A model generated the notes under the pieces. That model ran no database searches, had not been told where the DNA came from, and saw only the letters and a list, made by a program, of their open reading frames with translations. The translations under genes were made by a program, and so were the position numbers. Below are positions 1 to 64,000 of a DNA stretch of 64,000 nt, one piece after another (position 1 is the first letter of the stretch; each line of letters starts with the position of its first letter). The stretch comes from Chiloscyllium plagiosum (taxonomy: Eukaryota): NCBI RefSeq assembly GCF_004010195.1, contig NC_057750.1, positions 16,431,241 to 16,495,240 of the forward strand. Reading direction: 5' to 3'.

Positions 1-450
1 CCCCTTGGAATCTGGGCAAGGGCAACATTTTAGGCTCAGACCTGTGCCTATCTCTGGTAAAAGAAAAATTAAAAGCAATACGCACAGAGGCAGGAAAATA
101 CACCTATCTGCGAATATTGACAGCAATGTGCCACTGTTTGGAAATGTTAGGCAACATATGAACTATTAATTCTACAATCATCCAAAATCTGTTTGCAATG
201 GCGGGCTTATATTTTACACATTTGCCGCAGTCATTTCCAGTTAAAAAATCAATCTATTGTCTTACAAATTGTATTAAGCAATGTCAAAATAAGACAAAGA
301 AATTGGGAAATGGCCAGTATATTTCAGCAGAGCTATTTGGCAAAATGTATCTCGAATGTACAGGCCTTAAAATTATGCTGTTTATTTTTATTCTTTCATG
401 GGACATGGCTGTGACTGCCAGGTGCCCAACCCTAACTGTCTTTAAATTGT

Positions 451-730
451 TAACTAGAGGGTTTAAGGTGAGAGGGAAAGGTTTAGATTTAGACTTCCTG
501 AGGAATAACTTTTTCACGCAGAGGGTGATACATGTATGGATGCTGCCAGAGGAAGTGATAGAGGTGGGTACAATTATATTTGAAAGGCATCTGGATGGGT
601 ATATTAAAAAGAAGGGTTTAGAGGGATATAGGCCAAATGCTGGCAAGTGGGGCTAGGTCAATTTGGGATGTCTGCTTGGCATGGACGAGTTGGGCTGAAG
701 GGTCTATTTTCATGCTGTATGATTCTATGA
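451..730 (+). mobile_element. CR1 (HER1-like) LINE 3' fragment
   Basis: NFFTQRVIHVW..LPEEV...FERHLDGY plus the shared 3' UTR. Confidence 0.85.
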
Positions 731-2759
731 GTAGCTTGCAAGGCCAGTTCAGACAGCAGTTAAGAGTCAAACACATTGCTGCGGGCCTAGAGTCACATAT
801 TGGGCAGGTTGGGTAAGGACATTTGACTTCCTAAAGGACATTAGTGAGCCGGATGAGTTTTCACAATTGATGATAGTTCCATCGTCACTATTACTGAGAA
901 TAATTTTCAATTTCCAGTCTGCTTCTCCCATAATATTTGACCTTCTTGTACATTAGAAATCTATCTGAGCCTTGAATTTGCTCAGTTTTCTGCATATATA
1001 GTGCTGTTTTTAAAAAGCCTCAAATTCTCTCTTTTTGCTGTTCTTTCTGAGGTATGAAGTACCACATTTGTTCTGAGATTAATTAGCACTTCATCTATTC
1101 CCATTGCCCTGAGAGAATCTACAAATGAGAAATCAGAGGGACTCCCAGATGTTATGTCAGATCAGCCTGGGATATTGAGCCTTTGTGCTCTGCAGCTGTG
1201 GTGTTCTCTGCTGCCTTTGGCCCTGAGGGAGGGGTATCTCATATTCACCTTGGCTGCTTCATGGGAGTTAATCACTCCTGCTCGGTCCTCTACAGCCACC
1301 ATGTTGCTGAAATGTTGTGGACAAGGTGTCTCTGCAAAGACAAAGTGAACTACTTGACTGGATTATAGTTGCTTGTAGCAGTGGAATCTTATCTTCCTCC
1401 TCCATCTACCCTCCACCCACCTCCATGACTTACTTTGCTGGACATGATGAATATAATATGCACATAGCTATAATCACATGATACATTAACTCTATATACA
1501 CACATTTAAGCAAAACTTCCCTATTTTTACACTCTATTCCCTTTGACATAATGACCAACTGCACAGTTGCCTTCCCTAGCACCTGCTGAACTCGGATGCT
1601 AGCTTTTTGTTTTTGATTCATGCATGAGGACCCCCAAATTCTTTGGTGTTGTAGCTTTCTATAGTCATTCTCCATTTAAATAGTAGTCAGCTCCTCTATT
1701 CTTCCTACTGAAGTGAATAACTCCATATTTTCCCACATTATAGTCCATCTACCAAGTATTTACCCATTCTTGTAACCTGTCTATAGCTCTTCACTACATG
1801 TGGGAGAAAGTGAGAAACTACATGTGTCAACCTCACTACTTGTATTACTACAATATCTCTCCACAGACTTTCTGCTCTTGATTTATCCACAAAAAAACAA
1901 CTTTATGAACTAGAATAGATGTATTTTGTTATGTTATTGTTTCAGTGATGCCATGAATCTGAGTGACCTCCAATCCTCTGTCCAAACTATTCTCCCTTGA
2001 TGATAGGTCCTCCAGTTAGGGTCTAAGTATTATTTATCTCTGTTTGTACATCCGTTTCCATCTCAGAGTTCTTTCTTATTGCTAGTTAGGATAACCTGTG
2101 TTTTTTAAAAATCTATTGACTTCTGTATATCTCCCTCTACCCTTTCCCTACACTGACACATCCTGAACTAGTGCTGCTTTATATTAAGCACTTGCTGGGA
2201 AGATCAGCATTTAAAAATAATCCTGTTTGAGGAGATTTTTCACTTTGCTCCATTGTTTAATTGGTTAGAGGATGCTCGGTGCTTCTAGACACTCCCAGTA
2301 GCTGTTCTAGTTTCCGCAGTCCCATCTATCTTCACTGGGAAATCAAATAGATGTATCAGTGCCAGGCTGCAGGTTCCTCAGTGCCCAGCTCTGCCCCAGT
2401 GCCAGCTACTGACCCAAGCCACACAGTTGCAGCCTCACAGACTGACCCCTCCTCTTTTTTACCCCTTCACCATCCTCCCTCCTCTCCTCTGTGCTTTCCA
2501 TCTCGTCCCTTTACTCCACTTGCACTGACTCTCACCTCCCCTCTCTGTCAGTCCCTTCTCCTCTCTACCTCCTCTCTTCCCCCACCCTGTCTTTCACATT
2601 ATCTTTCAAAACAGACTGGCTTGTCACCATGTCTGACATTCAATGGAATGGGAATCACACCCATGACCATCACTATCCATGCCTTCACATGCTCCTGGCA
2701 TCTATAAAGGCCTCCGTACGTTTCTACACATCATACCTTAGAATGTATTTGTGCCCACC

Positions 2760-2920
2760 NNNNNNNNNNNNNNNNNNNNNNNNNNNNNNNNNNNNNNNNN
2801 NNNNNNNNNNNNNNNNNNNNNNNNNNNNNNNNNNNNNNNNNNNNNNNNNNNNNNNNNNNNNNNNNNNNNNNNNNNNNNNNNNNNNNNNNNNNNNNNNNNN
2901 NNNNNNNNNNNNNNNNNNNN
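2760..2920. other. Assembly gap
   Basis: N run. Confidence 1.
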
Positions 2921-5900
2921 AGCCAACTGTTAAGTGATGTTTCGTGTTCAGTGATACCCGCATTAACACTATTTGCTGGGCGATTTGAGAAGGTGCGGGT
3001 GGATTTGCAAAGGCTCCTGAATTCGGGGAATTGCCGCTCGGAATTTTCCAGTACAATCCTTCCCGCTCGTGGGAGTCAGGGGACCATTTGGGCAGAAGCC
3101 CATGTCCCGGGGCCAGGGGAAGGACCCAAACATTTGCTGACAGGATGTTAAAATACCGGAGGCGCTGATACTGAAACAGTGGATCGACAGGCTTAAAGCA
3201 CAAATGGTTATTTACAGGGGCCACCACTCACAGGAAGAAATGCATACCATCCGCAATAAACGGGCGAGACGCCGCAAGTGTTAAAAACTCATTAACAAAG
3301 CAATAATATAATTAAAGAAAATACAGCCTGGAGCCATTAGACAGAAAGAAACTACCATTTTCTCACTGCAAGCCTGAAATTTGCACTAACATTATAAATT
3401 TCAATAACTCCTCAGAATTAATCCGCTATTAACGTTACTTTGATTTTTTTTAATGAGAAATCTTCAGGGTGAAATATAACGGTGTGCAGTCATGTATTCT
3501 GCCCTACATTCGTAACAAGATTATTTGTAAATAGCTACCTGTCGGTGCCAACTTCATTAAACATATAACAGTTTTGAGCCCTCTCTCGTATCCTGTGTAC
3601 GTGTTTTCATTGTCTGTTGGAATCCCGCTTTAAATAAAATCCTCTGCCTGTCAATCCATTAACTATGATTAGATATTCCATAGTTGGAAATGTGAAATTT
3701 TAAGCTTTTTTTTAGAGAAAGAAGCCGTCAGTTCTATTATTCTTACACCGTAACCTCCCGCCCACAAATAGGTGCGGGTCCAGGTGCAATGAACATCTCA
3801 CCGCTTCTGAAATGGACTGTATGTCCCAATGTTGTCTCAAAAAAAAGGCAGCAGTTGGCCTATTTGGGCTGAATACCCCCCTCCCCCCGACTTCTGCTTG
3901 GACACGTGGAGCCCATCTCCTGGGCTGAGATGCGAGACAGAGATAACCCCCCCCCCAATCAGTCCATGGAAATATGTGAAGCAGAGCGGCAGATGAGGCA
4001 CGCGTCTGCCTCATTACAATGACAATGCCAGAGGGGCCGAGAGGGAGAGAGAGAGGGAGAGGGAGAGCAACAGTTTGCAAATCTGCTCCCTCTGTCATGT
4101 CCCAGTCTATCTGACGGAACATGTGGCGACCACCAAACGCTCCCCCTCCCATTCAAAAAAAACACCATGCCAGAATCAATAATTCTTTAAGACTCCGTTC
4201 CGAACGTCAAAGATTTAGTCAAGTCTTAAAGCTGGCGATACCAACACATTCAAGAAAAACAAAAGACACCTTCGAAAATTGCTCAAATTGTGGTTCATTT
4301 AACAAGTCGACTTTCAAAAGTTAAATTGTTTCTTCCGATATATTGGAGTAATTCAGTCTCGTGTCGATTTGTTTACGGGATATTTTCCCAGGGCTTTGAT
4401 TAAATTCCCTCTTTCCCCTTCACTTTCCAGAAAGTTGGGATGAGGGGAGTACTGTTCGGGATAAATCGCTCCCAGAGAGGTTTAGAGTGAGATGAAATAC
4501 CTTAAGCAGTGAAAGAAACGTTAAAACGAATCAGTTGGGGGATACAGGTACTTTTGGGATGTTTGAGAAGCTGGTGGTGGAACACCATCCTCTGAGGTCA
4601 GATACGTGTTCAACATCCCATTGTTTCCAGCCTGATGCTTGAAAGTTTTGAAATCATTTATAGAGAGAGAGAGAAAAATTGCTATGGGGAAGAGCAGGGT
4701 CTATTTGAGGAGAGTGTGTAAGTGGTGGTGAGGGGAGAGGGCCAGGCAGATGGCTGGCCTCCTGTTTGAATCGCTGCTCATTGCCACAGGCTGATAAACC
4801 CTTTTCCGTATTTCCGAGCAGGTTTGGCTCCAAGCGAGCTGGACTCGGAACGGCCTAGCCACCCACTTGTGCCAGGAGAGGACAAATCCAACAGCATCTC
4901 CCCAGCAAAAGTAAAACACAGTTTTTTGAAACGAATCGAGCAGACAGGTGAAGAGGGGCGGGGGTCTGTAACACTGAGACTCGTTCCAATGTGCGGGCCG
5001 ATGCGTTGCAATGTTGTTAAATCGGCGCAGATGCTAAAGGCGATGTTCGGACACACTACAGGGTTTGATGAGGGTGGCAGAGGGAGGGAGAGGAGTCTGC
5101 CAGAGAAAGAACTGTTTATTCCTTGGATGGGGCAGGTGTTTCAGGATTAACATACAGCTGACTCGGGGCAGGAGCATGACAATTACCTAAACTACCAACC
5201 CCCACCCTCTCCTCCCTCCCTCTAGAGACACAAAAATACCCCTAGTGTCCCCACAATAATCCCCCTCTCAACAAAACACACACACAGGCAGTGGGGCGGA
5301 ATCAGGGGACACGCGTCTCAACAATCCACTTGATTTTTTTTCTAAACCACCTCGCTTATCCTCTGGACAAAAAAAAAACCCGAGTCACACGCGTCAGCTT
5401 TGAACAGATTACAGGGAAAAGTCAAAGAAAAGCTCTTTAAAATAAACAAGTGATTTATCTCAGTTTGCGCATAACTGAGATCTGGTTCAATTTTGGTGCA
5501 GGCGCCTTTTATTAAGGTTTGAAAGATTTCGTCCCTAAATCTGAGATTTACCCCCGATTTATCAGATCATGGGAAACGAATTTCGATGATTGTGAAAAAA
5601 AATCTTGAATTCGTCCGCACAAATAAAAAGGTTGACACGAAAATGACTGGCGGTCGCTGTTAAAATGATCAATGATGGAAATGATAATTATTTGAATTTG
5701 CTAAAACGTAAATATTGAGGTGCAGAGATACAAAGGTTGTGGAGAATAAGGGAAACCTGTTTGCAAGTGGAACAGTTTTCGACAAAATTAATGCAATATG
5801 TCAGCTACTGGACTGAAGCAATTTAAACAAACTGCATCAGTCAGAACAAAAAGTTTCAGGATGTAACGTTATGCTACTTCACTGCTTGCTTTTATTCTCT

Positions 5901-6011
5901 GTCTCTCCTGGACCCATTTGCTCGCTCTGAAGGTGTCAGGAGCTTTTGTCGACTGGGATCAGAGAGGCCCCTTGTCACTGTGATTGACGGAAACTCAACA
6001 CACCGCGGAAG
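2921..6011. promoter_or_regulatory. Repeat-free, relatively CpG-rich upstream regulatory region of dlc
   Basis: No recognisable TE over about 3 kb; CACGCG/CACGTG/CTCGTG, CTTTGA(T/A), AGGTGTCA and GC-box motifs. Confidence 0.55.
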
Positions 6012-6020
6012 TATATAAAG
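6012..6020 (+). promoter_or_regulatory. TATA box of dlc
   Basis: TATATAAAG about 300 nt upstream of the ATG, in repeat-free sequence. Confidence 0.6.
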
Positions 6021-6312
6021 GCGAAAAAACTGAACTGAGCTTCATTCATACACAGCAGAGAGAGAGAGAGAAAGAAGCTTATGTTAGTTCCCGGAGTCAG
6101 CAACAGGACGAAAAGAGGGAATTTCAATTTTTTTTTAAAAAAGCGCAAGAAATATCAGGAAGAGAAGACGAGTCTCATTTTCTAGACGCTTTGGAGTATT
6201 CCTTAATAAAATCAGTGTGTGTGTGTTATTTTCTCTAAATCCCAGACCGCTTTGGATATTATTTCCCTGTCTCCTGCCTACCATCGTTGGACGCTCGGGA
6301 TTTTCAGTCAGG

Positions 6313-6363
6313 ATGGTTTCAACCCTGCTGTTTTGCATCGTTTGTCTGCTGCCTTTTGCCCAG
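6313..6363 (+). CDS. dlc: dlc exon 1 coding part (signal peptide [17 protein letters not shown])
   Basis: aggATGg Kozak context, hydrophobic leader, donor CAG|gtaagt at 6364. Confidence 0.9.
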
Positions 6364-9300
6364 GTAAGTCAATCACCTGATTGATTCCACCTCTGTGTTT
6401 GTGACTTGCCCATGTCTCTTGCCTTCTCCCCCTCTCCGTTTTAACGTGTCATTTTTTTTCTCTCTTTTCTCCCCGTCCTTGTTTCTCTTCTTCTGTTCCC
6501 CCCCCCCCCCCAGATCTCCTCGACTGGTATTTTTGAGCTGAAGGTCCACTCGTTCAGCAGCCGCCAGCCGGAATTGGCTCAGGGCTGCCAGAGGGAGCGG
6601 GCGTGTGGCCGCTTCTTCCGGGTGTGCCTCAAGCATTACCAGGTGAACATCTCTTCGGAACCCCCCTGCACGTACGGCGCTGGTACCACCCCGGTACTGA
6701 GACCAGGCAGCGACTCGGTGCGGGACAGCGAACCCATCCGCATCCCCTTCCACTTCACCTGGCCGGCAAGTATCAAAAATTCCAAACATGAAAAGGGACC
6801 GGTTTGGGAGGGGACGACTTCTGCAAATTATTGGTTGCAAAGAAAGTAATAAAACCGAAATTATTTTAGGCGGAAAAATTAAAATGTTTGAAATTGTTTT
6901 TGTTAAGTAAGTAGGATTGGGAAGCTTTTATTTCAGAGAAATTAGTTTCAAATTGCAACTTTTATTTGCAAAGTTATGTGTGTGCAGAAGATGCAACTTT
7001 GTTTTAGCAATTATTGTGATGTACATGACTCTGTGTGTGTGTGGGGGGGGAATATTTTGTTCTGAATTACCTGTGTTAAGGTGAGAATTTTTTTTCTCTG
7101 TCTCTGTAGGGCACTTTCTCGCTCATTATCGAGGTTTGGAATGCAGAATCCGACGAGACCAGTATTGGTAATCTCAGTTCTGAATCTTTATACTAGAGGG
7201 CGCAGTGTATTGAAAAATAAAATAGTAGCCAGCGATGTATTTAACTCCAGTGGACTGCTGCTGGTGGGCAATGTAATGTTTGATCAGCAATACCCCACAC
7301 TCACTCCCTCTTTATTAAAAGTCACACAACACCAGGCATCTCCAAATCATCGCTCTTTATTCTCCGCCTCCCCCCTCCCCTCTGCAGATGACCCCCGGAA
7401 TCTGATCAGCCGCCTGGCCACCGGCCGCCGCTTGGCCATTGGGGAAGACTGGTCACAGGATGTGCAGGCCGGCGGCCTCAGTGAGCTGCGATACTCCTAC
7501 CATGTGGTCTGTGAGGAGCATTACTACGGAGAGGGCTGCTCTGACTACTGCCGGCCCCGGGACGATACCTTCGGGCACTTCAGCTGTGATGAGAGCGGCC
7601 GCAGAGTCTGCCTGGCCGGCTGGAAAGGCAGCTACTGCTCGGAACGTAAGACTGGACACACCCCCAGCCCCAGGGGAACGCTCCCCACCCCCCTTCTCTC
7701 TCTCTCTATAGCCGATAGTTCTGATTTGTCTTAGATTGAGTTGGGAGCATAAGGGCTATTCATGTAAATCAAACAATAAGTTTCCTTTTTTTATGAAAAA
7801 AATCAAATTGTTGCAAATGACATTTGGATACTTATTAAAATATCATTTGAAGTATTTCGCTTTATCCATTCGAAGTGAGATTCTTTGTAACTGTCATCCC
7901 TGTTTTTAAAATTCGTTGGCAAGGCGGACCTTTGATATTTAAGATTAAATTTAGCTCCAAGTTGTGTTTGGAAAATAACAATAATGTATTGGAGATCTGA
8001 AATATTTTTAAAAAACTGGAGAAATTCAGCAGTAATCGGCAGGGAGAGAAACAGGGTTTATGTTTTCAGTCCTACATGACTTTTCCTCGTGTTCGAAAAA
8101 GGTCATACTTGAAGTGTTAAATCTGCTCCTCTTTCTCTCCAAAGATGCTGCGAGGACCTGCTGAGTTTCTCCGGCGATTTCTGTTCGGGTTTGGGAAACG
8201 TTAATGATGGGTTTGTGGGAAGTTGGGACGATAGAATGGGTGCAGGAGGGGGTGAATCGATTTGAAAGCAAGCATATGGTAGGCCTGGTTAACTTGCTCA
8301 AGTGTGTTAACACAGACCCAACCCTCCTCTTGTTGGGCTACACAAAGCCATCTGACAGCCGGCAGCTGAGGAATAAAATTTGAATAAATTTCAGCACTTC
8401 TGAAAGGGTCTTATTGCACAGGGAAACACGCGAGTGGAAGGATATGTTGCCATAGAAACTTAACTCCTCAGTCGCAGTTGTTAGCACAGGGGCTTTGACT
8501 TTGCTTCGGTGTCTCTCTTGTTTAAGGTCTTTTATTATTCTCTGTTACTCAGTGTCCACACACACAGAGGGAGAGAGTGGGTTTAATAGGGACACGCGTC
8601 CCAAAGTCTTTACACTTGCAGGCAGTCAGACAGCTACCATGTGCTGTTATTGTTCAGGATCACTGTCTGGGTGGTGCCAGCTGCCCTTAAAATGCCAAAG
8701 AACTTGACAAGTAATGCATTTATGTGTCTCTGTGTTTAAAAAGTTATCTTCTTTTTCTCTCTCCCTTACCTGCTGCAACAAAAAAATGTTTCACAGCGAT
8801 TTGTTTGCCGCAGTGCAACGATAATTACGGATACTGTGAAAGACCAGGGGAATGCAAGTGAGTTAAGATTGAATTGGTAACTTTCTCTTTATTTAACTAA
8901 AAACAAATTAGTCTTGGGGTGTGGACATCACAGGCAAGTCCAGCATTTACAGCCTATCCCTAATAGCCCTCAACTTGATACAACTGATTGACTTTCTGGG
9001 TACATTCAGGGGGCAGTTAAAGTGGCAACCACGCACGGTTTGGGACTGGAGTCATAGATGAGCCCAGATTGGGGTAAGGATGACTGATTTCCTTTCCTGA
9101 AAGACATGAGTGAACAGTTTTCCTGGGTGCAGCCTAACAACGGCATGATCAGTTTTGCTGATTTTTCAACTTCCAAATGTTTAAGATGGAATTCAGATTC
9201 ATGAAACACAGAATCAAAGAATTGTTACAGCAGAAGAGGCTGTTTGGCCCAATGTGTCTGCAATGGTTCTCTGAATGAGCATTATGACTTTTTCCCTTCT

Positions 9301-12300
9301 TCTCCCTTTTCCCCACCGTGTTTTTCTCTTAATTAAATAAACATCTAATACTGTCTTTGACTCAAACTCTGAGTCTACCCCCACCACAATCCTATACAAT
9401 ATGTTCAACACCACAACTACTGGCTGTGTGAAAATGTTTTCTCTCGTCTCATACTTGCTTTCCCTAACTTACTCTGTCCAGACCCCTTATGATTTTTAAA
9501 CATCTATCAAATCTCCTTTTAGACACCTCTCCGCAGCAAACAATCTCAACTTCTCCAATCGCTCTTCACAACTGAAGTTTCTCAAGTCTAGAACTATTCT
9601 CATAAACTTCTGCACTTCCTTCTATATGTTTACATCCTTCCTGTATGTGGTACTCACAAATGTTCACAATACCCCAACTGAGGTCTAACCAGTGTCTTAT
9701 ACAATTCATTCTCTGGATCATAAATCCAGTTTACAAATCAACCTAAGCATTAAGTCACCCTAGTCTTGTTGGAAGACATGATATATCCTCCTTAAAGCTG
9801 TACAGGTTTTAACAGTGCCCTTCATACTTCACATTATTCTTCACCAGTGATGGTGTATTTCCAATTTTTAAGAAAAATGTTTCTTTATCGTACTGCCATG
9901 TTCCCTAAACTGGTTAGATATTGCTTTAATTTTTTAATAGTTCTAAAATAATGTTGTTTATTTTGCTTTCAGGTGTCGTATTGGTTGGCAGGGCCGTTTC
10001 TGCGATCAGTGTATTCATTACCCAGGTTGTCTTCATGGCACATGCCAACAGCCTTGGCAGTGCAATTGCCAGGAGGGCTGGGGTGGCCTCTTCTGCAACC
10101 AGGATCTCAACTACTGCACCAACCACAAGCCGTGCAAGAATGGAGCCACGTGTACCAACACTGGTCAAGGCAGCTACACCTGCACCTGCAAACCTGGTTT
10201 CGGTGGGACCAACTGTGAGACTGAAGTCAATGAGTGTGAGAGCAATCCTTGTAAAAATGGAGGGAGCTGCACGGTATGTGTCCATTGAAAGAGTTCTCAC
10301 TCTCTCTGGTTCAGTGTTCAATCTTCCCCCATAATTAATTCCTTTGATTTGTTTTTTATCCCCCCTTCAGTTCTGTTAATTCTCCCTAATATGCTGTGAT
10401 GTTGTTTGAAAACACACCCTCATTGTCACTTTGCTGTTCACGGAAGCTTGCTTTCTGCAAATTAGCTGCCACATTTGTCTACATTACTACAATGACTAGA
10501 TTCCCACTTCATTTTGCTGTGAAGTGTTATGAGCTATTCTGAGGTTCTGAAAGCTTATGGAAATGCAAGTGTACCTTTCCTTTTGCTATGACCACATCTG
10601 ATATAATTCCTTACTAGGCATGCAATAGTTCAGTATTTGACTCCCTTTTCTCTAGTACTGGACTCCCACAGTTTGCAACTGATCTCAGTGCAAGTCTAGT
10701 TCTGGGTTTCCACTAAGCATAAGTCATGAAGGGTCTCTTGAAGACACATTGAGGTTTTGGTTAGTTAAGGTCAGGGAAAGTCTAACTTTAACCTTCAACA
10801 ATTCAGACTTGAGATTGAAGCTGGATAGTGATACCGTTGTCATCCACACCCCTGGTAGAATGAGGGCAACCTTGGCCATGGTCATCTTGGCTCAATCACT
10901 GTTTTCTGAAAATAGGGGTGTGGATGTCAGATTAGGTTGCATCAAACTGTTCATGTAGTCAAACCTCACCAAGGTGTTAAGAGTTTGATTGTCACCTGTG
11001 GAACTGAACATGTGCTTGCAGGAAGTGAAACGAAACTTCATATTCTATGTATGTCTTTACATATATAGAAGCAAAGATGCTTCCATATATCCAGGTTTAG
11101 AAGCAAAGATGCAATGGCACATCTTTTAAAAAAACAAATGGCTCACAGTAACTTCATATATCCTAGTGAGAAAGAAGGATTCGAAGAAAAGGATAAGCTA
11201 TGGTTGACCATGGAAGTTAAGGTTATGATCAAATTGAAAGACAATATATGTAATGTGGCAAAGAGTAGTGGTAAACCACAAGTTTGGGAAAGATTACCAA
11301 AAAAAGAGAGAAGATAATCTTTGGTGGGCGGCACGGTGGCACAGTGGTTAGCACTGCTGCCTCACAGCGGCAGAGACCCGGGTTCAATTCCCGACTCGGG
11401 TGTGGAGTTTGCACATTCTCCCCGTGACTGCGTGGGTTTCCTCCGGGTGCTCCGGTTTCCTCCCACAATCCAAAGATGTGCAGGTCAGGTGAATTGGCCA
11501 TGCTAAATTGCCCGTAGTGTTAGGTAAAGGGGTAAATGTAGGGGAATGAGTGGGTTGCGCTTCGGCGGGTCGGTGTGGACTTGTTGGGCCGAAGGGCCTG
11601 TTTCCACACTGTAAGTAATGTAATGTAATGTAATATGTAGCTTGGCTTTTGCCACTCTGGCTGAAATCAGGCAACTCAGCATATCAGAGCTCAAACTCAA
11701 ACCTTGGGCTTTCTGATTGACATATTAATGACCACAAGTTTCACAGGAAGCCAAAGCCTTTTTTCTCCTCTTGAAATGCAATTTGGTTGACTGATTGGCA
11801 ATCCTGGTTTGCCCACCAACTCCCAGATGAGATCAGAAGATAAAGTCAATTACCTTATAAAATAAATGAACTGTTATCAAGTTAAAAAGCAAATTATTTC
11901 TTTATTTCTGGCAAGTTATTTTAGTTTGACAAAATCTACATTTCTTGTGTCCACATTCTCCAGTGAAATTTTTTCGTTAGGCGTCAGGAAGATCAATAAC
12001 TCGACCTCCACCTTCATCACTGATTCCATCCCCTTTCTGGCCTCTGCTTCTCTTGGAATTCACTTCTCTGAAGTTAAAAACCACACAACACTAGGTTACA
12101 GTCCAACAGGTTTATTTGGAAGCACGAGCTGTCGGAGCGCTGCTCCTTCATCAGGTGGTTGTGGAGAATAAGATCATAAGACACAGAATTTATAGCAAAA
12201 GTTTACAGTGTGATGTAACTGAAATTATATATTGAAAAAGACCTGGATAGTTTGTTAGGTCTGTCATCTTTTAAAATGAACATGTTGGTTTCAGTTCGTT

Positions 12301-15300
12301 CATATGTAAATCGTAAAACCTTTTTTTGAAGTTACATTCTCAAGTGAACTTTAACAATTGGTTTCATGTTGGCCCAGATAATGCATTGAAGGTGTGAGGT
12401 GCCCTGCGTGAGAATGTCTGTTCCCCCTTTGTTCACACTGATTCTAATCTAAAAAATGGATTTACAGAATCTTTGATCTTATACTCCACAACCACCTGAT
12501 GAAGGAGCAGTGCTCCAAAAGCTAGTGCTTCCAAATAAACCTGTTGGATTATAACCTGGTGTTGTGATTTTAAAATTTGTACACCCCAGTCCAACACCGG
12601 CATCTCCAAATCGTCATTCTCTGAAAGATACAATTCTTTACTGGTATCTTATTTGACGCCTAGCTGAGCTACTGATCCCATATTTCCTTTTGTGATCCTG
12701 ACTCAACTATTCCAGTGTATTTCTAAACTTCGGCTCATCCAAATCTCTGCTGCTTCTGTTCACTTTGAACCTTAAAAATGATAGAACAGGATACTAGGAA
12801 AATCTAGAACCAGCAGAGAAAAAACAAGAGATTCAGTCTCAGTGCACGGGTTATAAAATTTAAGGAAGAGCTTCCGAAAATAATGAAAAAAAGGTTAATT
12901 GAATTGTAGGAGATTAGAACACAAGAGAATAGAATGATTTGGAGGTGCTAGTGTTGGATTGGGATGGACAAAGTTAAAAGTCACACAACACCAGATTATG
13001 GTCCAACAGGTATATTCAGAAGCACTAGCTTTCGGAGCGCTGCTCCTTCATCAGGTGGTTCTGGAGTATAAGATCATAAGAGGATAGAATTAATGCTTCC
13101 ACAATGCAAAGCCGTGGATGCACCACAACTAGAGAAGTGACAGCATTCTGGGCACCATGCTTGCAAGGGTATTTACACCTTTGGAGGGAATGCAGTGTAG
13201 ATTCACTACAATGATATTTGAACTTCAGAAGTTAATTTGAGGTGAAATTACACAAACAAGTTAGTGCCCTCTGAAATGTAGAAGATTCAAGTGTGATTTT
13301 ATTGCAATGTCAAGAAGAACAGAGATTAGGAACCATTTATGTTGCTTGGAAAGGCTAGGACTAGAGGACATGATTGGAAAAATTTATGTAGAACCACACC
13401 TATCAGAAATAAAGTCAGGAAACCTTTTTGCATACAATGATGATAGATATTTGGAACTCTCTTCCACAAATGCCAATTAACTCTTGATCAATTATTAATT
13501 TTAAATCAAACAGTGATAGTTGTGTTAATTAAAGAAATGAAGAGATAAGTGGCAAAAGTAAGTATGAAATCAAGTGACAGATCAGCCTTGATCTCTTTGA
13601 ACTGGGCAGAACAGGGTTTAGGGGCTCGTTAGCCAACCCCTTATTCCTCTTACTCTTCCTTTTACCAAGTTCCACATTACCCTATGCTCACTGATCTACA
13701 TTTCACCTGGTTAAATGACACATGCAATTGAAAGCTGTGTCATTCACAAATTCAAATCCATTCACCACTCCCTTGGTTCACAGAACCACCTCCAGTCCTG
13801 CAACCCTTTAGGAACACCTGACTCTGGCCTTTTGTGCATGTCTCACTTTCTTTGCCTCACTATTGCTGGCTATGGCATTTTGTAAGCTCTAGAATTGCTT
13901 CCCTAAACTTCTCCACCTCTTGTTCGTCTATGTAAGTTGCTCCTTGAGACCAACCAAAGTTCTGGTCATTCCTCTTGTTGTCCCCTTCTTTGGTTTGGTG
14001 CCTTTTTATATCTGTTCTTGTGACTGAGAAGCACATTGGGACCTCCTCTGCATTAAGGACACTATACAGGTATAAGGTGCCATTATTAATGAGGTTTGCA
14101 TATACACATGAGCGTGTGATTTAGAGCAAGAGCAGGTCATTTAGCTCCTTAAGCCTGCGCTGCCATTCGATAAAGTCATGGCTGATCTGACTGTGACTGT
14201 AACTCCATAACCTGAATACCTGTTGCCCATCCCTAATTGCCATTAAGAAGGTAGTGGTGAATCTTGAGTATGACCAAATTATTTTTGAGCTGAAAATGTG
14301 TTGCTGGAAAAGCGCAGCAGGTCAGGCAGCATCCAGGGAACAGGAGAATCGACGTTTCGGGCATAAGCCCTTCTTCAAATTATTTTTGAGGCCATTTTAG
14401 AGGGCAGTTAAGAGTTGCACATTGGTGTGGGTTCACCTGTGGGCCAGACAGAGTTAGGCAGATTTCATTCCCTAAAGGACATAAATAAGCCTGTGTGACA
14501 GTCCATAGTGTTACGGTCATCATTACTGATCCTAGCTTTTGGTTGCATTACTGAATTTGGTTCTCAAGATGTTGTGGTGGGATTTCAGATGGTTGTATTT
14601 CTAGTCCATGCCTATGGACTAGTATCCAGAGACATGGACTAGAAATTATTAATCCAAAAACACAAACACTATATTACCAAATTGCAGAACAACAGTAAAA
14701 TATAAAATAACAACACTGAAAGACACAACTAACTAAATTTCGTGAAAAATCAACTTTGCTTTGATCCACAATCACCATTTGTGATATTTTTTCAATTATT
14801 TTCTCACCTTTACTCTTGGCCTCTCCTCCACTAGGGTCTTTAAGAACTGAGCTTGGTGTTGAGATATAGGAACAGCTACAATCACATTGAATAGTAAAGA
14901 AGGCTCAATGGGCCACTCCTACTCCTATTTTCTTCGTTTCTACATAATAATGTAAAATGAATATGAAATCATTGTTGATCGTTGTTAAAAACCATGTGTT
15001 TCACTAATGACCTTTCGGGAAGGACCCTTATCTGGTCTGGCTGACATGTGACTGCGATGTGGTTGACTCCTAAGTGCCCTTTGAAATGGTCTGGCAAGCC
15101 ATTCAGATGCAGGGGAATAAATGCTAACCTCGCCAGCTATGCCGATATCACATGAGAGAATAAAGTAAAAGTATAGAAATGGATCAGTCCAACTGTGGAG
15201 GTTGCTCTGCCTTTAAATCAGATCCTAAGAGATCTGAATCTCTATTTCACTTCCCCTCCTTAACTCCATATCTGCCAATATTTTTATGCAACAAAAATCT

Positions 15301-18300
15301 ATCAATCTCATTCTTGAAAGTTCCAATTGGCTTCCTTTGAAGATATCCAATACCTCCCACATAAATAAAAGTGCTTCCTAACTTTGGGTTTGAATGGCAT
15401 TGTTCTAATTTTAAGACTGCTATAAGTGCTTTTGATTTTCCCACGAGAAAATTTAGATTCCACAAGCTCTGCACCTTGAGCCAGGAAAGTGAATGTTGGC
15501 AAGTACCTAGCCTAAGGGGTGAGAAACATCCTAAGCTTGTTCCTGTGCTTACTCACAATGTCCAGCACAGGTTATCACACAGTGATTGGGCAATGGGATC
15601 TCCTTATGTCTAGTGATGTTGGTGATGGTTAGCAACCCAGGAGTTGTGACCTCAAACCTGACACTGACTTCAGGGAAAAACTATTGGATTGTCACATGAA
15701 TCTATTTGATTGACCATTGGCTTTCAAGGAAGGGAACTGACTATTACCACCTGGTCTGGTATTCAGTTAACTTCACACTTACTAGAGGCTTTACAACTGC
15801 CCAAGTTGTACAACTGATGGATTAACTGGGGAATATGTAATACATGTGACCATTCCAGCATTTAACAGCATAAAAAATGACTTCAGGATAGAACAAAGGT
15901 TGAATCTCTGAGGCATTATATCTTGTTACTGTACTTATCTTACTCTTTCCATCTAAAAACTGTCAATTCCCATCATTCATATTCCCCCTATCTCCAGTTA
16001 CCTTCTGGGGGACTCGCTTTCTGGAAGAGGAGTAGAAAGAGGGTCACTGAATATTTGTAAGGCAGGGATTAATGAATCCTTGACAAATGAGGGTGTGAAA
16101 GGCTTATCAGCATCAGCAGGAATGCAGAGTTGAGGCCATAGTCTGATGAGTCATGATCCTATTGAATGGCAGTACAGGCTGGAGGGGCTGAATGGTTTAC
16201 TCCTGCTTTTGATTTTGCTCAAAATCCTCATCCATCCCTTTGCATCTCTGGATTCATCAATTCCAGTGCAGTCTTTGCCTCTCTACCTCCACTCTTACCC
16301 TTCCATTTATCCAAAACTGTGCTACCCAATCTTGCACCATACCATGCTTGACCCAAATTCAATGTTCCCATTAATCTATATCTTTACCTGTGTTCCACTG
16401 ATATAAATTTAACATCTTCTTGAATGTTTCTAAGATGTCATTCCCCTTTCTCTATCTATGTGACCATCTTGATGCTCAAGCCCCCTGCTATTTCTGCTTC
16501 TTTCCTAACTATTGGTATACTGCCTCTCCCTTTATGCTTCTAATAACATGTCATGCTCTCAGCTGGTTAATGTTACTGCTCCCTTACCTTTTCTCAGCTT
16601 TCTCTTCTGCTTCACGACCCAAGCCTAGGAAGACCCTCAGGAGAACAGTCTGCCACTCACCTAATTTATCACCATTCCTTACAGAGAAGTTTTTTCAGCT
16701 GCACCTTAGGTCAGGAACTCCGTGGCAGTAGAAGATCAGACTTGTGCTCACACATTGATGCACTGAAGTACTGATCAACGAATTAAACTTCCAGAAGTAA
16801 ACATGAATTTTAATGTTTTAAATCTTTTATGGAATTGGGTGTTGCTGGATGGTTCAGCATTTATTGCTATCTCTAATTAGGGCAACAGGTGGTGGGTTTG
16901 GAATGTGCTGTTAAAGGAGATTGATGAGTTTGTCTTGTAGATGTCCACAAACCTACCACTGTGCCCAATAGTGCAGAAAGTGAATGTTTAAGGTAACAGA
17001 TGGGATGCTGAATAAGTGGAATGCCTAGTCGTGGATAATGCTTAGATTCTTGAATTTTGTTTGAGTTATTAGATTAGATTAGATTAGATATTACAGTGTG
17101 GAAACAGGCCCTTCGGCCCAACAAGTCCACACCGACCCGCCGAAGCGAAACCCACCCATACATTTACCCCTTACCTAACACTACAGGCAATTTAGTATGG
17201 CCAATTCACCTGACCCTGCACATCTTTTGGATGGTGGGAGGAAACCGGAGCACCCGGAGGAAACCCACGCAGACACGGGGAGAACGTGCAAACTCCACAC
17301 AGTCAGTCGCCTGAGGCGGGAATTGAACCCGGGTCTCTGGCGCTGTGAGACAGCAGTGCTAACCACTTTGCCACCGTGCCGCCCAGTTATATTCATCCTG
17401 TCAAGTGGGAAGTATTCTATTACACTCCCAACTTGAGAACATCTTTGGGGAGGTAGGAGGTGAGTCACTTACTGCAGAATTCAAAGCCAGTGACCTGCTG
17501 TTATTTCCATAGTAACTATATAGCTGGTTCAGTTAACCTTCTGGTCAGTGGTGATGCCTAGGATGTTGATGGACGGTTCACCTATGATCATGCAATTGAA
17601 TGTCAAGGAATGCTGATTACAACACCGTCCCTTTTTAATTATTCACTTGTGGGATGTGGGCATCACCAGCTGTGCCTGTATTTATTGCCCATCACTAACT
17701 GCCCCTGAGAAGGCGGTGGTGAGCTGCTGTCCTGACCTGCTGCAATCCATGTCTTTTGGAGATGGTCATTGCCTGACACTATGGGCTTGGTCTTGCTGCC
17801 TGTGGGGACACTGCTTCAATGTCAGAGAGTAGAAGGCCGTTGATGAATTGCTGAAGATGGTTAGCTGGAACACAATCCTGACGAACTCCTGCAGAGATGC
17901 CCTTCATTTCCCTTTGTGCTAGGAATAGTGCCAACCAGTGGACAGCTCCCCCCAGCTTTTTCTAGGGCCTTTAGATACCATACTTGGTCAAATACTGTCT
18001 TGATGTCAAGACAGTCACTCTTGGATCACCTCTGGAGTTCAGTTCTTTTGTCCATATTTGGACTAAGAACATAATGAGGTCAGAGGGTCTCTTCTGGTAC
18101 AGTGATAATGTACATTATTTCTGAGCCAGGAGGCACGAGTCCCCAGTCCTGTCAGCTCTGGTGATTTAAAATAACACTTCTGAACAGGTAGATTAAAAAC
18201 ATCAGTAGTGAGGTCAGGTACCTACAGAAACCAAATCTAGCATTAGGTTATTGCTGAGGAAGAGCTGCTTGATAGCACTGTAGACAACACCTAGACTGAG

Positions 18301-21300
18301 AATAGACTTCTGGGCTCTTGTCGGATTTGTCCTGCATTTTGTGTACAGGACATGCCTGAGCAATTTTCCATATTTTCAGGTTAATCAGTATTGCAGCTGT
18401 ACTGGAACAACTCAGCTATGGGCATGATTAGTTCTGTAGCATAACTCCTCAGTACTACATTATGTGGAATGGATCAGATTTATTGAAGTCTGGCTTCAAT
18501 AATGGTGGGCAACTCCAGACGGATCATCCACTTGGCATGTTTGGCTGAAAGGGATGCAAACATTTCAGCCCTATCTTTCAAACTTGTACATGGGGCACCT
18601 CTAACATTGAATGTGGCAAAATTACAGGGTGCTGATTTAATCCATTGGTTATGGTGTTCATCACATGCTACTTCCACTATTTAGCACATACATAATCCTG
18701 TGTTATACCTTCACTCAGTTGATTTCCTGGCTTGGAGTGAGATATATTCCAGGCTATCAAGTTACAGATTGAATACATTCTGCTGCTGCTGATGGCCCAC
18801 AGTATCTCATAGATGCCTAGTATTTAGATGCTAGATCTGCTTGAAAACTATCCAATTTGGTTTGGTGAGAGTAGCTTACAACATAATGTAGAAGGTCCTC
18901 AGAAATGAAATGGAATCGAACTTTGTCTCCTGCCATTACTTTCATGGACAGATGCACCTGCAATGGATGAATTGGTAAATACAAGTAGGTTTTCTCCTCA
19001 GTTTCCTCACTATCTGCCACAGGCCCATTCTAGCAGCTATGTCCATCAGGAGCTGGCTGGTTTGGTTGGTAGTGTTGCTACTAAGCAACCTTGGTGATGA
19101 AGAATGATGTTCCTTCACCCTGAGTGCATTCTGTGACCTTATCACTGTCAGTTAATCTTCAAAATGATGTTCAACATGAAGAAGTAGTGATACATGGAGG
19201 ATGGTTTCCTTGCCCAAGCCAGCCTGATGCCATTGCTGTGGAGTCAATGTTGTGGACACCCAAAGAAATTCCTCCAGACTGCATACCACTGTATCATCAT
19301 CTCTTGTGGGATAGAGCAAACCCAAAGATGGTGATGTCTGGGTCAGCATTGTTGATAGTGAGGTGGTCATACCATACATGCAGAAAGGGAATGGGTGACC
19401 ATTATGAGATTATAATAGTCAGGTGGTTGTTTTGACTGTGTTGCAGATATTTATGCTTCTGAGAGTATGACTGTTGGGCTGTTGCTTGACTAGTCTGTAG
19501 GACAACTCTAGGAGGTTAGGCTTAGGTCCTCAAATATATAGTATACTGTATTTGATCCATGTTAACAATCTCATCTTGGGTGCACAGAACACAATTTCAC
19601 AATCTGCTGATGACACAAAATAAGGAAGCATTTTGAACTATGAAGAGGTTGATGAGGTGATTTAAACAAACTGGCAGAATTGGCAAAGGTGTGGCCGATA
19701 CAATTTAAATATGTGCAGTATGTAGGAAGAACAATGAAATAACATAAAATAAAGGATACAATTCTAAAAAGTGGGATCTTGGGAGTATATTGTACCAATC
19801 ATTGAAGAAAGCAAGTCAGACTGAGAAAGCAGTTAACAAAGACTTACAAATAGAGACAGTGTTTGTAAAAGTAAATAATTTTTGATGAACCTGTACTGAG
19901 CATTGTCTCAGCCTCAACTGTGGTATTATGTCTAGTTTTTGGCACTGACTTTTGGATGGTTGGAAAGGCATTATCGAGTGTGCAAAAAGATGGTTCCAGT
20001 GATGAGGGAATTCGGTTACTTTGATAGATTGGAGAAGTTGAGGTTTTTGTTCTTTCTGGAAAAGGTGGAGAGGAGATTTAACAGGTATTCAAAATCATCA
20101 GGTGGACAGAAGAGAGAAATACTGAAGGATTCAAGGCTAATGGCAAAAAAAGCCATCAGTGACAGGTAATTCTTTTTCCACAGTGTATTGATAATGTGTG
20201 ATACTGAGAATGTGGTGGGGGCAGATTCAGTTACAGCTTTTAAAAGATTGTTACCTTAATAGAAACAGGGCTCTGATGAAAAGGTAACGTCAGCAGCTAA
20301 TCTCTTGTAGAGAATGGACTTAAGTTGAGTGGCATCCTAGTTTACTGTAAGCATTCTATGATTCTATACTGTTAATGAGGAGGATGTTGCAGGGTTGACT
20401 AGACATGGTGCGCCTTTGTCATGTCTGAATGTGATGTTTTGGTTTTTTGATGATTCACATGGTTTTATTACAATGATATAATGTTGTAGCAATTAGATAT
20501 GGCAGTGTCTTGCTAGGTCATTTCAGAGGGCATGTTAAAGGGCAAAGATTAGGTAAGCATGGCAGATTTCCTTCCACAATGAACCAGGTTCATTTTTGCG
20601 ACAGGAAGGGCTGGAGAAACTAAGCAGGCCCAGCAGCCTCAGGGGAGAGAAAGAGTTACAGTTAAATCTAAATGACTCTTCTTTAGAACTGAAGGAAATT
20701 GGAAATCTGATGGGTTTCATACATTTTCATCTCTCTCTCTCTTTCGTTCCATTAACTGAGATGTTAGCTCTCTTTTCTCTGTCCGCCATTGCTACCAGAC
20801 CTGCCAAATCTCGACCACACTTTGATTTTATTTCAGGTTTCCTGCACCTGCACTATTTTCTTTCAATTTTTACAATAGGTTAGTTATAAATTCATTCATT
20901 GATAATAGGCTTCGATTTCAGATTCAGTTAATTAAATGAATTTAAATTTCCCAACTCCCTGGTGAGATTTGAACTTGTATCTTAGGTTTCTGATTTACAT
21001 ACCGCAAACAACCATTTTGCTACCTTTCTTAGTTACACTCCAGTTTGACATCCTCTGCTATTGTAGAGGTTTCAAGACTAATTTTGGAGACCCTACTTTT
21101 GATCTGGGAATGGTCACTTAATTCAGCAGTGACTCAACTATTAAGTTCTGTGTGGCTTAGTAAAATGGTTTGTGTGTTTATTAATCAAAACATCAGACTT
21201 AATTGTTCGATGTCTAATTCATTGAGATTTGTAAATCATAAGAAAAAATTCTTGCTCACTCTCCTCATGCAAACAAAAATATCAAGGGCAGCTTGTGTTC

Positions 21301-24136
21301 AAAAATCAGTGACCAGTGTGAATAAAGTCTCCTGAATGTTTAACGTGCTGCAGATTTCTGATCACAGGTCCCTTATTAACCACCGTCTGTTTAGGTCTGC
21401 TTATTGTCTTTTTGTTTTGGCTGCCAAGATGACGCAAATTGCTGATGGGAAGCGGATATGATCCTGCTGTAGGCATCTATTGTCCACTACCACCATTGCA
21501 AGGACAAGACAGAGTTAAGCATCTTGGGTCAAATACAGGAAGGGTTAATGGACTTAGATTGGGTGCAGGGTGGGTTAATGATTCCTGGGTTGGATACGGT
21601 CTGTCTTAATGATCCCAAATAAGGTGTATAGGGGGTACGGGGGTTAATGAGCCTGGCTCAGGTATAGGAAAGGTGAATGACCTCTTGTCAGGTACAGGAA
21701 AAGTCAATTAACATGAATCAAGCACAGGAAGGGGGTGATGATGCCAAGTCAGGCACAGGAAGGGTTAGCGACCCAGGTCAGGTACAGAAAGTGTTGCTGA
21801 CCCCAAGTCAGGCATTGGAAGGATTGATGACCCTGCGTTGGGTAGAGGAAGGCTTAAAGGCTCCACATTAGGTAGTGGGAGTGTTAATGTTTCCACAACA
21901 TTGTACAGTACAGGAAGGGTTGATGATCCCAGATTATTTATGGGAAGGGTTAAATAACCTTGGATCAGGCCCAGGAATGGTTGATATCTTCTGGGATTGG
22001 GTATGGTTAAGGAAAGCTAATGATCCTAGTTGGTTATGATACAGGAAATGCAATAGCCCTCGTTCGGCTATACCATGAACTAAGGATCTGTGATCAGTTA
22101 AAGGACCACAGGTTGATGATTACAACATGAGTGAAAGATCCCAGGTAATGTATAGCATGTGGTTAATGCATGTTTTGGGTCTCTGTTCTCCACTTTTACA
22201 TTGAGAAATATCTCCTGTATTTTCTATTTATATTGAAATTCTGGACCTGTTTTTTCTAAACGTGTACATCAGACTCTGCTTCAAATTTCAGAGCAACCAC
22301 TTTGTGAGAGTCGACCTGGAGTATCACTGGGACCCAACCATTTCCACTTCTCTTTTGCCTTCTGTAAATGTAAATGATCTTTCCTTCCTCTAGTGTTCAC
22401 TCCATTTCTCATTCCGCTGTACGGACAGTAACTCTTCCCATATAGTATTTCTAATGATCAATCAAATAATTCAACACAGACCTACAACTGTACTCAGTAC
22501 CTTCTCGGTCTCATTGGCTCTGTATTGTCCTATGAACAACTCTGCCAATAAGCCATACGGTGTAGGCTTAAGATTGACAAGAGGTGGTAGTTTTGTGTTT
22601 CTATCAAGATCACTTTGCATCCTTGAGTTAAACATGAATCAGATGGCTTGCTGCCTCTTTCTTTCCCCAACTGCTGAATTGGAATGAAATCACCTGCCCA
22701 ATTATCTTGGATTTTGAAACGAATGGCTTAGTTATATTGTCTTTCTCTGTTTATGAAAATCTTGTAGGACCTAGAGAACAATTATACATGCACCTGCCCC
22801 CAAGGATTCTATGGCAAGAACTGTGGGATCAGTGCTATGACATGTGCTGATGCACCGTGTTTTAATGGTGGCTCCTGCACTGAGAAATCACATGGGGGCT
22901 ATAGCTGCCATTGCCCGGTTGGCTTCACTGGCTCCAATTGCGAGAAGAAGATTGGCCGCTGTATCAACAATCCATGTGGAAATGGTAAGTGATGGAATCG
23001 ATCATTTGTTTCCCATCCCTGCTCTGTACTCTTTGCCATACCCAAATCTACCTGCTTTATGTTTTTGTCGCTCTAACTCACACTTCCTGTTAAAAAGGAT
23101 ACTGCTTGGACATTGGTCGGAGTGTCATCTGCCGCTGCCGGACAGGGTTCACTGGCCCAAGGTGCAAGATCAACATGGACGATTGCGCCAAGAACCCATG
23201 TGCCAATGGCGGCACCTGTATTGACGGCGTCAACTCCTTCAATTGTAGCTGCACTCTTGGATATGGTGGGAAGGACTGCAGCATTCGAATGGATGCCTGT
23301 AGCAGCAACCCATGTAGAAATAAAGGCATCTGTTACACGCATTACACCGGCCATGTCTGTGAGTGCCCAACTGGATTTATGGGGTCCAACTGTGAGTTTC
23401 GTGTGAAGCCCACCAGCCCGTCCGATGAGGAGAATCCATTCTCTGTGGCCCTTGCCATCTCTTTTGCTTTGGGCCTTGTCACCCTCACCCTGGTGGTGTT
23501 TGCTGCTGTGGTCATTCTGAAGCATCTCCGGAAAAGCCAGGAGAGTCGGAATGCTGTGCGCAATGACCTGGAGACCATCAACAACTTGTCAGATTACCAG
23601 AAAGAAAAGGAGGCCTTCATCATCTCCACTGGACAGTTCAAGGTCTCCAACAAAGATGCTGAACTCAGCAGCGATTGTTTGAGTGATAAATTTAACTGCA
23701 AACAGAAACTTCATTCAATGGATTATAATCTGGCTGGGGAACTGAAGGAGCAGGAGGCTTCCAGAAAGAACATTGTAAAGTGAGTTCTGTGCTTAAGTAT
23801 ACTTCAACATTGTTCCTGATGCTTAGATAATGTCAAACGTTTTGTACGGTACCAGCCAATGGAAATCTAATGAGTCTCCATTTTTTCCAATCACTTTCCA
23901 TTTCAGTAAGAAATCTGAATGCCTATCAATCTCCAAACCATCAATACCATTTCAGAAGGAGGGATTGTACCATCCAATGTATATCATGTCTGAACGAGTG
24001 GAACCATGCATATTTGCAACTGAGGTAAGTCTCAGCTGCTCCTGGAGTTGGAGGTAAGGGACATGAGGTCGAGCAAGAATCTCTAGCATTGCACAGTCTC
24101 ATCATTTTATCTTTTCCTTCTCTTCCACAGGTATGA
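6313..24136 (+). CDS. dlc: Delta-like Notch ligand, most likely DeltaC/Delta2 class; join(6313-6363,6514-6765,7110-7167,7388-7645,8797-8857,9973-10273,22768-22984,23098-23779,23907-24024,24131-24136), 667 aa
   Basis: Ten exons splice in frame with matching phases (total 2004 nt). Domains: signal peptide, MNNL (FRVCLKHYQ...[12 protein letters not shown]), DSL, 8 EGF, TM, ICD ending ATEV. Delta family is certain. The dlc orthology is inferred from the short MNNL exon, the [18 protein letters not shown] and [10 protein letters not shown] motifs and overall length. Confidence 0.85.
6514..6765 (+). CDS. dlc: dlc exon 2 (MNNL/C2 domain, [10 protein letters not shown]...PFHFTWP)
   Basis: Polypyrimidine tract plus cag acceptor; ends CCG|gcaagt (GC donor). 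Confidence 0.92.
7110..7167 (+). CDS. dlc: dlc exon 3 ([19 protein letters not shown])
   Basis: tgtag acceptor, G|gtaat donor, conserved Delta motif. Confidence 0.92.
7388..7645 (+). CDS. dlc: dlc exon 4 (DSL domain)
   Basis: [44 protein letters not shown]; tgcag and gtaag sites. Confidence 0.97.
8797..8857 (+). CDS. dlc: dlc exon 5 (EGF1 N-part, [21 protein letters not shown])
   Basis: cacag acceptor, gtgagt donor, phases match neighbours. Confidence 0.93.
9973..10273 (+). CDS. dlc: dlc exon 6 (end of EGF1 to start of EGF4)
   Basis: [24 protein letters not shown]...[13 protein letters not shown]...NGGSCT; ttcag and gtatgt sites. Confidence 0.96.
11326..11635 (+). mobile_element. tRNA-derived V-SINE (HE1-like), full length
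   Basis: A box GGTGGCACAGTGG, B box GGTTCAATTCC, CR1-like tail gaagggcctgtttccacactgt, (gtaat)n end. Confidence 0.88.
12073..12616. mobile_element. Family B PLE-derived element with inverted hammerhead-containing arms
   Basis: 12073-12175 is inverted relative to about 12475-12580; both cores have a mutated GAAA; TSD ttctctgaa. Confidence 0.7.
13023..13057 (-). ncRNA. Minimal type I hammerhead ribozyme motif (family B), intact core
   Basis: Minus strand CAC-CUGAUGA-A-GGAGC agc GCUCC-GAAA-GC-UA-GUG. Confidence 0.75.
14290..14375 (-). mobile_element. 86-bp family A PLE-derived insert truncated inside the hammerhead core
   Basis: Perfect 15-bp TSD caaattatttttgag (14275-14289 and 14376-14390). 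Confidence 0.8.
16900..19500 (-). mobile_element. Heavily decayed non-LTR retrotransposon fragments (similar material at 55530-57340)
   Basis: Minus strand [16 protein letters not shown] near 18320-18370 (pre-RT motif); interrupted by SINEs. Confidence 0.5.
17070..17384 (-). mobile_element. HE1-like SINE
   Basis: Reverse-complement match to 11326-11635; (tagat)n tail; agttat on both flanks. Confidence 0.88.
19580..20370 (+). mobile_element. Decayed CR1-clade LINE RT/3' fragment
   Basis: Degenerate ADDTK motif, DRLEKL segment, attctatg tail. Confidence 0.6.
21520..22150. repeat. Degenerate minisatellite, period about 30 bp (consensus near gtcaggtacaggaagggttaatgacccca)
   Basis: Unit starts at about 21687, 21717, 21748, 21777, 21807, 21837, 21867. 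Confidence 0.75.
22768..22984 (+). CDS. dlc: dlc exon 7 (EGF4-6)
   Basis: [19 protein letters not shown]...[14 protein letters not shown]...; tgtag and gtaagt sites. Confidence 0.96.
23098..23779 (+). CDS. dlc: dlc exon 8 (EGF6-8, TM helix, intracellular domain)
   Basis: ORF 23106-23783 with EGF repeats, [35 protein letters not shown] motif; donor AA|gtgagt. Confidence 0.95.
23907..24024 (+). CDS. dlc: dlc exon 9 (...[20 protein letters not shown])
   Basis: ttcag acceptor, GAG|gtaagt donor, 118 nt. Confidence 0.92.
24131..24136 (+). CDS. dlc: dlc exon 10 coding part: Val + stop completing the ATEV PDZ-binding motif
   Basis: tcttccacag|GTA TGA; a terminal exon encoding only V-stop is typical of vertebrate Delta genes. 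Confidence 0.9.
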   Translation, partial: V

Positions 24137-25230
24137 ACTTCCATCTCCTCAGACGTAGATATTCAAGCTTCCCCTGTCTCTGAATGTTTACAGATTTAAT
24201 GGACATTACGGGGTTTATATTCCTGTATTTAATATTTATTCATGCTGCTCTTTATTTTGTTTTGGAATGGATAACCTCTTATTGTGTTTTTTTTTTAAGA
24301 GAGTATGTGTGTATGTGTGTGTGTGTGTGTGCGCGCGCGCACACGCTTGTGCGCGTGTGTGTATATGTATAAAAAGATTTTTGTACCTGGCTTCTGGATA
24401 ATGAAGAATGCCTGCTGACATCTCTCTGAAAGCTGCGAAATCTTTGCACTATTTTCAATAGCAAAGTCATCCTGAAAAATATCTGCATGCCAAGGACTGA
24501 AGATGGGGTGGGTGGAATGAAAAAAAGGCAGGACCTTTTGAACCAGTTATGGTGAAGAATTCTTCATAGGATCTATATTGTAATGTGTGCTGTTCCACTC
24601 TGCAAGAAGCAGTGAATCCAAGTGGCAGAGGAATCACAACAGTCCACCCCTAGTCTGGCAGGGCTGTTATGCTTTAGGTCAATGCTGTTCTTTCTGCATT
24701 GGACCAGTGTCTTCTCCACATGACCAACAAAGCTTGCAGTAGAACACCAGCCAAGCACATTATACATTACAGATGACAAAATTGTGGAAAATTGAGCTGA
24801 AGGCAGTTTTTCATTCTCACAGTTCAGACTAACAAATCCTGTTTGAGAAACTGTGATCCAGGACATCTTTTGCATTTGTCAATGGAAAATGCTGCCGACC
24901 CATTTATTATTCTATATATAGTCAAATATGGGAATGTATTGTGTCTCATTATGAAGGACTTTTTATTAGCAAAACATGAAAGATTATTGCAGTTCTGTTT
25001 CAAAGTCAAGCCAATGTTATTTTAATATTTTATAATTTAAGAATTTTTGATATACATACAAAATGAAATATACTTTTTCTAATTTTATTTTGTATATAGT
25101 GTATATTTAAGAGAATTGTACATATGTTTATCTATTATGTTTTATATATGTCTTTTCTGTTGAAGAGAAGTTCAAATTTATTTTTTTCCAAAATAAATGA
25201 AAATAATTCTAATTCTGGGAATTTAGTGAA
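24137..25230 (+). other. dlc 3' UTR with poly(A) signal AATAAA at 25192-25197
   Basis: Repeat-free AU-rich stretch after the stop codon; end position is approximate. Confidence 0.6.
24303..24370. repeat. (TG)n(CG)n alternating purine-pyrimidine tract in the dlc 3' UTR
   Basis: gtgtgtgtgtgtgcgcgcgcgcacacg. Confidence 0.85.
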
Positions 25231-28200
25231 TTTATTTAGGATATTTATAAGGTCATTTAATGCACATGACATCAGCTGTCAATACATAAACTTTGTCCTT
25301 TCCCTATTGCTCTCTATTTCCTCAAAACAGTGACCTTCTCTGGATATTTCTGCATGGGTGATGCCAATTTCTGTTACCTGATTTTACCTATTCTGCTGGA
25401 AATCTTACAATAGTCAAGACACCTCCAATGTAAACAAAGAATCAATTGAACAGGTAAACTAGTGGGGAGATAGTACAATATGGTGTTGAAGCAGGATAGG
25501 CCATTCTGACCTTGGGGCAAGCTCTGCCATGTCACTGGACTGGTAAGCCATGATCAAGGCTAATGGTGTGTGAACATGGGTTCAAATCCCACCACAGCAG
25601 CTGCTGAAATCCAAATTAATTTCTATTATTAAATGTGGATTGAACACAAGAAATAGGAGCAGGAGTGGACTATTCAATCCACACTGCCTGATCTTTGGTT
25701 TCAACTCAACCTTGCTGCACATTTCCCATATCCTGATTGGCTAGGTCAGTTGATTTGAATGGCTGGTTTGTGATGCAGAGTGATGGCTACAGCATGGGTT
25801 TAATTCCCACACCAGCTGAGGTTACTACAAATGAGTTCCATTTTCAATCTCTCCCCTCACCTAAGGCGAGGTGACTGAGGTTAAAACTACCACCAGTCAT
25901 GTCCCTCTAATCAGTGAGCACCCTTCTGGGATTATGGTGACTTTACAACTATTACTGAAAGCTAGTCTTTGCAATGGTGACCATGACCATTATCATCAAT
26001 TCTTGTAAAAGCCCCTCGGGTTCACTAATGCCCTCAAGGGAAATCTGCCATCCTTATCTGGTTGGACCTACACGTGAAGTTAGGCCCACAACAATGTCGA
26101 CGTTTAAATGCCGTCTGAAACATCTAGCTGCTCAAGTCAACAGCAGTTGGGATGGGTAACAAATGCAGACTTTGGCAATGATGCCAATATTCGAAAAACG
26201 AAAACCCAGAAAAGTGTGGTAATTGTAACAGGGCAGCTAAATGTGATGAAGACTTTCAGTTGTATGGGAAGTAAGGGCTGACAGATTAAATGGACAAAGT
26301 GGCCTGTTTTTATATTTTAACTTGTACATTTGAATGGCCATTTGACGAATGTGCAATCAGACTAATTCTGTCCTGTATCTAGTCTAATACAACACTTTCC
26401 TGCAGCCTGTATAATGGTGAGCAGGGGTAATCCCACCTCACTTTGTTTCCCTAATCCTCTCCTAAATCTGTTTTTAATCTACACGTTTGGACATGTTGTA
26501 TCACACCTCTGTGCAGATGGGACTCTAATCAGAATATCTGGCCCTGAGGTAGGGACAATGTCACTGTGGCACATGACACGGATATAATGAGGTCCATTTT
26601 AGCAAATTTCCCCACAGCCAATGCAATTACAAATACTTAATCTAGCAGATAGTAAAGAATGATTCTCACAAATGTTTGGCTTTGTCCCTCACTATCAGGT
26701 TCCATCACTAACTGAACAGTGAATTAATATACTAATATGTAGTGAATAGGAGGTAAGAAAATGACTGAATGGAATATGTCTGAAATCGAGTGACAAAAAA
26801 TACACAATTAACTAAATTACGTGGAACATTAGGAAAAAGGTTAAAGTTGGAAACTAATGGGTACAATGGACAGACAAAGAATTCTACAGAATCTGGATTG
26901 AAAAGATATAACAACCATGGTTAATTCAAAAAAGGTCTGCAGACTTGAAGAGCCAAATTGGTTGATTCCTGTTATAGGCAGTCATAGAGATATACAGCAT
27001 GGAAACAGACCTTTTGGTCCAACTCGTCCATGCCGACCAGCTATCCTGACCTAATCTAATTCCATTTACCAGCATTTGGCCCATATGCCTCTAAGCCCTT
27101 TATATTCATACACCCATCCACATGCCTTTTAAATGTTACAATTGTACCAGCCTCCACAACTTCTTCTGGCAGCTCATTCCATATTCCTCAAACCATTGGA
27201 GTTCTGGATGTTCAATATACCATTTTCATAAGCTTTCAGCTAGAATGGGCTGATGGGAGGGAGTTGATTGCAATATTAACTTAAAAAAATCAGGGTTATT
27301 CAAAGCCTGTATTGTACATACCATTACTGCATTGTGAAATTATCAGTTTGCACAGGCATCAGCAGTTGTTCCAAGGGCAGCATGATCAAATGGACAGTAT
27401 GCAGAGGTGCTGGTGATACTACATTATCTGCTTTGGGCATAATAAAAGATGGTTAACCAGGAGTAGATTTGCATTTATATAGCCCCTTTCACTAATTTGG
27501 GACATCCCAAAGCAGTTCACAGCCAATTAAGGAAAATCAAGTTTTCCATGTGTCACACTATCTTGGCAATTTCTCTATAAAATAAAAAATCTTTTCAGTG
27601 AATGGGAACACTTGCATAGGATTTGCAGTTTGCATTCAAATGGTTCTGATGGTACTGCTATAGCAATCAAAGAAATGCAAAAGACATACTTTTACAACAC
27701 CTTTTATGATTTCAATGTCCCAAATTGTTTCACACCCAGTGAAATATTTGAAGTGTGGTCATTGTTGTAATGGATAGAAAAACAGCATTCACCTTGTACG
27801 TAGATAACAAGCTTCCACAAAACTGGTAACACACGTTAACAACCAGATATCCCCATTCTAGAAATGTTGGATGGGATTAAAATATGGGCCAGACCACCAG
27901 GGAAACCCAATGCTCTTCCTAAAAATATAAAGAAGGGTCATTGGACTCAAAACATTCACTCTGCTTTCTCTCCCCAGATGTTGCCAGACCTGCTGAGGTA
28001 TTCCAGCAATTTCTGTTTTGAGGGCAGATATGGCTTTGGTTTCATTCTGAAAATAGCACCTTGCACATTCACACAACAAATCGCGTGCCAAAAGCGGTGT
28101 GCCACAAGGATAAGTGCTGGGTCCACTGCTTTTCGTCATTTAGGCAAATGATTTGGATGTGAACAAAGTCTTTGGGGTCTTGAATCCAAGGCAGCAGACT

Positions 28201-29859
28201 GATGATGGGTGAGCAGGCCTTGAGCTGGATTTTTAAATGCGTCGGTTCTAGTTTGGAAGTCAGTTCCCAGCCATAATCCCAAAACGTTGTCAATTAGGGG
28301 GGTTCTAAGCTTTTTGGAGTCTTAGCTGGTGAGGCTGCTAATCTCTTAGTGACCCTGGCTTGTCTATTAATGCTCTAGGAGTGGGAGCAGTCCCTCTCAT
28401 CAGACCTGATCAGATGGAGGGTCTGACCTTCCTTGGCTTTTAATTGGATGCAGTGTTCAAAATTTCAGTGAACATGCATAAGGCTTCTGTCTAGATTGGG
28501 AGTCCAGAGATTGAACCCATTTTTGGTCCCTGCTCCCTGATTGACAATCCAGCACTGAATTTGGGGAAATAGATCAGTGCTAAGTTATAATGAATCATGG
28601 AATTGTCAAAATAATTACAATACTAAAAGAGGCCATTGTATTTGTGCTGATCCTCCGAAACAACAATTCACCTAATGCCACTTCACTACCTTTTCCCCAA
28701 AGCCCTGCAGATTTTTCTTTTTCAGAGAATGACCCAATTGGCTTGTATGTGGAATGAACTGCCAGAGGAAGTGGTAGATGAATGACAGTTACAACACTTA
28801 AATGGACAGGTACATGAATAGAAAAGGTTTAAATGGAATTGGGCCAAACTCAGGGAAATGGGACTAGTTTAATTTGGGAAAGTTGGTCAGCATGGATGAG
28901 TTGGACTGAAGGGTCTGTTTTCGTGCTGTATGACTCTAAATGCTTCAACTGAACTACATCCCACTCTTAAGCAACAGATTTGAAATCCTAACCACTCACT
29001 GTGTGCAAACAATTCACCTCACCTCCCCATTGTTTCTTTCATCAATTACTTTAAATCCAATGTAAGAGCAAATTACTGCAGATGCTGGAATTGGTACTGG
29101 AAACAAAAAATGTTGGCGATCACGGCAGGTCAGGTGGATCCATGGAGAGACAGCAAGTCAACGTTGAGTCCAGATGACTCTTTGTACCTTAAATGCATGC
29201 CCTTTGGTTCTCGAGCCTTCCAACAGTGGGAACAGTTTCTCCCTATTCAATTTGCCCAGACCCCCATGATAAGATCCAAGTCCCTCTACTCCTGCAGATT
29301 CCCTACTATAGTAACCTTTTTGTTTTGTCGCTCTGCATTCTTCCTCTTTACTTCACATTTCACGGTATCATTCTTCAACTGCCAACTGCCTGCCTGCTCC
29401 ACCAACTTGTCCATATCCTTTTTAAGTTCTGTATCATTCTTCCCACAGTTTACAATCCTTCCACGTTTCTTGGCAACCACAAATTTTGAAATGTCACTGT
29501 ACACTGAGGTTTGATCATTAATTTGAGGAACTGAAACTAAAACTGTTTTGATGGGATCTGGAACCTGGGGGTTATTTACAAATTGCATCTTTATGATTAT
29601 GAAGTTTATGAATGATGACAGATTCGGATAGACAAATAGGGAATAAGTGGGGGGATTATTTTTATTTATTCAAAATATGTACAGTCCCTAGTTTAGTTTT
29701 CGATACAAGTACTGGCCCTGTTATTGCACAATCTTTTCCCCCTCAAGTTCAAACCTCCCTCTCCAATTATCAGTCAGCAGCAATGATTCAGTAATTCTCC
29801 TGTGAAGAGAAATTCTTTTAAAAAAATAAAGAACTGATTCTGCCTTTCCCTTTCGTTCA

Positions 29860-30540
29860 AATCCTCCAACCCTGGCAACATCCTTGTAAATCTTTTCTGA
29901 ACACTTTCAACTTTCACAGCTTTCCTATTCTTCTGCTAGGAGGGAGACCAGAATTGCGCACTGTCCTCCAGAAGTGGTCTAACCAATGTCTTGTACTATA
30001 TTCAATGCTCTGAGCAATAAAGAAAAGCATACCAAATGCCTTCTTCATTATCCTATCTACCTGCGACTCCACTTTCAAGAAGCTATGAACCTGCACTCAA
30101 GAGCTCTTTATTCAGCAAAGCTCCCAGGACCTTACCATGTATAAGTCATGTTCTAGTTTGCCTTTCCAATATACAGCATCTCACTGTTATCTAAATTAAA
30201 CACCATCTGCCACTCGTCGGCCCATTGGCCCATCTGATCAAGATCCCGTTGTACCCTGAGGTAACCTTCTTCGCAGTCCACGACATCTCCAATTTTGGTG
30301 TCATCTGCAAACTTACTAATTATACCTTCTATATCCACACCCAAATCTTTTATATAAATGATGAAAAGTAGTGGACCCAGCACTGATCCTTGTGGCACAC
30401 CACTGGTCACAGGCCTCCAGTCTGAAAGACAACCCTCCACCACCACCCTCTGTCTTCTACCTTTGAACCAGTTCTGTATTCAAATGGCTAATTCTCCCTG
30501 TATTCCATGGGACCTAACATTGCTAACCAGTCTTCCCTGC
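29860..30540 (-). mobile_element. CR1 LINE RT fragment
   Basis: VTSGVPQGSVLGPLLFIIYI...KFADDTK. Confidence 0.92.
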
Positions 30541-32039
30541 TTCCTGTACAGGATTGAACATCCCGACAATCTGAAAGTATTCAGCAGTGAAGCCAACCAC
30601 TATGTCACAGGTTGGATACTCACAGCAATCAATTTCAACATTTGGCACAGATTCCCCACCCCTCACCCTCCTGTCCAAGATGATATACCCACCCCCACCT
30701 AAATAAAACCTGAATCCATGCAGCTTTGGTCATCGCAATGTTCAGTTTAGAAATCAGACTGTTTATCTGGGATTAAGCAAAGCCTCCTGCCTGATGTCCA
30801 GGTTCACACCCCCAAACTGTTCTCCCAGGCCCTCCCCTTGTGAATGAAGATCCTCCTCCTCAATTCACAGCATTCAATGGGGCTCGGAATCTCCACAGAA
30901 TTGTACCACTGCTTGGTATTAAAGACTGCTTCCGTGGTCAGATCATCATAACCATGAAGTTCAGAAAGAGGTCATTCAGCCCATCAAGTCTGCATCATTC
31001 CTCAGAAGAGCATCCCACCCAGGCCCCCACCTCTATGGATGTGATCTTTAACCATGGCAGACACAGGAGGATGTGTAAAGTCCAGAGAGACAGTCTGGAA
31101 TTGAACCCGGGGCCCTAGCACTGTGAGGCAATAATGCTAATCTTTGTGATCATCAATCCCTTTAGATTCAGATCAACACCAAAGACTTGTTGAGACAATA
31201 GCCGACGGTCTTGGTACTAGAGATTAATTTAGAGATTAAGGTAATGTTCTGGGGCGCTGTGTTCACATTCACCACAGCAGATGGTGCCATTTAAATGAGT
31301 CTAATAACGACAATGAAACAGTTGTCAATTGTCAGGGGAAAAAATCCTTCTCATTCATTAATGTCATTTATGGAGGGTAATCTGCCATTTTTACCTGGTC
31401 TGGCCTAGATAGGACTGCAGACCAACAACAACCTGGTTGACTCTACCTACCCTCTGGGTGATTAGGGAAAGGTGGTAAGCCTTCAATGAATAAAAACAAT
31501 GGCACTCCCCATGCACAGCCAGCCCCCTCCCCCCAGCTGGCTGCTCCATTTTTAGACCATTCCCTGGGATTGATAACCCTACACTGGGTCCATTGGTGCA
31601 ACTACAAAATGATCTACTTTCAAAGTTAATGGATCCTCCACTTGAATCAGCGTAGTTCACTGGAGTAGGGAACACCAACACATCGACCAGTACCAGCACA
31701 GACAACCGGGGCAAAAGGATCTGTGTCTGAGACCAGCAAGAGTTGTGACATTCATTGGACTGAGCAAATAAGTGATGTCACAGATTATCCACTGAGATAG
31801 CAGATGTTCTAAATTCAGCAGAACTTCAGCACCAAGCACCCAGACTTTCCCCTTGAAACGTCTGCTCTGCACCATGCGAGACATTCCCTTTTCACTAATG
31901 TTGGGGAGATTTCACTGCGGTGTTTAATGTAGGGCTAGGGAGGGTGACACTTCCAGCCCTGAAATGGTTAACAACAGCCAAGCGAGCTGCTGCAGGCGAT
32001 TGCATGACTGCTGGAGCTTGTAAGGGATATGCATAATGT

Positions 32040-32545
32040 TAATTAAATCTGATAAAAGGTAGGGAGGAGGGACTTGGGGGAGGGGCGTCGGAAATGCGAT
32101 AGGTGGAAAGAGGTTAAGGTGAGGGTGATAGATCAGACTGGGGTGGGGGCGGAGAGGTCAGGAAGAAGATTGCAGGTTAGGAAGGCGGTGCTGAGTTCGA
32201 TGGATTTGACTGAGACAAGGTGGGAGGAGGGGAAATGAGGAAACTGGTGAAATCCGGGTTCATCCCTTGTGGTTGGAGGGTTCCTAGGCGGAAGATGAGG
32301 CGCTCTTCCTCCAACCGTCGTGTTGTTGTGGTCTGGCGATGTACACTATGCTACTTTCTCCCCACCCCCCCCCCCCTCTAGCTTATCTCTCCACGCTTCA
32401 GGCTCTCTGCCTTTATTCCTGATGAGGGCTTTTGCCCGAAAATTCGATTTTACTGCTCCTCAGATGCTGCCTGAACTGCTGTGCTCTTCCAGCACCACTA
32501 ATCCAAAATCTGGTTTCCAGCATCTGCAGTCATTGTTTTTACCTT
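32040..32545. mobile_element. PLE fragment with inversion (GIY-YIG C-terminus on - strand, pLTR/hammerhead on + strand)
   Basis: The minus strand of about 32230-32340 reads RLEEERLIFRLGTLQPQGMN; the plus strand 32341-32545 carries the family A tail. Confidence 0.75.
32419..32447 (+). ncRNA. Hammerhead motif variant in the pLTR of a PLE fragment
   Basis: CUGAUGA-GGGC uuuu GCCC-GAAA-AU-UC-GA. Confidence 0.55.
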
Positions 32546-35500
32546 AGAGGGATATGTGCCAAGTACTAGCAAATTGGACTAGATTAGGTTAGGATATCTC
32601 GTCAGCATGGACGAATTAGACCCTGGGGCTGTTTCCATGCTGTACATCTCTATGACTTTATTACTCTAAATACAAATTTGCCTTTCAGTAGCACCCTTTG
32701 AGACTTTGAGATGTCTCGAAGCAATTTACAGCCAGTAAAATATTTTAAGTGTATTTGCTGTTTGGGGTGCAAGGAGAGAAGAGATAAACCAGTTCACTCA
32801 TCTCATAGTTTAAATGTTCTGGACCTCAGTCCAAGTTTCTCTGTCTCCATATTCCTGTGTGAACTGTTACACTGCACACAAGGAGCCCACATTTGCATTC
32901 ATGCATGTCGAAATGTGAAACTGTGAATAGTGATGAAAAGAGGCTTCACTGTGTTAACTATCACGGCTACCAGAGTTTTTTCTGCTTTACTATCTGCCAT
33001 TTCCATGTGTTGGAAGAATTTACAAGTTGATCCTTAACCTGATTAGCCACGTTATGAATGCACCCCCCTCCCCCTACTTTGGCCATCATGCCCTAGAGTG
33101 GGATCTAAATGTGGAGTTTGCATTCAGGTCACTACCCATTGTGCTATGAAACCCCCTTATACCCCTTTTAAAATGGCAGTTTTTTTCAGTTTCTTCTTGA
33201 ATTGACTAACTCCAAGTTTTAGCAGTTAGCATTAGCTTATCCAGGGGAGACCTTGTCATTTTTGATTTAATAATGGGATTTGGGTACTGTTGGTTACGTC
33301 AGCATTTATTGCCCATCCCTAATTACCAGAATACAGTTAAGAGTCAACCACATTGCTGTAGAGCTAGAGTCACATGTAGGCCCGATCAGGTAAGGCTAAT
33401 TTCCTTTCCTGATGGGAATTCAAGAACCAGATGGTTTTTAAGTCAATTGACAGTGGTTGCATGGTTGTCGTTAGACTAGTTTTTAATTACAGATTTTCTT
33501 TTATTGAATTCAAATTTCACCATTTGACATGGTGGGATTCGAACGCATATCTTCACGTTCTAGACTGCTAATATTGCCACCACCTCCCCATTACAATGGG
33601 CATTGCATCTGCCTGTGAACCATAAGTTCTAGGTTCACAAACACTAGGACTTGACAATTCAGGAAGGTGCATACACAATGCAGCCAAAATGTACTAACCT
33701 ATAAATCTTTCTGACAGCAGGTGGTCAGAGACCGAAAGATCTCTGGTCATCCATGGTAAAGAAATTGGAAGCTTCTGCCATTGCTGTCCCAGGGTCCAGG
33801 CTACAGCATGCTTGTAGAAGTCTGTGATGCCACAACAATTTGGACTCCTTAGAAGACTGGACAACCAGTGTGGACAAGTTTGGTGTCAAAAACACAAAAA
33901 TTCAATCCCTGTTCTGATTGTGTGGAGTTGGAACCTTCCTCCTGGCCCTAAGCCTGTAGATGTTATTGTACTGCAGGTGGGAGAGCTGAAGGAGATGATG
34001 AAGTGCTTTAATAGCTTCTCCCCACACAGTACATTCAATGTGAAGGTTCACGCAAAAGGATATTTATTTCCAGCTCCCAATATTTCTGAGTTTACACAGC
34101 ATCAAGGTCTCTGTTTGAATCCCCAGCCTATGTCAATGTAGTTGATCTCTCAGCTAAAGTGGAATAGGAACACTGCAACAACATGGTCTATAGTTAGGAA
34201 GGTAAAATTCAAACAGGCTACTGATCACCATGTGCAAATATCACACAGTCATCAACTGGATGCTCAATAACCATGGCCCAGATTTTCCAATAAATAGATA
34301 GTCAAAACACTGTTGTAGCAGGCTCAGAATTGCCTGGTAAATGGAACATTCCATTGGGTAATCCCTTATACTGGAATCCTCCAAAATTATTCATTTAAAT
34401 TGGAGAATTCAGAGAGATCCTCTGCAGAAAATGGTTACCCAGGAAACGTTTAACAGAGTTTTTATTTATCTGACTCCTGGACAATTATTAAACTCACCAC
34501 CCAACCTATCACACACCAGAATTGCTCCCAGAATTCTTACATCCTTCTACCCACTCTTAGACCGGACACCCACCTTCTCCCCATGACCCAACTCTATCCC
34601 ACATTTTCCTACTGCTGTATCTGACATGCACTCCCTCTGCAGCACCCTACATCCCTTCCTCTCCACTGCTAAACTAAACATGACACCCAACCTCCCATGC
34701 TACCAGACTTGACACCCACTAGACCCAATATGACTCTCCCTCCAATATTTCCACCTCACTTGCCATCAGACAATACCCTCCAATATCCCAGGACACAGAA
34801 CACCTCTGTATCGGTGTGCTGAGCCCTCACCCTTGCAATACATGACACCTCCCTTCTTCATCCAACATACCTTAAATATTCGGTCACTCTTCTAGTCACA
34901 TTCCCATTTTGAGCCCTTGCACTCTACCTATCTGACACCCTAACCTTAAACATAACATACCTTTTCACAGGTACTGTCAAAATAGCTGGCTGCGTTGCTG
35001 GGCATTTAACAGAATATAAAAACTAATGCCACAGAAAAGAGGGTACAATTTGCCTACCGTTGACCATCCTGCATTAGAAGGAAATACACAGTTGGATTTA
35101 AGATACATGGTGTACGTCCATGATCAGAATCTCCTCCTTTAAATACAGAGCTCTTGCTTAATGTAAAGAAGTAGGAGAGCAACGATCTGACGGATTGCCA
35201 TTCCTTGTAAAATCTAGCCCGATACCTCCTCCATCACTGATAAGCCAAATAACAGTCCTGACAAAGATTACATACTGGAGTCAGTGGTTCTCATGGAAAC
35301 TGCCTAATGAGAAATAACAAACTTGCTTCTTTCTCAACTTGTTTTCACCTCAGTCCTTCCTCCACCCCTCTCCATCTTGTTCCCTTTCCAACCTGTTCAT
35401 AGTTCAGGAACAACACAGATGTAAGAGTAGAACTAAAGGTTGCAGCACAGTCATGAAGCAAGGGAAGAAGCATCAGAGAAGGACAAGGTTTTCAATCATT

Positions 35501-35549
35501 TCAAAAGCTGCAGAGAGAAGGAAATGAAAGGATAGCATACCACAGTCAT

Positions 35550-35640
35550 TCCTGATGAAGGGCTCCTGCCCAAAACGTCCATTTTCCTGCTCCTCAGATG
35601 GTGCCTGACCTGCTGTGCTTTTCCAGCACCACTCTAATCT
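35550..35640 (+). mobile_element. Family A PLE-derived short insert starting at the CUGAUGA core
   Basis: cctgatgaagggctcctgcccaaaacgtc...; GAAA mutated to AAAA. Confidence 0.65.
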
Positions 35641-37035
35641 TGCCATGGTCATAAGGCATTCTATTCAAGTGACTTTGATTCTAACCATTTTAGGGTTCTG
35701 GCAAGAAGACAGAGCCAACTAAAAATGCAAACACAGTATTGAGGAACAAAGGCACAGATCGAGGACACAACAATAGTTAAAGATTAGAAGGTTTGGAGTT
35801 AGAATAGTATCAAAAACACAGTGACAACCAGTACCACGTGGACTACACCTGGTGTGGGAGGCGATAAAAAGGAATTCGCATTTAATTATGACCACATTTA
35901 AGTGGAGGCCAGTCAAGACAAGGACTGATGACAATTGACAAAATATTGTGAGCTGGATCCAGTTTTGCAAGCTCCAGTGATACAAGGTCAGATTAACTTT
36001 TATCAAGTTTACAGGTCCAAAAACAGTGACACAGGGGAAGGAGAGGGTAGCTAACATGTCATGGCAAAGAGACACTTGCAGCCCAGTAGATCCCAGTTTT
36101 AATCCCTTTGTTAAGTGTTCTCAAATTGGAGGCTGCCAGAGCAACAAACAACTTTCCTGTGAGTTTAAGGGCTTGTGAGAAGGATCAAACCCTACTGTCC
36201 TGATCCAAAATGTCAACTTTCCCTCTCCTCCAATGCTGTCTGACTTGCTGTGCCTTTCCAGCCTCACATTGTATAAACCCTTCGTTGCCAAATGGCTTAC
36301 AGCAAACATAACTTGGACCGCATACCTGAAATAGAGAGAGAGAGAACGAGACAGTGAGAAAGAGAGAGAAAAGAGTTAACGTTGAGTCCAGTAACCTTTC
36401 AGTAACCTTTTGCCACTGGACTCAAAAAAATTATCTATTTATCTCCATGCAGATAAAGCCAGGCCTGCTGAGTTGCTCCAGCACTTTCTGTTTTCATTTC
36501 AGATTTGCAGTACCTGCAGTTCCTTGTTTTATTTTAAGATAGTATTGAATAAGGCTGCAAAAACCAGTTGAAAGCCTAACAATTGTGTTTTAGAAACCAG
36601 CAACCGCCACATGAAAGTTGACAAAAAGGTAAAAAAAAATGAGCAAACTAGCCAGGAATATAAGAAAAGATTGTAAGATTCTTAAAAGTACATAAAAAAG
36701 AAAGTAGCTAAAGTAAATGTTGGTTTCAGGGTAGCAGAAACAAATATGGGGCCACAGTCTCAGGATAAGGAGCCAATTGTTTTGGACTGAAATGTAGAGA
36801 CATTTCTTCATTCAAAGTGTTGTGAATCTTTGGAATTCTCTACCACACAGGATTGTGAATGTTCTATTGTTGATCATATTGAAAGCTGGGACGGACAGAT
36901 TTTGCTTTTCAAGGAATCAAGGGATACAAGAACGGACGATGGGGTTCAGACCCAAACCAGAGATGATCATATTGAATGGCAGAGGTGGCTCAACAGATCA
37001 TATAGTCTACTTACATGCCTTTGTTATTTTAACAG

Positions 37036-39120
37036 AGTTAGAGACAAAAAAATACTGCAGATACTGGAAACCAAAGTAGACAAACAGGAGGCTCAAAGAA
37101 CACTGCAAGACAGACAGCATTAAGAGGTGAAGAAGTCAACGTTTTGGGTATAACTCTTCTTCAGGACTGGGGGGTGGGTGTAGGGGGAGTTGCAGATAAA
37201 GGGGTGGGGGGTGCAGGGTGGTGAGTGAACACAGGTAGAGGGTACAGCCTGGTTGGTCGATGGGAGGAATGAATCCAGTTGGTAGCTGGAAGGAAGGGTC
37301 GATCAGAGGAATGGAAGGGAGGGGAAGGGACTGGGAAGGGAGTCATGGGACGGGATAGGAGGTTATTTGGGATGGGATAGTGGCACAGTGGTTAGCGCTG
37401 CAGCCTCACTGCACCAGAGATCCGGGTTTGATGCCTGCCTCAGCCAACTGTCTGTGTGAAGCTTACACATTCTCCCCGTGTCTGCGTGGGTTTCCTCTGG
37501 CTGCTCTGGTTTCCTCCTACAATCCAAAGATATGCAGGTTAGGTGAATTGACCATGCTAAATTGTCCCATAGTGTTAGATGCATTAGTCAGGGAAAAATG
37601 TGGAGAAATAAGGGAATCGGTCTGGGTGGGTTACTCTTCGGAGAGTCAGTGTAGACTTGTTGGGCTGAAGGGCCTGTTTCCACACTAGTGATTCTGAGTT
37701 CTAAGTTATTTGAAATTGGAGAACTCAATGTTGAGTCCTCTGGGCTGGAGGCTGCCCAGGGGGAGGATGAGGTGTTGTTCCTCCAATTTGCAATCTGATA
37801 CGGTATGGCACTGGACAAGGCCAAGGATGGTCATGTCGGAAAGAGAGTGGGAAGGGGAATTAAAATGGGCGATGACTGGGAGGTCCACTTCATCGGGTTT
37901 ATGCCCGAAATGTCGACTCTCCTGCTCCTCGGATGCTGCCTGACCGTCTGTGCTTTTCCAGCTCTTCGACTCTGATCTCCAGCATTTGCAGTCCTCACTT
38001 TTTCCTGTAGGTTTGGTCGTCCTGATGTAGAGAAGACCACATCGGGAGCACTGGATGCAGTAAACTAGATTGTAAGCGTGGCAGGTGGACCTCCGTTTCA
38101 CCTGGAAGGGCTGTTTGGGGTCCTGGATGTAGGTGAGGGGAGTGGTGTACCGGCAGGTTATGCATCTTTTGCGGTCGCAGGGGAAGGTATGTGGAGGTTT
38201 GGTGGGGTTGGTGAGGAGGGTGGCACAAACCAAGGACTGGCAAAGGGAACGGTCCTTGCGGAAGTCAGAGAGGGGTGGGGAGGGGAAGATATTCTTGGTG
38301 GTGGGGTTTAATTGGAGTTGGCGGAAGTGTTTAAGGATGATACATTGGATGTGGAGACTGGTGGGGGGGTAGGGAGGACATGGGGTGGTAGGTGAGGACA
38401 AGGGGACCCTGTCTTTATTGTGTTTAGCGGGGGGGAGGGTTTAGAGCAATGGAGCGGAGAATGGAGGAAGCAGAGCAGAGCGCTGTCTGGATGACAGAGG
38501 GAGAAAAAGCACATTTTTCAAAATAGGTGGAAATCTGGGGTGCTTGGGTGTGGAATGTCTCTTTGTCCGAGCAGATGCAGCAGAGGCAGAGGAATTGGGA
38601 GAACGGGATGGAGTTCTTGCAGGATACTTGGGTGGGAGGGGTGTAGTCCAGATAATTGTAAGAGTCTGTGGGTTTATAGTAAACGTCCGTCTGGAGATTG
38701 TCACTGGAGATGGAAATGGAGAAGTCAGGGGAGGGAGGTGTCAGGGATGGACCAAGTGAATTTGAGGGCAGGTGGAAGTTGTGGGCGAAGTTAATGAACT
38801 GCTCCAGTTCAGCCTGGGTGTAGGATGCTCTCCTTCCTCACCCATCCATCGCCACTATACACCGAACCCCTCCAATTCTCCCTCTGCCTCACCACCTCAT
38901 ACCCCCGCACCCCTTCCCACACCCCCACCCCACTCCCCAGCTCAGCCTCCTCCCAATCTTCTTTCTCTCCCACACCCACTTCTCCCCACCACATCCAGCC
39001 ATCACCAACCAGGTCGTACACTCTACTTGTGTTCACCTATTCCTATCTCACCACCCACGCTCCCCCGATCTGCAGCTCCCCTTGCACTTTGGATTCTAGC
39101 ATCTGCAGCTTTATTGTCTC
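37036..39120 (-). mobile_element. Penelope-like retroelement (5'-truncated, decayed RT C-terminus plus GIY-YIG endonuclease) with inverted pLTR copy
   Basis: ORF 37706-38401 has NLVYCIQCSRCGLLYI...HFNSPSHS...LEEQHLILPLGSLQPRGLN; 38830-39120 is an inverted copy of the 3' end; TSD tttgttatt(t/g)taacag at 37020-37035 and 39121-39136. Confidence 0.85.
37370..37704 (+). mobile_element. HE1-like SINE (older) inserted into the PLE at its stop codon
   Basis: Same family; TSD gttatttg (37362-37369 and 37705-37712). Confidence 0.8.
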
Positions 39121-39247
39121 TTTGTTATTGTAACAGCTGGTAAAACATAGCACAGTGCAAATGCCTGCAGGGAGAAGGGAACAGGAAAGAAACAGGAAAA
39201 CAATCATTGTTAGGAGATAGCATCATGTACCAACCTTTAATGAAACA

Positions 39248-39463
39248 CAGGGAAAGTGAAGACTGCAGATGCTGGAGATCAGTCAAAGAGTGCGGTGCTG
39301 GAAAAGCACAGCCAGTCAGGCAGCATCCGAGGAGCAGGAGAATCGATGTTTTGAGCATAAGCCCTTCATCAGGAGATGAAGGGCTCAGGTTTGAAACGTT
39401 GATTCTCCTGCTCCTCAGATGCTGCCTGACCGGCTGTGGTTTTCCAGCATTGCACTCTTCGAC
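39248..39463. mobile_element. Family A fold-back insert
   Basis: Inverted arms meet at ttcatcaggagatgaa; TSD taatgaaaca (39238-39247 and 39464-39473). Confidence 0.75.
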
Positions 39464-40342
39464 TAATGAAACAGAACAAGATAGCTAGCATAATATTAGA
39501 TCACACTGATCACAGTAAACTGATCTCCCATACAGTGTATCTTAATAACCACTCCTAACACTCCATGAGCAATAAATTATTTGAACTTGCAGTGTAGTGA
39601 CAGTACTACATAGGCAGGTCTTTGTGCACATGAAGTTCTCACAAATGGCAACCTGCCCAGCTGATTTCCAGTGGTGTTGGTTTAACAAAGAACAAACCTG
39701 TTCGTCTAGGGCTATGGTATTCTTAACACTCCCATAAATGTGTGTATGGGCCTTGGTTTAATATCTTATCCAGAGAACAATGCCTGAGGCAATTCAGAAT
39801 ACTCATAATGCTGCATTCCATATTAGTCTAAATTGTGCTTGGACTGCCCTGTGAGGCTCAAACTCTCAACTTTCTGATAAATTTGAGAATGTTTACTTTT
39901 GAAAGGCATTAAGATAAGAATGCCAGATAGGAACACAATCAATATTTACAGGAATTGAAACTCTTTTTCTTATTTGAACAGAATTGACAGTCGAGCCTGA
40001 ATGGCTCACAAAACAGCATCACAAAATGGTGACAGCATTCCCCCATCCCTATGCTCGGCCAGTTATCCTGCAAATCTTTCCTCTTCAGGTCCTTAAACAC
40101 AATTGATTCTGCTTCCCCCACCCTCTCAGGCAGTGCAAACCGGGTACCAAGAGCAATTGCATAAAATGTTTTTTTTCTCTTGTCACCATTGGAGGCCATT
40201 TATTCTTTTTCTAATCTGGTTTTCTTGCTCTTGATCCTTTCACCAATGAGAACACATTTCCCTATCTACTCTGTGCAGGACCCTCATGACTTTGAATATC
40301 TGTCAAATCTTCTCAATCTCCTCTTTTCCAAGTGAAGCTCTA

Positions 40343-41275
40343 AGGTATAATTAGTAAGTTTGCAGATGACACCAAAATTGGAGATGTAGTAGACAGTGAA
40401 GAAGGTTACCTCAGATTACAATGGGATCTTGATCAGATGGGCCAATGGGCTGAGAAGTGGCAGATGGAGTTTAATTTAGATAAACGTGAGGTGCTACATT
40501 TTGGGAAAGCAAATCTTAGCAGGACGTATATACTTAATGGTAAGATTCTAGGGAGTTCTGCTGAACAAAGAGACCTTGGAGTGCAGGTTCATAGCTCCTT
40601 TGAAAGTAGGGTCACAGGTAGATAGGTTAGTGAAGAAGGCGTTTGGTTTGCTTTCCTTTATTGGTCAGAGTATTGAGTACAGGAGTTGGGAGGTCATGTT
40701 GTGGCTGTACAGGCTATTGGTTAGGCTACTTTTGGAATATTGCATGCAATTCTGGTCTCCTTCCTATCGCAAAGATGTTGTGAAACTTGAAAGGGTTCAG
40801 AAAAGATTTATGAGGATGTTGCCAGGGTTGGAGGATCTGAGCTCCAGGGAGAGGCTGAACAGGCTGGAGTTGTTTTCCCTGCAGCATCGGAGGTTGAGGG
40901 GTGATATTATAGAGGTTTATAAAATCGTGAGGGCTTGGATAGGGTAAATAGACAAGTTTCTTCCCTGGGGTGGAGGATTACAGAACTAGAGGGCATAGGT
41001 TTAGAGTGAGAGGGGAAAGATATAAAAGGGACCTAAGGGGCAAATATTTTACACAGAGGGTGGTGCGTGTATGGAATGCGCTGTCAGAGGAAGTGGTGGA
41101 GGCTGGTACAATTGCAACATTTAAAAGGCATCTGGATGGGTAAATGAACAGGAAGGATTTGGAGAGATATGGGCGAGGTGCTGGCAGGTGGAACTAGATT
41201 GGGTTGGGATATCCACTCGGCACAGACGAGTTGGACTGAAGGGTCTGTTTCCATGCTGTACATCTCTATGACTCG
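40343..41275 (+). mobile_element. CR1 LINE 3' fragment (RT C-terminus plus 3' UTR)
   Basis: KFADDTK...LEYCMQFWSP...LERVQKRF...RLRGD; ends ctctatgactc. Confidence 0.93.
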
Positions 41276-42153
41276 AAGAGGCATTTAGCCTGAAAGGGTC
41301 AACTCAGAAGCTTTACAATAGCTCCAGCCACTGATATATAAATGGCTGTCTTGGGGAAGGACCAGTCAGATCTATATTAGTTCTAAGCCAGTCTAACAGA
41401 AGTGTAGCATAGACACAATTACCGTCCCTTAGGAGATGACAATGTCTCTTAGCCAGTATTATTGTAGTGAACCATCCCCAATTTAAGCAACCTCTTGTCT
41501 TACCGTTAAACAACAAACTCAAGTGTAACTCACGTACGTGACTTTTCGGTTGAAGATGTACTTGTTGCGAGTCCTTCGCTATTCACTTCTAGTAAGCCCT
41601 ATAAATATACAACACAACTCATGGAGGCAAATGTACCCAAAGAAGACCTTTGCAGAACTAGGAGTCAGCAGACAGTGTCCCTTACAACAGAGAGCAGCAG
41701 TCTCAGCTTCTTCTTTCTATCCATGGAAGTGAAGGTCCTCATCCTCAAAACCACTCATTCCTGTGAATCTTTTCTGTGCCCTCCCAATTGCCTACTCGTC
41801 GTTCCACAAAGGTGATGAGGTGAATAATGAGCAGAGAGCTGTTCCATCCTGCAGTGTACAGCCCAATGGGAAACTGTGGAGTAGGGTGTCATTAATATGC
41901 AGAGGGATGCCATACATAACTATAGCCTCAATGGTAGAGACCCTGCTAGAAGGTCAGAAGGTCAGAACTGGAGCAGTTTCAGGCAGAGATGCCAACAGCT
42001 GAATCATTATGCGCGCATATATTATGAATCAATCCTGCTTGAAGAAAATCTTTGAGGTCAGACCTGTGATTATCTGATGAGTTGAACCCCGTACTAAAAC
42101 AAAACCAGGTTGAATCATAACTTTCAAATGAAATAGGACACAATTTAGAGAAA

Positions 42154-42395
42154 GTGAGGACTGGAGATCAGAATTGAAGAGTGTAGTGCTGGAAAAACAC
42201 AGCCAGTCAGGCAGCATCCTAGGAGCAGGAGAATCCATATTTCGGGCATAAGCCCTTCATCAAAATCAAAACATCGATTCTCCTGCTCCTTATAGCTCGT
42301 TCCTATGAAGGGCTTATGCCCGAAACATTGATTCTCCTGCTCCTTGGATGCTGCTTGACCGGCTGTACTTTTCCAGCAGCACATTCTTCAACTAA
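42154..42395. mobile_element. Family A fold-back insert with an extra partial unit
   Basis: Inverted arms; TSD aatttagagaaa (42142-42153 and 42396-42407). Confidence 0.72.
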
Positions 42396-42880
42396 AATTT
42401 AGAGAAACACTGAATAAACTTATGTCACGCCAGTTTCATGCCTTGAATTACGTGACAGCAGTGAAAATCTGGGAATGGCGCAAAAAATGTTACCGAGCAG
42501 TGGTTGGGTCAGAAAGGTTGAGTTGTTGACCAGGGAGGAGTAAATATTTGTTTGCCAGTGCTGAGGGTTTTAAAATACTTGGGTTTGCCATAAAAAAAAG
42601 GCCCATTTTCATTTCACAGGCTGCACTCACATCAGCATGGAATAGAAAATTATCCCACCTATTGACAGAAAGAAATTGCACATGTTTAATAGGGCCTTGC
42701 AGTTGTCAAAACTGAGTCCAAGCTGACTTGATGGTCACAACTCCAAAATCCTGATCCGCAATCCCACTGGGGTCACAATCCACATTTTGGGAAGCCCTGT
42801 GTTAAATACTTGAAAAGGAAAAGTAGGCCAGGCTACATGGGAAGAACGGAACTAATTTGATTGTGCTTTCAAAGAGCCAG

Positions 42881-43087
42881 AAATGTGTTGCTGGAAAAGC
42901 GCAGCAGGTCAGGCATCATCCAGGGAACAGGAGAATCGACGTTTCGGGCATAAGCCCTTCCTGAAGAAGGGCTTATGCCCGGAACGTCGATTCTCCTGTT
43001 CCCTGGATGCTGCCTGACCTGCTGCGCTTTTCCAGCAACACATTTCCAGCTCTGATCTCCAGCATCTGCAGACCTCACATTCTCCTC
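42881..43087. mobile_element. Young family A fold-back insert, about 80-bp near-perfect inverted arms centred on the hammerhead core
   Basis: Arms 42881-42960 and 42966-43045; perfect 15-bp TSD ctttcaaagagccag (42866-42880 and 43088-43102). Confidence 0.85.
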
Positions 43088-43635
43088 CTTTCAAAGAGCC
43101 AGCACATGTATGAAGGCTGAATAGCCTCCTTTTGAGCTGTATCATTCAATGCACTGATATCATGTGACACTTCCTTCGTGAGAAAACGCTAAGAAGGATC
43201 ACTACTAATCCAAGTTGATTTTAATTCAGTTTCCCATCACAGTGAGTGGTTAACACACAGATGCTAGGCATTTCAATTGGAGACAAAATTTGGGTAGCCT
43301 GAACAAGACCTTATAATGGAAGCACTAAGCCTGTAGTACACAGCAGGATCCCACACTGTGGGGAAGGATGTGTTCACTGCTTTTGTTTTAATGACATGCG
43401 TGAAGGAGGATTGTTGATGGCCCATTGGGTGATTCCCTGGGCCTTTAACAAACAATGTCACAGGACATTGAAGATGATAAGATCATCATGACTGTGGGAG
43501 ACCAACCAGCTCAAAGGTCAATTGTTTTCAGAAAACCCGAAAATTCCCTTCAGCATATAGTTGTTTGTTAAATGACTCTGAGATTTTCATTTCCCTTGAT
43601 GTTGAATAATTTTGTTTATGGGGAGACAATTTTCT

Positions 43636-43975
43636 CGTGGTATTATTGCTGGACTGTTCATCCAGAGACCCAGATAATGTTCTGGGGACTTCAGGTTCGA
43701 ACCCTGCCTTGACGGATGATGGAATTTGAATTCAATTAGAATCTGGAATTAAAAATCTAATGGTAATCATGAAACTGTTGCTGATTGTTGGGAAAAACCC
43801 ATCTGGTTCACTAATGTCCTTTAGAAGAGGAAACTGCCATCCTTACTTGGTCTGGCTGACATGTAACTCCAGACCCACAGAAACATAGTTAACTCATCAC
43901 TGCCCTCTGGGCAATTTGGGATGGTTAATAAGTGCTGGTCTAGCCAGCAATACCCTTACCCCATGAATAAGTTAA
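43636..43975 (+). mobile_element. Abundant tRNA-headed SINE family (unnamed here); copies near 740-910, 8910-9200, 14970-15160, 25540-26190, 31200-31500, 33270-33560
   Basis: B box ggttcgaaccc; shared body ggttcactaatgtccttta...ccatccttac.tggtctggc. Confidence 0.6.
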
Positions 43976-46427
43976 AAGAATTGGGTGAAACCAAACTTTC
44001 TAGATGGAATTTCACAGCACAGAAACTGTTTGCCAATCAGGTCCTCATCAGACTTGGCACTTCACAGAAGTCTCTTCCCACCTTCAACTAACTTTACAAA
44101 ACCAACTACCTATTCCTTTAACTCTCTCATGTCCTTCAAGTGATGCTTGTAATTGCAGTTCAACTGGTTCTCAACATTCTGGATTCAAATCCCAAACAAA
44201 GGCTTGCACACAAATAGTTTACAGCCAGTACACTATTGAGGGGAAGCTGTAGCATCAGAGGCTCAGTCTTTCAGATGAGATGTGAAACTGTGGCCTCATC
44301 TCCCTAAATTGGGTGGATGCAAATGATCCCACAATGCCAATTCACCCATATATCCCCTGGAGGAGACACTGGCATTGTGGTAATATCACTGAACTAGTCA
44401 TCCAAAAGGTTCATGCTCTGGGACATGGGTTCAATCCCAATCACTCAACAGTGAGATTGAAAAGCTTCTGTAATGGTGATCATGACAATTACCATCAAAC
44501 TTCCTAAAAACCCAAACTGAGGTTGGTTTCAATCCCCTTCTGAATCTGAGGGCTGAAGGTTCCTGTCATGTTCTAGAGACCCCAGCACAAAAATCCAGGC
44601 TGCCACTCCAGTGCACTAGTAAGGAAGCGTTGCACTGTCAGGGGTGCTGTCTTTTGAAGGAGATATTAAACAAAGAGCCCTCATCCACCCTCTATGATGA
44701 ATGTAAAACATCTCATAGGCCATACTTATCTCTCAACCAACCACACAAAAGATATCACATTGCTATTTGCGGGAGCTTGCTGTGAACAAACTGGCTCATG
44801 GGTTTCCCACATTAAGACAGGATCTACTTTTCAAAAGTACTTGCAAAGACTGTAACATGCCTTATGATGTTCTGAGCACCTCAAAACTGTCATAAAAATG
44901 TAAGTTCTTACTTTGTAGTATGATTGAAAATGTACACAATGTGGGTAACAGACAGGGTCAAGGATGGGCTTAAGCTTACATTAGATACTCCTATGATTCA
45001 ACAGTAAAACATCCCAATCGGAATACTTGTAATGTTGATTCATAGATAGGGCATCATCCACAAACATGGCAAGTTCTGCTCATGCCCAGTTGTTTTGAGG
45101 AACTGGTATCGATGGATTTGGTTGGTTTCTTTCCCGAAAAGAAGTTAGTGAACCGGTTTGGTTTGTTACAAACCACTAAGTCACTATTACTAAAAACACA
45201 ACTTCTATTTCCAGATTTACTTTTCCAACTGAATTAAATGTACAGACTGGTATTTTGAGGATTTCAACACACTCCTTAGATGATGAGCTTAGGCATTTAG
45301 ATTAGCAACATAAGATCATAACAAATAGGAACAGGGTTAGGCCATTCGGTCTGTCAACCTCTTCTGCCAGTCAATAGGATCATGGCTGATCTGACATTCC
45401 CCAAGTCCACTTTCCTGCATTTTCCCCCTTAACACTTGATCCTCCTACTGATTATGAATCTATCTCAGCTTTAGATATGCACAAGGACTCTATCCCCTCA
45501 GCTCTCTATAGCAAGTAATTCCAAAGACTCTAAACTCTCAGAAGAAATTCATCCATATCTCAGTTTTAAATTCAGAGACTATGCATCTTGCCCTAAACTC
45601 CCATGAGGGGAACATCCTCTCAATATTTACCATGTCAAGATCCCTAAGAATCCTGTATGTTTCAATGAAATCATCTCTGATTCTTCTGACTCCAGTGAGT
45701 AGAGTCCCAATCTATTTAGCTTTTTCTCATAAGGCAATTTCTCCATACCAGGGATTACCCTAGTGAACCCTCACTGAACTGATTTCAATATCTCTCCTTA
45801 AATAAGGGAACCAAAACTACTCTCAGTACTTCAGATGTGGTCTCACCAGCACCTTGCAGTAAGACTTCCCTAATCTTATAATCCAATCCCTTGAAATAAG
45901 GGCCAATGATCCATTAGCACACCTGCTGCACTTATGTCGTAGCTTTCTGTGTTTAATTACAAATATTTACAATTCCCTTCGTGATGCAGCTTTCTGCATT
46001 TTAATCCCTTTAAATAATATTGTTCTCCCTTCCAAAATGATCATATTTGCCAATTTTTTTGCTTACTTAACCTCTCTCTATATTTCTGTAAACTGTTATG
46101 TCCGTCTTGCCACCTGTCTTTCCATCTGTTTTTGTGGCTAAAGTACATTCACCTCCTTCCACCAAGTTATTCATGTATATTGTAAACAGTCATGGTCCCA
46201 GCACTGATCCCTGTGGAACCAACCTGAATAAGCCTGATCCTCATTCACTGTTTTCTGCCCATTGCCAATTCTTTATCCATTGAATTATACTACCTACAAC
46301 ACCATGGGCAGTTATGACTTAACCTTTGCGAGGTACCTTGTCAAATACCTTCTGGAAGTCCAAATACAACATATCTACTGCATCCCTTCTATCCACTTTA
46401 GTTGAGACTTCCTTGAAAAACTCTAAG

Positions 46428-47238
46428 ACAGGTTCATAGTTCCTTGAAAGTGGAGTCACAGATAGATAGGATAGTGAAGAAGGCGTTTAGCATACTTTCC
46501 TTTATTGGTCAGAGTATTAAGTATAGGAGTCTAGATTAGAATGGTGCTGGAAAAGCACAGCAGATCAGGCAGCATCCGAGGAGCAGGAAAATCGACGTTT
46601 CGGGCAAAAGCCCTTCATCAGGAATAGAGTATAGAAGTATTGAGTATAGGAGTCAAGAAGTCATATTGCAGCTGTACAGGCCATTGGTTAGACCACTTTT
46701 GAATATTGTGTAAATTCTAGTTTCCCTCCTATCGGAAGGACGTTGTGAAACTTGAAAGGGTTCAGAAAAGATTTACAAGGATGTTGCTAAGGTTGGAGGG
46801 TTTGAGCTATAGGAAGATGTATAGACTAGGACTGTTTTGCCTGGAGTGTCAGAGGCTGAGGGGTGACCTTATAGAGGTTTATAAAATCATGAGGGGCATG
46901 GATGGGATAAATGGACAGTCTTTTCCCTGGGGTGGGGGAGTTCAGAACTAGAGGGCATAGGTTTAGGGTGAGAGAGGAAAGATATAAAAGAGGCCTAAGG
47001 GGCAACTTTTTCACACAGAGGGTGGTATGTGTATGGAATGAGGTGCCAGAGGAAGTGGTGAAGGCTAGTACGACTGCAACATTTAAAAGGCATTTGGATG
47101 GGTATATGAATAGATAGGGTTTGGAGGGATATGGCCCAGGTGCTGGCATGTGGGACTGGATTGGGTTGGGATTTCTGGTCAGCATGGACAAGTTGGACCG
47201 AAGGGTCTGTTTCCATGCTGTATATCTCTATGACTCTA
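46428..47238 (+). mobile_element. CR1 3' fragment nested in an older minus-strand CR1 (about 45310-47410)
   Basis: Same subfamily as 40343-41275; itself interrupted by a hammerhead insert. Confidence 0.9.
46592..46622 (-). ncRNA. Minimal hammerhead motif (family A), intact core, in an insert within a CR1 RT fragment
   Basis: Minus strand C-CUGAUGA-A-GGGC uuuu GCCC-GAAA-CG-UC-GA; 19-bp near-perfect TSD at 46513-46531 and 46636-46654. Confidence 0.72.
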
Positions 47239-48823
47239 ATAAATTATTCAGTGACTACTTCCCTTTCCCTGAAGCCATGCTAATTCTGCTTGGTTAAATT
47301 ATGATTTTCTACATATTTTGCTATTACTTCCTTGAAACTTGATTCTAATACTTTTCCAACAATAGATGATAAGCTAATTGGCCAACAGTTAGCCACTTTT
47401 TGCCTTTCTCTTGCTGCATGACCGTAAGCATGTCTAAGTGATTTAGGGATGCACAGCATATCGTGTCCTTCATGACCTCAAGACTTCCCAAAGCACTCTT
47501 AGTCAACAAACTGCTGTTTTTTTTGGAGTGAAGTCACGGTTGTTAATCTGGGAAATAATTTGGACACAGCAAGATTCCTTGAAATAACAAATGATCAGAT
47601 TTTCTGCTCACCTGAAGAGATCTCAGTTCAGCAGTTCATCTGGGATGACCATGCCCCTGCTGCACTCCTCAGCTCCACCCTGGAATGTCCATCAGTCAGG
47701 CATTTTCTTCTGGCCTCTCCAAAACAGGGTCTTGAAAATCCAGAAGCGCAGGTGGAAGGCATGGTCCACAGCTGCTTGGAGAGTTGAAAGTTGGGTTTGG
47801 GAGGTGAAATGTTGAAATCTTCGTCAATTCCCAGAAGGACAAAGAACAGTAAAATATAACAAGGGGGAGAAAAACCCGAAGAACTGCGGGTGCTGAAAAT
47901 CAAAAAGAAAAAGAGATTGCTGGAAAAACTCAGCAAAAAGCAGAATTCATGCACTGATCTAGCTCGACTTGTATTCTTCAAAATGAAGCAACGGTATGTT
48001 CGTTTATGAAAACTACATTTTAATCTCCACCTGGACAATAAATTCAGGGATCTTGCCGCGCAACAAGTCCCCACCACGTGCGCCACAAGGGATAGCTTTA
48101 ATCTGTTTTTTGTTTTAAATGGCTCTTTATTTGGTTCATATTGAAGTGTTGTTTTTGTTTGTTTGGAAGGTAGAGTGTGGGCTGGGAGGAGCGCGCTGTT
48201 GTGGAGCTTCAGCCTCGGCCATGTTCCTCTCTGGGCGGGAAGACGGCCTCAGGCGGTTTTCAGAGAGAAGCCAAAAAAACACAAACAAAAACTCACACTT
48301 TGCTCGGTCCGGCCGCACTCCCTAATGCAGCAGAATGCCGCACTCGGAGCCTGTTGCTGACGCTCCAGCTGACAGATGTCTGTTTGATGGTCACAAAAGT
48401 CTCCGTGGGCTGTGTGTCCATCTGCCGAGGCCGATGGCGACGACGACAACATGAACGTGGCTTCCATCGGATCCCGGGCCTTGCAGACTCCCCGCCAGGC
48501 GTCAGGCTGAGGACAGGGCGGGGGAAGGGGCATCTGTTGGTTTGCATCCAACCTCTTTACCCCCCCCCCCTCACCCTTGAAAAAGTCACCAGCCCGAAAA
48601 CAGGCCATTCTTCTCGGTTCGTGTGTGTGTGGCGTCACGTTTGTCCCATCGAGGGTGAGGAAGGAAGGGGCCTGTGTTAAACAGAATGTCTTAACCTCCC
48701 CTGGGGTGGGGCAGTTGTGTCCCATTCTGTTACTGATGTGCGAAAGAGATCAACCACGGTGTCACAGAAACCCAGCGAAAGTAGGATTCCATTCCCTCAT
48801 CCTGAATTCACGTTATAGACAAC

Positions 48824-48855
48824 CTGATGAAGGAGCAGCGCTCCGAAAGCTAGTG
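48824..48855 (+). ncRNA. Minimal hammerhead motif (family B) in a 64-bp insert (48823-48886)
   Basis: CUGAUGA-A-GGAGCagcGCUCC-GAAA-GC-UA-GUG; flanked by the direct repeat TAGACAA (48816-48822 and 48887-48893). Confidence 0.72.
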
Positions 48856-50196
48856 CTTCCAATGAAACCTGTGTGATTTTTAACTTTAGACAAATTATAG
48901 ACTGTGAAATATTATGTAATGGGAAATGCAATTTCAATAAATCGCTAGAAACTAAAGAATTCTACTGCACATGTGCCCCTGATCAGCTTATAATACTCAT
49001 GAGTTGAAATTTATGGCTGAGACCCCTGCCTAAATTTTTTTAAAATGCCTCTGAACAACCCTGTTTAGATATCTCTGCTCCATCTATTCTGCAAAGCTTT
49101 CTCTTGCTGTTCCACAAATTGGCAGCTGTGCTCAGGAATTCTGGTCCTATACCTGTCCTCCTCTCAACTTCTCTCTAACTTTTGGAAGCTTCTTAAAATT
49201 CTTTGATCAAGCTTTTGGATACCTGCTCTAATATCTGTGTTAAATGCTGTTTGATTATGCTCTGTGAAGCTCTCTTGAAAGTCGCTACAATGTTAAGACG
49301 TGCTACATAAGTACAAATTGTTGAGTTCTTTTTCTGAGAATCTCATGAAAACTGGTTATGCAGTGTTTATCATATTGTTATTTGTAGGAGCTTGCTACAT
49401 GAAAATTGACTGCTGTGTTTCTTACTGAATGCGTTTCAAAATTTCTTTACTGGCTGTAAAATGCTTTGAAATGTTCTGAGTTAGAAACACTATCTAATAG
49501 TACAAGATTTTCTTGTTACTTCCAGGCAGTAGTCATTAGTATCTATTATTTTGCCCCACAGATCTACTATTGATGCTGTAATGCTTGGGACACCATTTCC
49601 TAAGTGCCTCAATTTTGTCTGTTCTCACCCTCCTCTTTGAAAGTCTCTCTCAAGACCAAGCTACATCAGTGCCCCCTTAAAATACCTTGGCATCAACTGG
49701 CATCTCCCAGGCATAAGATGAGAGCCTGAAAATATGCCTGCAGCCTGGTTCCAGTAAGTGAACATGGAGATGGAATTAACGCTGCAAAGGGATTGGAGAG
49801 GAGAGATTGGTGGTGAGAGAGGAAAAATAACAAGTGCAGTGGGTTAATGCTCACAAAAGTTTTGGTACAGACCAGGAAGATTCCAGGTTTACACTGAATG
49901 TTGATTAGGACAACATTGTCGCTGAACAAAGATTCCTGATCCTTATTCACTGAGTCAGAAAATGTCCAGCTGTGAAAAGTGAAGGAAGTTATTAGGTTCA
50001 ATTGTTGTTGAATTTTTCTAATTCTTACATGGAATGTGGGCTTGATTGGCAAGGTCAGCTTTTAATGCTTGTCCCTACTTGTCTTGACCTGAGCAGCTTG
50101 CTAGGCCATTACAGAGGACGGTTAAGAATCAACCAGATTAAAATTGGTCTGGAGCCTGGTAGGTCAAGTCAGGCAGCATCCAAGGAGCAGGAGAAC

Positions 50197-50226
50197 CGAC
50201 GTTTCGGGCATAAGCCCTTCTTCAGG
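50197..50226 (-). ncRNA. Minimal hammerhead motif (family A, CUGAAGA variant) in fold-back insert of about 50168-50345
   Basis: Minus strand CUGAAGA-A-GGGC uuau GCCC-GAAA-CG-UC. Confidence 0.65.
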
Positions 50227-52217
50227 AGGCTTATGCCCGAAACGTCGATTCTCCTGCTCCTTGGATGCTGCCTGACCTGCTGCGCTTTTCCAGCAACACA
50301 TTTTTCTGTTCTGATCTCCAGTATCTGCAGTCCTCACTTTCTCCTAGTCTGGTACGTCAGGCCAGATAGGGATTGCAGATTTCCTTTTGAACCAGGAGGG
50401 TTTTGTTTTAGCAATCAACAATAGTTTGATGTTCAGATTGAGACCAGTGGTCCTTCTAATTATCTTTACTGCTACTCTGTAGCAGCATCTTCCAAAACCA
50501 GAAGTTGACGCCAATTGCCGCTCACAGAACATAGGAGTGCTGCATGTACACAGCTGAGCAGCTTAGCGGGAAAGTTGATTGAAATTAGCTTTCAATTCAA
50601 TTTTAATTTTAATTAATTAAAATCAAATTTGTGGTGGAATTTGAACTAATGTTGTGACCATTAGCCTGGGCCTTTGGATATACTTTTGGTCTACCCAAGA
50701 TCTTATAGTTTAGATTCACAAATAAAACTAGAGTTTTAGACAGCAGAGAGGATCAGAACTGAAGACAATAAGTAGACCTGCCCTCTCTGCACAGTGGCCT
50801 TTTGCTTTGAAATTAATTTTCTTAGTTTCCTCCAAATCTAGGACACTTGGCATTTAGCCTCTCCATCCTGACGTAGCAAGGAAGGAAGTTGGGCCCCGAT
50901 GCTGCAGTACTAGTGCTTCAGAAACAGTTAGCAAACACTAGTGCCTGCTCAGTTAACCTTCCACTCCAAGGGTAGTGTGTTTCACTCAAATAATTACAAT
51001 TAGATTCTGTAATCTCACTTCACTTAGTTTCCCTTTCTCAATATTTATACTGTTTACATTTTATGAATCTGGAGGATCTGAGGGGGCAGTTTTTGGCATT
51101 GCTTTCTCATTGGTGGATGTATCCTAAGTGGACACCAATTATTTTGAACTACAACAAGCTGCATTCATGTAACACCTTGAATGTCGAACAGTGTCCCAAA
51201 GTATTTCACATGTGCAAACTGCTAAGGTCTAACACACAAGGAGATATTAGGACAGGTAACAAAATGCTTGGTAGGTTTTAAGAAGTGCCTTAAAGGAGGA
51301 GGGTGGAAGGTTTTAGGGAAAGGGGGTTTCAGAGCCTGGGGCCTGGGCAGCTGAAGGCATGGCCAGTAGTGATGGAAAGCAGATAAATGCATGGCTGAGG
51401 AGCTGTTGTATGGGAAAAGGATTCTCATTTTTGGATCATTGGAATCTCTTTTGGGGAAGAAGTAACCTGTACAAGAAGGACGGATTGCACCTAAATTGGA
51501 AGGAGACTAATATACTCAGAATAGTAAGGATATGGAATGCTTTGCCTGCATCGGTAGTAGAATAGTATGGCAGGGCGGCGCAACATTGAGGGCTGAAGGG
51601 CCTGTACTGCGCTGTAATGTTCTACCTTCTATGTTCTAAGAATGGAAATTGGAGAAGGCCCAAGAGGCCAGAATTGGGAACAGACCAATCAAGTGGAGGT
51701 ATTTACAAATATGAGGAAAGATGATTCCATGGAGGAATTTTAAAACAAAAGATTAAACGTAGAATTGGAGTCACTGATGAACCAGCAGCCAGTCTAAGTC
51801 AGCAAACAGGATATTTATACGAGAATGAAACTTAGGGTGTGAATTAGGTGACTGCCAACTTTGCATGAGCTCTGGCTTTGTAAAGTTAGGTCAACGCATG
51901 GGTACATTTCAACAGCAGAGACAGGATTCAGAGAAAGGCAATGATGCAGTATGGGAGTAGGCAAGTGTTAATGACAGACAGAATACAGTGCTGATTTGCC
52001 AACAATCCACTTAGGGACAAGCAGTTTCAATGAAGTTTCAGACACTGTAAACATCTTTGCTCAATAAGGGTCAGATTAAGTTTCAGAGCCCTAACTAATG
52101 ATCTGTATTAGTAATAATTGACATTAATTGACAAATAGGATGATTGATTGTCATCTAAATACCAAATTAAAAATCACACAACGCCAGGTTATAGTCCAAC
52201 AGGTTTAATTGGAAGCA

Positions 52218-52252
52218 CACTAGCTTTCAGAGCATCGCTCCTTCATCAGGTG
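52218..52252 (-). ncRNA. Minimal hammerhead motif (family B) in fold-back insert of about 52165-52378
   Basis: Minus strand CAC-CUGAUGA-A-GGAGC gau GCUCU-GAAA-GC-UA-GUG (one G-U pair). Confidence 0.68.
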
Positions 52253-53154
52253 ATAATTCGATAGGCGACGCTCCGAAAGCTAGTGTGTTTCCAATTAAAC
52301 CTGTTGGACTATAACCTGGTATTGTGTGATTTTTAACTTTGTACACTCCAGTCTAACACCAGTATCTCCAAATCATGACATCAAAATACCAGTCTACCTG
52401 CATCTACTGAGCTTCTTACCCAAATGTAAAAAAATCTGACCTGCTTTGAAAGTTTTATTTTCAGGAAAACATTTTATTCAAAACAGTGTAGTTGCCTTTA
52501 AACAGTCATAATTTTCCAGCCCAAGGCTAATCACGGAACTATGGAATCATAACACACGTTGGGAGGCCATTCAGCCCATCATGCCTGTGCTGTCTTTTTG
52601 GAAGATCTGTCCTTTTGCCCAGCACTTACCCCTAAAGCTCTCCAGAGTCCTCCCCCCCCCCCCCCCAAGTATTTATCTAATCCCGTTTGCAAGTTGTTAA
52701 TGAATTTGCTTCTATCACTATTTCAGACTGCATATTCCAGATCTTAAAAATTCAAAAATATTCTCCTACTTTTCATTACCTTACTTCTTCATCATAGTTC
52801 TGTGTTACTGACCATCCTGTCAATTGAAACAATTTTCCCTAGTTACTTGAAAACTCTGATTTCTGTTATGATTTATTTTGACAATGCTTTGAGAATATTT
52901 CTGATATCTCTCAAGTTTTCAGTAAGCTGCCTCAGGTCATTGCTCATTAATTTATAAATGCAGCAAACATGCTGGGTTTCTTTGGGAACATTAAGGGATG
53001 TGTATACAGTGTACACTTATTGTTTATTGTCATTCAGTGACTCCAGATGATAAATAGCCAGAGGATATGTACAGCAGTATAGCAATCTAACAGTAGATAC
53101 ATTTTCAGAACCTGAAAGGAATTGGTAGGGTGGATACTGAAAGGATGTTTCTAC

Positions 53155-53872
53155 TTAGAGAGTCATAGAGTCACAGAGACGTACAGCATGGAAACAGACC
53201 CTTTGGTCCAACACATCCATGCCGACCAGATATCCCAACCCAAACTTGTCCCACCTGCCAGCACCTGGCCCATATCCCTCTAAACCCTTCCTATTCATAT
53301 ACCCATCCAAATGCCTCTTAAATGTTGCAATTGTACCAGCCTCCACCACGTCCTCTGGCAGCTCATTCCATACATGTACCACCCTCTGCGTGAAAACGTT
53401 GCCTCTTAGGTCTCTTTTATATCTTTCCCCTCTCACCCTAAACCTATGCCCTCTAGTTCTGGAATCCCTGACCCCAGGGAAAAGACTTTGTCTATTTATT
53501 CTATCTATGCTCCTCATAATGTTGTAAAACTCTATAAGGTCACCCCTCAGCCTCCGACGCTCCAGGGAAAACAGCCCCAGCCTGTTCAGCCTCTCCCTGT
53601 AGCTCAAATCCTCCAACCCTGGCAACATCCTTGTAAATCTATTCTGAACCCTTTCAAGTTTCACAACATCTTTCCGATAGGAAGGAGACCAGAATTGCAC
53701 GCAATATTCCAACAGTGGCCTGACCAATGTCCTGTACAGCCGCAACATGACCTCCCAACTCTTGTACTCAATACTCTGACCATTAAAGGAAAGCATACCA
53801 AACATTTTCTTCACTATCCTACCTACCTGCGACTCCACTTTCAAGGAACTATGAACCTGCACTCTAAGGTCT
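53155..53872 (-). mobile_element. Young CR1 3' fragment with an open RT C-terminal frame
   Basis: RDLRVQVHSSLK...LEYCVQFWSP...VWNELPEDVV; abuts an older plus-strand LINE tail at 53873-54180. Confidence 0.93.
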
Positions 53873-56800
53873 CTTGTGGAATGCAGGGACGCAGTTTCAA
53901 AATTAGGGGTCTCCCATTTAAGATGGAGATGAGGTGGATTTGTTTTCCCTCTGAGGGTACTGAGTCTTTGGAACTCTTCCCTAGAAGGATGTGGACTCAG
54001 AATTATTGACTGTTTTAAAGCAGAGGTGGATAAATGCGTGACAAGTGAGGGAATCAAGGAGTATGGAAGATGGGCAGGAATGAGGAGTTGAGGCCACAAT
54101 GTGAGCAGTCACGATCTTATTAAATGGTAGAGCAATCCTGAAGGGGCCCAATGACCAATTCCTGCTCCTTTCTCATGTGTATCTACAACAGATGTAAAGA
54201 AGGTCAATGTTTTGTGAATGGTGGAAATGAGACAGTCCTAAACTTGAGGGCTAGTATGAAAAATATGTTTTCCTCAAGAAAGTACAGTTGCGACAAACTC
54301 ACACCAGGCAGGTAAATGATTATGGATTAAGCCCGTCTCCTTTAATGAGGACTCAGTGTGAAAGGGACACTGGATTACTCTGGCCCCAGACTTCGAGATA
54401 AACCAGCTGGAGACGAATTACAGTCGTCTGCTTAAGTGCATTGGAGAGAAGAGAAAAGAAAATTTGAACACATTTGCAGTTTGATTGTTTTCCACTGCGG
54501 GATGTTATTCAGCAAATTAAGTTAAAGTTACAGAAAAGTTGAATGAGGATGGTAATCCAAGTCGACCAAGCTTCAAACAGAGGCGGAAAAAAACATGTAT
54601 CTTTGCTTAATTCTGCCTGTCATTCGGAACATCACTATATAATTCACTGCTCTGCAAAATCTGAATGTTTTATGTATTCACATCCCTCTCCATTCCCGCA
54701 GATCAACGAACTTCAGATTTATTAATAGGATAAACTGGTTATTTCCCAGTACCTTCAGCTTGAAGCTTCCTTTTGTAGTGGATTTAGGGAGGAGGGAGGA
54801 CCTCAATGGAATTATTAGCAGTCCCTTGAATGGAGCTAGTCTGTCTGACCCGTCTCTCGAGACAGGCAGGTGGTAAATTGAATAGGCAACCTGCTGGGAG
54901 TCGTACAGGCCAACCTCGGTGACCTTGTTCATTCTAATTGTTCCTCAGTGACAGGTGATTGGCGAATTAAACACATTCTGCCCAGCTATTTTTTTATTTA
55001 TATATTTTTTTCTCCTCTTGTCTGCAACAGTTACTTATCAATTCTAATTCCCCCTCCCATTCATCCAGAAATCATTCATTAATCTTTGTTTCAACCACTG
55101 GCATCTGCTGCAGTTCTCCTCGTGCATTTCTGAATTATCCACAAACCTATTTCATCCCCTTTTTATATATGTGTGTTTTGTTTTAAAGTTTTGGTATGAT
55201 CACTAAAAGTTTATGCCAATAGTGAAATTTGTAAAAAAAACTTTGTATATATTTAATTGCTGTTCCTGTTGACAAGGCCCTGTCAGTTTTGTTCACATTT
55301 TTTCCTACTGAAAAATAAAAAGTCCTCACAATTTGTACTCGTTTCTGTCATTCCTCTCCGTGCAAACCTCGCATGCCTAATTGCTTTTGAAGTGTGGATA
55401 TCCTGGTTATACAGATAGAACTTAGCAGTTTACACACAACAAGATTCCGCCACTTGAATTACATCAAGTGACAATGATGAACAGCATAGGGCAGGTCATT
55501 CTGCCCATCTGGTCTGTGCCTGCCTGTCTTTATGCGCTGCATGCTCAGTAGTAGCAGTGTGCACCATCTACAAGATCCATTGTGGCAACTCACCAAAGCT
55601 CCTCAGATAGTACTTTTTCAAACCCATGACCACTGCCACCCAGAAGGACAAGAGCAGCAGATACGTGGGACAGCACAATTTGCAAGTTCCCATCCCAAGT
55701 CACTTACCATCCTGACTTCAAGAGTAATTGCTGTTCCTTCACTGTCGCTAGGTCAAAGTCCTGGAACTCCCCTCAGAATAGCATTGTGGATCTATGTAAA
55801 CAAAATGGATTGCAGTGGTTCAAGAAGGTAGCTCATCAAGGGCAGCTAGGGATGGGCAATTATCCAAGTAATAATCTTTTGTCTCATTCGTATGTGGGAT
55901 ATGGGTGTCACTGATTAGGCCAGCATGTATTGCCAATCCCTAATCAACAGGGGAAGGCGATGAGCAAGGCCTTCTTGAACCGCTGCCGTGAATTTGGTAT
56001 AGATACCTCTCACAATGCTCTTAGGGAAGGATTTTGAGGATTTTTATGGAGTGACACTAAAAGAAGAGCGATATATTTCCAAGTCAGATATAAATTTGAG
56101 AGTCTTGGAAGGGAACATGATGATGGTGGTGTTTTCATGTATCTGCTGCCCTTGTCCTTCTAGACAGTACCTGTTGTGGGTTTGAAAGAGGCTGTAAGAA
56201 ACCTTGGTGAAATTCTGCAATGCATCTCTTAGATAGTACGCACTGTGGTTACTGTGCACCACTGGTGGAGAGAGTTAATGTTTTTGGATGTGGTGTTAAT
56301 CAGCAAGCTGTAATGGCCTTGATGGTATCAAGCTTCTTGATTATTGTTAGAGCTGTCCACATCCAGGAAGATAGAGAGTATTCCACCACACTCTTAACTT
56401 GTGCGTCGTAAATAGTGAACATGCTTTGAAAAGTCAGGAGGTAAGTTACTGCCAGATTTCTAGCCTTTATCTGCTCTTGTAACCACAGTATTTATATAAG
56501 AAATCCAGTTAAGCTTCTGAGAAGCCCCAGGATATTGATAGGGGTGATTTCAGTGATGGTAATGCCAATGAATGTCGAGGGCTATGTTAAATTCTGTCTT
56601 GTTGGAGATGGTCATTGCTTGCCACCTATGTGGTGTGAATGTCGCTTGCCAGCCCAGACCTGGAAATTGTCCAAGTCCTGTACATTTGGACATTCCTCGG
56701 TATCTGAGGAAATACAAATTGTCCTGAACATTGTGCAGCTGTCAGCGAGCATTGCCCACCTCTGATTTTATGATAGAGGTAAAGGTCACTGATGAAGCAA

Positions 56801-57839
56801 CCACAGATAGTTGGGGGCCTGGGACACTACAGTGATGAACACTGTGAAGCTGTCATGGTGCAGTGGTCATGCTCCTGTCTCTGGGCTAGGAGACACAGGT
56901 TCAAGTCCTGCATGCTTCAGCGATGTGTATTAACACCTCTGAAGAGGTCTGTTAGAAAATATCTTGTGAGGAACCCTTGCAAAGATGTACTGGAGCTGAG
57001 AAGACTAACCTCCATCAGCCATATCCATCTTTCCTTCAGCTAACTATGACTCAGAGAAATGGAAACTTTATCTTCTGAATCTCAATGACATTGGTTTTGC
57101 CAGGGTTCATTGATAGTCCACTTGATCAGATGCTGCTTCGATGTCAAGGGCAGTTACCCACACTTTCCTTCTTGAGTTCAGCTATTTTTTTCAGGTTTGG
57201 ATCAAGGTTGTTAAAAGATCAGGAACTGAGTGGCTCTGGTGGAATACAACCTGGGCTTCAATGAGCGCTTTATTGCTGAGCATGTGCCACTTGATAGTAC
57301 TTTTGATGACACTTCCATCATTAATGATCAACTGGCCGTGACTCAGGGAAGAATTCATGGCTATTTTTTAAAACAATGTTGAGGAATGGCTGATGGCTGC
57401 CTGAGAGGACAGCCAGTGTCTCCTTCGTAGGAATTAAGTTGTATCTCCTGTCCAGTGTCCTTTCAATGCTTGACACATGGGATCACCTATTGTAGACCAA
57501 CACCTGGCAAAAACTCTGAGTGCTTGTGACCTTGCAACCCAGCAAGCAGCAGCATTTTAAACAGAGCAATCAAGAATGTTGTGGCAGTTGGAGGACAGAG
57601 AAATTGTGCTCAGGGAAATGGGACTTCTTTGCTGCTGAAAGAAGTGACAGAGTATGTTGAAATAAACAGAAGTGCTTCCTGATGCACAGACCACAAGTAA
57701 TTACTAGAGATTAGGCTGACAGTTCCTGAATAAGGAAACAAATTGGCTAAATCTAGCTATTTACATTAATGAATATTTTATGAAGGAATAAGGAATGTTT
57801 CATTAAAGTCCACCTGGTGAGATCAGACTATTCTTCCCA

Positions 57840-58270
57840 ACCCACATACTCAATGTCATACACAGGCACTCGTGTTCTCACAAACACACACTCAGGCAGT
57901 CATATATTGCACTCACTCACTCTGAATTTCTCTGACACACAACCGCACTCTTTCGCACTCACTCTTACACATTTTCACACTTCACTCATTCCATCTTTCA
58001 CACACATGCACTCACTCTCAGACTGACACACACAAATTCTCACATACTCACACTGACGTACTCTAACACACTCAAACACATACACACACATTCACTCAGG
58101 CACACAGTGTAGTCACCCACTCTTAATCTCTTTCACACATCCCACTCTCAAGCTGCACTCACTTACATGCAAATTCTCTTACACACACTCACAAACACTG
58201 ACACACACTGTCACATATGTGCATTCTCCAACACGCTCATTCACCTGCACCAACTCAGACACCCAGTCAC
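57840..58270. repeat. Degenerate (CA)/(CACT) low-complexity tract
   Basis: Direct inspection. Confidence 0.8.
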
Positions 58271-58374
58271 AGAATTGTAGAGTATAAGCCACTCAGCCTG
58301 TTCAAACTGCTTTAAGGGAAGTACCAAGTTACTGTGAAGTAATGCTGGATGGTAATGCGATTCTTTTGAGCCTG

Positions 58375-58762
58375 AGACTCAAGCACATAATCTAAGTTAT
58401 CAGTTCTACTGCAGTACTGAAAGAGTTGTACTGGAGGTGGCATCTTTCAGATGCTAAATTGAGGTCCTGTCTATCCTCTTAGGTGGATGCAAAAGGTCTG
58501 ATGGCATAATTCAAAGAAGAATAGCTGGGGAGTTTTCCTCAGGGTCCTTGTCAGCAATTAGCCCTTGACCAATGCCGTGAGAGACAAATTACGACACATT
58601 ATCCACATAGCTGTTTGTGAGACCTTGCTGTTTGCAAATTGCCTGCTGCATTTTCTATGCTACAACAGTGGCTCTACTTCAAAAAAGGACCACTTAATTG
58701 GTATAAAACTCCTCTGAATGTTCTGAGATCATTAAAGGCACTTTATAAATACAAGTTCTTAC
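58375..58762 (+). mobile_element. DeuSINE-like (SacSINE1-like) element; further copies near 10420-10570, 27680-27860, 44575-44910, 47450-47610, 49370-49510
   Basis: Deu-domain-like core gaggtcctgtctatcctcttaggtggatgcaaaag and tail aaggcactttataaatacaag; family name from recall. Confidence 0.55.
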
Positions 58763-59677
58763 TTTCCAATGGGGCAGGTGTACAATAAAATAAATACTAG
58801 CAATTAGCAGAACAGGATAATACTGAATAGTTACCAGAATTATGGTTTCATGCTGTGCAATGATGAGTTAGATTATATCCCAAGAACAAGTCCAGTTAAA
58901 GTGGGGCCACACTTTAAGGATGTGAATTGGAAAGCATGCAGGAGAGGTTTACAACAACAGATCTAGGAATTAGATTGCAGGTATTAGAATGCATTGGAGA
59001 AAGTGGATGGAGATCCGATTGAAGTATACAAATTCAAGAGCTCAGGACAGTGTTAAAAGGGAGAGAATATTTCTGTTTGTGAATCAAGAAGCGAGAGGTC
59101 ATGGATTTAAAGTGATTAATGAAAGAAGCAAAAGTGATATGAGGAAAACTATCTTCGCAGTGAGTCTGGAATAATGCCAGATTTACATGGAGAAGGTAGG
59201 AGAATGGCACGAGGTGAGATGCTCATTTGGAGAGCTGGTACTGACACAAGGGGCTGAATGGCTCCCTGCTGCACTGTAACAATTCTGTGGTTCTTGTGGC
59301 ATTTTTGAGTGCTTCCCTGAGTGTGTTAGTTCTCTATGACGGATGTAAAATTTTGGGGTGGCACAGGTTGTTGAAAGTATCCCAATGAGAGAAGTAGGCA
59401 GGGCACAGCTATTGGGAGGAAACAGCTGTGGCAAGGGTATGGAATAGGTGATTGGAATCAAAGCAGCTATAGCTCTTACACTTATGTATCAGGGTCTCAT
59501 CTCAGGTTGGGTGTATTTCTCAAATTGCCCACCACCAAAACTCCCACTGTTAGTCTATTTTCCTCCACTGCCAACCTTTAGCCACCCGAAGCCTGGAGGA
59601 AGAAAGCCTCATCTTCCACCTTGGGACCCTCCGATCACAAGGGATCAATGTTGATTTGACCAGTTTCCTCATTTCTC

Positions 59678-61780
59678 ACTCTAGTTACCCTTTTGTTCTT
59701 AATATATTTGTAAAACCCCTTTGGATTCTCCTTAATTCTATTTGCCAAAGCTATCTCATGTCCCCGTTTTGCCCTCCTGATTTCCCTCTTAAGTATACTC
59801 CTACTTTCTTTATACTCTTCTAAGGATTCACTCGATCTATCCTGTCTGTACCTGACATATGCTTCCTTCTTATTCATAACCAAACCCTCAATTTCTTTAG
59901 TCATCCAGCATTCCCTATATCTACCTGCCTTCCCTTTCACCCTGACAGGAATATACTTTCTCTGGATTCATTTCTGAAGGCTACCCACTTTCCAGCCGTC
60001 CCGTTATCTGCGAACATCTGCCTCCAATCAGCTTTTGAAAGTTCTTGCCTAATACCGTCAAAATTGGCCTTTCTCCAATTTAGAGCTTCAACTTTTAGAT
60101 CTGGTCTATCCTTTTCCATCACTATTTTAAAACGAATAGAATTATGGTCGCTGGCGCTAAAGTGCTCCCCCACTGACACCTCAGTCACCTGCCCTGCCTT
60201 ATTTCCCAAGAGTAGGTCAAGTTTTGCACCTTCTCTAGTAGGTACATCCACATACTGAATCAGAAAATTGTCTTGTACACACTTAAGAAATTCCTCTCCA
60301 TCTAAACCTTTAACACTATGGCAGTCCCAGTCGATGTTTGGAAAGTTAAAATCCCCTACCATAACTACCCTATTATTCTTACAGATAGCTGAGGTCTCCT
60401 GACGAGTTTGTTTCTCAATTTCCCTCTGACTATTGGGAGGTCTATAATACAATCCCAATAAGGGTCATCTCTTTCTTATTTCTCAGTTACACCCAAATAA
60501 CTTCCCTGGATGTATTTCCGGGAATGTCCTCTCTCAGCACAGCTGTAATGCTATCCCTTATCAAAAATGCCACACCCCCTCCTCTTTGCCTCCCTTTCTA
60601 TCCTTTCTGTAGCATTTGTATCCTAGAACATTAAGCTGCCAGTCCTGCCCATCCCTGAGCCATGTTTCTGTAATTGCTATGATATCCCAGTCCCATGTTC
60701 CTAACCATGCCGTGAGTTCATCTGCCTTCCCTGTTAGGCCCCTTGCANNNNNNNNNNNNNNNNNNNNNNNNNNNNNNNNNNNNNNNNNNNNNNNNNNNNN
60801 NNNNNNNNNNNNNNNNNNNNNNNNNNNNNNNNNNNNNNNNNNNNNNNNNNNNNNNNNNNNNNNNNNNNNNNNNNNNNNNNNNNNNNNNNNNNNNNNNNNN
60901 NNNNNNNNNNNNNNNNNNNNNNNNNNNNNNNNNNNNNNNNNNNNNNNNNNNNNNNNNNNNNNNNNNNNNNNNNNNNNNNNNNNNNNNNNNNNNNNNNNNN
61001 NNNNNNNNNNNNNNNNNNNNNNNNNNNNNNNNNNNNNNNNNNNNNNNNNNNNNNNNNNNNNNNNNNNNNNNNNNNNNNNNNNNNNNNNNNNNNNNNNNNN
61101 NNNNNNNNNNNNNNNNNNNNNNNNNNNNNNNNNNNNNNNNNNNNNNNNNNNNNNNNNNNNNNNNNNNNNNNNNNNNNNNNNNNNNNNNNNNNNNNNNNNN
61201 NNNNNNNNNNNNNNNNNNNNNNNNNNNNNNNNNNNNNNNNNNNNNNNNNNNNNNNNNNNNNNNNAATGATCCAAAAATGTGAATCCTTCTCCCATACACC
61301 AGCTCCTCAGCCATACATTCATCTGCTCTATCCTCCTATTCCTGCCCTCACTAGCTTGTAGCACTGGGAGTAATCCAGATATTACTACCCTTGAGGACCT
61401 CCTTTTTAAATTCTACCTAACTCTCTGTAATCTCCCTTCAGAGTCTCAACCTTTTCCCTTCCAATGTCGTTGGTTCCAATGTGGACAATGACCTCCTGCT
61501 GGCCTCTCTCTCCCGTGAGAACATTCCACACCCTCTCTGAGACTTCCTTGATCCTGGCACCAGGGAAACAACACACCATTCTGCTTTTTCTCTGCTGGCC
61601 ACAGAAACATCTGTCTGTACCTCTGAATACAGAATCCCCCAACACAATTGATCTCTTGGAAGTCAAAGTACCCATCGTTGTATTAGAGCCAGTCTCAATA
61701 CCAGAAACTTGGCTGTTTGTGCTATGTTCCCCTGAGAATCCATCACCCCCTACATTTTCCAAAACAGCTTACCCTGTTTG
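59678..61780 (-). mobile_element. CR1 LINE 5'/central part: ORF1 SGNH esterase and ORF2 APE endonuclease, frameshifted
   Basis: IVLGDS...CCFPGAR...VHIGTND (esterase); IAITETWL, YYRPP, VMVGDFNFP, SDH (endonuclease). Confidence 0.92.
60748..61264. other. Assembly gap inside a CR1 LINE
   Basis: N run. Confidence 1.
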
Positions 61781-61799
61781 AAATGGGTATATCCACAAA

Positions 61800-62258
61800 T
61801 AAATTATTTGGATGCGAGCATAAGAGGTACAGTTAATAAGTTTGCAGATGACACCAAAATTGGAAGTGTAGTGATCAGCGAAGAGGGTTACCTCAGATTA
61901 CAACATGATCAGATGGGCCAATGGGCAGAGAAGTGGCAGATGGAGTTTAATTCAGGTAAGTGCGAGGTGCTGCATTTTGGGAAAGCAAATCTTAGCAGGA
62001 CTTATACAGGGGAAAGATATCAAAGAGACCTTTGGGGCAACTTTTTAACAAATGTATGGAATGAGCTGCCAGAGGAAGTGGTGGAGGCTGGCACAATTGC
62101 AACACTTAAGAGGCATTTGGATGGGTATATGAATAGGAAGGGTTTGGAGGGATACGGGCTGGGTGCTGGCAGGTAGGACTAGATTGGGTTGGGATATCTG
62201 GTTGGCATGGACGGGTTGGACCGAAGGGTCAGTTTCCATGCTGTACATCTCTATGACT
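61800..62258 (+). mobile_element. CR1 RT/3' end with internal deletions
   Basis: KFADDTK...WQMEFN joined directly to GERYQRDL and the 3' UTR. Confidence 0.9.
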
Positions 62259-62259
62259 T

Positions 62260-62830
62260 TATCTGCTGCGATGTTTCTTCAGAACAGTGTGGGTGTGAAA
62301 AGGATAAAAGGAATGCCTATGACCAGGTGCATAGCAGTAGGGACTGAAGCATGGCTGAAGCGATAGTCCTCCAGAGCTAAAGGGAATGGAGATGGAGCAA
62401 GCAAAGAGACAAAGCACGAGGTGTGGTACTGACAGAAAAATAAACAAATCAAGCAAAGGAAAGGGAACAAAATGGGGCAGTGGATGACCATTTATAAACT
62501 GAAAAATAATGTTGAGCCTGTATCTAACCGATAGATGAGGTATCATCTTACATTGAGCTTCACTGGAATAATGCAACAGGTGGTGTACAGAGATAGCGTA
62601 GCAAGAGCAAGGTTCAGAATTAAAATGGCAGGTTACTGGAACCACAGGGTCATGTTTACAGACTGAGCAGAGGTGTTCTGCAAATCAATCACTCAGTCTA
62701 CAGCTGGCTCCCCAGTGTAGAGGAGACTGTATTATGAGCAATGAATACAATAGACTAGGTTGAAGAAATATCTGTAAATTGCTACTTCACCTGGAAGAAA
62801 TGTTTGGGGCTTTGGATGGTTAGAAATTGT
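62260..62830 (-). mobile_element. Old decayed PLE fragment (GIY-YIG region)
   Basis: Visible similarity to 37720-38130. Confidence 0.45.
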
Positions 62831-62849
62831 TCAGAGGTGTTATGAAGCA

Positions 62850-63480
62850 ATTCTGGTGTTCAGGATTCTCTTAAGGTTAACATGCAGGTTAACTTGGGCA
62901 GTTAGGAAGACAATGCAATGTTAGCATTCATTTCAAGAGTGCTAGAATACAAGAGCAGAGATATACTGCTGAGGCTGTATAATGTTCTGGTCAGACCAAT
63001 TTGGAATATTGTGAGCAGGCTTGAGCTCCACATCCAAGGAAGGAGATGCTGGTGTTGGCGAGAATCAGAGTAGGTTTGCAAGAATTCTCCCTGGGATGAC
63101 GGGCTTGTCATATGAGGAGTGGTTAAGGACTCTCGGTCTGTACTTGATAGAGTTTAGAAGGATGAGGGGGAAATCTGATTGAAACTTATAGAATACTGAG
63201 TGGCTGGATAGAGTGGGCCCGAGGGCACAGCCTCAGAGTGGAGCGTCAGCCACATTAGAACTGAGATGAGAAGGAATTTCTTCAGCCAGAGGATGGTTAA
63301 TCTGTAGACATCATTGCTGCAGAGGGCTGTAGAGGCCAGATCATTGAGTGTATTTAAGATAGAGACAGCTATGTTCTTGATTGGTAATGGAATCAAGGGT
63401 TATGGGGAGGAGGCAGGAGAATGGATTGAAAAAAGCACATCAGCCATTATTGATTGGGTTGAATTACCTAACACTGCTCA
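62850..63480 (+). mobile_element. Older CR1 subfamily 3' fragment
   Basis: LYNVLVRP.LEYC...RRMRG..IETY...RRNFFSQR. Confidence 0.8.
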
Positions 63481-63489
63481 TCCATCTTA

Positions 63490-63693
63490 TTTAAAAATCA
63501 CATGATGCTAGGTTATGGTCCAACAGGTTTATTTGAAAGCAATAGTTTTCGGAGCACTGCTCCTTCAAAGGCGACCTAATGAAGGAGCAGCACTACGAAA
63601 GCTAGTGCTTCCAAATAAACCTGTAGGACTATGACCTGGTGTTGTGTGATTTTTAATTTTGTCCACCCAAGTCCAACGCCAGCTCTTCCACAT
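63490..63693. mobile_element. Family B fold-back insert (decayed)
   Basis: Inverted arms meet near the core at about 63565-63580; degenerate TSD catc(c/t)atctta. Confidence 0.65.
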
Positions 63694-64000
63694 CATCTAT
63701 CTTACAGTCTTATAGATGGAACTTGAACTCAAGCCTCTTGGCTCAGAAGTAGGGATAGTAACAATGCACCTGGAGAGGGGCTAAAAGTGTTACACGTTCT
63801 ATTATTGTAAAGGATTGGCTAAGGTAGCAACAGCTGTCATTAAATACATGTAACTCATTAATCATTGCTACCCAATTAGATTAGGTATGAGGATAAAGAA
63901 GGCTTCTAATTGGCTGAAAACTTAAAGCAAAGCTTATCTGCAGTTTAATGCTTCAGTGCCTGCAATCCCACTGAGTATGTGTGGAGGGGAGAGAGAGAGA

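Follow-up and report, generated by a model that had tools for sequence, protein, structure and literature searches.

Probable minimal hammerhead ribozymes in truncated copies of two Penelope-like families of a shark genome

Minimal hammerhead ribozymes (min-HHR) have been described in the pseudo-LTRs (pLTRs) of metazoan Penelope-like elements (PLEs) (Cervera & de la Pena 2014, PMC4209133). The available part of that study reports a type I core with an unpaired base between positions 9 and 10.1, a G10.1-C11.1 pair, a palindrome at 15.2-16.2 and a short helix I. The motifs are mostly single and scattered, with opposite-strand pairs and several covarying families per genome. All these features recur in Chiloscyllium plagiosum, and the extra base, the palindromic helix III, the solo scattered motifs and the opposite-strand pairs are already known from that work. 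Helix II has 4-5 bp here, compared with 7-8 bp in Schistosoma (PMC4209133). The same study counted 4,000 motifs in the coelacanth and 9,000 in Xenopus, against 200,245 loose-pattern matches here, the search methods being different; we found no mention of sharks in the part of its text available. As stated, the finding of hammerheads repeats the 2014 result in another genome. Its value is in the numbers: the insertion junctions of one type of element, several hundred thousand of them, bear on the role of PLE hammerheads and on the copying of PLEs.

Three other systems are close. The endonuclease-bearing PLEs of the Neptune/Nematis type (Craig et al. 2021, PMC8557442) share with ours the reverse transcriptase (RT), a CX2-5CxxC linker plus a GIY-YIG domain at the C-terminus, a likeness drawn from the linker. 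They are also alike in being 5' truncated, in forming partial tandems, and in having an inverted 5' copy and a tail of 30-40 bp that is often limited to one end. Heavy 5' truncation is described in the portions of that paper available, but a pile-up of ends at the ribozyme edge is not among the descriptions. PAc, a Poseidon element of Anolis (Frangieh et al. 2024, PMC11167929, in the part available), has in common with the shark copies a pair of internal RT start sites by which the tail is defined, the cutting and extension of both strands, an uncleaved RNA template and the lack of reads ending at the cut site. Its ORF starts inside the ribozyme, whereas that of family B starts at +121, at the long 3' end; the terms "polyaden", "transcription start" and "circular" are absent from PMC11167929 in a term search. 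Finally, non-LTR retrozymes (bioRxiv 10.64898/2026.07.22.740005, in part) are non-coding units with pLTR-related type I hammerheads, present in the one chondrichthyan sampled. They form head-to-tail arrays, whereas the shark copies are solo or head-to-head.

We analysed a window of 64,000 nucleotides of contig NC_057750.1 (Table 1). Positions within copies are counted from C3 of the hammerhead core, and copy ends called by BLAST are accurate to a few bases only. A sequence-only reading of the window had listed 15 hammerhead loci in two families. All 15 are indeed copies of two families, A and B, but only six combine the core CUGANGA ... GAAA ... UH with a paired helix II and pass the full descriptor (C3 at 13054-, 32419+, 46621-, 48824+, 50225- and 52249-). 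In the nine others, C3, G5, G12 or one of the GAAA adenines is lost, or, at 37895, the entire CUGANGA box. Helix II is present as first described, GGGC-N4-GCCC in A and GGAGC-N3-GCTCC in B. Helix I of family A had been read as 2 bp (UC/GA) and actually has 4 bp (AUUC/GAUU, with one U-U). The helix III tetramers ACGU (A) and AGCU (B) and the extra A after A9 were correctly seen in the two families, except at 32419+, which passes the descriptor without the extra A and with the tetramer AAUU. Subfamilies A3 and D have ACGU as well. At least six loci are head-to-head inverted pairs and not single motifs (12126/12496, 39350, 42240, 42940, 50197, 52218, 63545). The estimated density of about one per 4-5 kb agrees with our counts (one per 5.6 kb for A and per 19.8 kb for B). 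At 37164-, a degenerate copy of a third subfamily that follows an RT/GIY-YIG remnant had been missed; Pfam gave no match on this remnant.

Table 1. Copies of the two families and related features in the window (min-HHR, minimal hammerhead; FDR, flanking direct repeat)
Feature	Position	Strand	Remarks
Family B head-to-head pair	12071..12612		minus copy -307..+83 (GACA for GAAA), plus copy -20..+120 (G12 lost); in Delta-like gene intron
Family B copy -39..+121	12934..13094	-	intact min-HHR 13023-13057 (C3 at 13054); poly(A) hexamer mutated
Predicted cut of the 12934..13094 copy	between 13026 and 13025	-	after CUA
Family A copy from +1	14287..14377	-	C3 lost; 9-bp FDR 14275-14283 / 14376-14384, may be a target duplication
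Family A minus piece -300..-30, head-to-head with plus copy -79..+126	32051..32544		minus piece is the end of the GIY-YIG region and 3' UTR
Family A stub from about -6	35546..35633	+	G12 lost
Broken Penelope-like remnant	37046..38837	-	C-terminal part of RT, Cys linker, part of GIY-YIG, interrupted 3' UTR
Degenerate subfamily-A3 hammerhead of this remnant	C3 at 37164	-	
Family A stub from +8	37895..38008	+	no CUGANGA box; antisense insertion into GIY-YIG remnant
Family A head-to-head pair	39247..39449		long-tailed minus and short plus copy; 10-bp FDR
Family A head-to-head arrangement, worn	42156..42393		
Family A head-to-head pair	42873..43086		short minus, long plus copy; both ends ~-3; predicted 155-nt hairpin
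Family A stub from about -8	46542..46629	-	intact min-HHR 46590-46625 (C3 at 46621)
Predicted cut of the 46542..46629 stub	between 46594 and 46593	-	after GUC
Family B stub from -5	48819..48890	+	intact min-HHR at 48824; internal deletion 3' of it; 8-bp FDR 48813-48820 / 48895-48902
Family A head-to-head pair	50165..50345		minus copy core intact, C3 at 50225
Family B head-to-head pair	52160..52378		core intact in the short-ended minus copy (C3 at 52249); long tail on the plus copy; 8-bp FDR
Family B head-to-head pair	63491..63696		both cores damaged

The motif is far more frequent than expected from the reversed sequence. A family-independent hammerhead descriptor run on 1.17 Mb of G000 gave 42 matches, against none in the reversed control, and all 42 had the unpaired base between 9 and 10.1. 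Genome-wide, a loose core pattern had 200,245 matches versus 419 in the reversed sequence, and the exact family patterns matched 79,576 (A) and 14,834 (B) times, with no reversed match. Helix III was palindromic at 42 of 60 loci when the search was run without a palindrome filter. Across subfamilies, compensatory changes occur in helices I, II and III while the core is constant. Since MAFFT leaves the helices out of register, base pairs in the subfamily alignment were read by eye. Natural copies covary in helix I (G-C/A-U, A-U/U-A, C-G/G-C/A-U) and in the third pair of helix II (G-C/A-U). Catalysis is predicted only, and a scan of Rfam found no hammerhead family at E up to 5, the only hits being hairpin-driven miRNA matches below the gathering score; Rfam hammerhead models require a longer helix III. 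It is nevertheless extremely improbable that the motif is a chance or non-catalytic feature of a repeat, given both comparisons with reversed sequence and the compensatory changes. In folding predictions, the double hammerhead (-9.3 and -16.3 kcal/mol) was less stable than the corresponding dimer of minimum energy (-24.6 and -25.5 kcal/mol).

The copies derive from PLEs. In family B, L303/L322 has a 5' pLTR (-332..+122), an ORF from an ATG at +121 and a 3' pLTR ending at +85. The layout of L323 is alike, plus an inverted long-tailed copy; both pLTRs of L322 and L323 carry hammerheads. Subfamilies of family A are found immediately 3' of same-strand GIY-YIG C-termini (L044 and L049, and many among L122-L140). 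We searched for a 5' pLTR-ORF junction of family A and recovered none; this family is placed in the 3' pLTR only. With a distant family B query, same-strand RT/EN matches were found in just five of 19 long A copies. The translated protein has an RVT_1 match above the cut-off (E 2e-07), then a Cys linker (CX2-5CxxC) between RT and endonuclease, followed by a GIY-YIG-like motif. The endonuclease pieces had no Pfam match and were recognised as GIY-YIG-type by motif, and a PDB sequence search gave one weak RT match (E 0.7). None of the translated long copies has an uninterrupted ORF, and L303 contains stops. Partial tandems, an inverted 5' copy and an optional 30-40 bp tail, typical of EN+ PLEs, were all found. 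The proposed origin from PLE pLTRs is supported by near-full-length RT and GIY-YIG-type ORFs flanked by family B on both sides and by the position of family A. Longer copies continue unbroken into the 3' UTR and endonuclease of the autonomous element; the "tiny mobile inserts" first proposed are truncated insertion products and not autonomous units. Very probably, then, the motifs are minimal type I hammerheads in the pLTRs of two Penelope-like families, and the scattered copies, of ~95-130 bp, are their 5'-truncated and likely inert insertion products.

By extrapolation, there are ~635,000 copies of A and ~179,000 of B. We studied the ends of 268 sampled copies (209 A and 59 B), with 5' ends collected using an unbiased anchor downstream of the ribozyme. 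Slightly more than half of the 5' ends fall at -12..+9 (112/209 A and 32/59 B, i.e., 144/268), compared with nine A and three B in the next 30 nt upstream. The end rate per base in this interval is 0.058 (A) and 0.062 (B), versus 0.002-0.011 in all others, so that the 5' edge of the ribozyme exceeds the neighbouring intervals ~6-8 times. The pile-up is ~20 nt wide and is the same in young copies. Few ends lie within 5 nt of the predicted cut site (17/209 A, 5/59 B), which rules out cut-site-defined ends as the main class. The pile-up is not the artefact of a missing subfamily, because none of the short unpaired copies (0/49 A, 0/12 B) shares the upstream sequence in register. A splice-acceptor origin was also rejected: AG/polypyrimidine sites of family A lie near -27 and -17, yet ends gather near -5, and clean solo copies directly adjoin the target duplication. 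Target duplications of at least 8 bp were scored in 13 of 94 examined copies; about nine of these are clean, the copies beginning near -5..0. As the junctions show, most templates had not been cut at the ribozyme, and 5' ends collect at its front edge. About half of the pieces stop there, which may mark the start of the copied RNA.

There are two 3' ends, at ~+80-90 and +120-127. Pairs are overwhelmingly head-to-head (47 A, 17 B), with two and zero tail-to-tail pairs, and in 57 of the 64 head-to-head pairs the 3' end is long in one copy and short in the other (binomial p 8e-11 vs 0.5). The junctions show an asymmetric use of the two RT start sites in paired insertions.

Some intact copies might have been retained by the host as working ribozymes, e.g., in Delta-like introns, as six window copies pass the descriptor and copies are transcribed. 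However, core columns diverge almost as much as flanks: non-CpG divergence is 4.6% vs a mean of 6.9% (median 5.1%) in A, and 9.1% vs a mean of 12.2% (median 8.7%) in B. There is no clear selection on the core of individual copies. All core letters are retained in just 65/209 A and 11/59 B copies, and the folds predicted for head-to-head pairs are hairpins (-103 to -156 kcal/mol) in which the motif is buried. We regard such host ribozymes as very unlikely. Reads do not pile up at the cut site or at a start site, in a type of RNA library not designed to reveal either kind of end; run X22 gave no reads on family A.

Family B has a poly(A) site in use at +55..+58, ~28 nt past the predicted cut site and upstream of both inferred RT start sites. 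It was seen in one RNA sample (~2% of run X21, labelled as a species that has the sequence), where poly(A) follows L017:1556, 1558 and 1559 in 705, 127 and 822 reads. Internal priming on genomic A-runs is ruled out, as none of 170 genomic B copies is A-rich at this position. AWTAAA was found in 37/55 B copies, and within +130 in 5/30 A copies; among the few loose read ends seen in family A, as far as +99, none has poly(A). The poly(A) reads of family B may come from host transcripts whose 3' ends lie in B copies. In the openly accessible papers searched, we found no earlier report of 5' ends at the ribozyme edge rather than at the cut site, of the long/short asymmetry of head-to-head pairs, or of a used poly(A) site past the cut site. 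Nothing was found in openly accessible literature that links strong-stop DNA to Penelope hammerheads, and the mention of polyadenylation in the available part of a review (PMC6765202) concerns Clec2.

The junctions and the family B poly(A) site lead to a specific, testable replication model. As in the Anolis element (PMC11167929, in part), the element protein would nick both target strands, and reverse transcription would start at two internal sites on uncleaved RNA. The element RNA would have its 5' end immediately before the ribozyme, and in family B its 3' end immediately after it. With such ends, RT start sites would lie only near the 5' end of the RNA, and most cDNAs would run off after ~100 nt and be inserted alone or as a joined pair. 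For longer copies, the template would have to be longer, a read-through RNA or one circularised by the ribozyme. If the ribozyme acts at all, it would do so as a dimer of the two terminal copies in the element transcript, probably with protein help. Retroviral minus-strand strong-stop DNA offers an analogy: a terminally repeated RNA segment (R-U5) ends in a poly(A) site, and RT start sites occur in its 5' copy only. The shark elements would differ in being target-primed, with no tRNA primer and no integrase, and in that the short cDNA is itself integrated. That the RNA has these ends, and the stubs are run-off, strong-stop-like cDNAs, we propose tentatively, at somewhat less than an even chance. 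The complete LTR-like layout is more doubtful: the RNA would start at the first helix of the ribozyme, with poly(A) just past the ribozyme of the 3' repeat and both RT start sites near the 5' end alone; several hundred thousand stubs of the shark genome would be strong-stop-like cDNAs that were integrated; each head-to-head pair would be one two-strand insertion using both RT start sites, and a whole copy would require a strand jump or a ribozyme-made circle. If this layout is true, the dimer hammerhead gains a defined job, and family B has seeded usable poly(A) signals on the order of 100,000.

The pile-up could instead result from RT stalling or falling off just past a protein-bound or dimerised ribozyme, or from short ATT/GAA words at the edge that aid annealing to target DNA or the partner cDNA, with the transcript starting further upstream. 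To this, too, we give somewhat less than an even chance. The peak is broad, and microhomology of 1-4 nt is common at junctions. The Anolis endonuclease prefers ATT (PMC11167929, in part), which family A has at -4..-2. In Penelope of Drosophila virilis, ~120 nt (46-bp leader and 75-bp intron) separate the ribozyme from the start site upstream, the intron ending at helix I (PMC4209133, in part), which counts against an RNA start at the ribozyme edge. On the other hand, the family B peak is at the same place although most of its copies lack ATT there. RT halted by structure should stop 3' of the helix, yet end rates at +10..+33 are at background. If the short copies formed a SINE- or retrozyme-like mini-element, non-autonomous and with its own amplification cycle via ribozyme-cut circles, this would fit the very high copy numbers and the pLTR-derived retrozymes reported from one chondrichthyan among others (bioRxiv 10.64898/2026.07.22.740005, in part). 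We consider it improbable: head-to-tail units are rare (two A and zero B direct pairs within 250 bp among the 268 copies), TRF found no hammerhead tandem array in the window, the ends disagree with the cut site, and longer copies run into the autonomous element. Likewise against an RNA start at the ribozyme edge, the initiator-like match of family A coincides with helix I and with shared ancestry, and that of B is weak.

Ribozyme positions were numbered +n or -n from C3 of the core, and hammerheads were sought with a descriptor independent of family, which requires the core, a helix II of at least 4 bp, a palindromic helix III and a helix I of at least 2 bp. The sequence-only reading had reported about 15 loci in the window sharing one hammerhead order. 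All 15 are indeed copies of two repeat families, A and B, but the descriptor passes only six sites; the remaining nine loci have a damaged core or lack the first box. In a sample of twelve 100-kb blocks (1,170,943 non-N bases), chosen from 12 large contigs by round coordinates, we obtained 42 descriptor matches, against none in the reversed sequence, and all 42 carry the extra base after A9 that had been noticed in the window. Across the 3.56 Gb genome, exact patterns matched 79,576 times for family A, 14,834 for family B and 364 for the older subfamily D, with no match in reversed controls, and a loose core pattern gave 200,245 matches versus 419 in reversed sequence. Extrapolation from the sample, worn copies included, gives totals of about 635,000 copies for family A and 179,000 for family B. 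No hammerhead was matched by the Rfam scan.

The combination of a fixed core with covarying helices was also borne out. CUGANGA and GAAA-NN-UH are constant in subfamilies A1, A1b, A2, A3 and D and in family B. The pairs, read by eye in natural subfamily copies, vary in helix I (AUUC/GAUU, AUUC/GAAU, AGUC/GACU, AGUU/AACU, CAC/GUG), helix II (GGGC/GCCC, GGGU/ACCC, GGGUC/GACCC, GGAGC/GCUCC) and helix III (ACGU or AGCU). Inside each family, core and flanks diverge about equally, and the complete set of core letters survives in only 65 of the 209 A copies and 11 of the 59 B copies. It was thus while still part of the source elements that the hammerhead came under selection, and not after insertion of the copies. 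Subfamily D (L286-L297) has GGGUC-N4-GACCC and the cut triplet GUU; most of its copies appear, by eye, to start about 5 nt upstream of the core.

The hammerhead copies almost certainly derive from Penelope-like elements (PLE), as had been proposed from their resemblance to ribozymes of pseudo-LTRs (pLTR). Family B hammerheads lie in the pLTRs of near-full-length elements (see table); one of these, L323, begins with a further copy that is inverted and long-tailed. Their ORF encodes a reverse transcriptase (RT; RVT_1, E 2e-07) followed by a CX2-5CxxC linker and closes with a GIY-YIG-like part, the layout described for Neptune/Nematis PLEs (PMC8557442). Family A hammerheads lie directly 3' of GIY-YIG C-termini on the same strand (loci L044 and L049), and many of a further 19 loci have the subfamily A3 hammerhead behind an RT and an endonuclease. 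We searched for a junction between a 5' pLTR and the ORF in family A and found none, and no stop-free ORF occurred among the element copies translated. The ORF begins inside the ribozyme in the Poseidon-type PAc element of Anolis, whereas in family B the start codon coincides with the long 3' insert end (L303:406, minus-strand orientation). Family B sequence words occur in sequencing runs of four organisms, and reads from three of these were mapped; the family is therefore common to related species. In the window, the Penelope remnant has its 3' UTR split by a SINE-like repeat that probably resembles HE1.

Features of the window and carrier elements of family B
Feature	Position	Strand	Remarks
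Delta-type Notch ligand gene	window 6448-23780	+	MNNL, DSL and EGF domains
Family B copy in Delta-type intron	window 12476-12612	+	AATAAA and GU-rich stretch both kept
30-bp tandem repeats in Delta-like intron	window 21642-21833		
Penelope remnant	window 37046-38837	-	remains of RT and endonuclease; worn ribozyme at 37164, overlooked in the sequence-only reading
SINE-like repeat	window 37380-37700	-	
L303/L322 and L323, near-full-length family B elements			5' pLTR; ORF of ~2.7 kb from ATG at +121; 3' pLTR ends at +85 to +90

Insert ends were mapped on copies anchored at +48..+66, outside the ribozyme, so that every copy counted starts no later than +48 and reaches at least +66. The 5' ends pile up at -12..+9 (112/209 A and 32/59 B copies), with per-base rates of 0.058 and 0.062, respectively, against at most 0.011 in all other intervals, cut site included. 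A gap in the reference can be ruled out as the cause, because the short unpaired copies have no sequence in common upstream of their ends (0/49 A, 0/12 B). The same picture emerges from young copies, which were located by exact anchors downstream: of 30 A copies, 20 start at -6..+9, and the B mode is at -8. Among the loose 5' ends of RNA reads on family A, -4 is the commonest (131 reads, whose flanking letters vary), which again reflects genomic junctions. Some solo stubs are bordered by target duplications of 8-16 bp; of 94 copies examined, 13 were scored as having one, about nine of them clean. The 3' ends form two clusters, at about +75-94 and +120-127, in agreement with the pair of internal RT start sites and the 30-40 bp tail described for the Anolis element (PMC11167929), and with the optional tail reported in rotifer PLEs (PMC3846280).

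Copies within 250 bp of each other are typically head-to-head (47 A and 17 B pairs, versus two and none tail-to-tail, and two and none direct), and 57 of the 64 head-to-head pairs join one long and one short 3' end. Such a pair is unable to supply a ribozyme dimer, because one of its members is antisense and the two are predicted to fold together into a long hairpin. A designed double-hammerhead fold of two stubs was not the predicted energy minimum.

Informative RNA reads came from one single-cell poly(A) library (about 2% read), whose species label is shared with a source carrying the sequence. Family A is found on both strands (455 vs 634 reads at the ribozyme), the pattern to be expected of sequences carried along in host transcripts. 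Family B reads come predominantly from one strand (2,246 vs 416). Poly(A) follows +55, +57 and +58 of family B in 705, 127 and 822 reads (L017:1556-1559), 12-15 nt downstream of AATAAA/ATTAAA and upstream of a GU-rich stretch; the hexamer survives in 37 of the 55 copies sampled. None of 170 genomic B copies is A-rich at that point, which means that the tail was added at the RNA level. These RNAs may be element or host transcripts, and, given its ~179,000 copies, family B may be a source of many poly(A) sites for the host. Read ends show no pile-up at the cut site, in a library type that would not retain 30-nt products. In the window, the Delta-type gene lies in a background of LINE remnants and its long intron contains four of the copies originally cited. 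The sense B copy in this intron, having kept both signals, could serve as a poly(A) site within the gene. The tandem repeats also lie within an intron of this gene.

These data can be assembled into a replication model. The pLTR position, end distributions, long/short pairing rule and family B poly(A) site come from the shark; two-strand nicking, internal priming, an uncleaved template, protein-assisted cleavage and the shortening of products as the template 5' end is shortened are described for the Anolis element (PMC11167929) and would apply here by analogy. Both predicted RT start sites lie past the poly(A) site, so processed RNA would contain both only in its 5' copy. If this RNA starts at helix I, RT would run off after ~95-130 nt, giving stubs, and two run-off cDNAs joined by microhomology would give head-to-head pairs. 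Long copies would need read-through, a strand-jump or a circular template, the last as proposed in PMC4209133. Subfamilies A1, A2, A3 and D carry an initiator-like YYANWYY whose A falls at -4; the match is weaker in B.

We hold the run-off step only tentatively, at somewhat below even chances, and RT stalling or microhomology capture could explain the stubs equally well. Against run-off, the 5' peak is 20 nt wide, the start reported in D. virilis is ~120 nt upstream (PMC2377424), and family A has no common poly(A) signal within +130 (5/30 copies).

The motif class, extra base, palindrome, scattered solo copies and opposite-strand pairs are already covered in the 2014 study (PMC4209133), and dimer cleavage was reported by Lunse et al., as related in a review (PMC6765202). 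Our searches of open-access text did not turn up the 5' pile-up, the 57/64 rule in the form of a count, or the poly(A) site; the supplements to the 2014 study and to the 2024 Anolis paper (PMC11167929) may bear on these. The window hammerheads thus belong to a described class, with a testable side model on replication. Family A copies lie within or directly adjoin family B copies at four loci (L004, L030, L183, L323). Several of them are close to the short 3' end, which is rich in T, and a target preference is possible.

Follow-up and report, generated by a model that had tools for sequence, protein, structure and literature searches.

The window, i.e. the whole stretch of 64,000 nucleotides that was analysed, contains insertions built from hammerhead-bearing modules of two families, A and B (Table 1). 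Element positions are numbered with C3 of the CUGANGA box as +1 (window 42961 in the palindrome at 42866-43102, hereafter the named copy) and the preceding base as -1. A sequence-only reading of the window had described 42881-43087 as an inverted duplication with arms of about 80 bp and a 5-nt spacer inside a perfect 15-bp target site duplication (TSD), and this description was matched base by base: the right 80-bp arm (42966-43045) differs from the left arm at 2 of 80 sites, and the TSD 15-mer occurs only twice in the whole window. The TSD adjoining the tail-less arm matches element positions +86..+93 at six of eight bases. The GAAA box of the named copy carries one A-to-G change, and the predicted hammerhead cut lies between 42988 and 42989 (by inspection, using standard hammerhead numbering). 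The same architecture had been noted at five further loci, and all of these are indeed head-to-head pairs, flanked by TSD-like repeats of 10-16 bp with 0-2 mismatches. The family B insertion at 12072-12612 has the same design as the palindromes, but its joint lies away from the ribozyme on one side.

Table 1. Hammerhead-bearing insertions in the window and anatomy of the named copy (positions are those of the window; +/- numbers in the first column are element positions)
Feature	Coordinates	Strand	Remarks
Left TSD, 15 bp	42866..42880	+	15/15 match to 43088-43102
Tail-less arm, +6..+85	42881..42960	-	Outer end corresponds to the putative proximal reverse transcription start (about +90)
Joint microhomology TTC, 3 nt	42958..42960		Right arm -3..-1 is the reverse complement of left arm +6..+8
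Tailed arm, -3..+127	42958..43087	+	Begins one base inside the predicted RNA start (-4)
Spacer, +1..+5	42961..42965		Between the two 80-bp arms
Minimal hammerhead core	42961..42988	+	CUGAAGA, unpaired A, stem II GGGC-UUAU-GCCC, GAAA box, palindromic ACGU
One-sided tail, 42 nt, +86..+127	43046..43087	+	Spans the gap between the two putative reverse transcription starts
Right TSD, 15 bp	43088..43102	+	Same 15-mer as left TSD
Family A head-to-head pair	39249..39464		Tail on left arm; 10-bp TSD
Family A pair	42152..42393		33-nt filler with partial third copy; 12-bp TSD
Family A pair	about 50165-50345		Short tail-less arm with end near +60; 11-bp TSD, 1 mismatch
Family B pair	52160..52376		10-nt filler; 16-bp TSD-like repeat, 2 mismatches
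Family B pair	63489..63696		12-bp TSD, 1 mismatch
Family B head-to-head insertion	12072..12612		One long arm (about 380 nt, extends upstream of the ribozyme); 9-bp TSD
Family A single arm from -4, tail-less	46533..46629	-	19-bp TSD (1 mismatch); sits in another repeat
Family A single arm, +2..+95	14284..14379	-	15-bp TSD

A third hammerhead family, with CUGAAGA and a different stem II, was found on the minus strand at 37050-37170 and 38440. A 244-aa frame about 1.3 kb upstream of it ends in a linker (TFPC..) resembling the one in Penelope-like elements (PLEs), and this family is probably a truncated PLE of another family. Two old copies of a 300-bp repeat, inverted and 120 bp apart, lie at 55542-56258; they are unrelated to the hammerhead families and show about 70% identity to other genomic copies. 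The insertions lie near a gene that resembles those for Delta-like Notch ligands: a 229-aa frame at 23094 (plus strand) contains an EGF-repeat exon followed by a transmembrane-like stretch.

The palindromes are real TSD-flanked insertions, and flank junctions, empty site and joint-crossing raw reads agree on this point. The flanks 42600-42900 and 43060-43400 are each joined to the element in independent contigs of the same organism (X2). Inspection of the empty site, which had been suggested as a check, gave a single TSD in a related organism, where single contigs in two runs from two studies (X9 and X10) skip 42866-43087. Fourteen raw reads of another run, with 12 different starts, cross head-to-head joints of the family between -4 and +8, and 151 loose ends of raw reads lose homology at -4. 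Perfect hairpins are prone to mis-assembly and the centre of the named copy is spanned by no sequence record; however, the two differences between its arms, its flanking TSDs and the independent runs just described leave a negligible probability for an assembly artefact.

Judging from the coding sequences into which longer copies lead upstream, the arms appear to be the ends of Neptune-type PLEs. In L036, L055 and L110, family A hammerheads are directly preceded by sequence coding for reverse transcriptase (RT) and a GIY-YIG endonuclease. Pfam RVT_1 was detected in L214 (E = 1.2e-6; 28.8 bits, just below the cut-off of 29.6) and Pfam GIY-YIG in L216 (E = 8.8e-5), whereas a decayed RT piece gave 0 matches in Pfam and a sequence search of PDB with the RT piece gave 0 matches. 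In family B, a GIY-YIG-like motif was recognized by eye upstream in L133. These findings agree with the PLE origin that had been proposed for both families. A C-x4-C-x2-C linker is present in 7 of 16 GIY-YIG motif matches (e.g. CHRRNCKTC in L216, L207 and L279) and absent within 50 residues in the other nine; a CX2-5CxxC linker between RT and endonuclease is a mark of the Neptune clade (PMC8557442). In the tandem copy L232, the junction between pseudo-LTR (pLTR) and ORF lies behind an upstream partial copy and the sequence past +127 continues into the ORF, indicating that both outer arm ends, +127 and about +90, lie within the RNA and, together with the RT and GIY-YIG sequences upstream of hammerheads, that the module from hammerhead to tail is present at both ends of the full element. 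L217 contains two pLTRs around an ORF, with a gap. No intact full-length element or ORF was found among 20 loci picked for long frames, which were mostly assembly gaps.

By inspection, both families carry the features of minimal type I hammerheads described in PMC4209133, namely the CUGANGA and GAAA boxes, an unpaired base before stem II, G10.1-C11.1 and a palindromic 15.2-16.2 (ACGU in A and AGCU in B), and cleavage is predicted after +28 (before +29) in A and after +29 (before +30) in B. The Rfam hammerhead family gave no match at the gathering score or at E<=10; the Rfam miRNA matches to the palindromes are far under the gathering scores and reflect the hairpin. Several longer arrangements of the elements were also observed. 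L055, L074, L096, L113 and L014 contain head-to-head insertions of 1-3 kb with long arms, a one-sided tail and a 12-15-bp TSD, often with assembly gaps in mid-element. L023 (minus strand, 1700-2030) and L251-L256 represent one locus in at least six near-identical copies, in which two modules are arranged head-to-tail, the first running from the start to about +205 and the second from the start to about +90, i.e. a retrozyme-like short tandem in a duplicated segment.

The ends of the arms were analysed in 120 stretches of 10 kb, taken at round coordinates from contigs C1-C32, together with the window, which had been picked by the finding itself and so introduces a small bias; N excluded, this makes 1.22 Mb. 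Using fifteen real copies as references for arm detection, 306 arms (221 A and 85 B) were collected, and 125 candidate pairs, some of which had been picked by similarity, were reduced to 65 by retaining sampled loci only, requiring a TSD no shorter than 10 bp and counting each insertion once. This corresponds to a density of 53 TSD-flanked pairs per Mb, or about 190,000 genome-wide by extrapolation, and 54 of the 65 pairs are 260 bp or shorter. The outer ends are bimodal, at about +90 and +126 in A and about +85 and +121 in B. In young A copies, the last templated base is at +88..+93 in 51 of 56 tail-less ends and at +125..+127 in all 79 tailed ends, the latter being partly an effect of selection. 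A tail of about 35-42 nt is present on exactly one arm in 64 of the 65 pairs. The most frequent TSD length among the sampled pairs is 14-15 bp in A and 10-14 bp in B, which suggests that the nick spacing differs between the two endonucleases. A TSD was detectable for 33 of 156 single arms, and simple-looking copies often hide an inverted arm of 10-20 nt that starts at the other fixed site. A and B elements insert into or beside one another: a family A copy lies inside a family B copy in L007 (1422-1627), and the two are adjacent in L051 (about 1863-2325). Small templated duplications of the target were found between the TSD and the element start in L030, L007, L152 and L174 and at 46630-46640 of the window; they resemble the fillers produced by microhomology-mediated end joining.

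The inner (5') ends of the arms cluster 4-8 bases upstream of the hammerhead core. Among ends located between -60 and +55, 110 of 175 in family A (binomial p = 1.5e-31) and 52 of 72 in family B (p = 9e-20) fall within -14..+11; the breakpoints are not uniform, and the clustering of inversion points that had been predicted for both families is strong. The sharpest peak in A is at -4/-3 and the peak in B is broad; 58 of 200 A ends are at +12..+55, and several short arms reach -5..-12. ORF-bearing copies behave similarly: among 24 such copies (L251-L256 being excluded as duplicates of one locus and the core match of L257 as spurious), the core is kept in 14, of which 13 start at about -13..+7 and the remaining one is a tandem, and 10 are shorter. 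The turn had been placed at or beside CUGANGA. Its position stands but can be refined: the turn lies some 30 nt upstream of the predicted cut, at the ribozyme's 5' edge, which is why it was seen beside that box. The hammerhead marks the place of inversion by its position only, and its predicted cut is unused.

A single extra base accompanies this end. Genome-wide, the base before the exact young-A motif starting at -4 is the template C in 19725 matches, G in 4426, A in 2064 and T in 837, part of the A count coming from two arms joined through AT/AT (paired matches 22 bases apart). In long copies, where the upstream template is intact, the same site has T in 70, A in 18 and G in 12 among the matches listed (100 of 115), showing T to be the usual mutation there. 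At the next base upstream, G is not in excess (C 55, G 24 and A 21 among the matches listed, 100 of 3588). In family B, the base before -8 is G in 71, T in 18 and A in 11 among the matches listed (100 of 179). These tallies of listed matches were made by eye, as was the assignment of the G in 30 G-start copies: it is common to the target in 8 and to the inverted arm in 7, follows filler in 6, is a point change in 1, and in 8 comes from neither the target nor the inverted arm. The copies in which the G is common to the target or the inverted arm leave some of the excess ambiguous. A template jump from the GATTC word that follows the cut was rejected as the source of the G: in the 30 copies, the bases before the G do not match what precedes the cut, and the G is also present in family B, where that word is missing; point mutation was rejected as well, with about 14 copies having the long upstream motif versus 4426 in total.

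The base at -4 in A and at -8 in B is an A after a pyrimidine (TC-ATTC in A and CC-ACAA in B, the hyphen marking the border), and the TCATTC of family A fits the initiator consensus. Initiator-like motifs have been described in rotifer pLTRs (PMC3846280), the start site of Drosophila virilis Penelope lies within the pLTR (PMC8557442), and an untemplated 5' G is an accepted mark of a copied cap in L1 and SVA (PMC4859970). We infer that the extra G at -5 in A and before -8 in B is a copied RNA cap. Raw poly(A) single-cell reads (run X21) showed no pile-up of starts on a family copy; they map to both strands, as expected from passively transcribed copies. Run X22 gave no matching reads on that copy. 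Among the 27,052 young-A arms that reach -4, 16,137 (60%) read on through -6, indicating that the template of many arms extended upstream of the start; truncated copying of the 3' repeat could account for short arms.

Three other origins of the inner ends were weighed against a capped start. The sequence-only reading had suggested that RT meets an RNA end left by self-cleavage of the hammerhead, an idea consistent with the conserved motif and its predicted cut at +28/+29 in A and +29/+30 in B. No excess of 5' ends occurs there, however: within 2 nt of the cut, A has 7 ends against 6.5 expected from neighbouring positions and B has 0 against 2.3, most arms contain sequence from both sides of the cut, and cleavage is dispensable in vitro for the PLE protein PAc (PMC11167929). 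Given the standard cut position, the end counts refute a cleaved RNA end as the source of the 5' ends, and this origin is very improbable. Alternatively, RT might stall at a folded or protein-bound hammerhead in the 3' pLTR, add an untemplated C and be rescued by a second primer, in which case the RNA would not end at -4. The peak covers the ribozyme's 5' half, stem II is predicted to form, and the 60% read-through of young arms would also be accommodated, but RT moving 3' to 5' should halt at the 3' foot of the structure (+21..+33) and not past it, and ORF-bearing copies share the same end position. Moreover, a plain stall at the ribozyme, as proposed in the earlier reading, leaves unexplained why G is in excess at a single position only and why, in two families whose offsets differ, that position is an initiator-like dinucleotide; a stall is unlikely on these grounds. 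Processing of a longer transcript by nuclease cutting, recapping or splicing could also create an RNA end at -4/-8, and the D. virilis intron, which runs up to the 5' end of hammerhead helix I, an equivalent position, offers a precedent (PMC4209133). Nevertheless, long copies have no AG acceptor before -4 or -8, and the bases before the G vary by copy, which argues against a shared upstream exon and makes processing decidedly improbable. In the literature outside subscription papers, no PLE inversion points tied to a capped start or to strong-stop DNA were found.

The palindromes are by-products of reverse transcription, as had been supposed, and the arms themselves indicate how the second copy is made. 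Among 54 pairs with short joints and one tail, there are 21 in which the tail-less arm extends further 5' by 12 nt or more, 10 in which the tailed arm does, and 23 in which the two are within 12 nt of each other. The arms carry the same subfamily variant at 490 of 543 diagnostic sites in A (0.60 when shuffled, 0.81 within subfamily and 0.94 for background) and at 250 of 316 sites in B (0.67, 0.72 and 0.90, respectively); this comparison took in similarity-picked loci. Sharing of variants points to one RNA or one source, and copying of one RNA twice, copying of two RNAs of one source and homogenization of the palindrome are indistinguishable in this respect. The joints use short self-complementary words near the start, with 20 types among the 26 catalogued. 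The TTC/GAA joint of the named copy occurs in 2 copies in the sampled catalogue, and one and the same joint was seen in more than one subfamily and in pairs tailed on the left as well as on the right.

Self-priming, in which one cDNA (or an antisense transcript, as proposed by Arkhipova et al. 2013, PMC3846280) would form a hairpin at the ribozyme and copy itself, can draw on this published proposal, the self-complementary joint words, the shared haplotypes and the 23 symmetric pairs. A fold-back copy must, however, nest in the strand that it copies, and the 21 pairs with a further-reaching tail-less arm (e.g. one with the tailed arm from +78 and the tail-less arm from -4) do not; a tail-less first strand cannot create a tail, and the end at +90 is also found in single-arm copies. 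Arm asymmetry and the single tailed arm of 64 of the 65 pairs refute self-priming as the general route, and we regard it as improbable. In the sequence-only reading it was paired with re-priming, and only the latter survives, being closest to the evidence in the form of two primings, one per target nick; these fit the tail, the asymmetry and the hidden short arms. The abundance of TSD-flanked pairs (about 53 per Mb) and their small size would also be expected of a palindromic unit, MITE-like or retrozyme-like, that multiplies in one piece. Such a unit is extremely improbable, since joints vary by copy, the same joint recurs across subfamilies and irrespective of the side that bears the tail, the ends inside the TSDs are asymmetric, and there are also versions with long arms. 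No copies sharing one private joint together with private mutations were seen in the sample. The unpaired tail at one end and the heterogeneous joints led us to reject a MITE, i.e. uniform terminal inverted repeat copies of one master.

We favour, with fair confidence, a mechanism in which reverse transcription is primed close to the 5' end of the RNA by each of the two nicked target strands and the two cDNAs run off the predicted capped start and join head-to-head; run-off at the cap is the likely reason why inner ends cluster upstream of the hammerhead. Transcription would begin at the initiator-like start in the pLTR, making the hammerhead the first 35 nt of the RNA. The GIY-YIG endonuclease would nick the two strands about 14-15 bp apart (10-14 bp in B), as reflected in the observed TSDs. 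One nick would prime at +125..+127 and the other at +88..+93, where the outer ends are found, leaving a tail on one arm. Each cDNA would run for at most about 130 nt to the cap, which would often be copied as one extra base. The cDNA 3' ends would then pair via self-complementary words of 2-4 nt located at the RNA start (AT/AT, TTC/GAA and GGC/GCC are seen in the joints) or be joined with small fillers, microhomology-mediated joining being the presumed repair route, and one very short cDNA would yield a copy that looks simple. This scheme for Neptune elements agrees with the biochemistry of PAc, although PAc belongs to the Poseidon clade. In vitro, PAc, a predicted dimer, nicks and extends both strands from two internal starts that flank the tail, and it requires RNA up to 172 nt into the ORF (PMC11167929). 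By analogy, this need for RNA beyond the tail suggests that priming may occur at the 5' module, close to the cap.

A wider reading, possible but rather doubtful, is that PLE replication itself proceeds through a target-primed strong-stop, with a dimer priming both cut strands at two sites, some 90 and 127 nt away from the cap, and a long or full-length copy arising only through a cDNA jump; if priming always occurs at the 5' module, the short cDNA has to jump for a long copy to form. Were this strong-stop reading true, the jump would go to the 3' repeat of the RNA or to another RNA, the stretch from start to cut would act like a retroviral R region, and pLTR, tail, inverted 5' repeat and palindromes would be products of one reaction, the palindromes being failed jumps. 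Six short, internally deleted copies (L264, L267, L276 and L278-L280) contain the 5' module and 80-110 nt of the ORF start joined to a second module that begins near -4..-10, and are candidates for template jumps. A strand-transfer scar, G at -5 in long copies, had been set beforehand as a prediction and was not seen: the counts at -5 given above (T 70, A 18 and G 12 among the 100 of 115 matches listed) resemble those at a control C at -7 (T 76, G 14 and A 10 among the matches listed, 100 of 142). The absent scar lowers the strong-stop reading, but trimming of the extra base may hide it. Retroviral minus-strand strong-stop DNA is likewise a short cDNA that is primed near the RNA 5' end and runs off the cap. 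Unlike in that system, the primer here would be target DNA and not a tRNA, the transfer step is only hypothetical, and no RNase H is known.

The inversions share with L1 twin priming (Ostertag and Kazazian 2001) two target-strand primers (putative here), an inversion within a TSD, joints that show microhomology and small indels, and an untemplated G at full-length 5' ends (PMC4859970). As expected for two nicks, both the outer ends, at two fixed sites, and the inner ends are independent, which points to two priming events. In L1, however, the two cDNAs are adjacent, non-overlapping and start from the poly(A) end (PMC4859970), whereas the arms described here overlap (by about 85 nt, up to about 90), start internally and end at the putative RNA 5' end. 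No poly(A) was found at the outer ends of the sampled pairs, and the earlier statement that simple L1-type twin priming does not apply, because both arms hold the same sequence, is correct. The ribozyme is the same minimal hammerhead as in other metazoan PLEs (Cervera and De la Pena 2014, PMC4209133), for which solo motifs and opposite-strand motifs 100-700 bp apart have been noted (PMC4209133; bioRxiv 10.64898/2026.07.22.740005). Non-LTR retrozymes are head-to-tail tandems thought to cycle via cleavage (same sources); the units here differ from them in being head-to-head or single, with ends that ignore the cut site, although short head-to-tail tandems of the module exist elsewhere in the genome.

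Close parallels lie among PLEs themselves; for the origin of their pLTRs, tails and inverted repeats, one paper proposes self-priming and another shows two internal starts in vitro. Insertion units of endonuclease-positive PLEs have an inverted, 5'-truncated pLTR, an optional tail of 30-40 bp at one end and a TSD (PMC3846280; PMC8557442), and the present insertions resemble them in head-to-head arrangement, one-arm tail, TSD, palindrome at the joint and initiator-like pLTR motif. They differ from the published units in being mostly devoid of an ORF, about 200 bp long and so numerous (some 190,000 when extrapolated) that they document the reaction on a large scale, and in having joints at the putative RNA start with an extra G; their asymmetric arms argue against the self-priming of Arkhipova et al. 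2013 (PMC3846280). For annotators, these palindromes are neither MITEs nor miRNA hairpins, despite weak Rfam miRNA matches. PAc from Anolis carolinensis (Frangieh et al. 2024, PMC11167929) likewise uses two internal RT starts that bound the tail, located about 110-130 nt downstream of a hammerhead whose cleavage is not needed; the main text of that paper gives no cDNA end positions and does not link the two starts to palindromes or to the cap. The head-to-head architecture, the one-sided tail and the two internal starts have thus already been published. The present analysis adds evidence on mechanism: the hammerhead cut leaves no mark on the 5' ends of copies, and the data point away from cleavage and fold-back and towards two-nick priming with run-off at a likely capped start.
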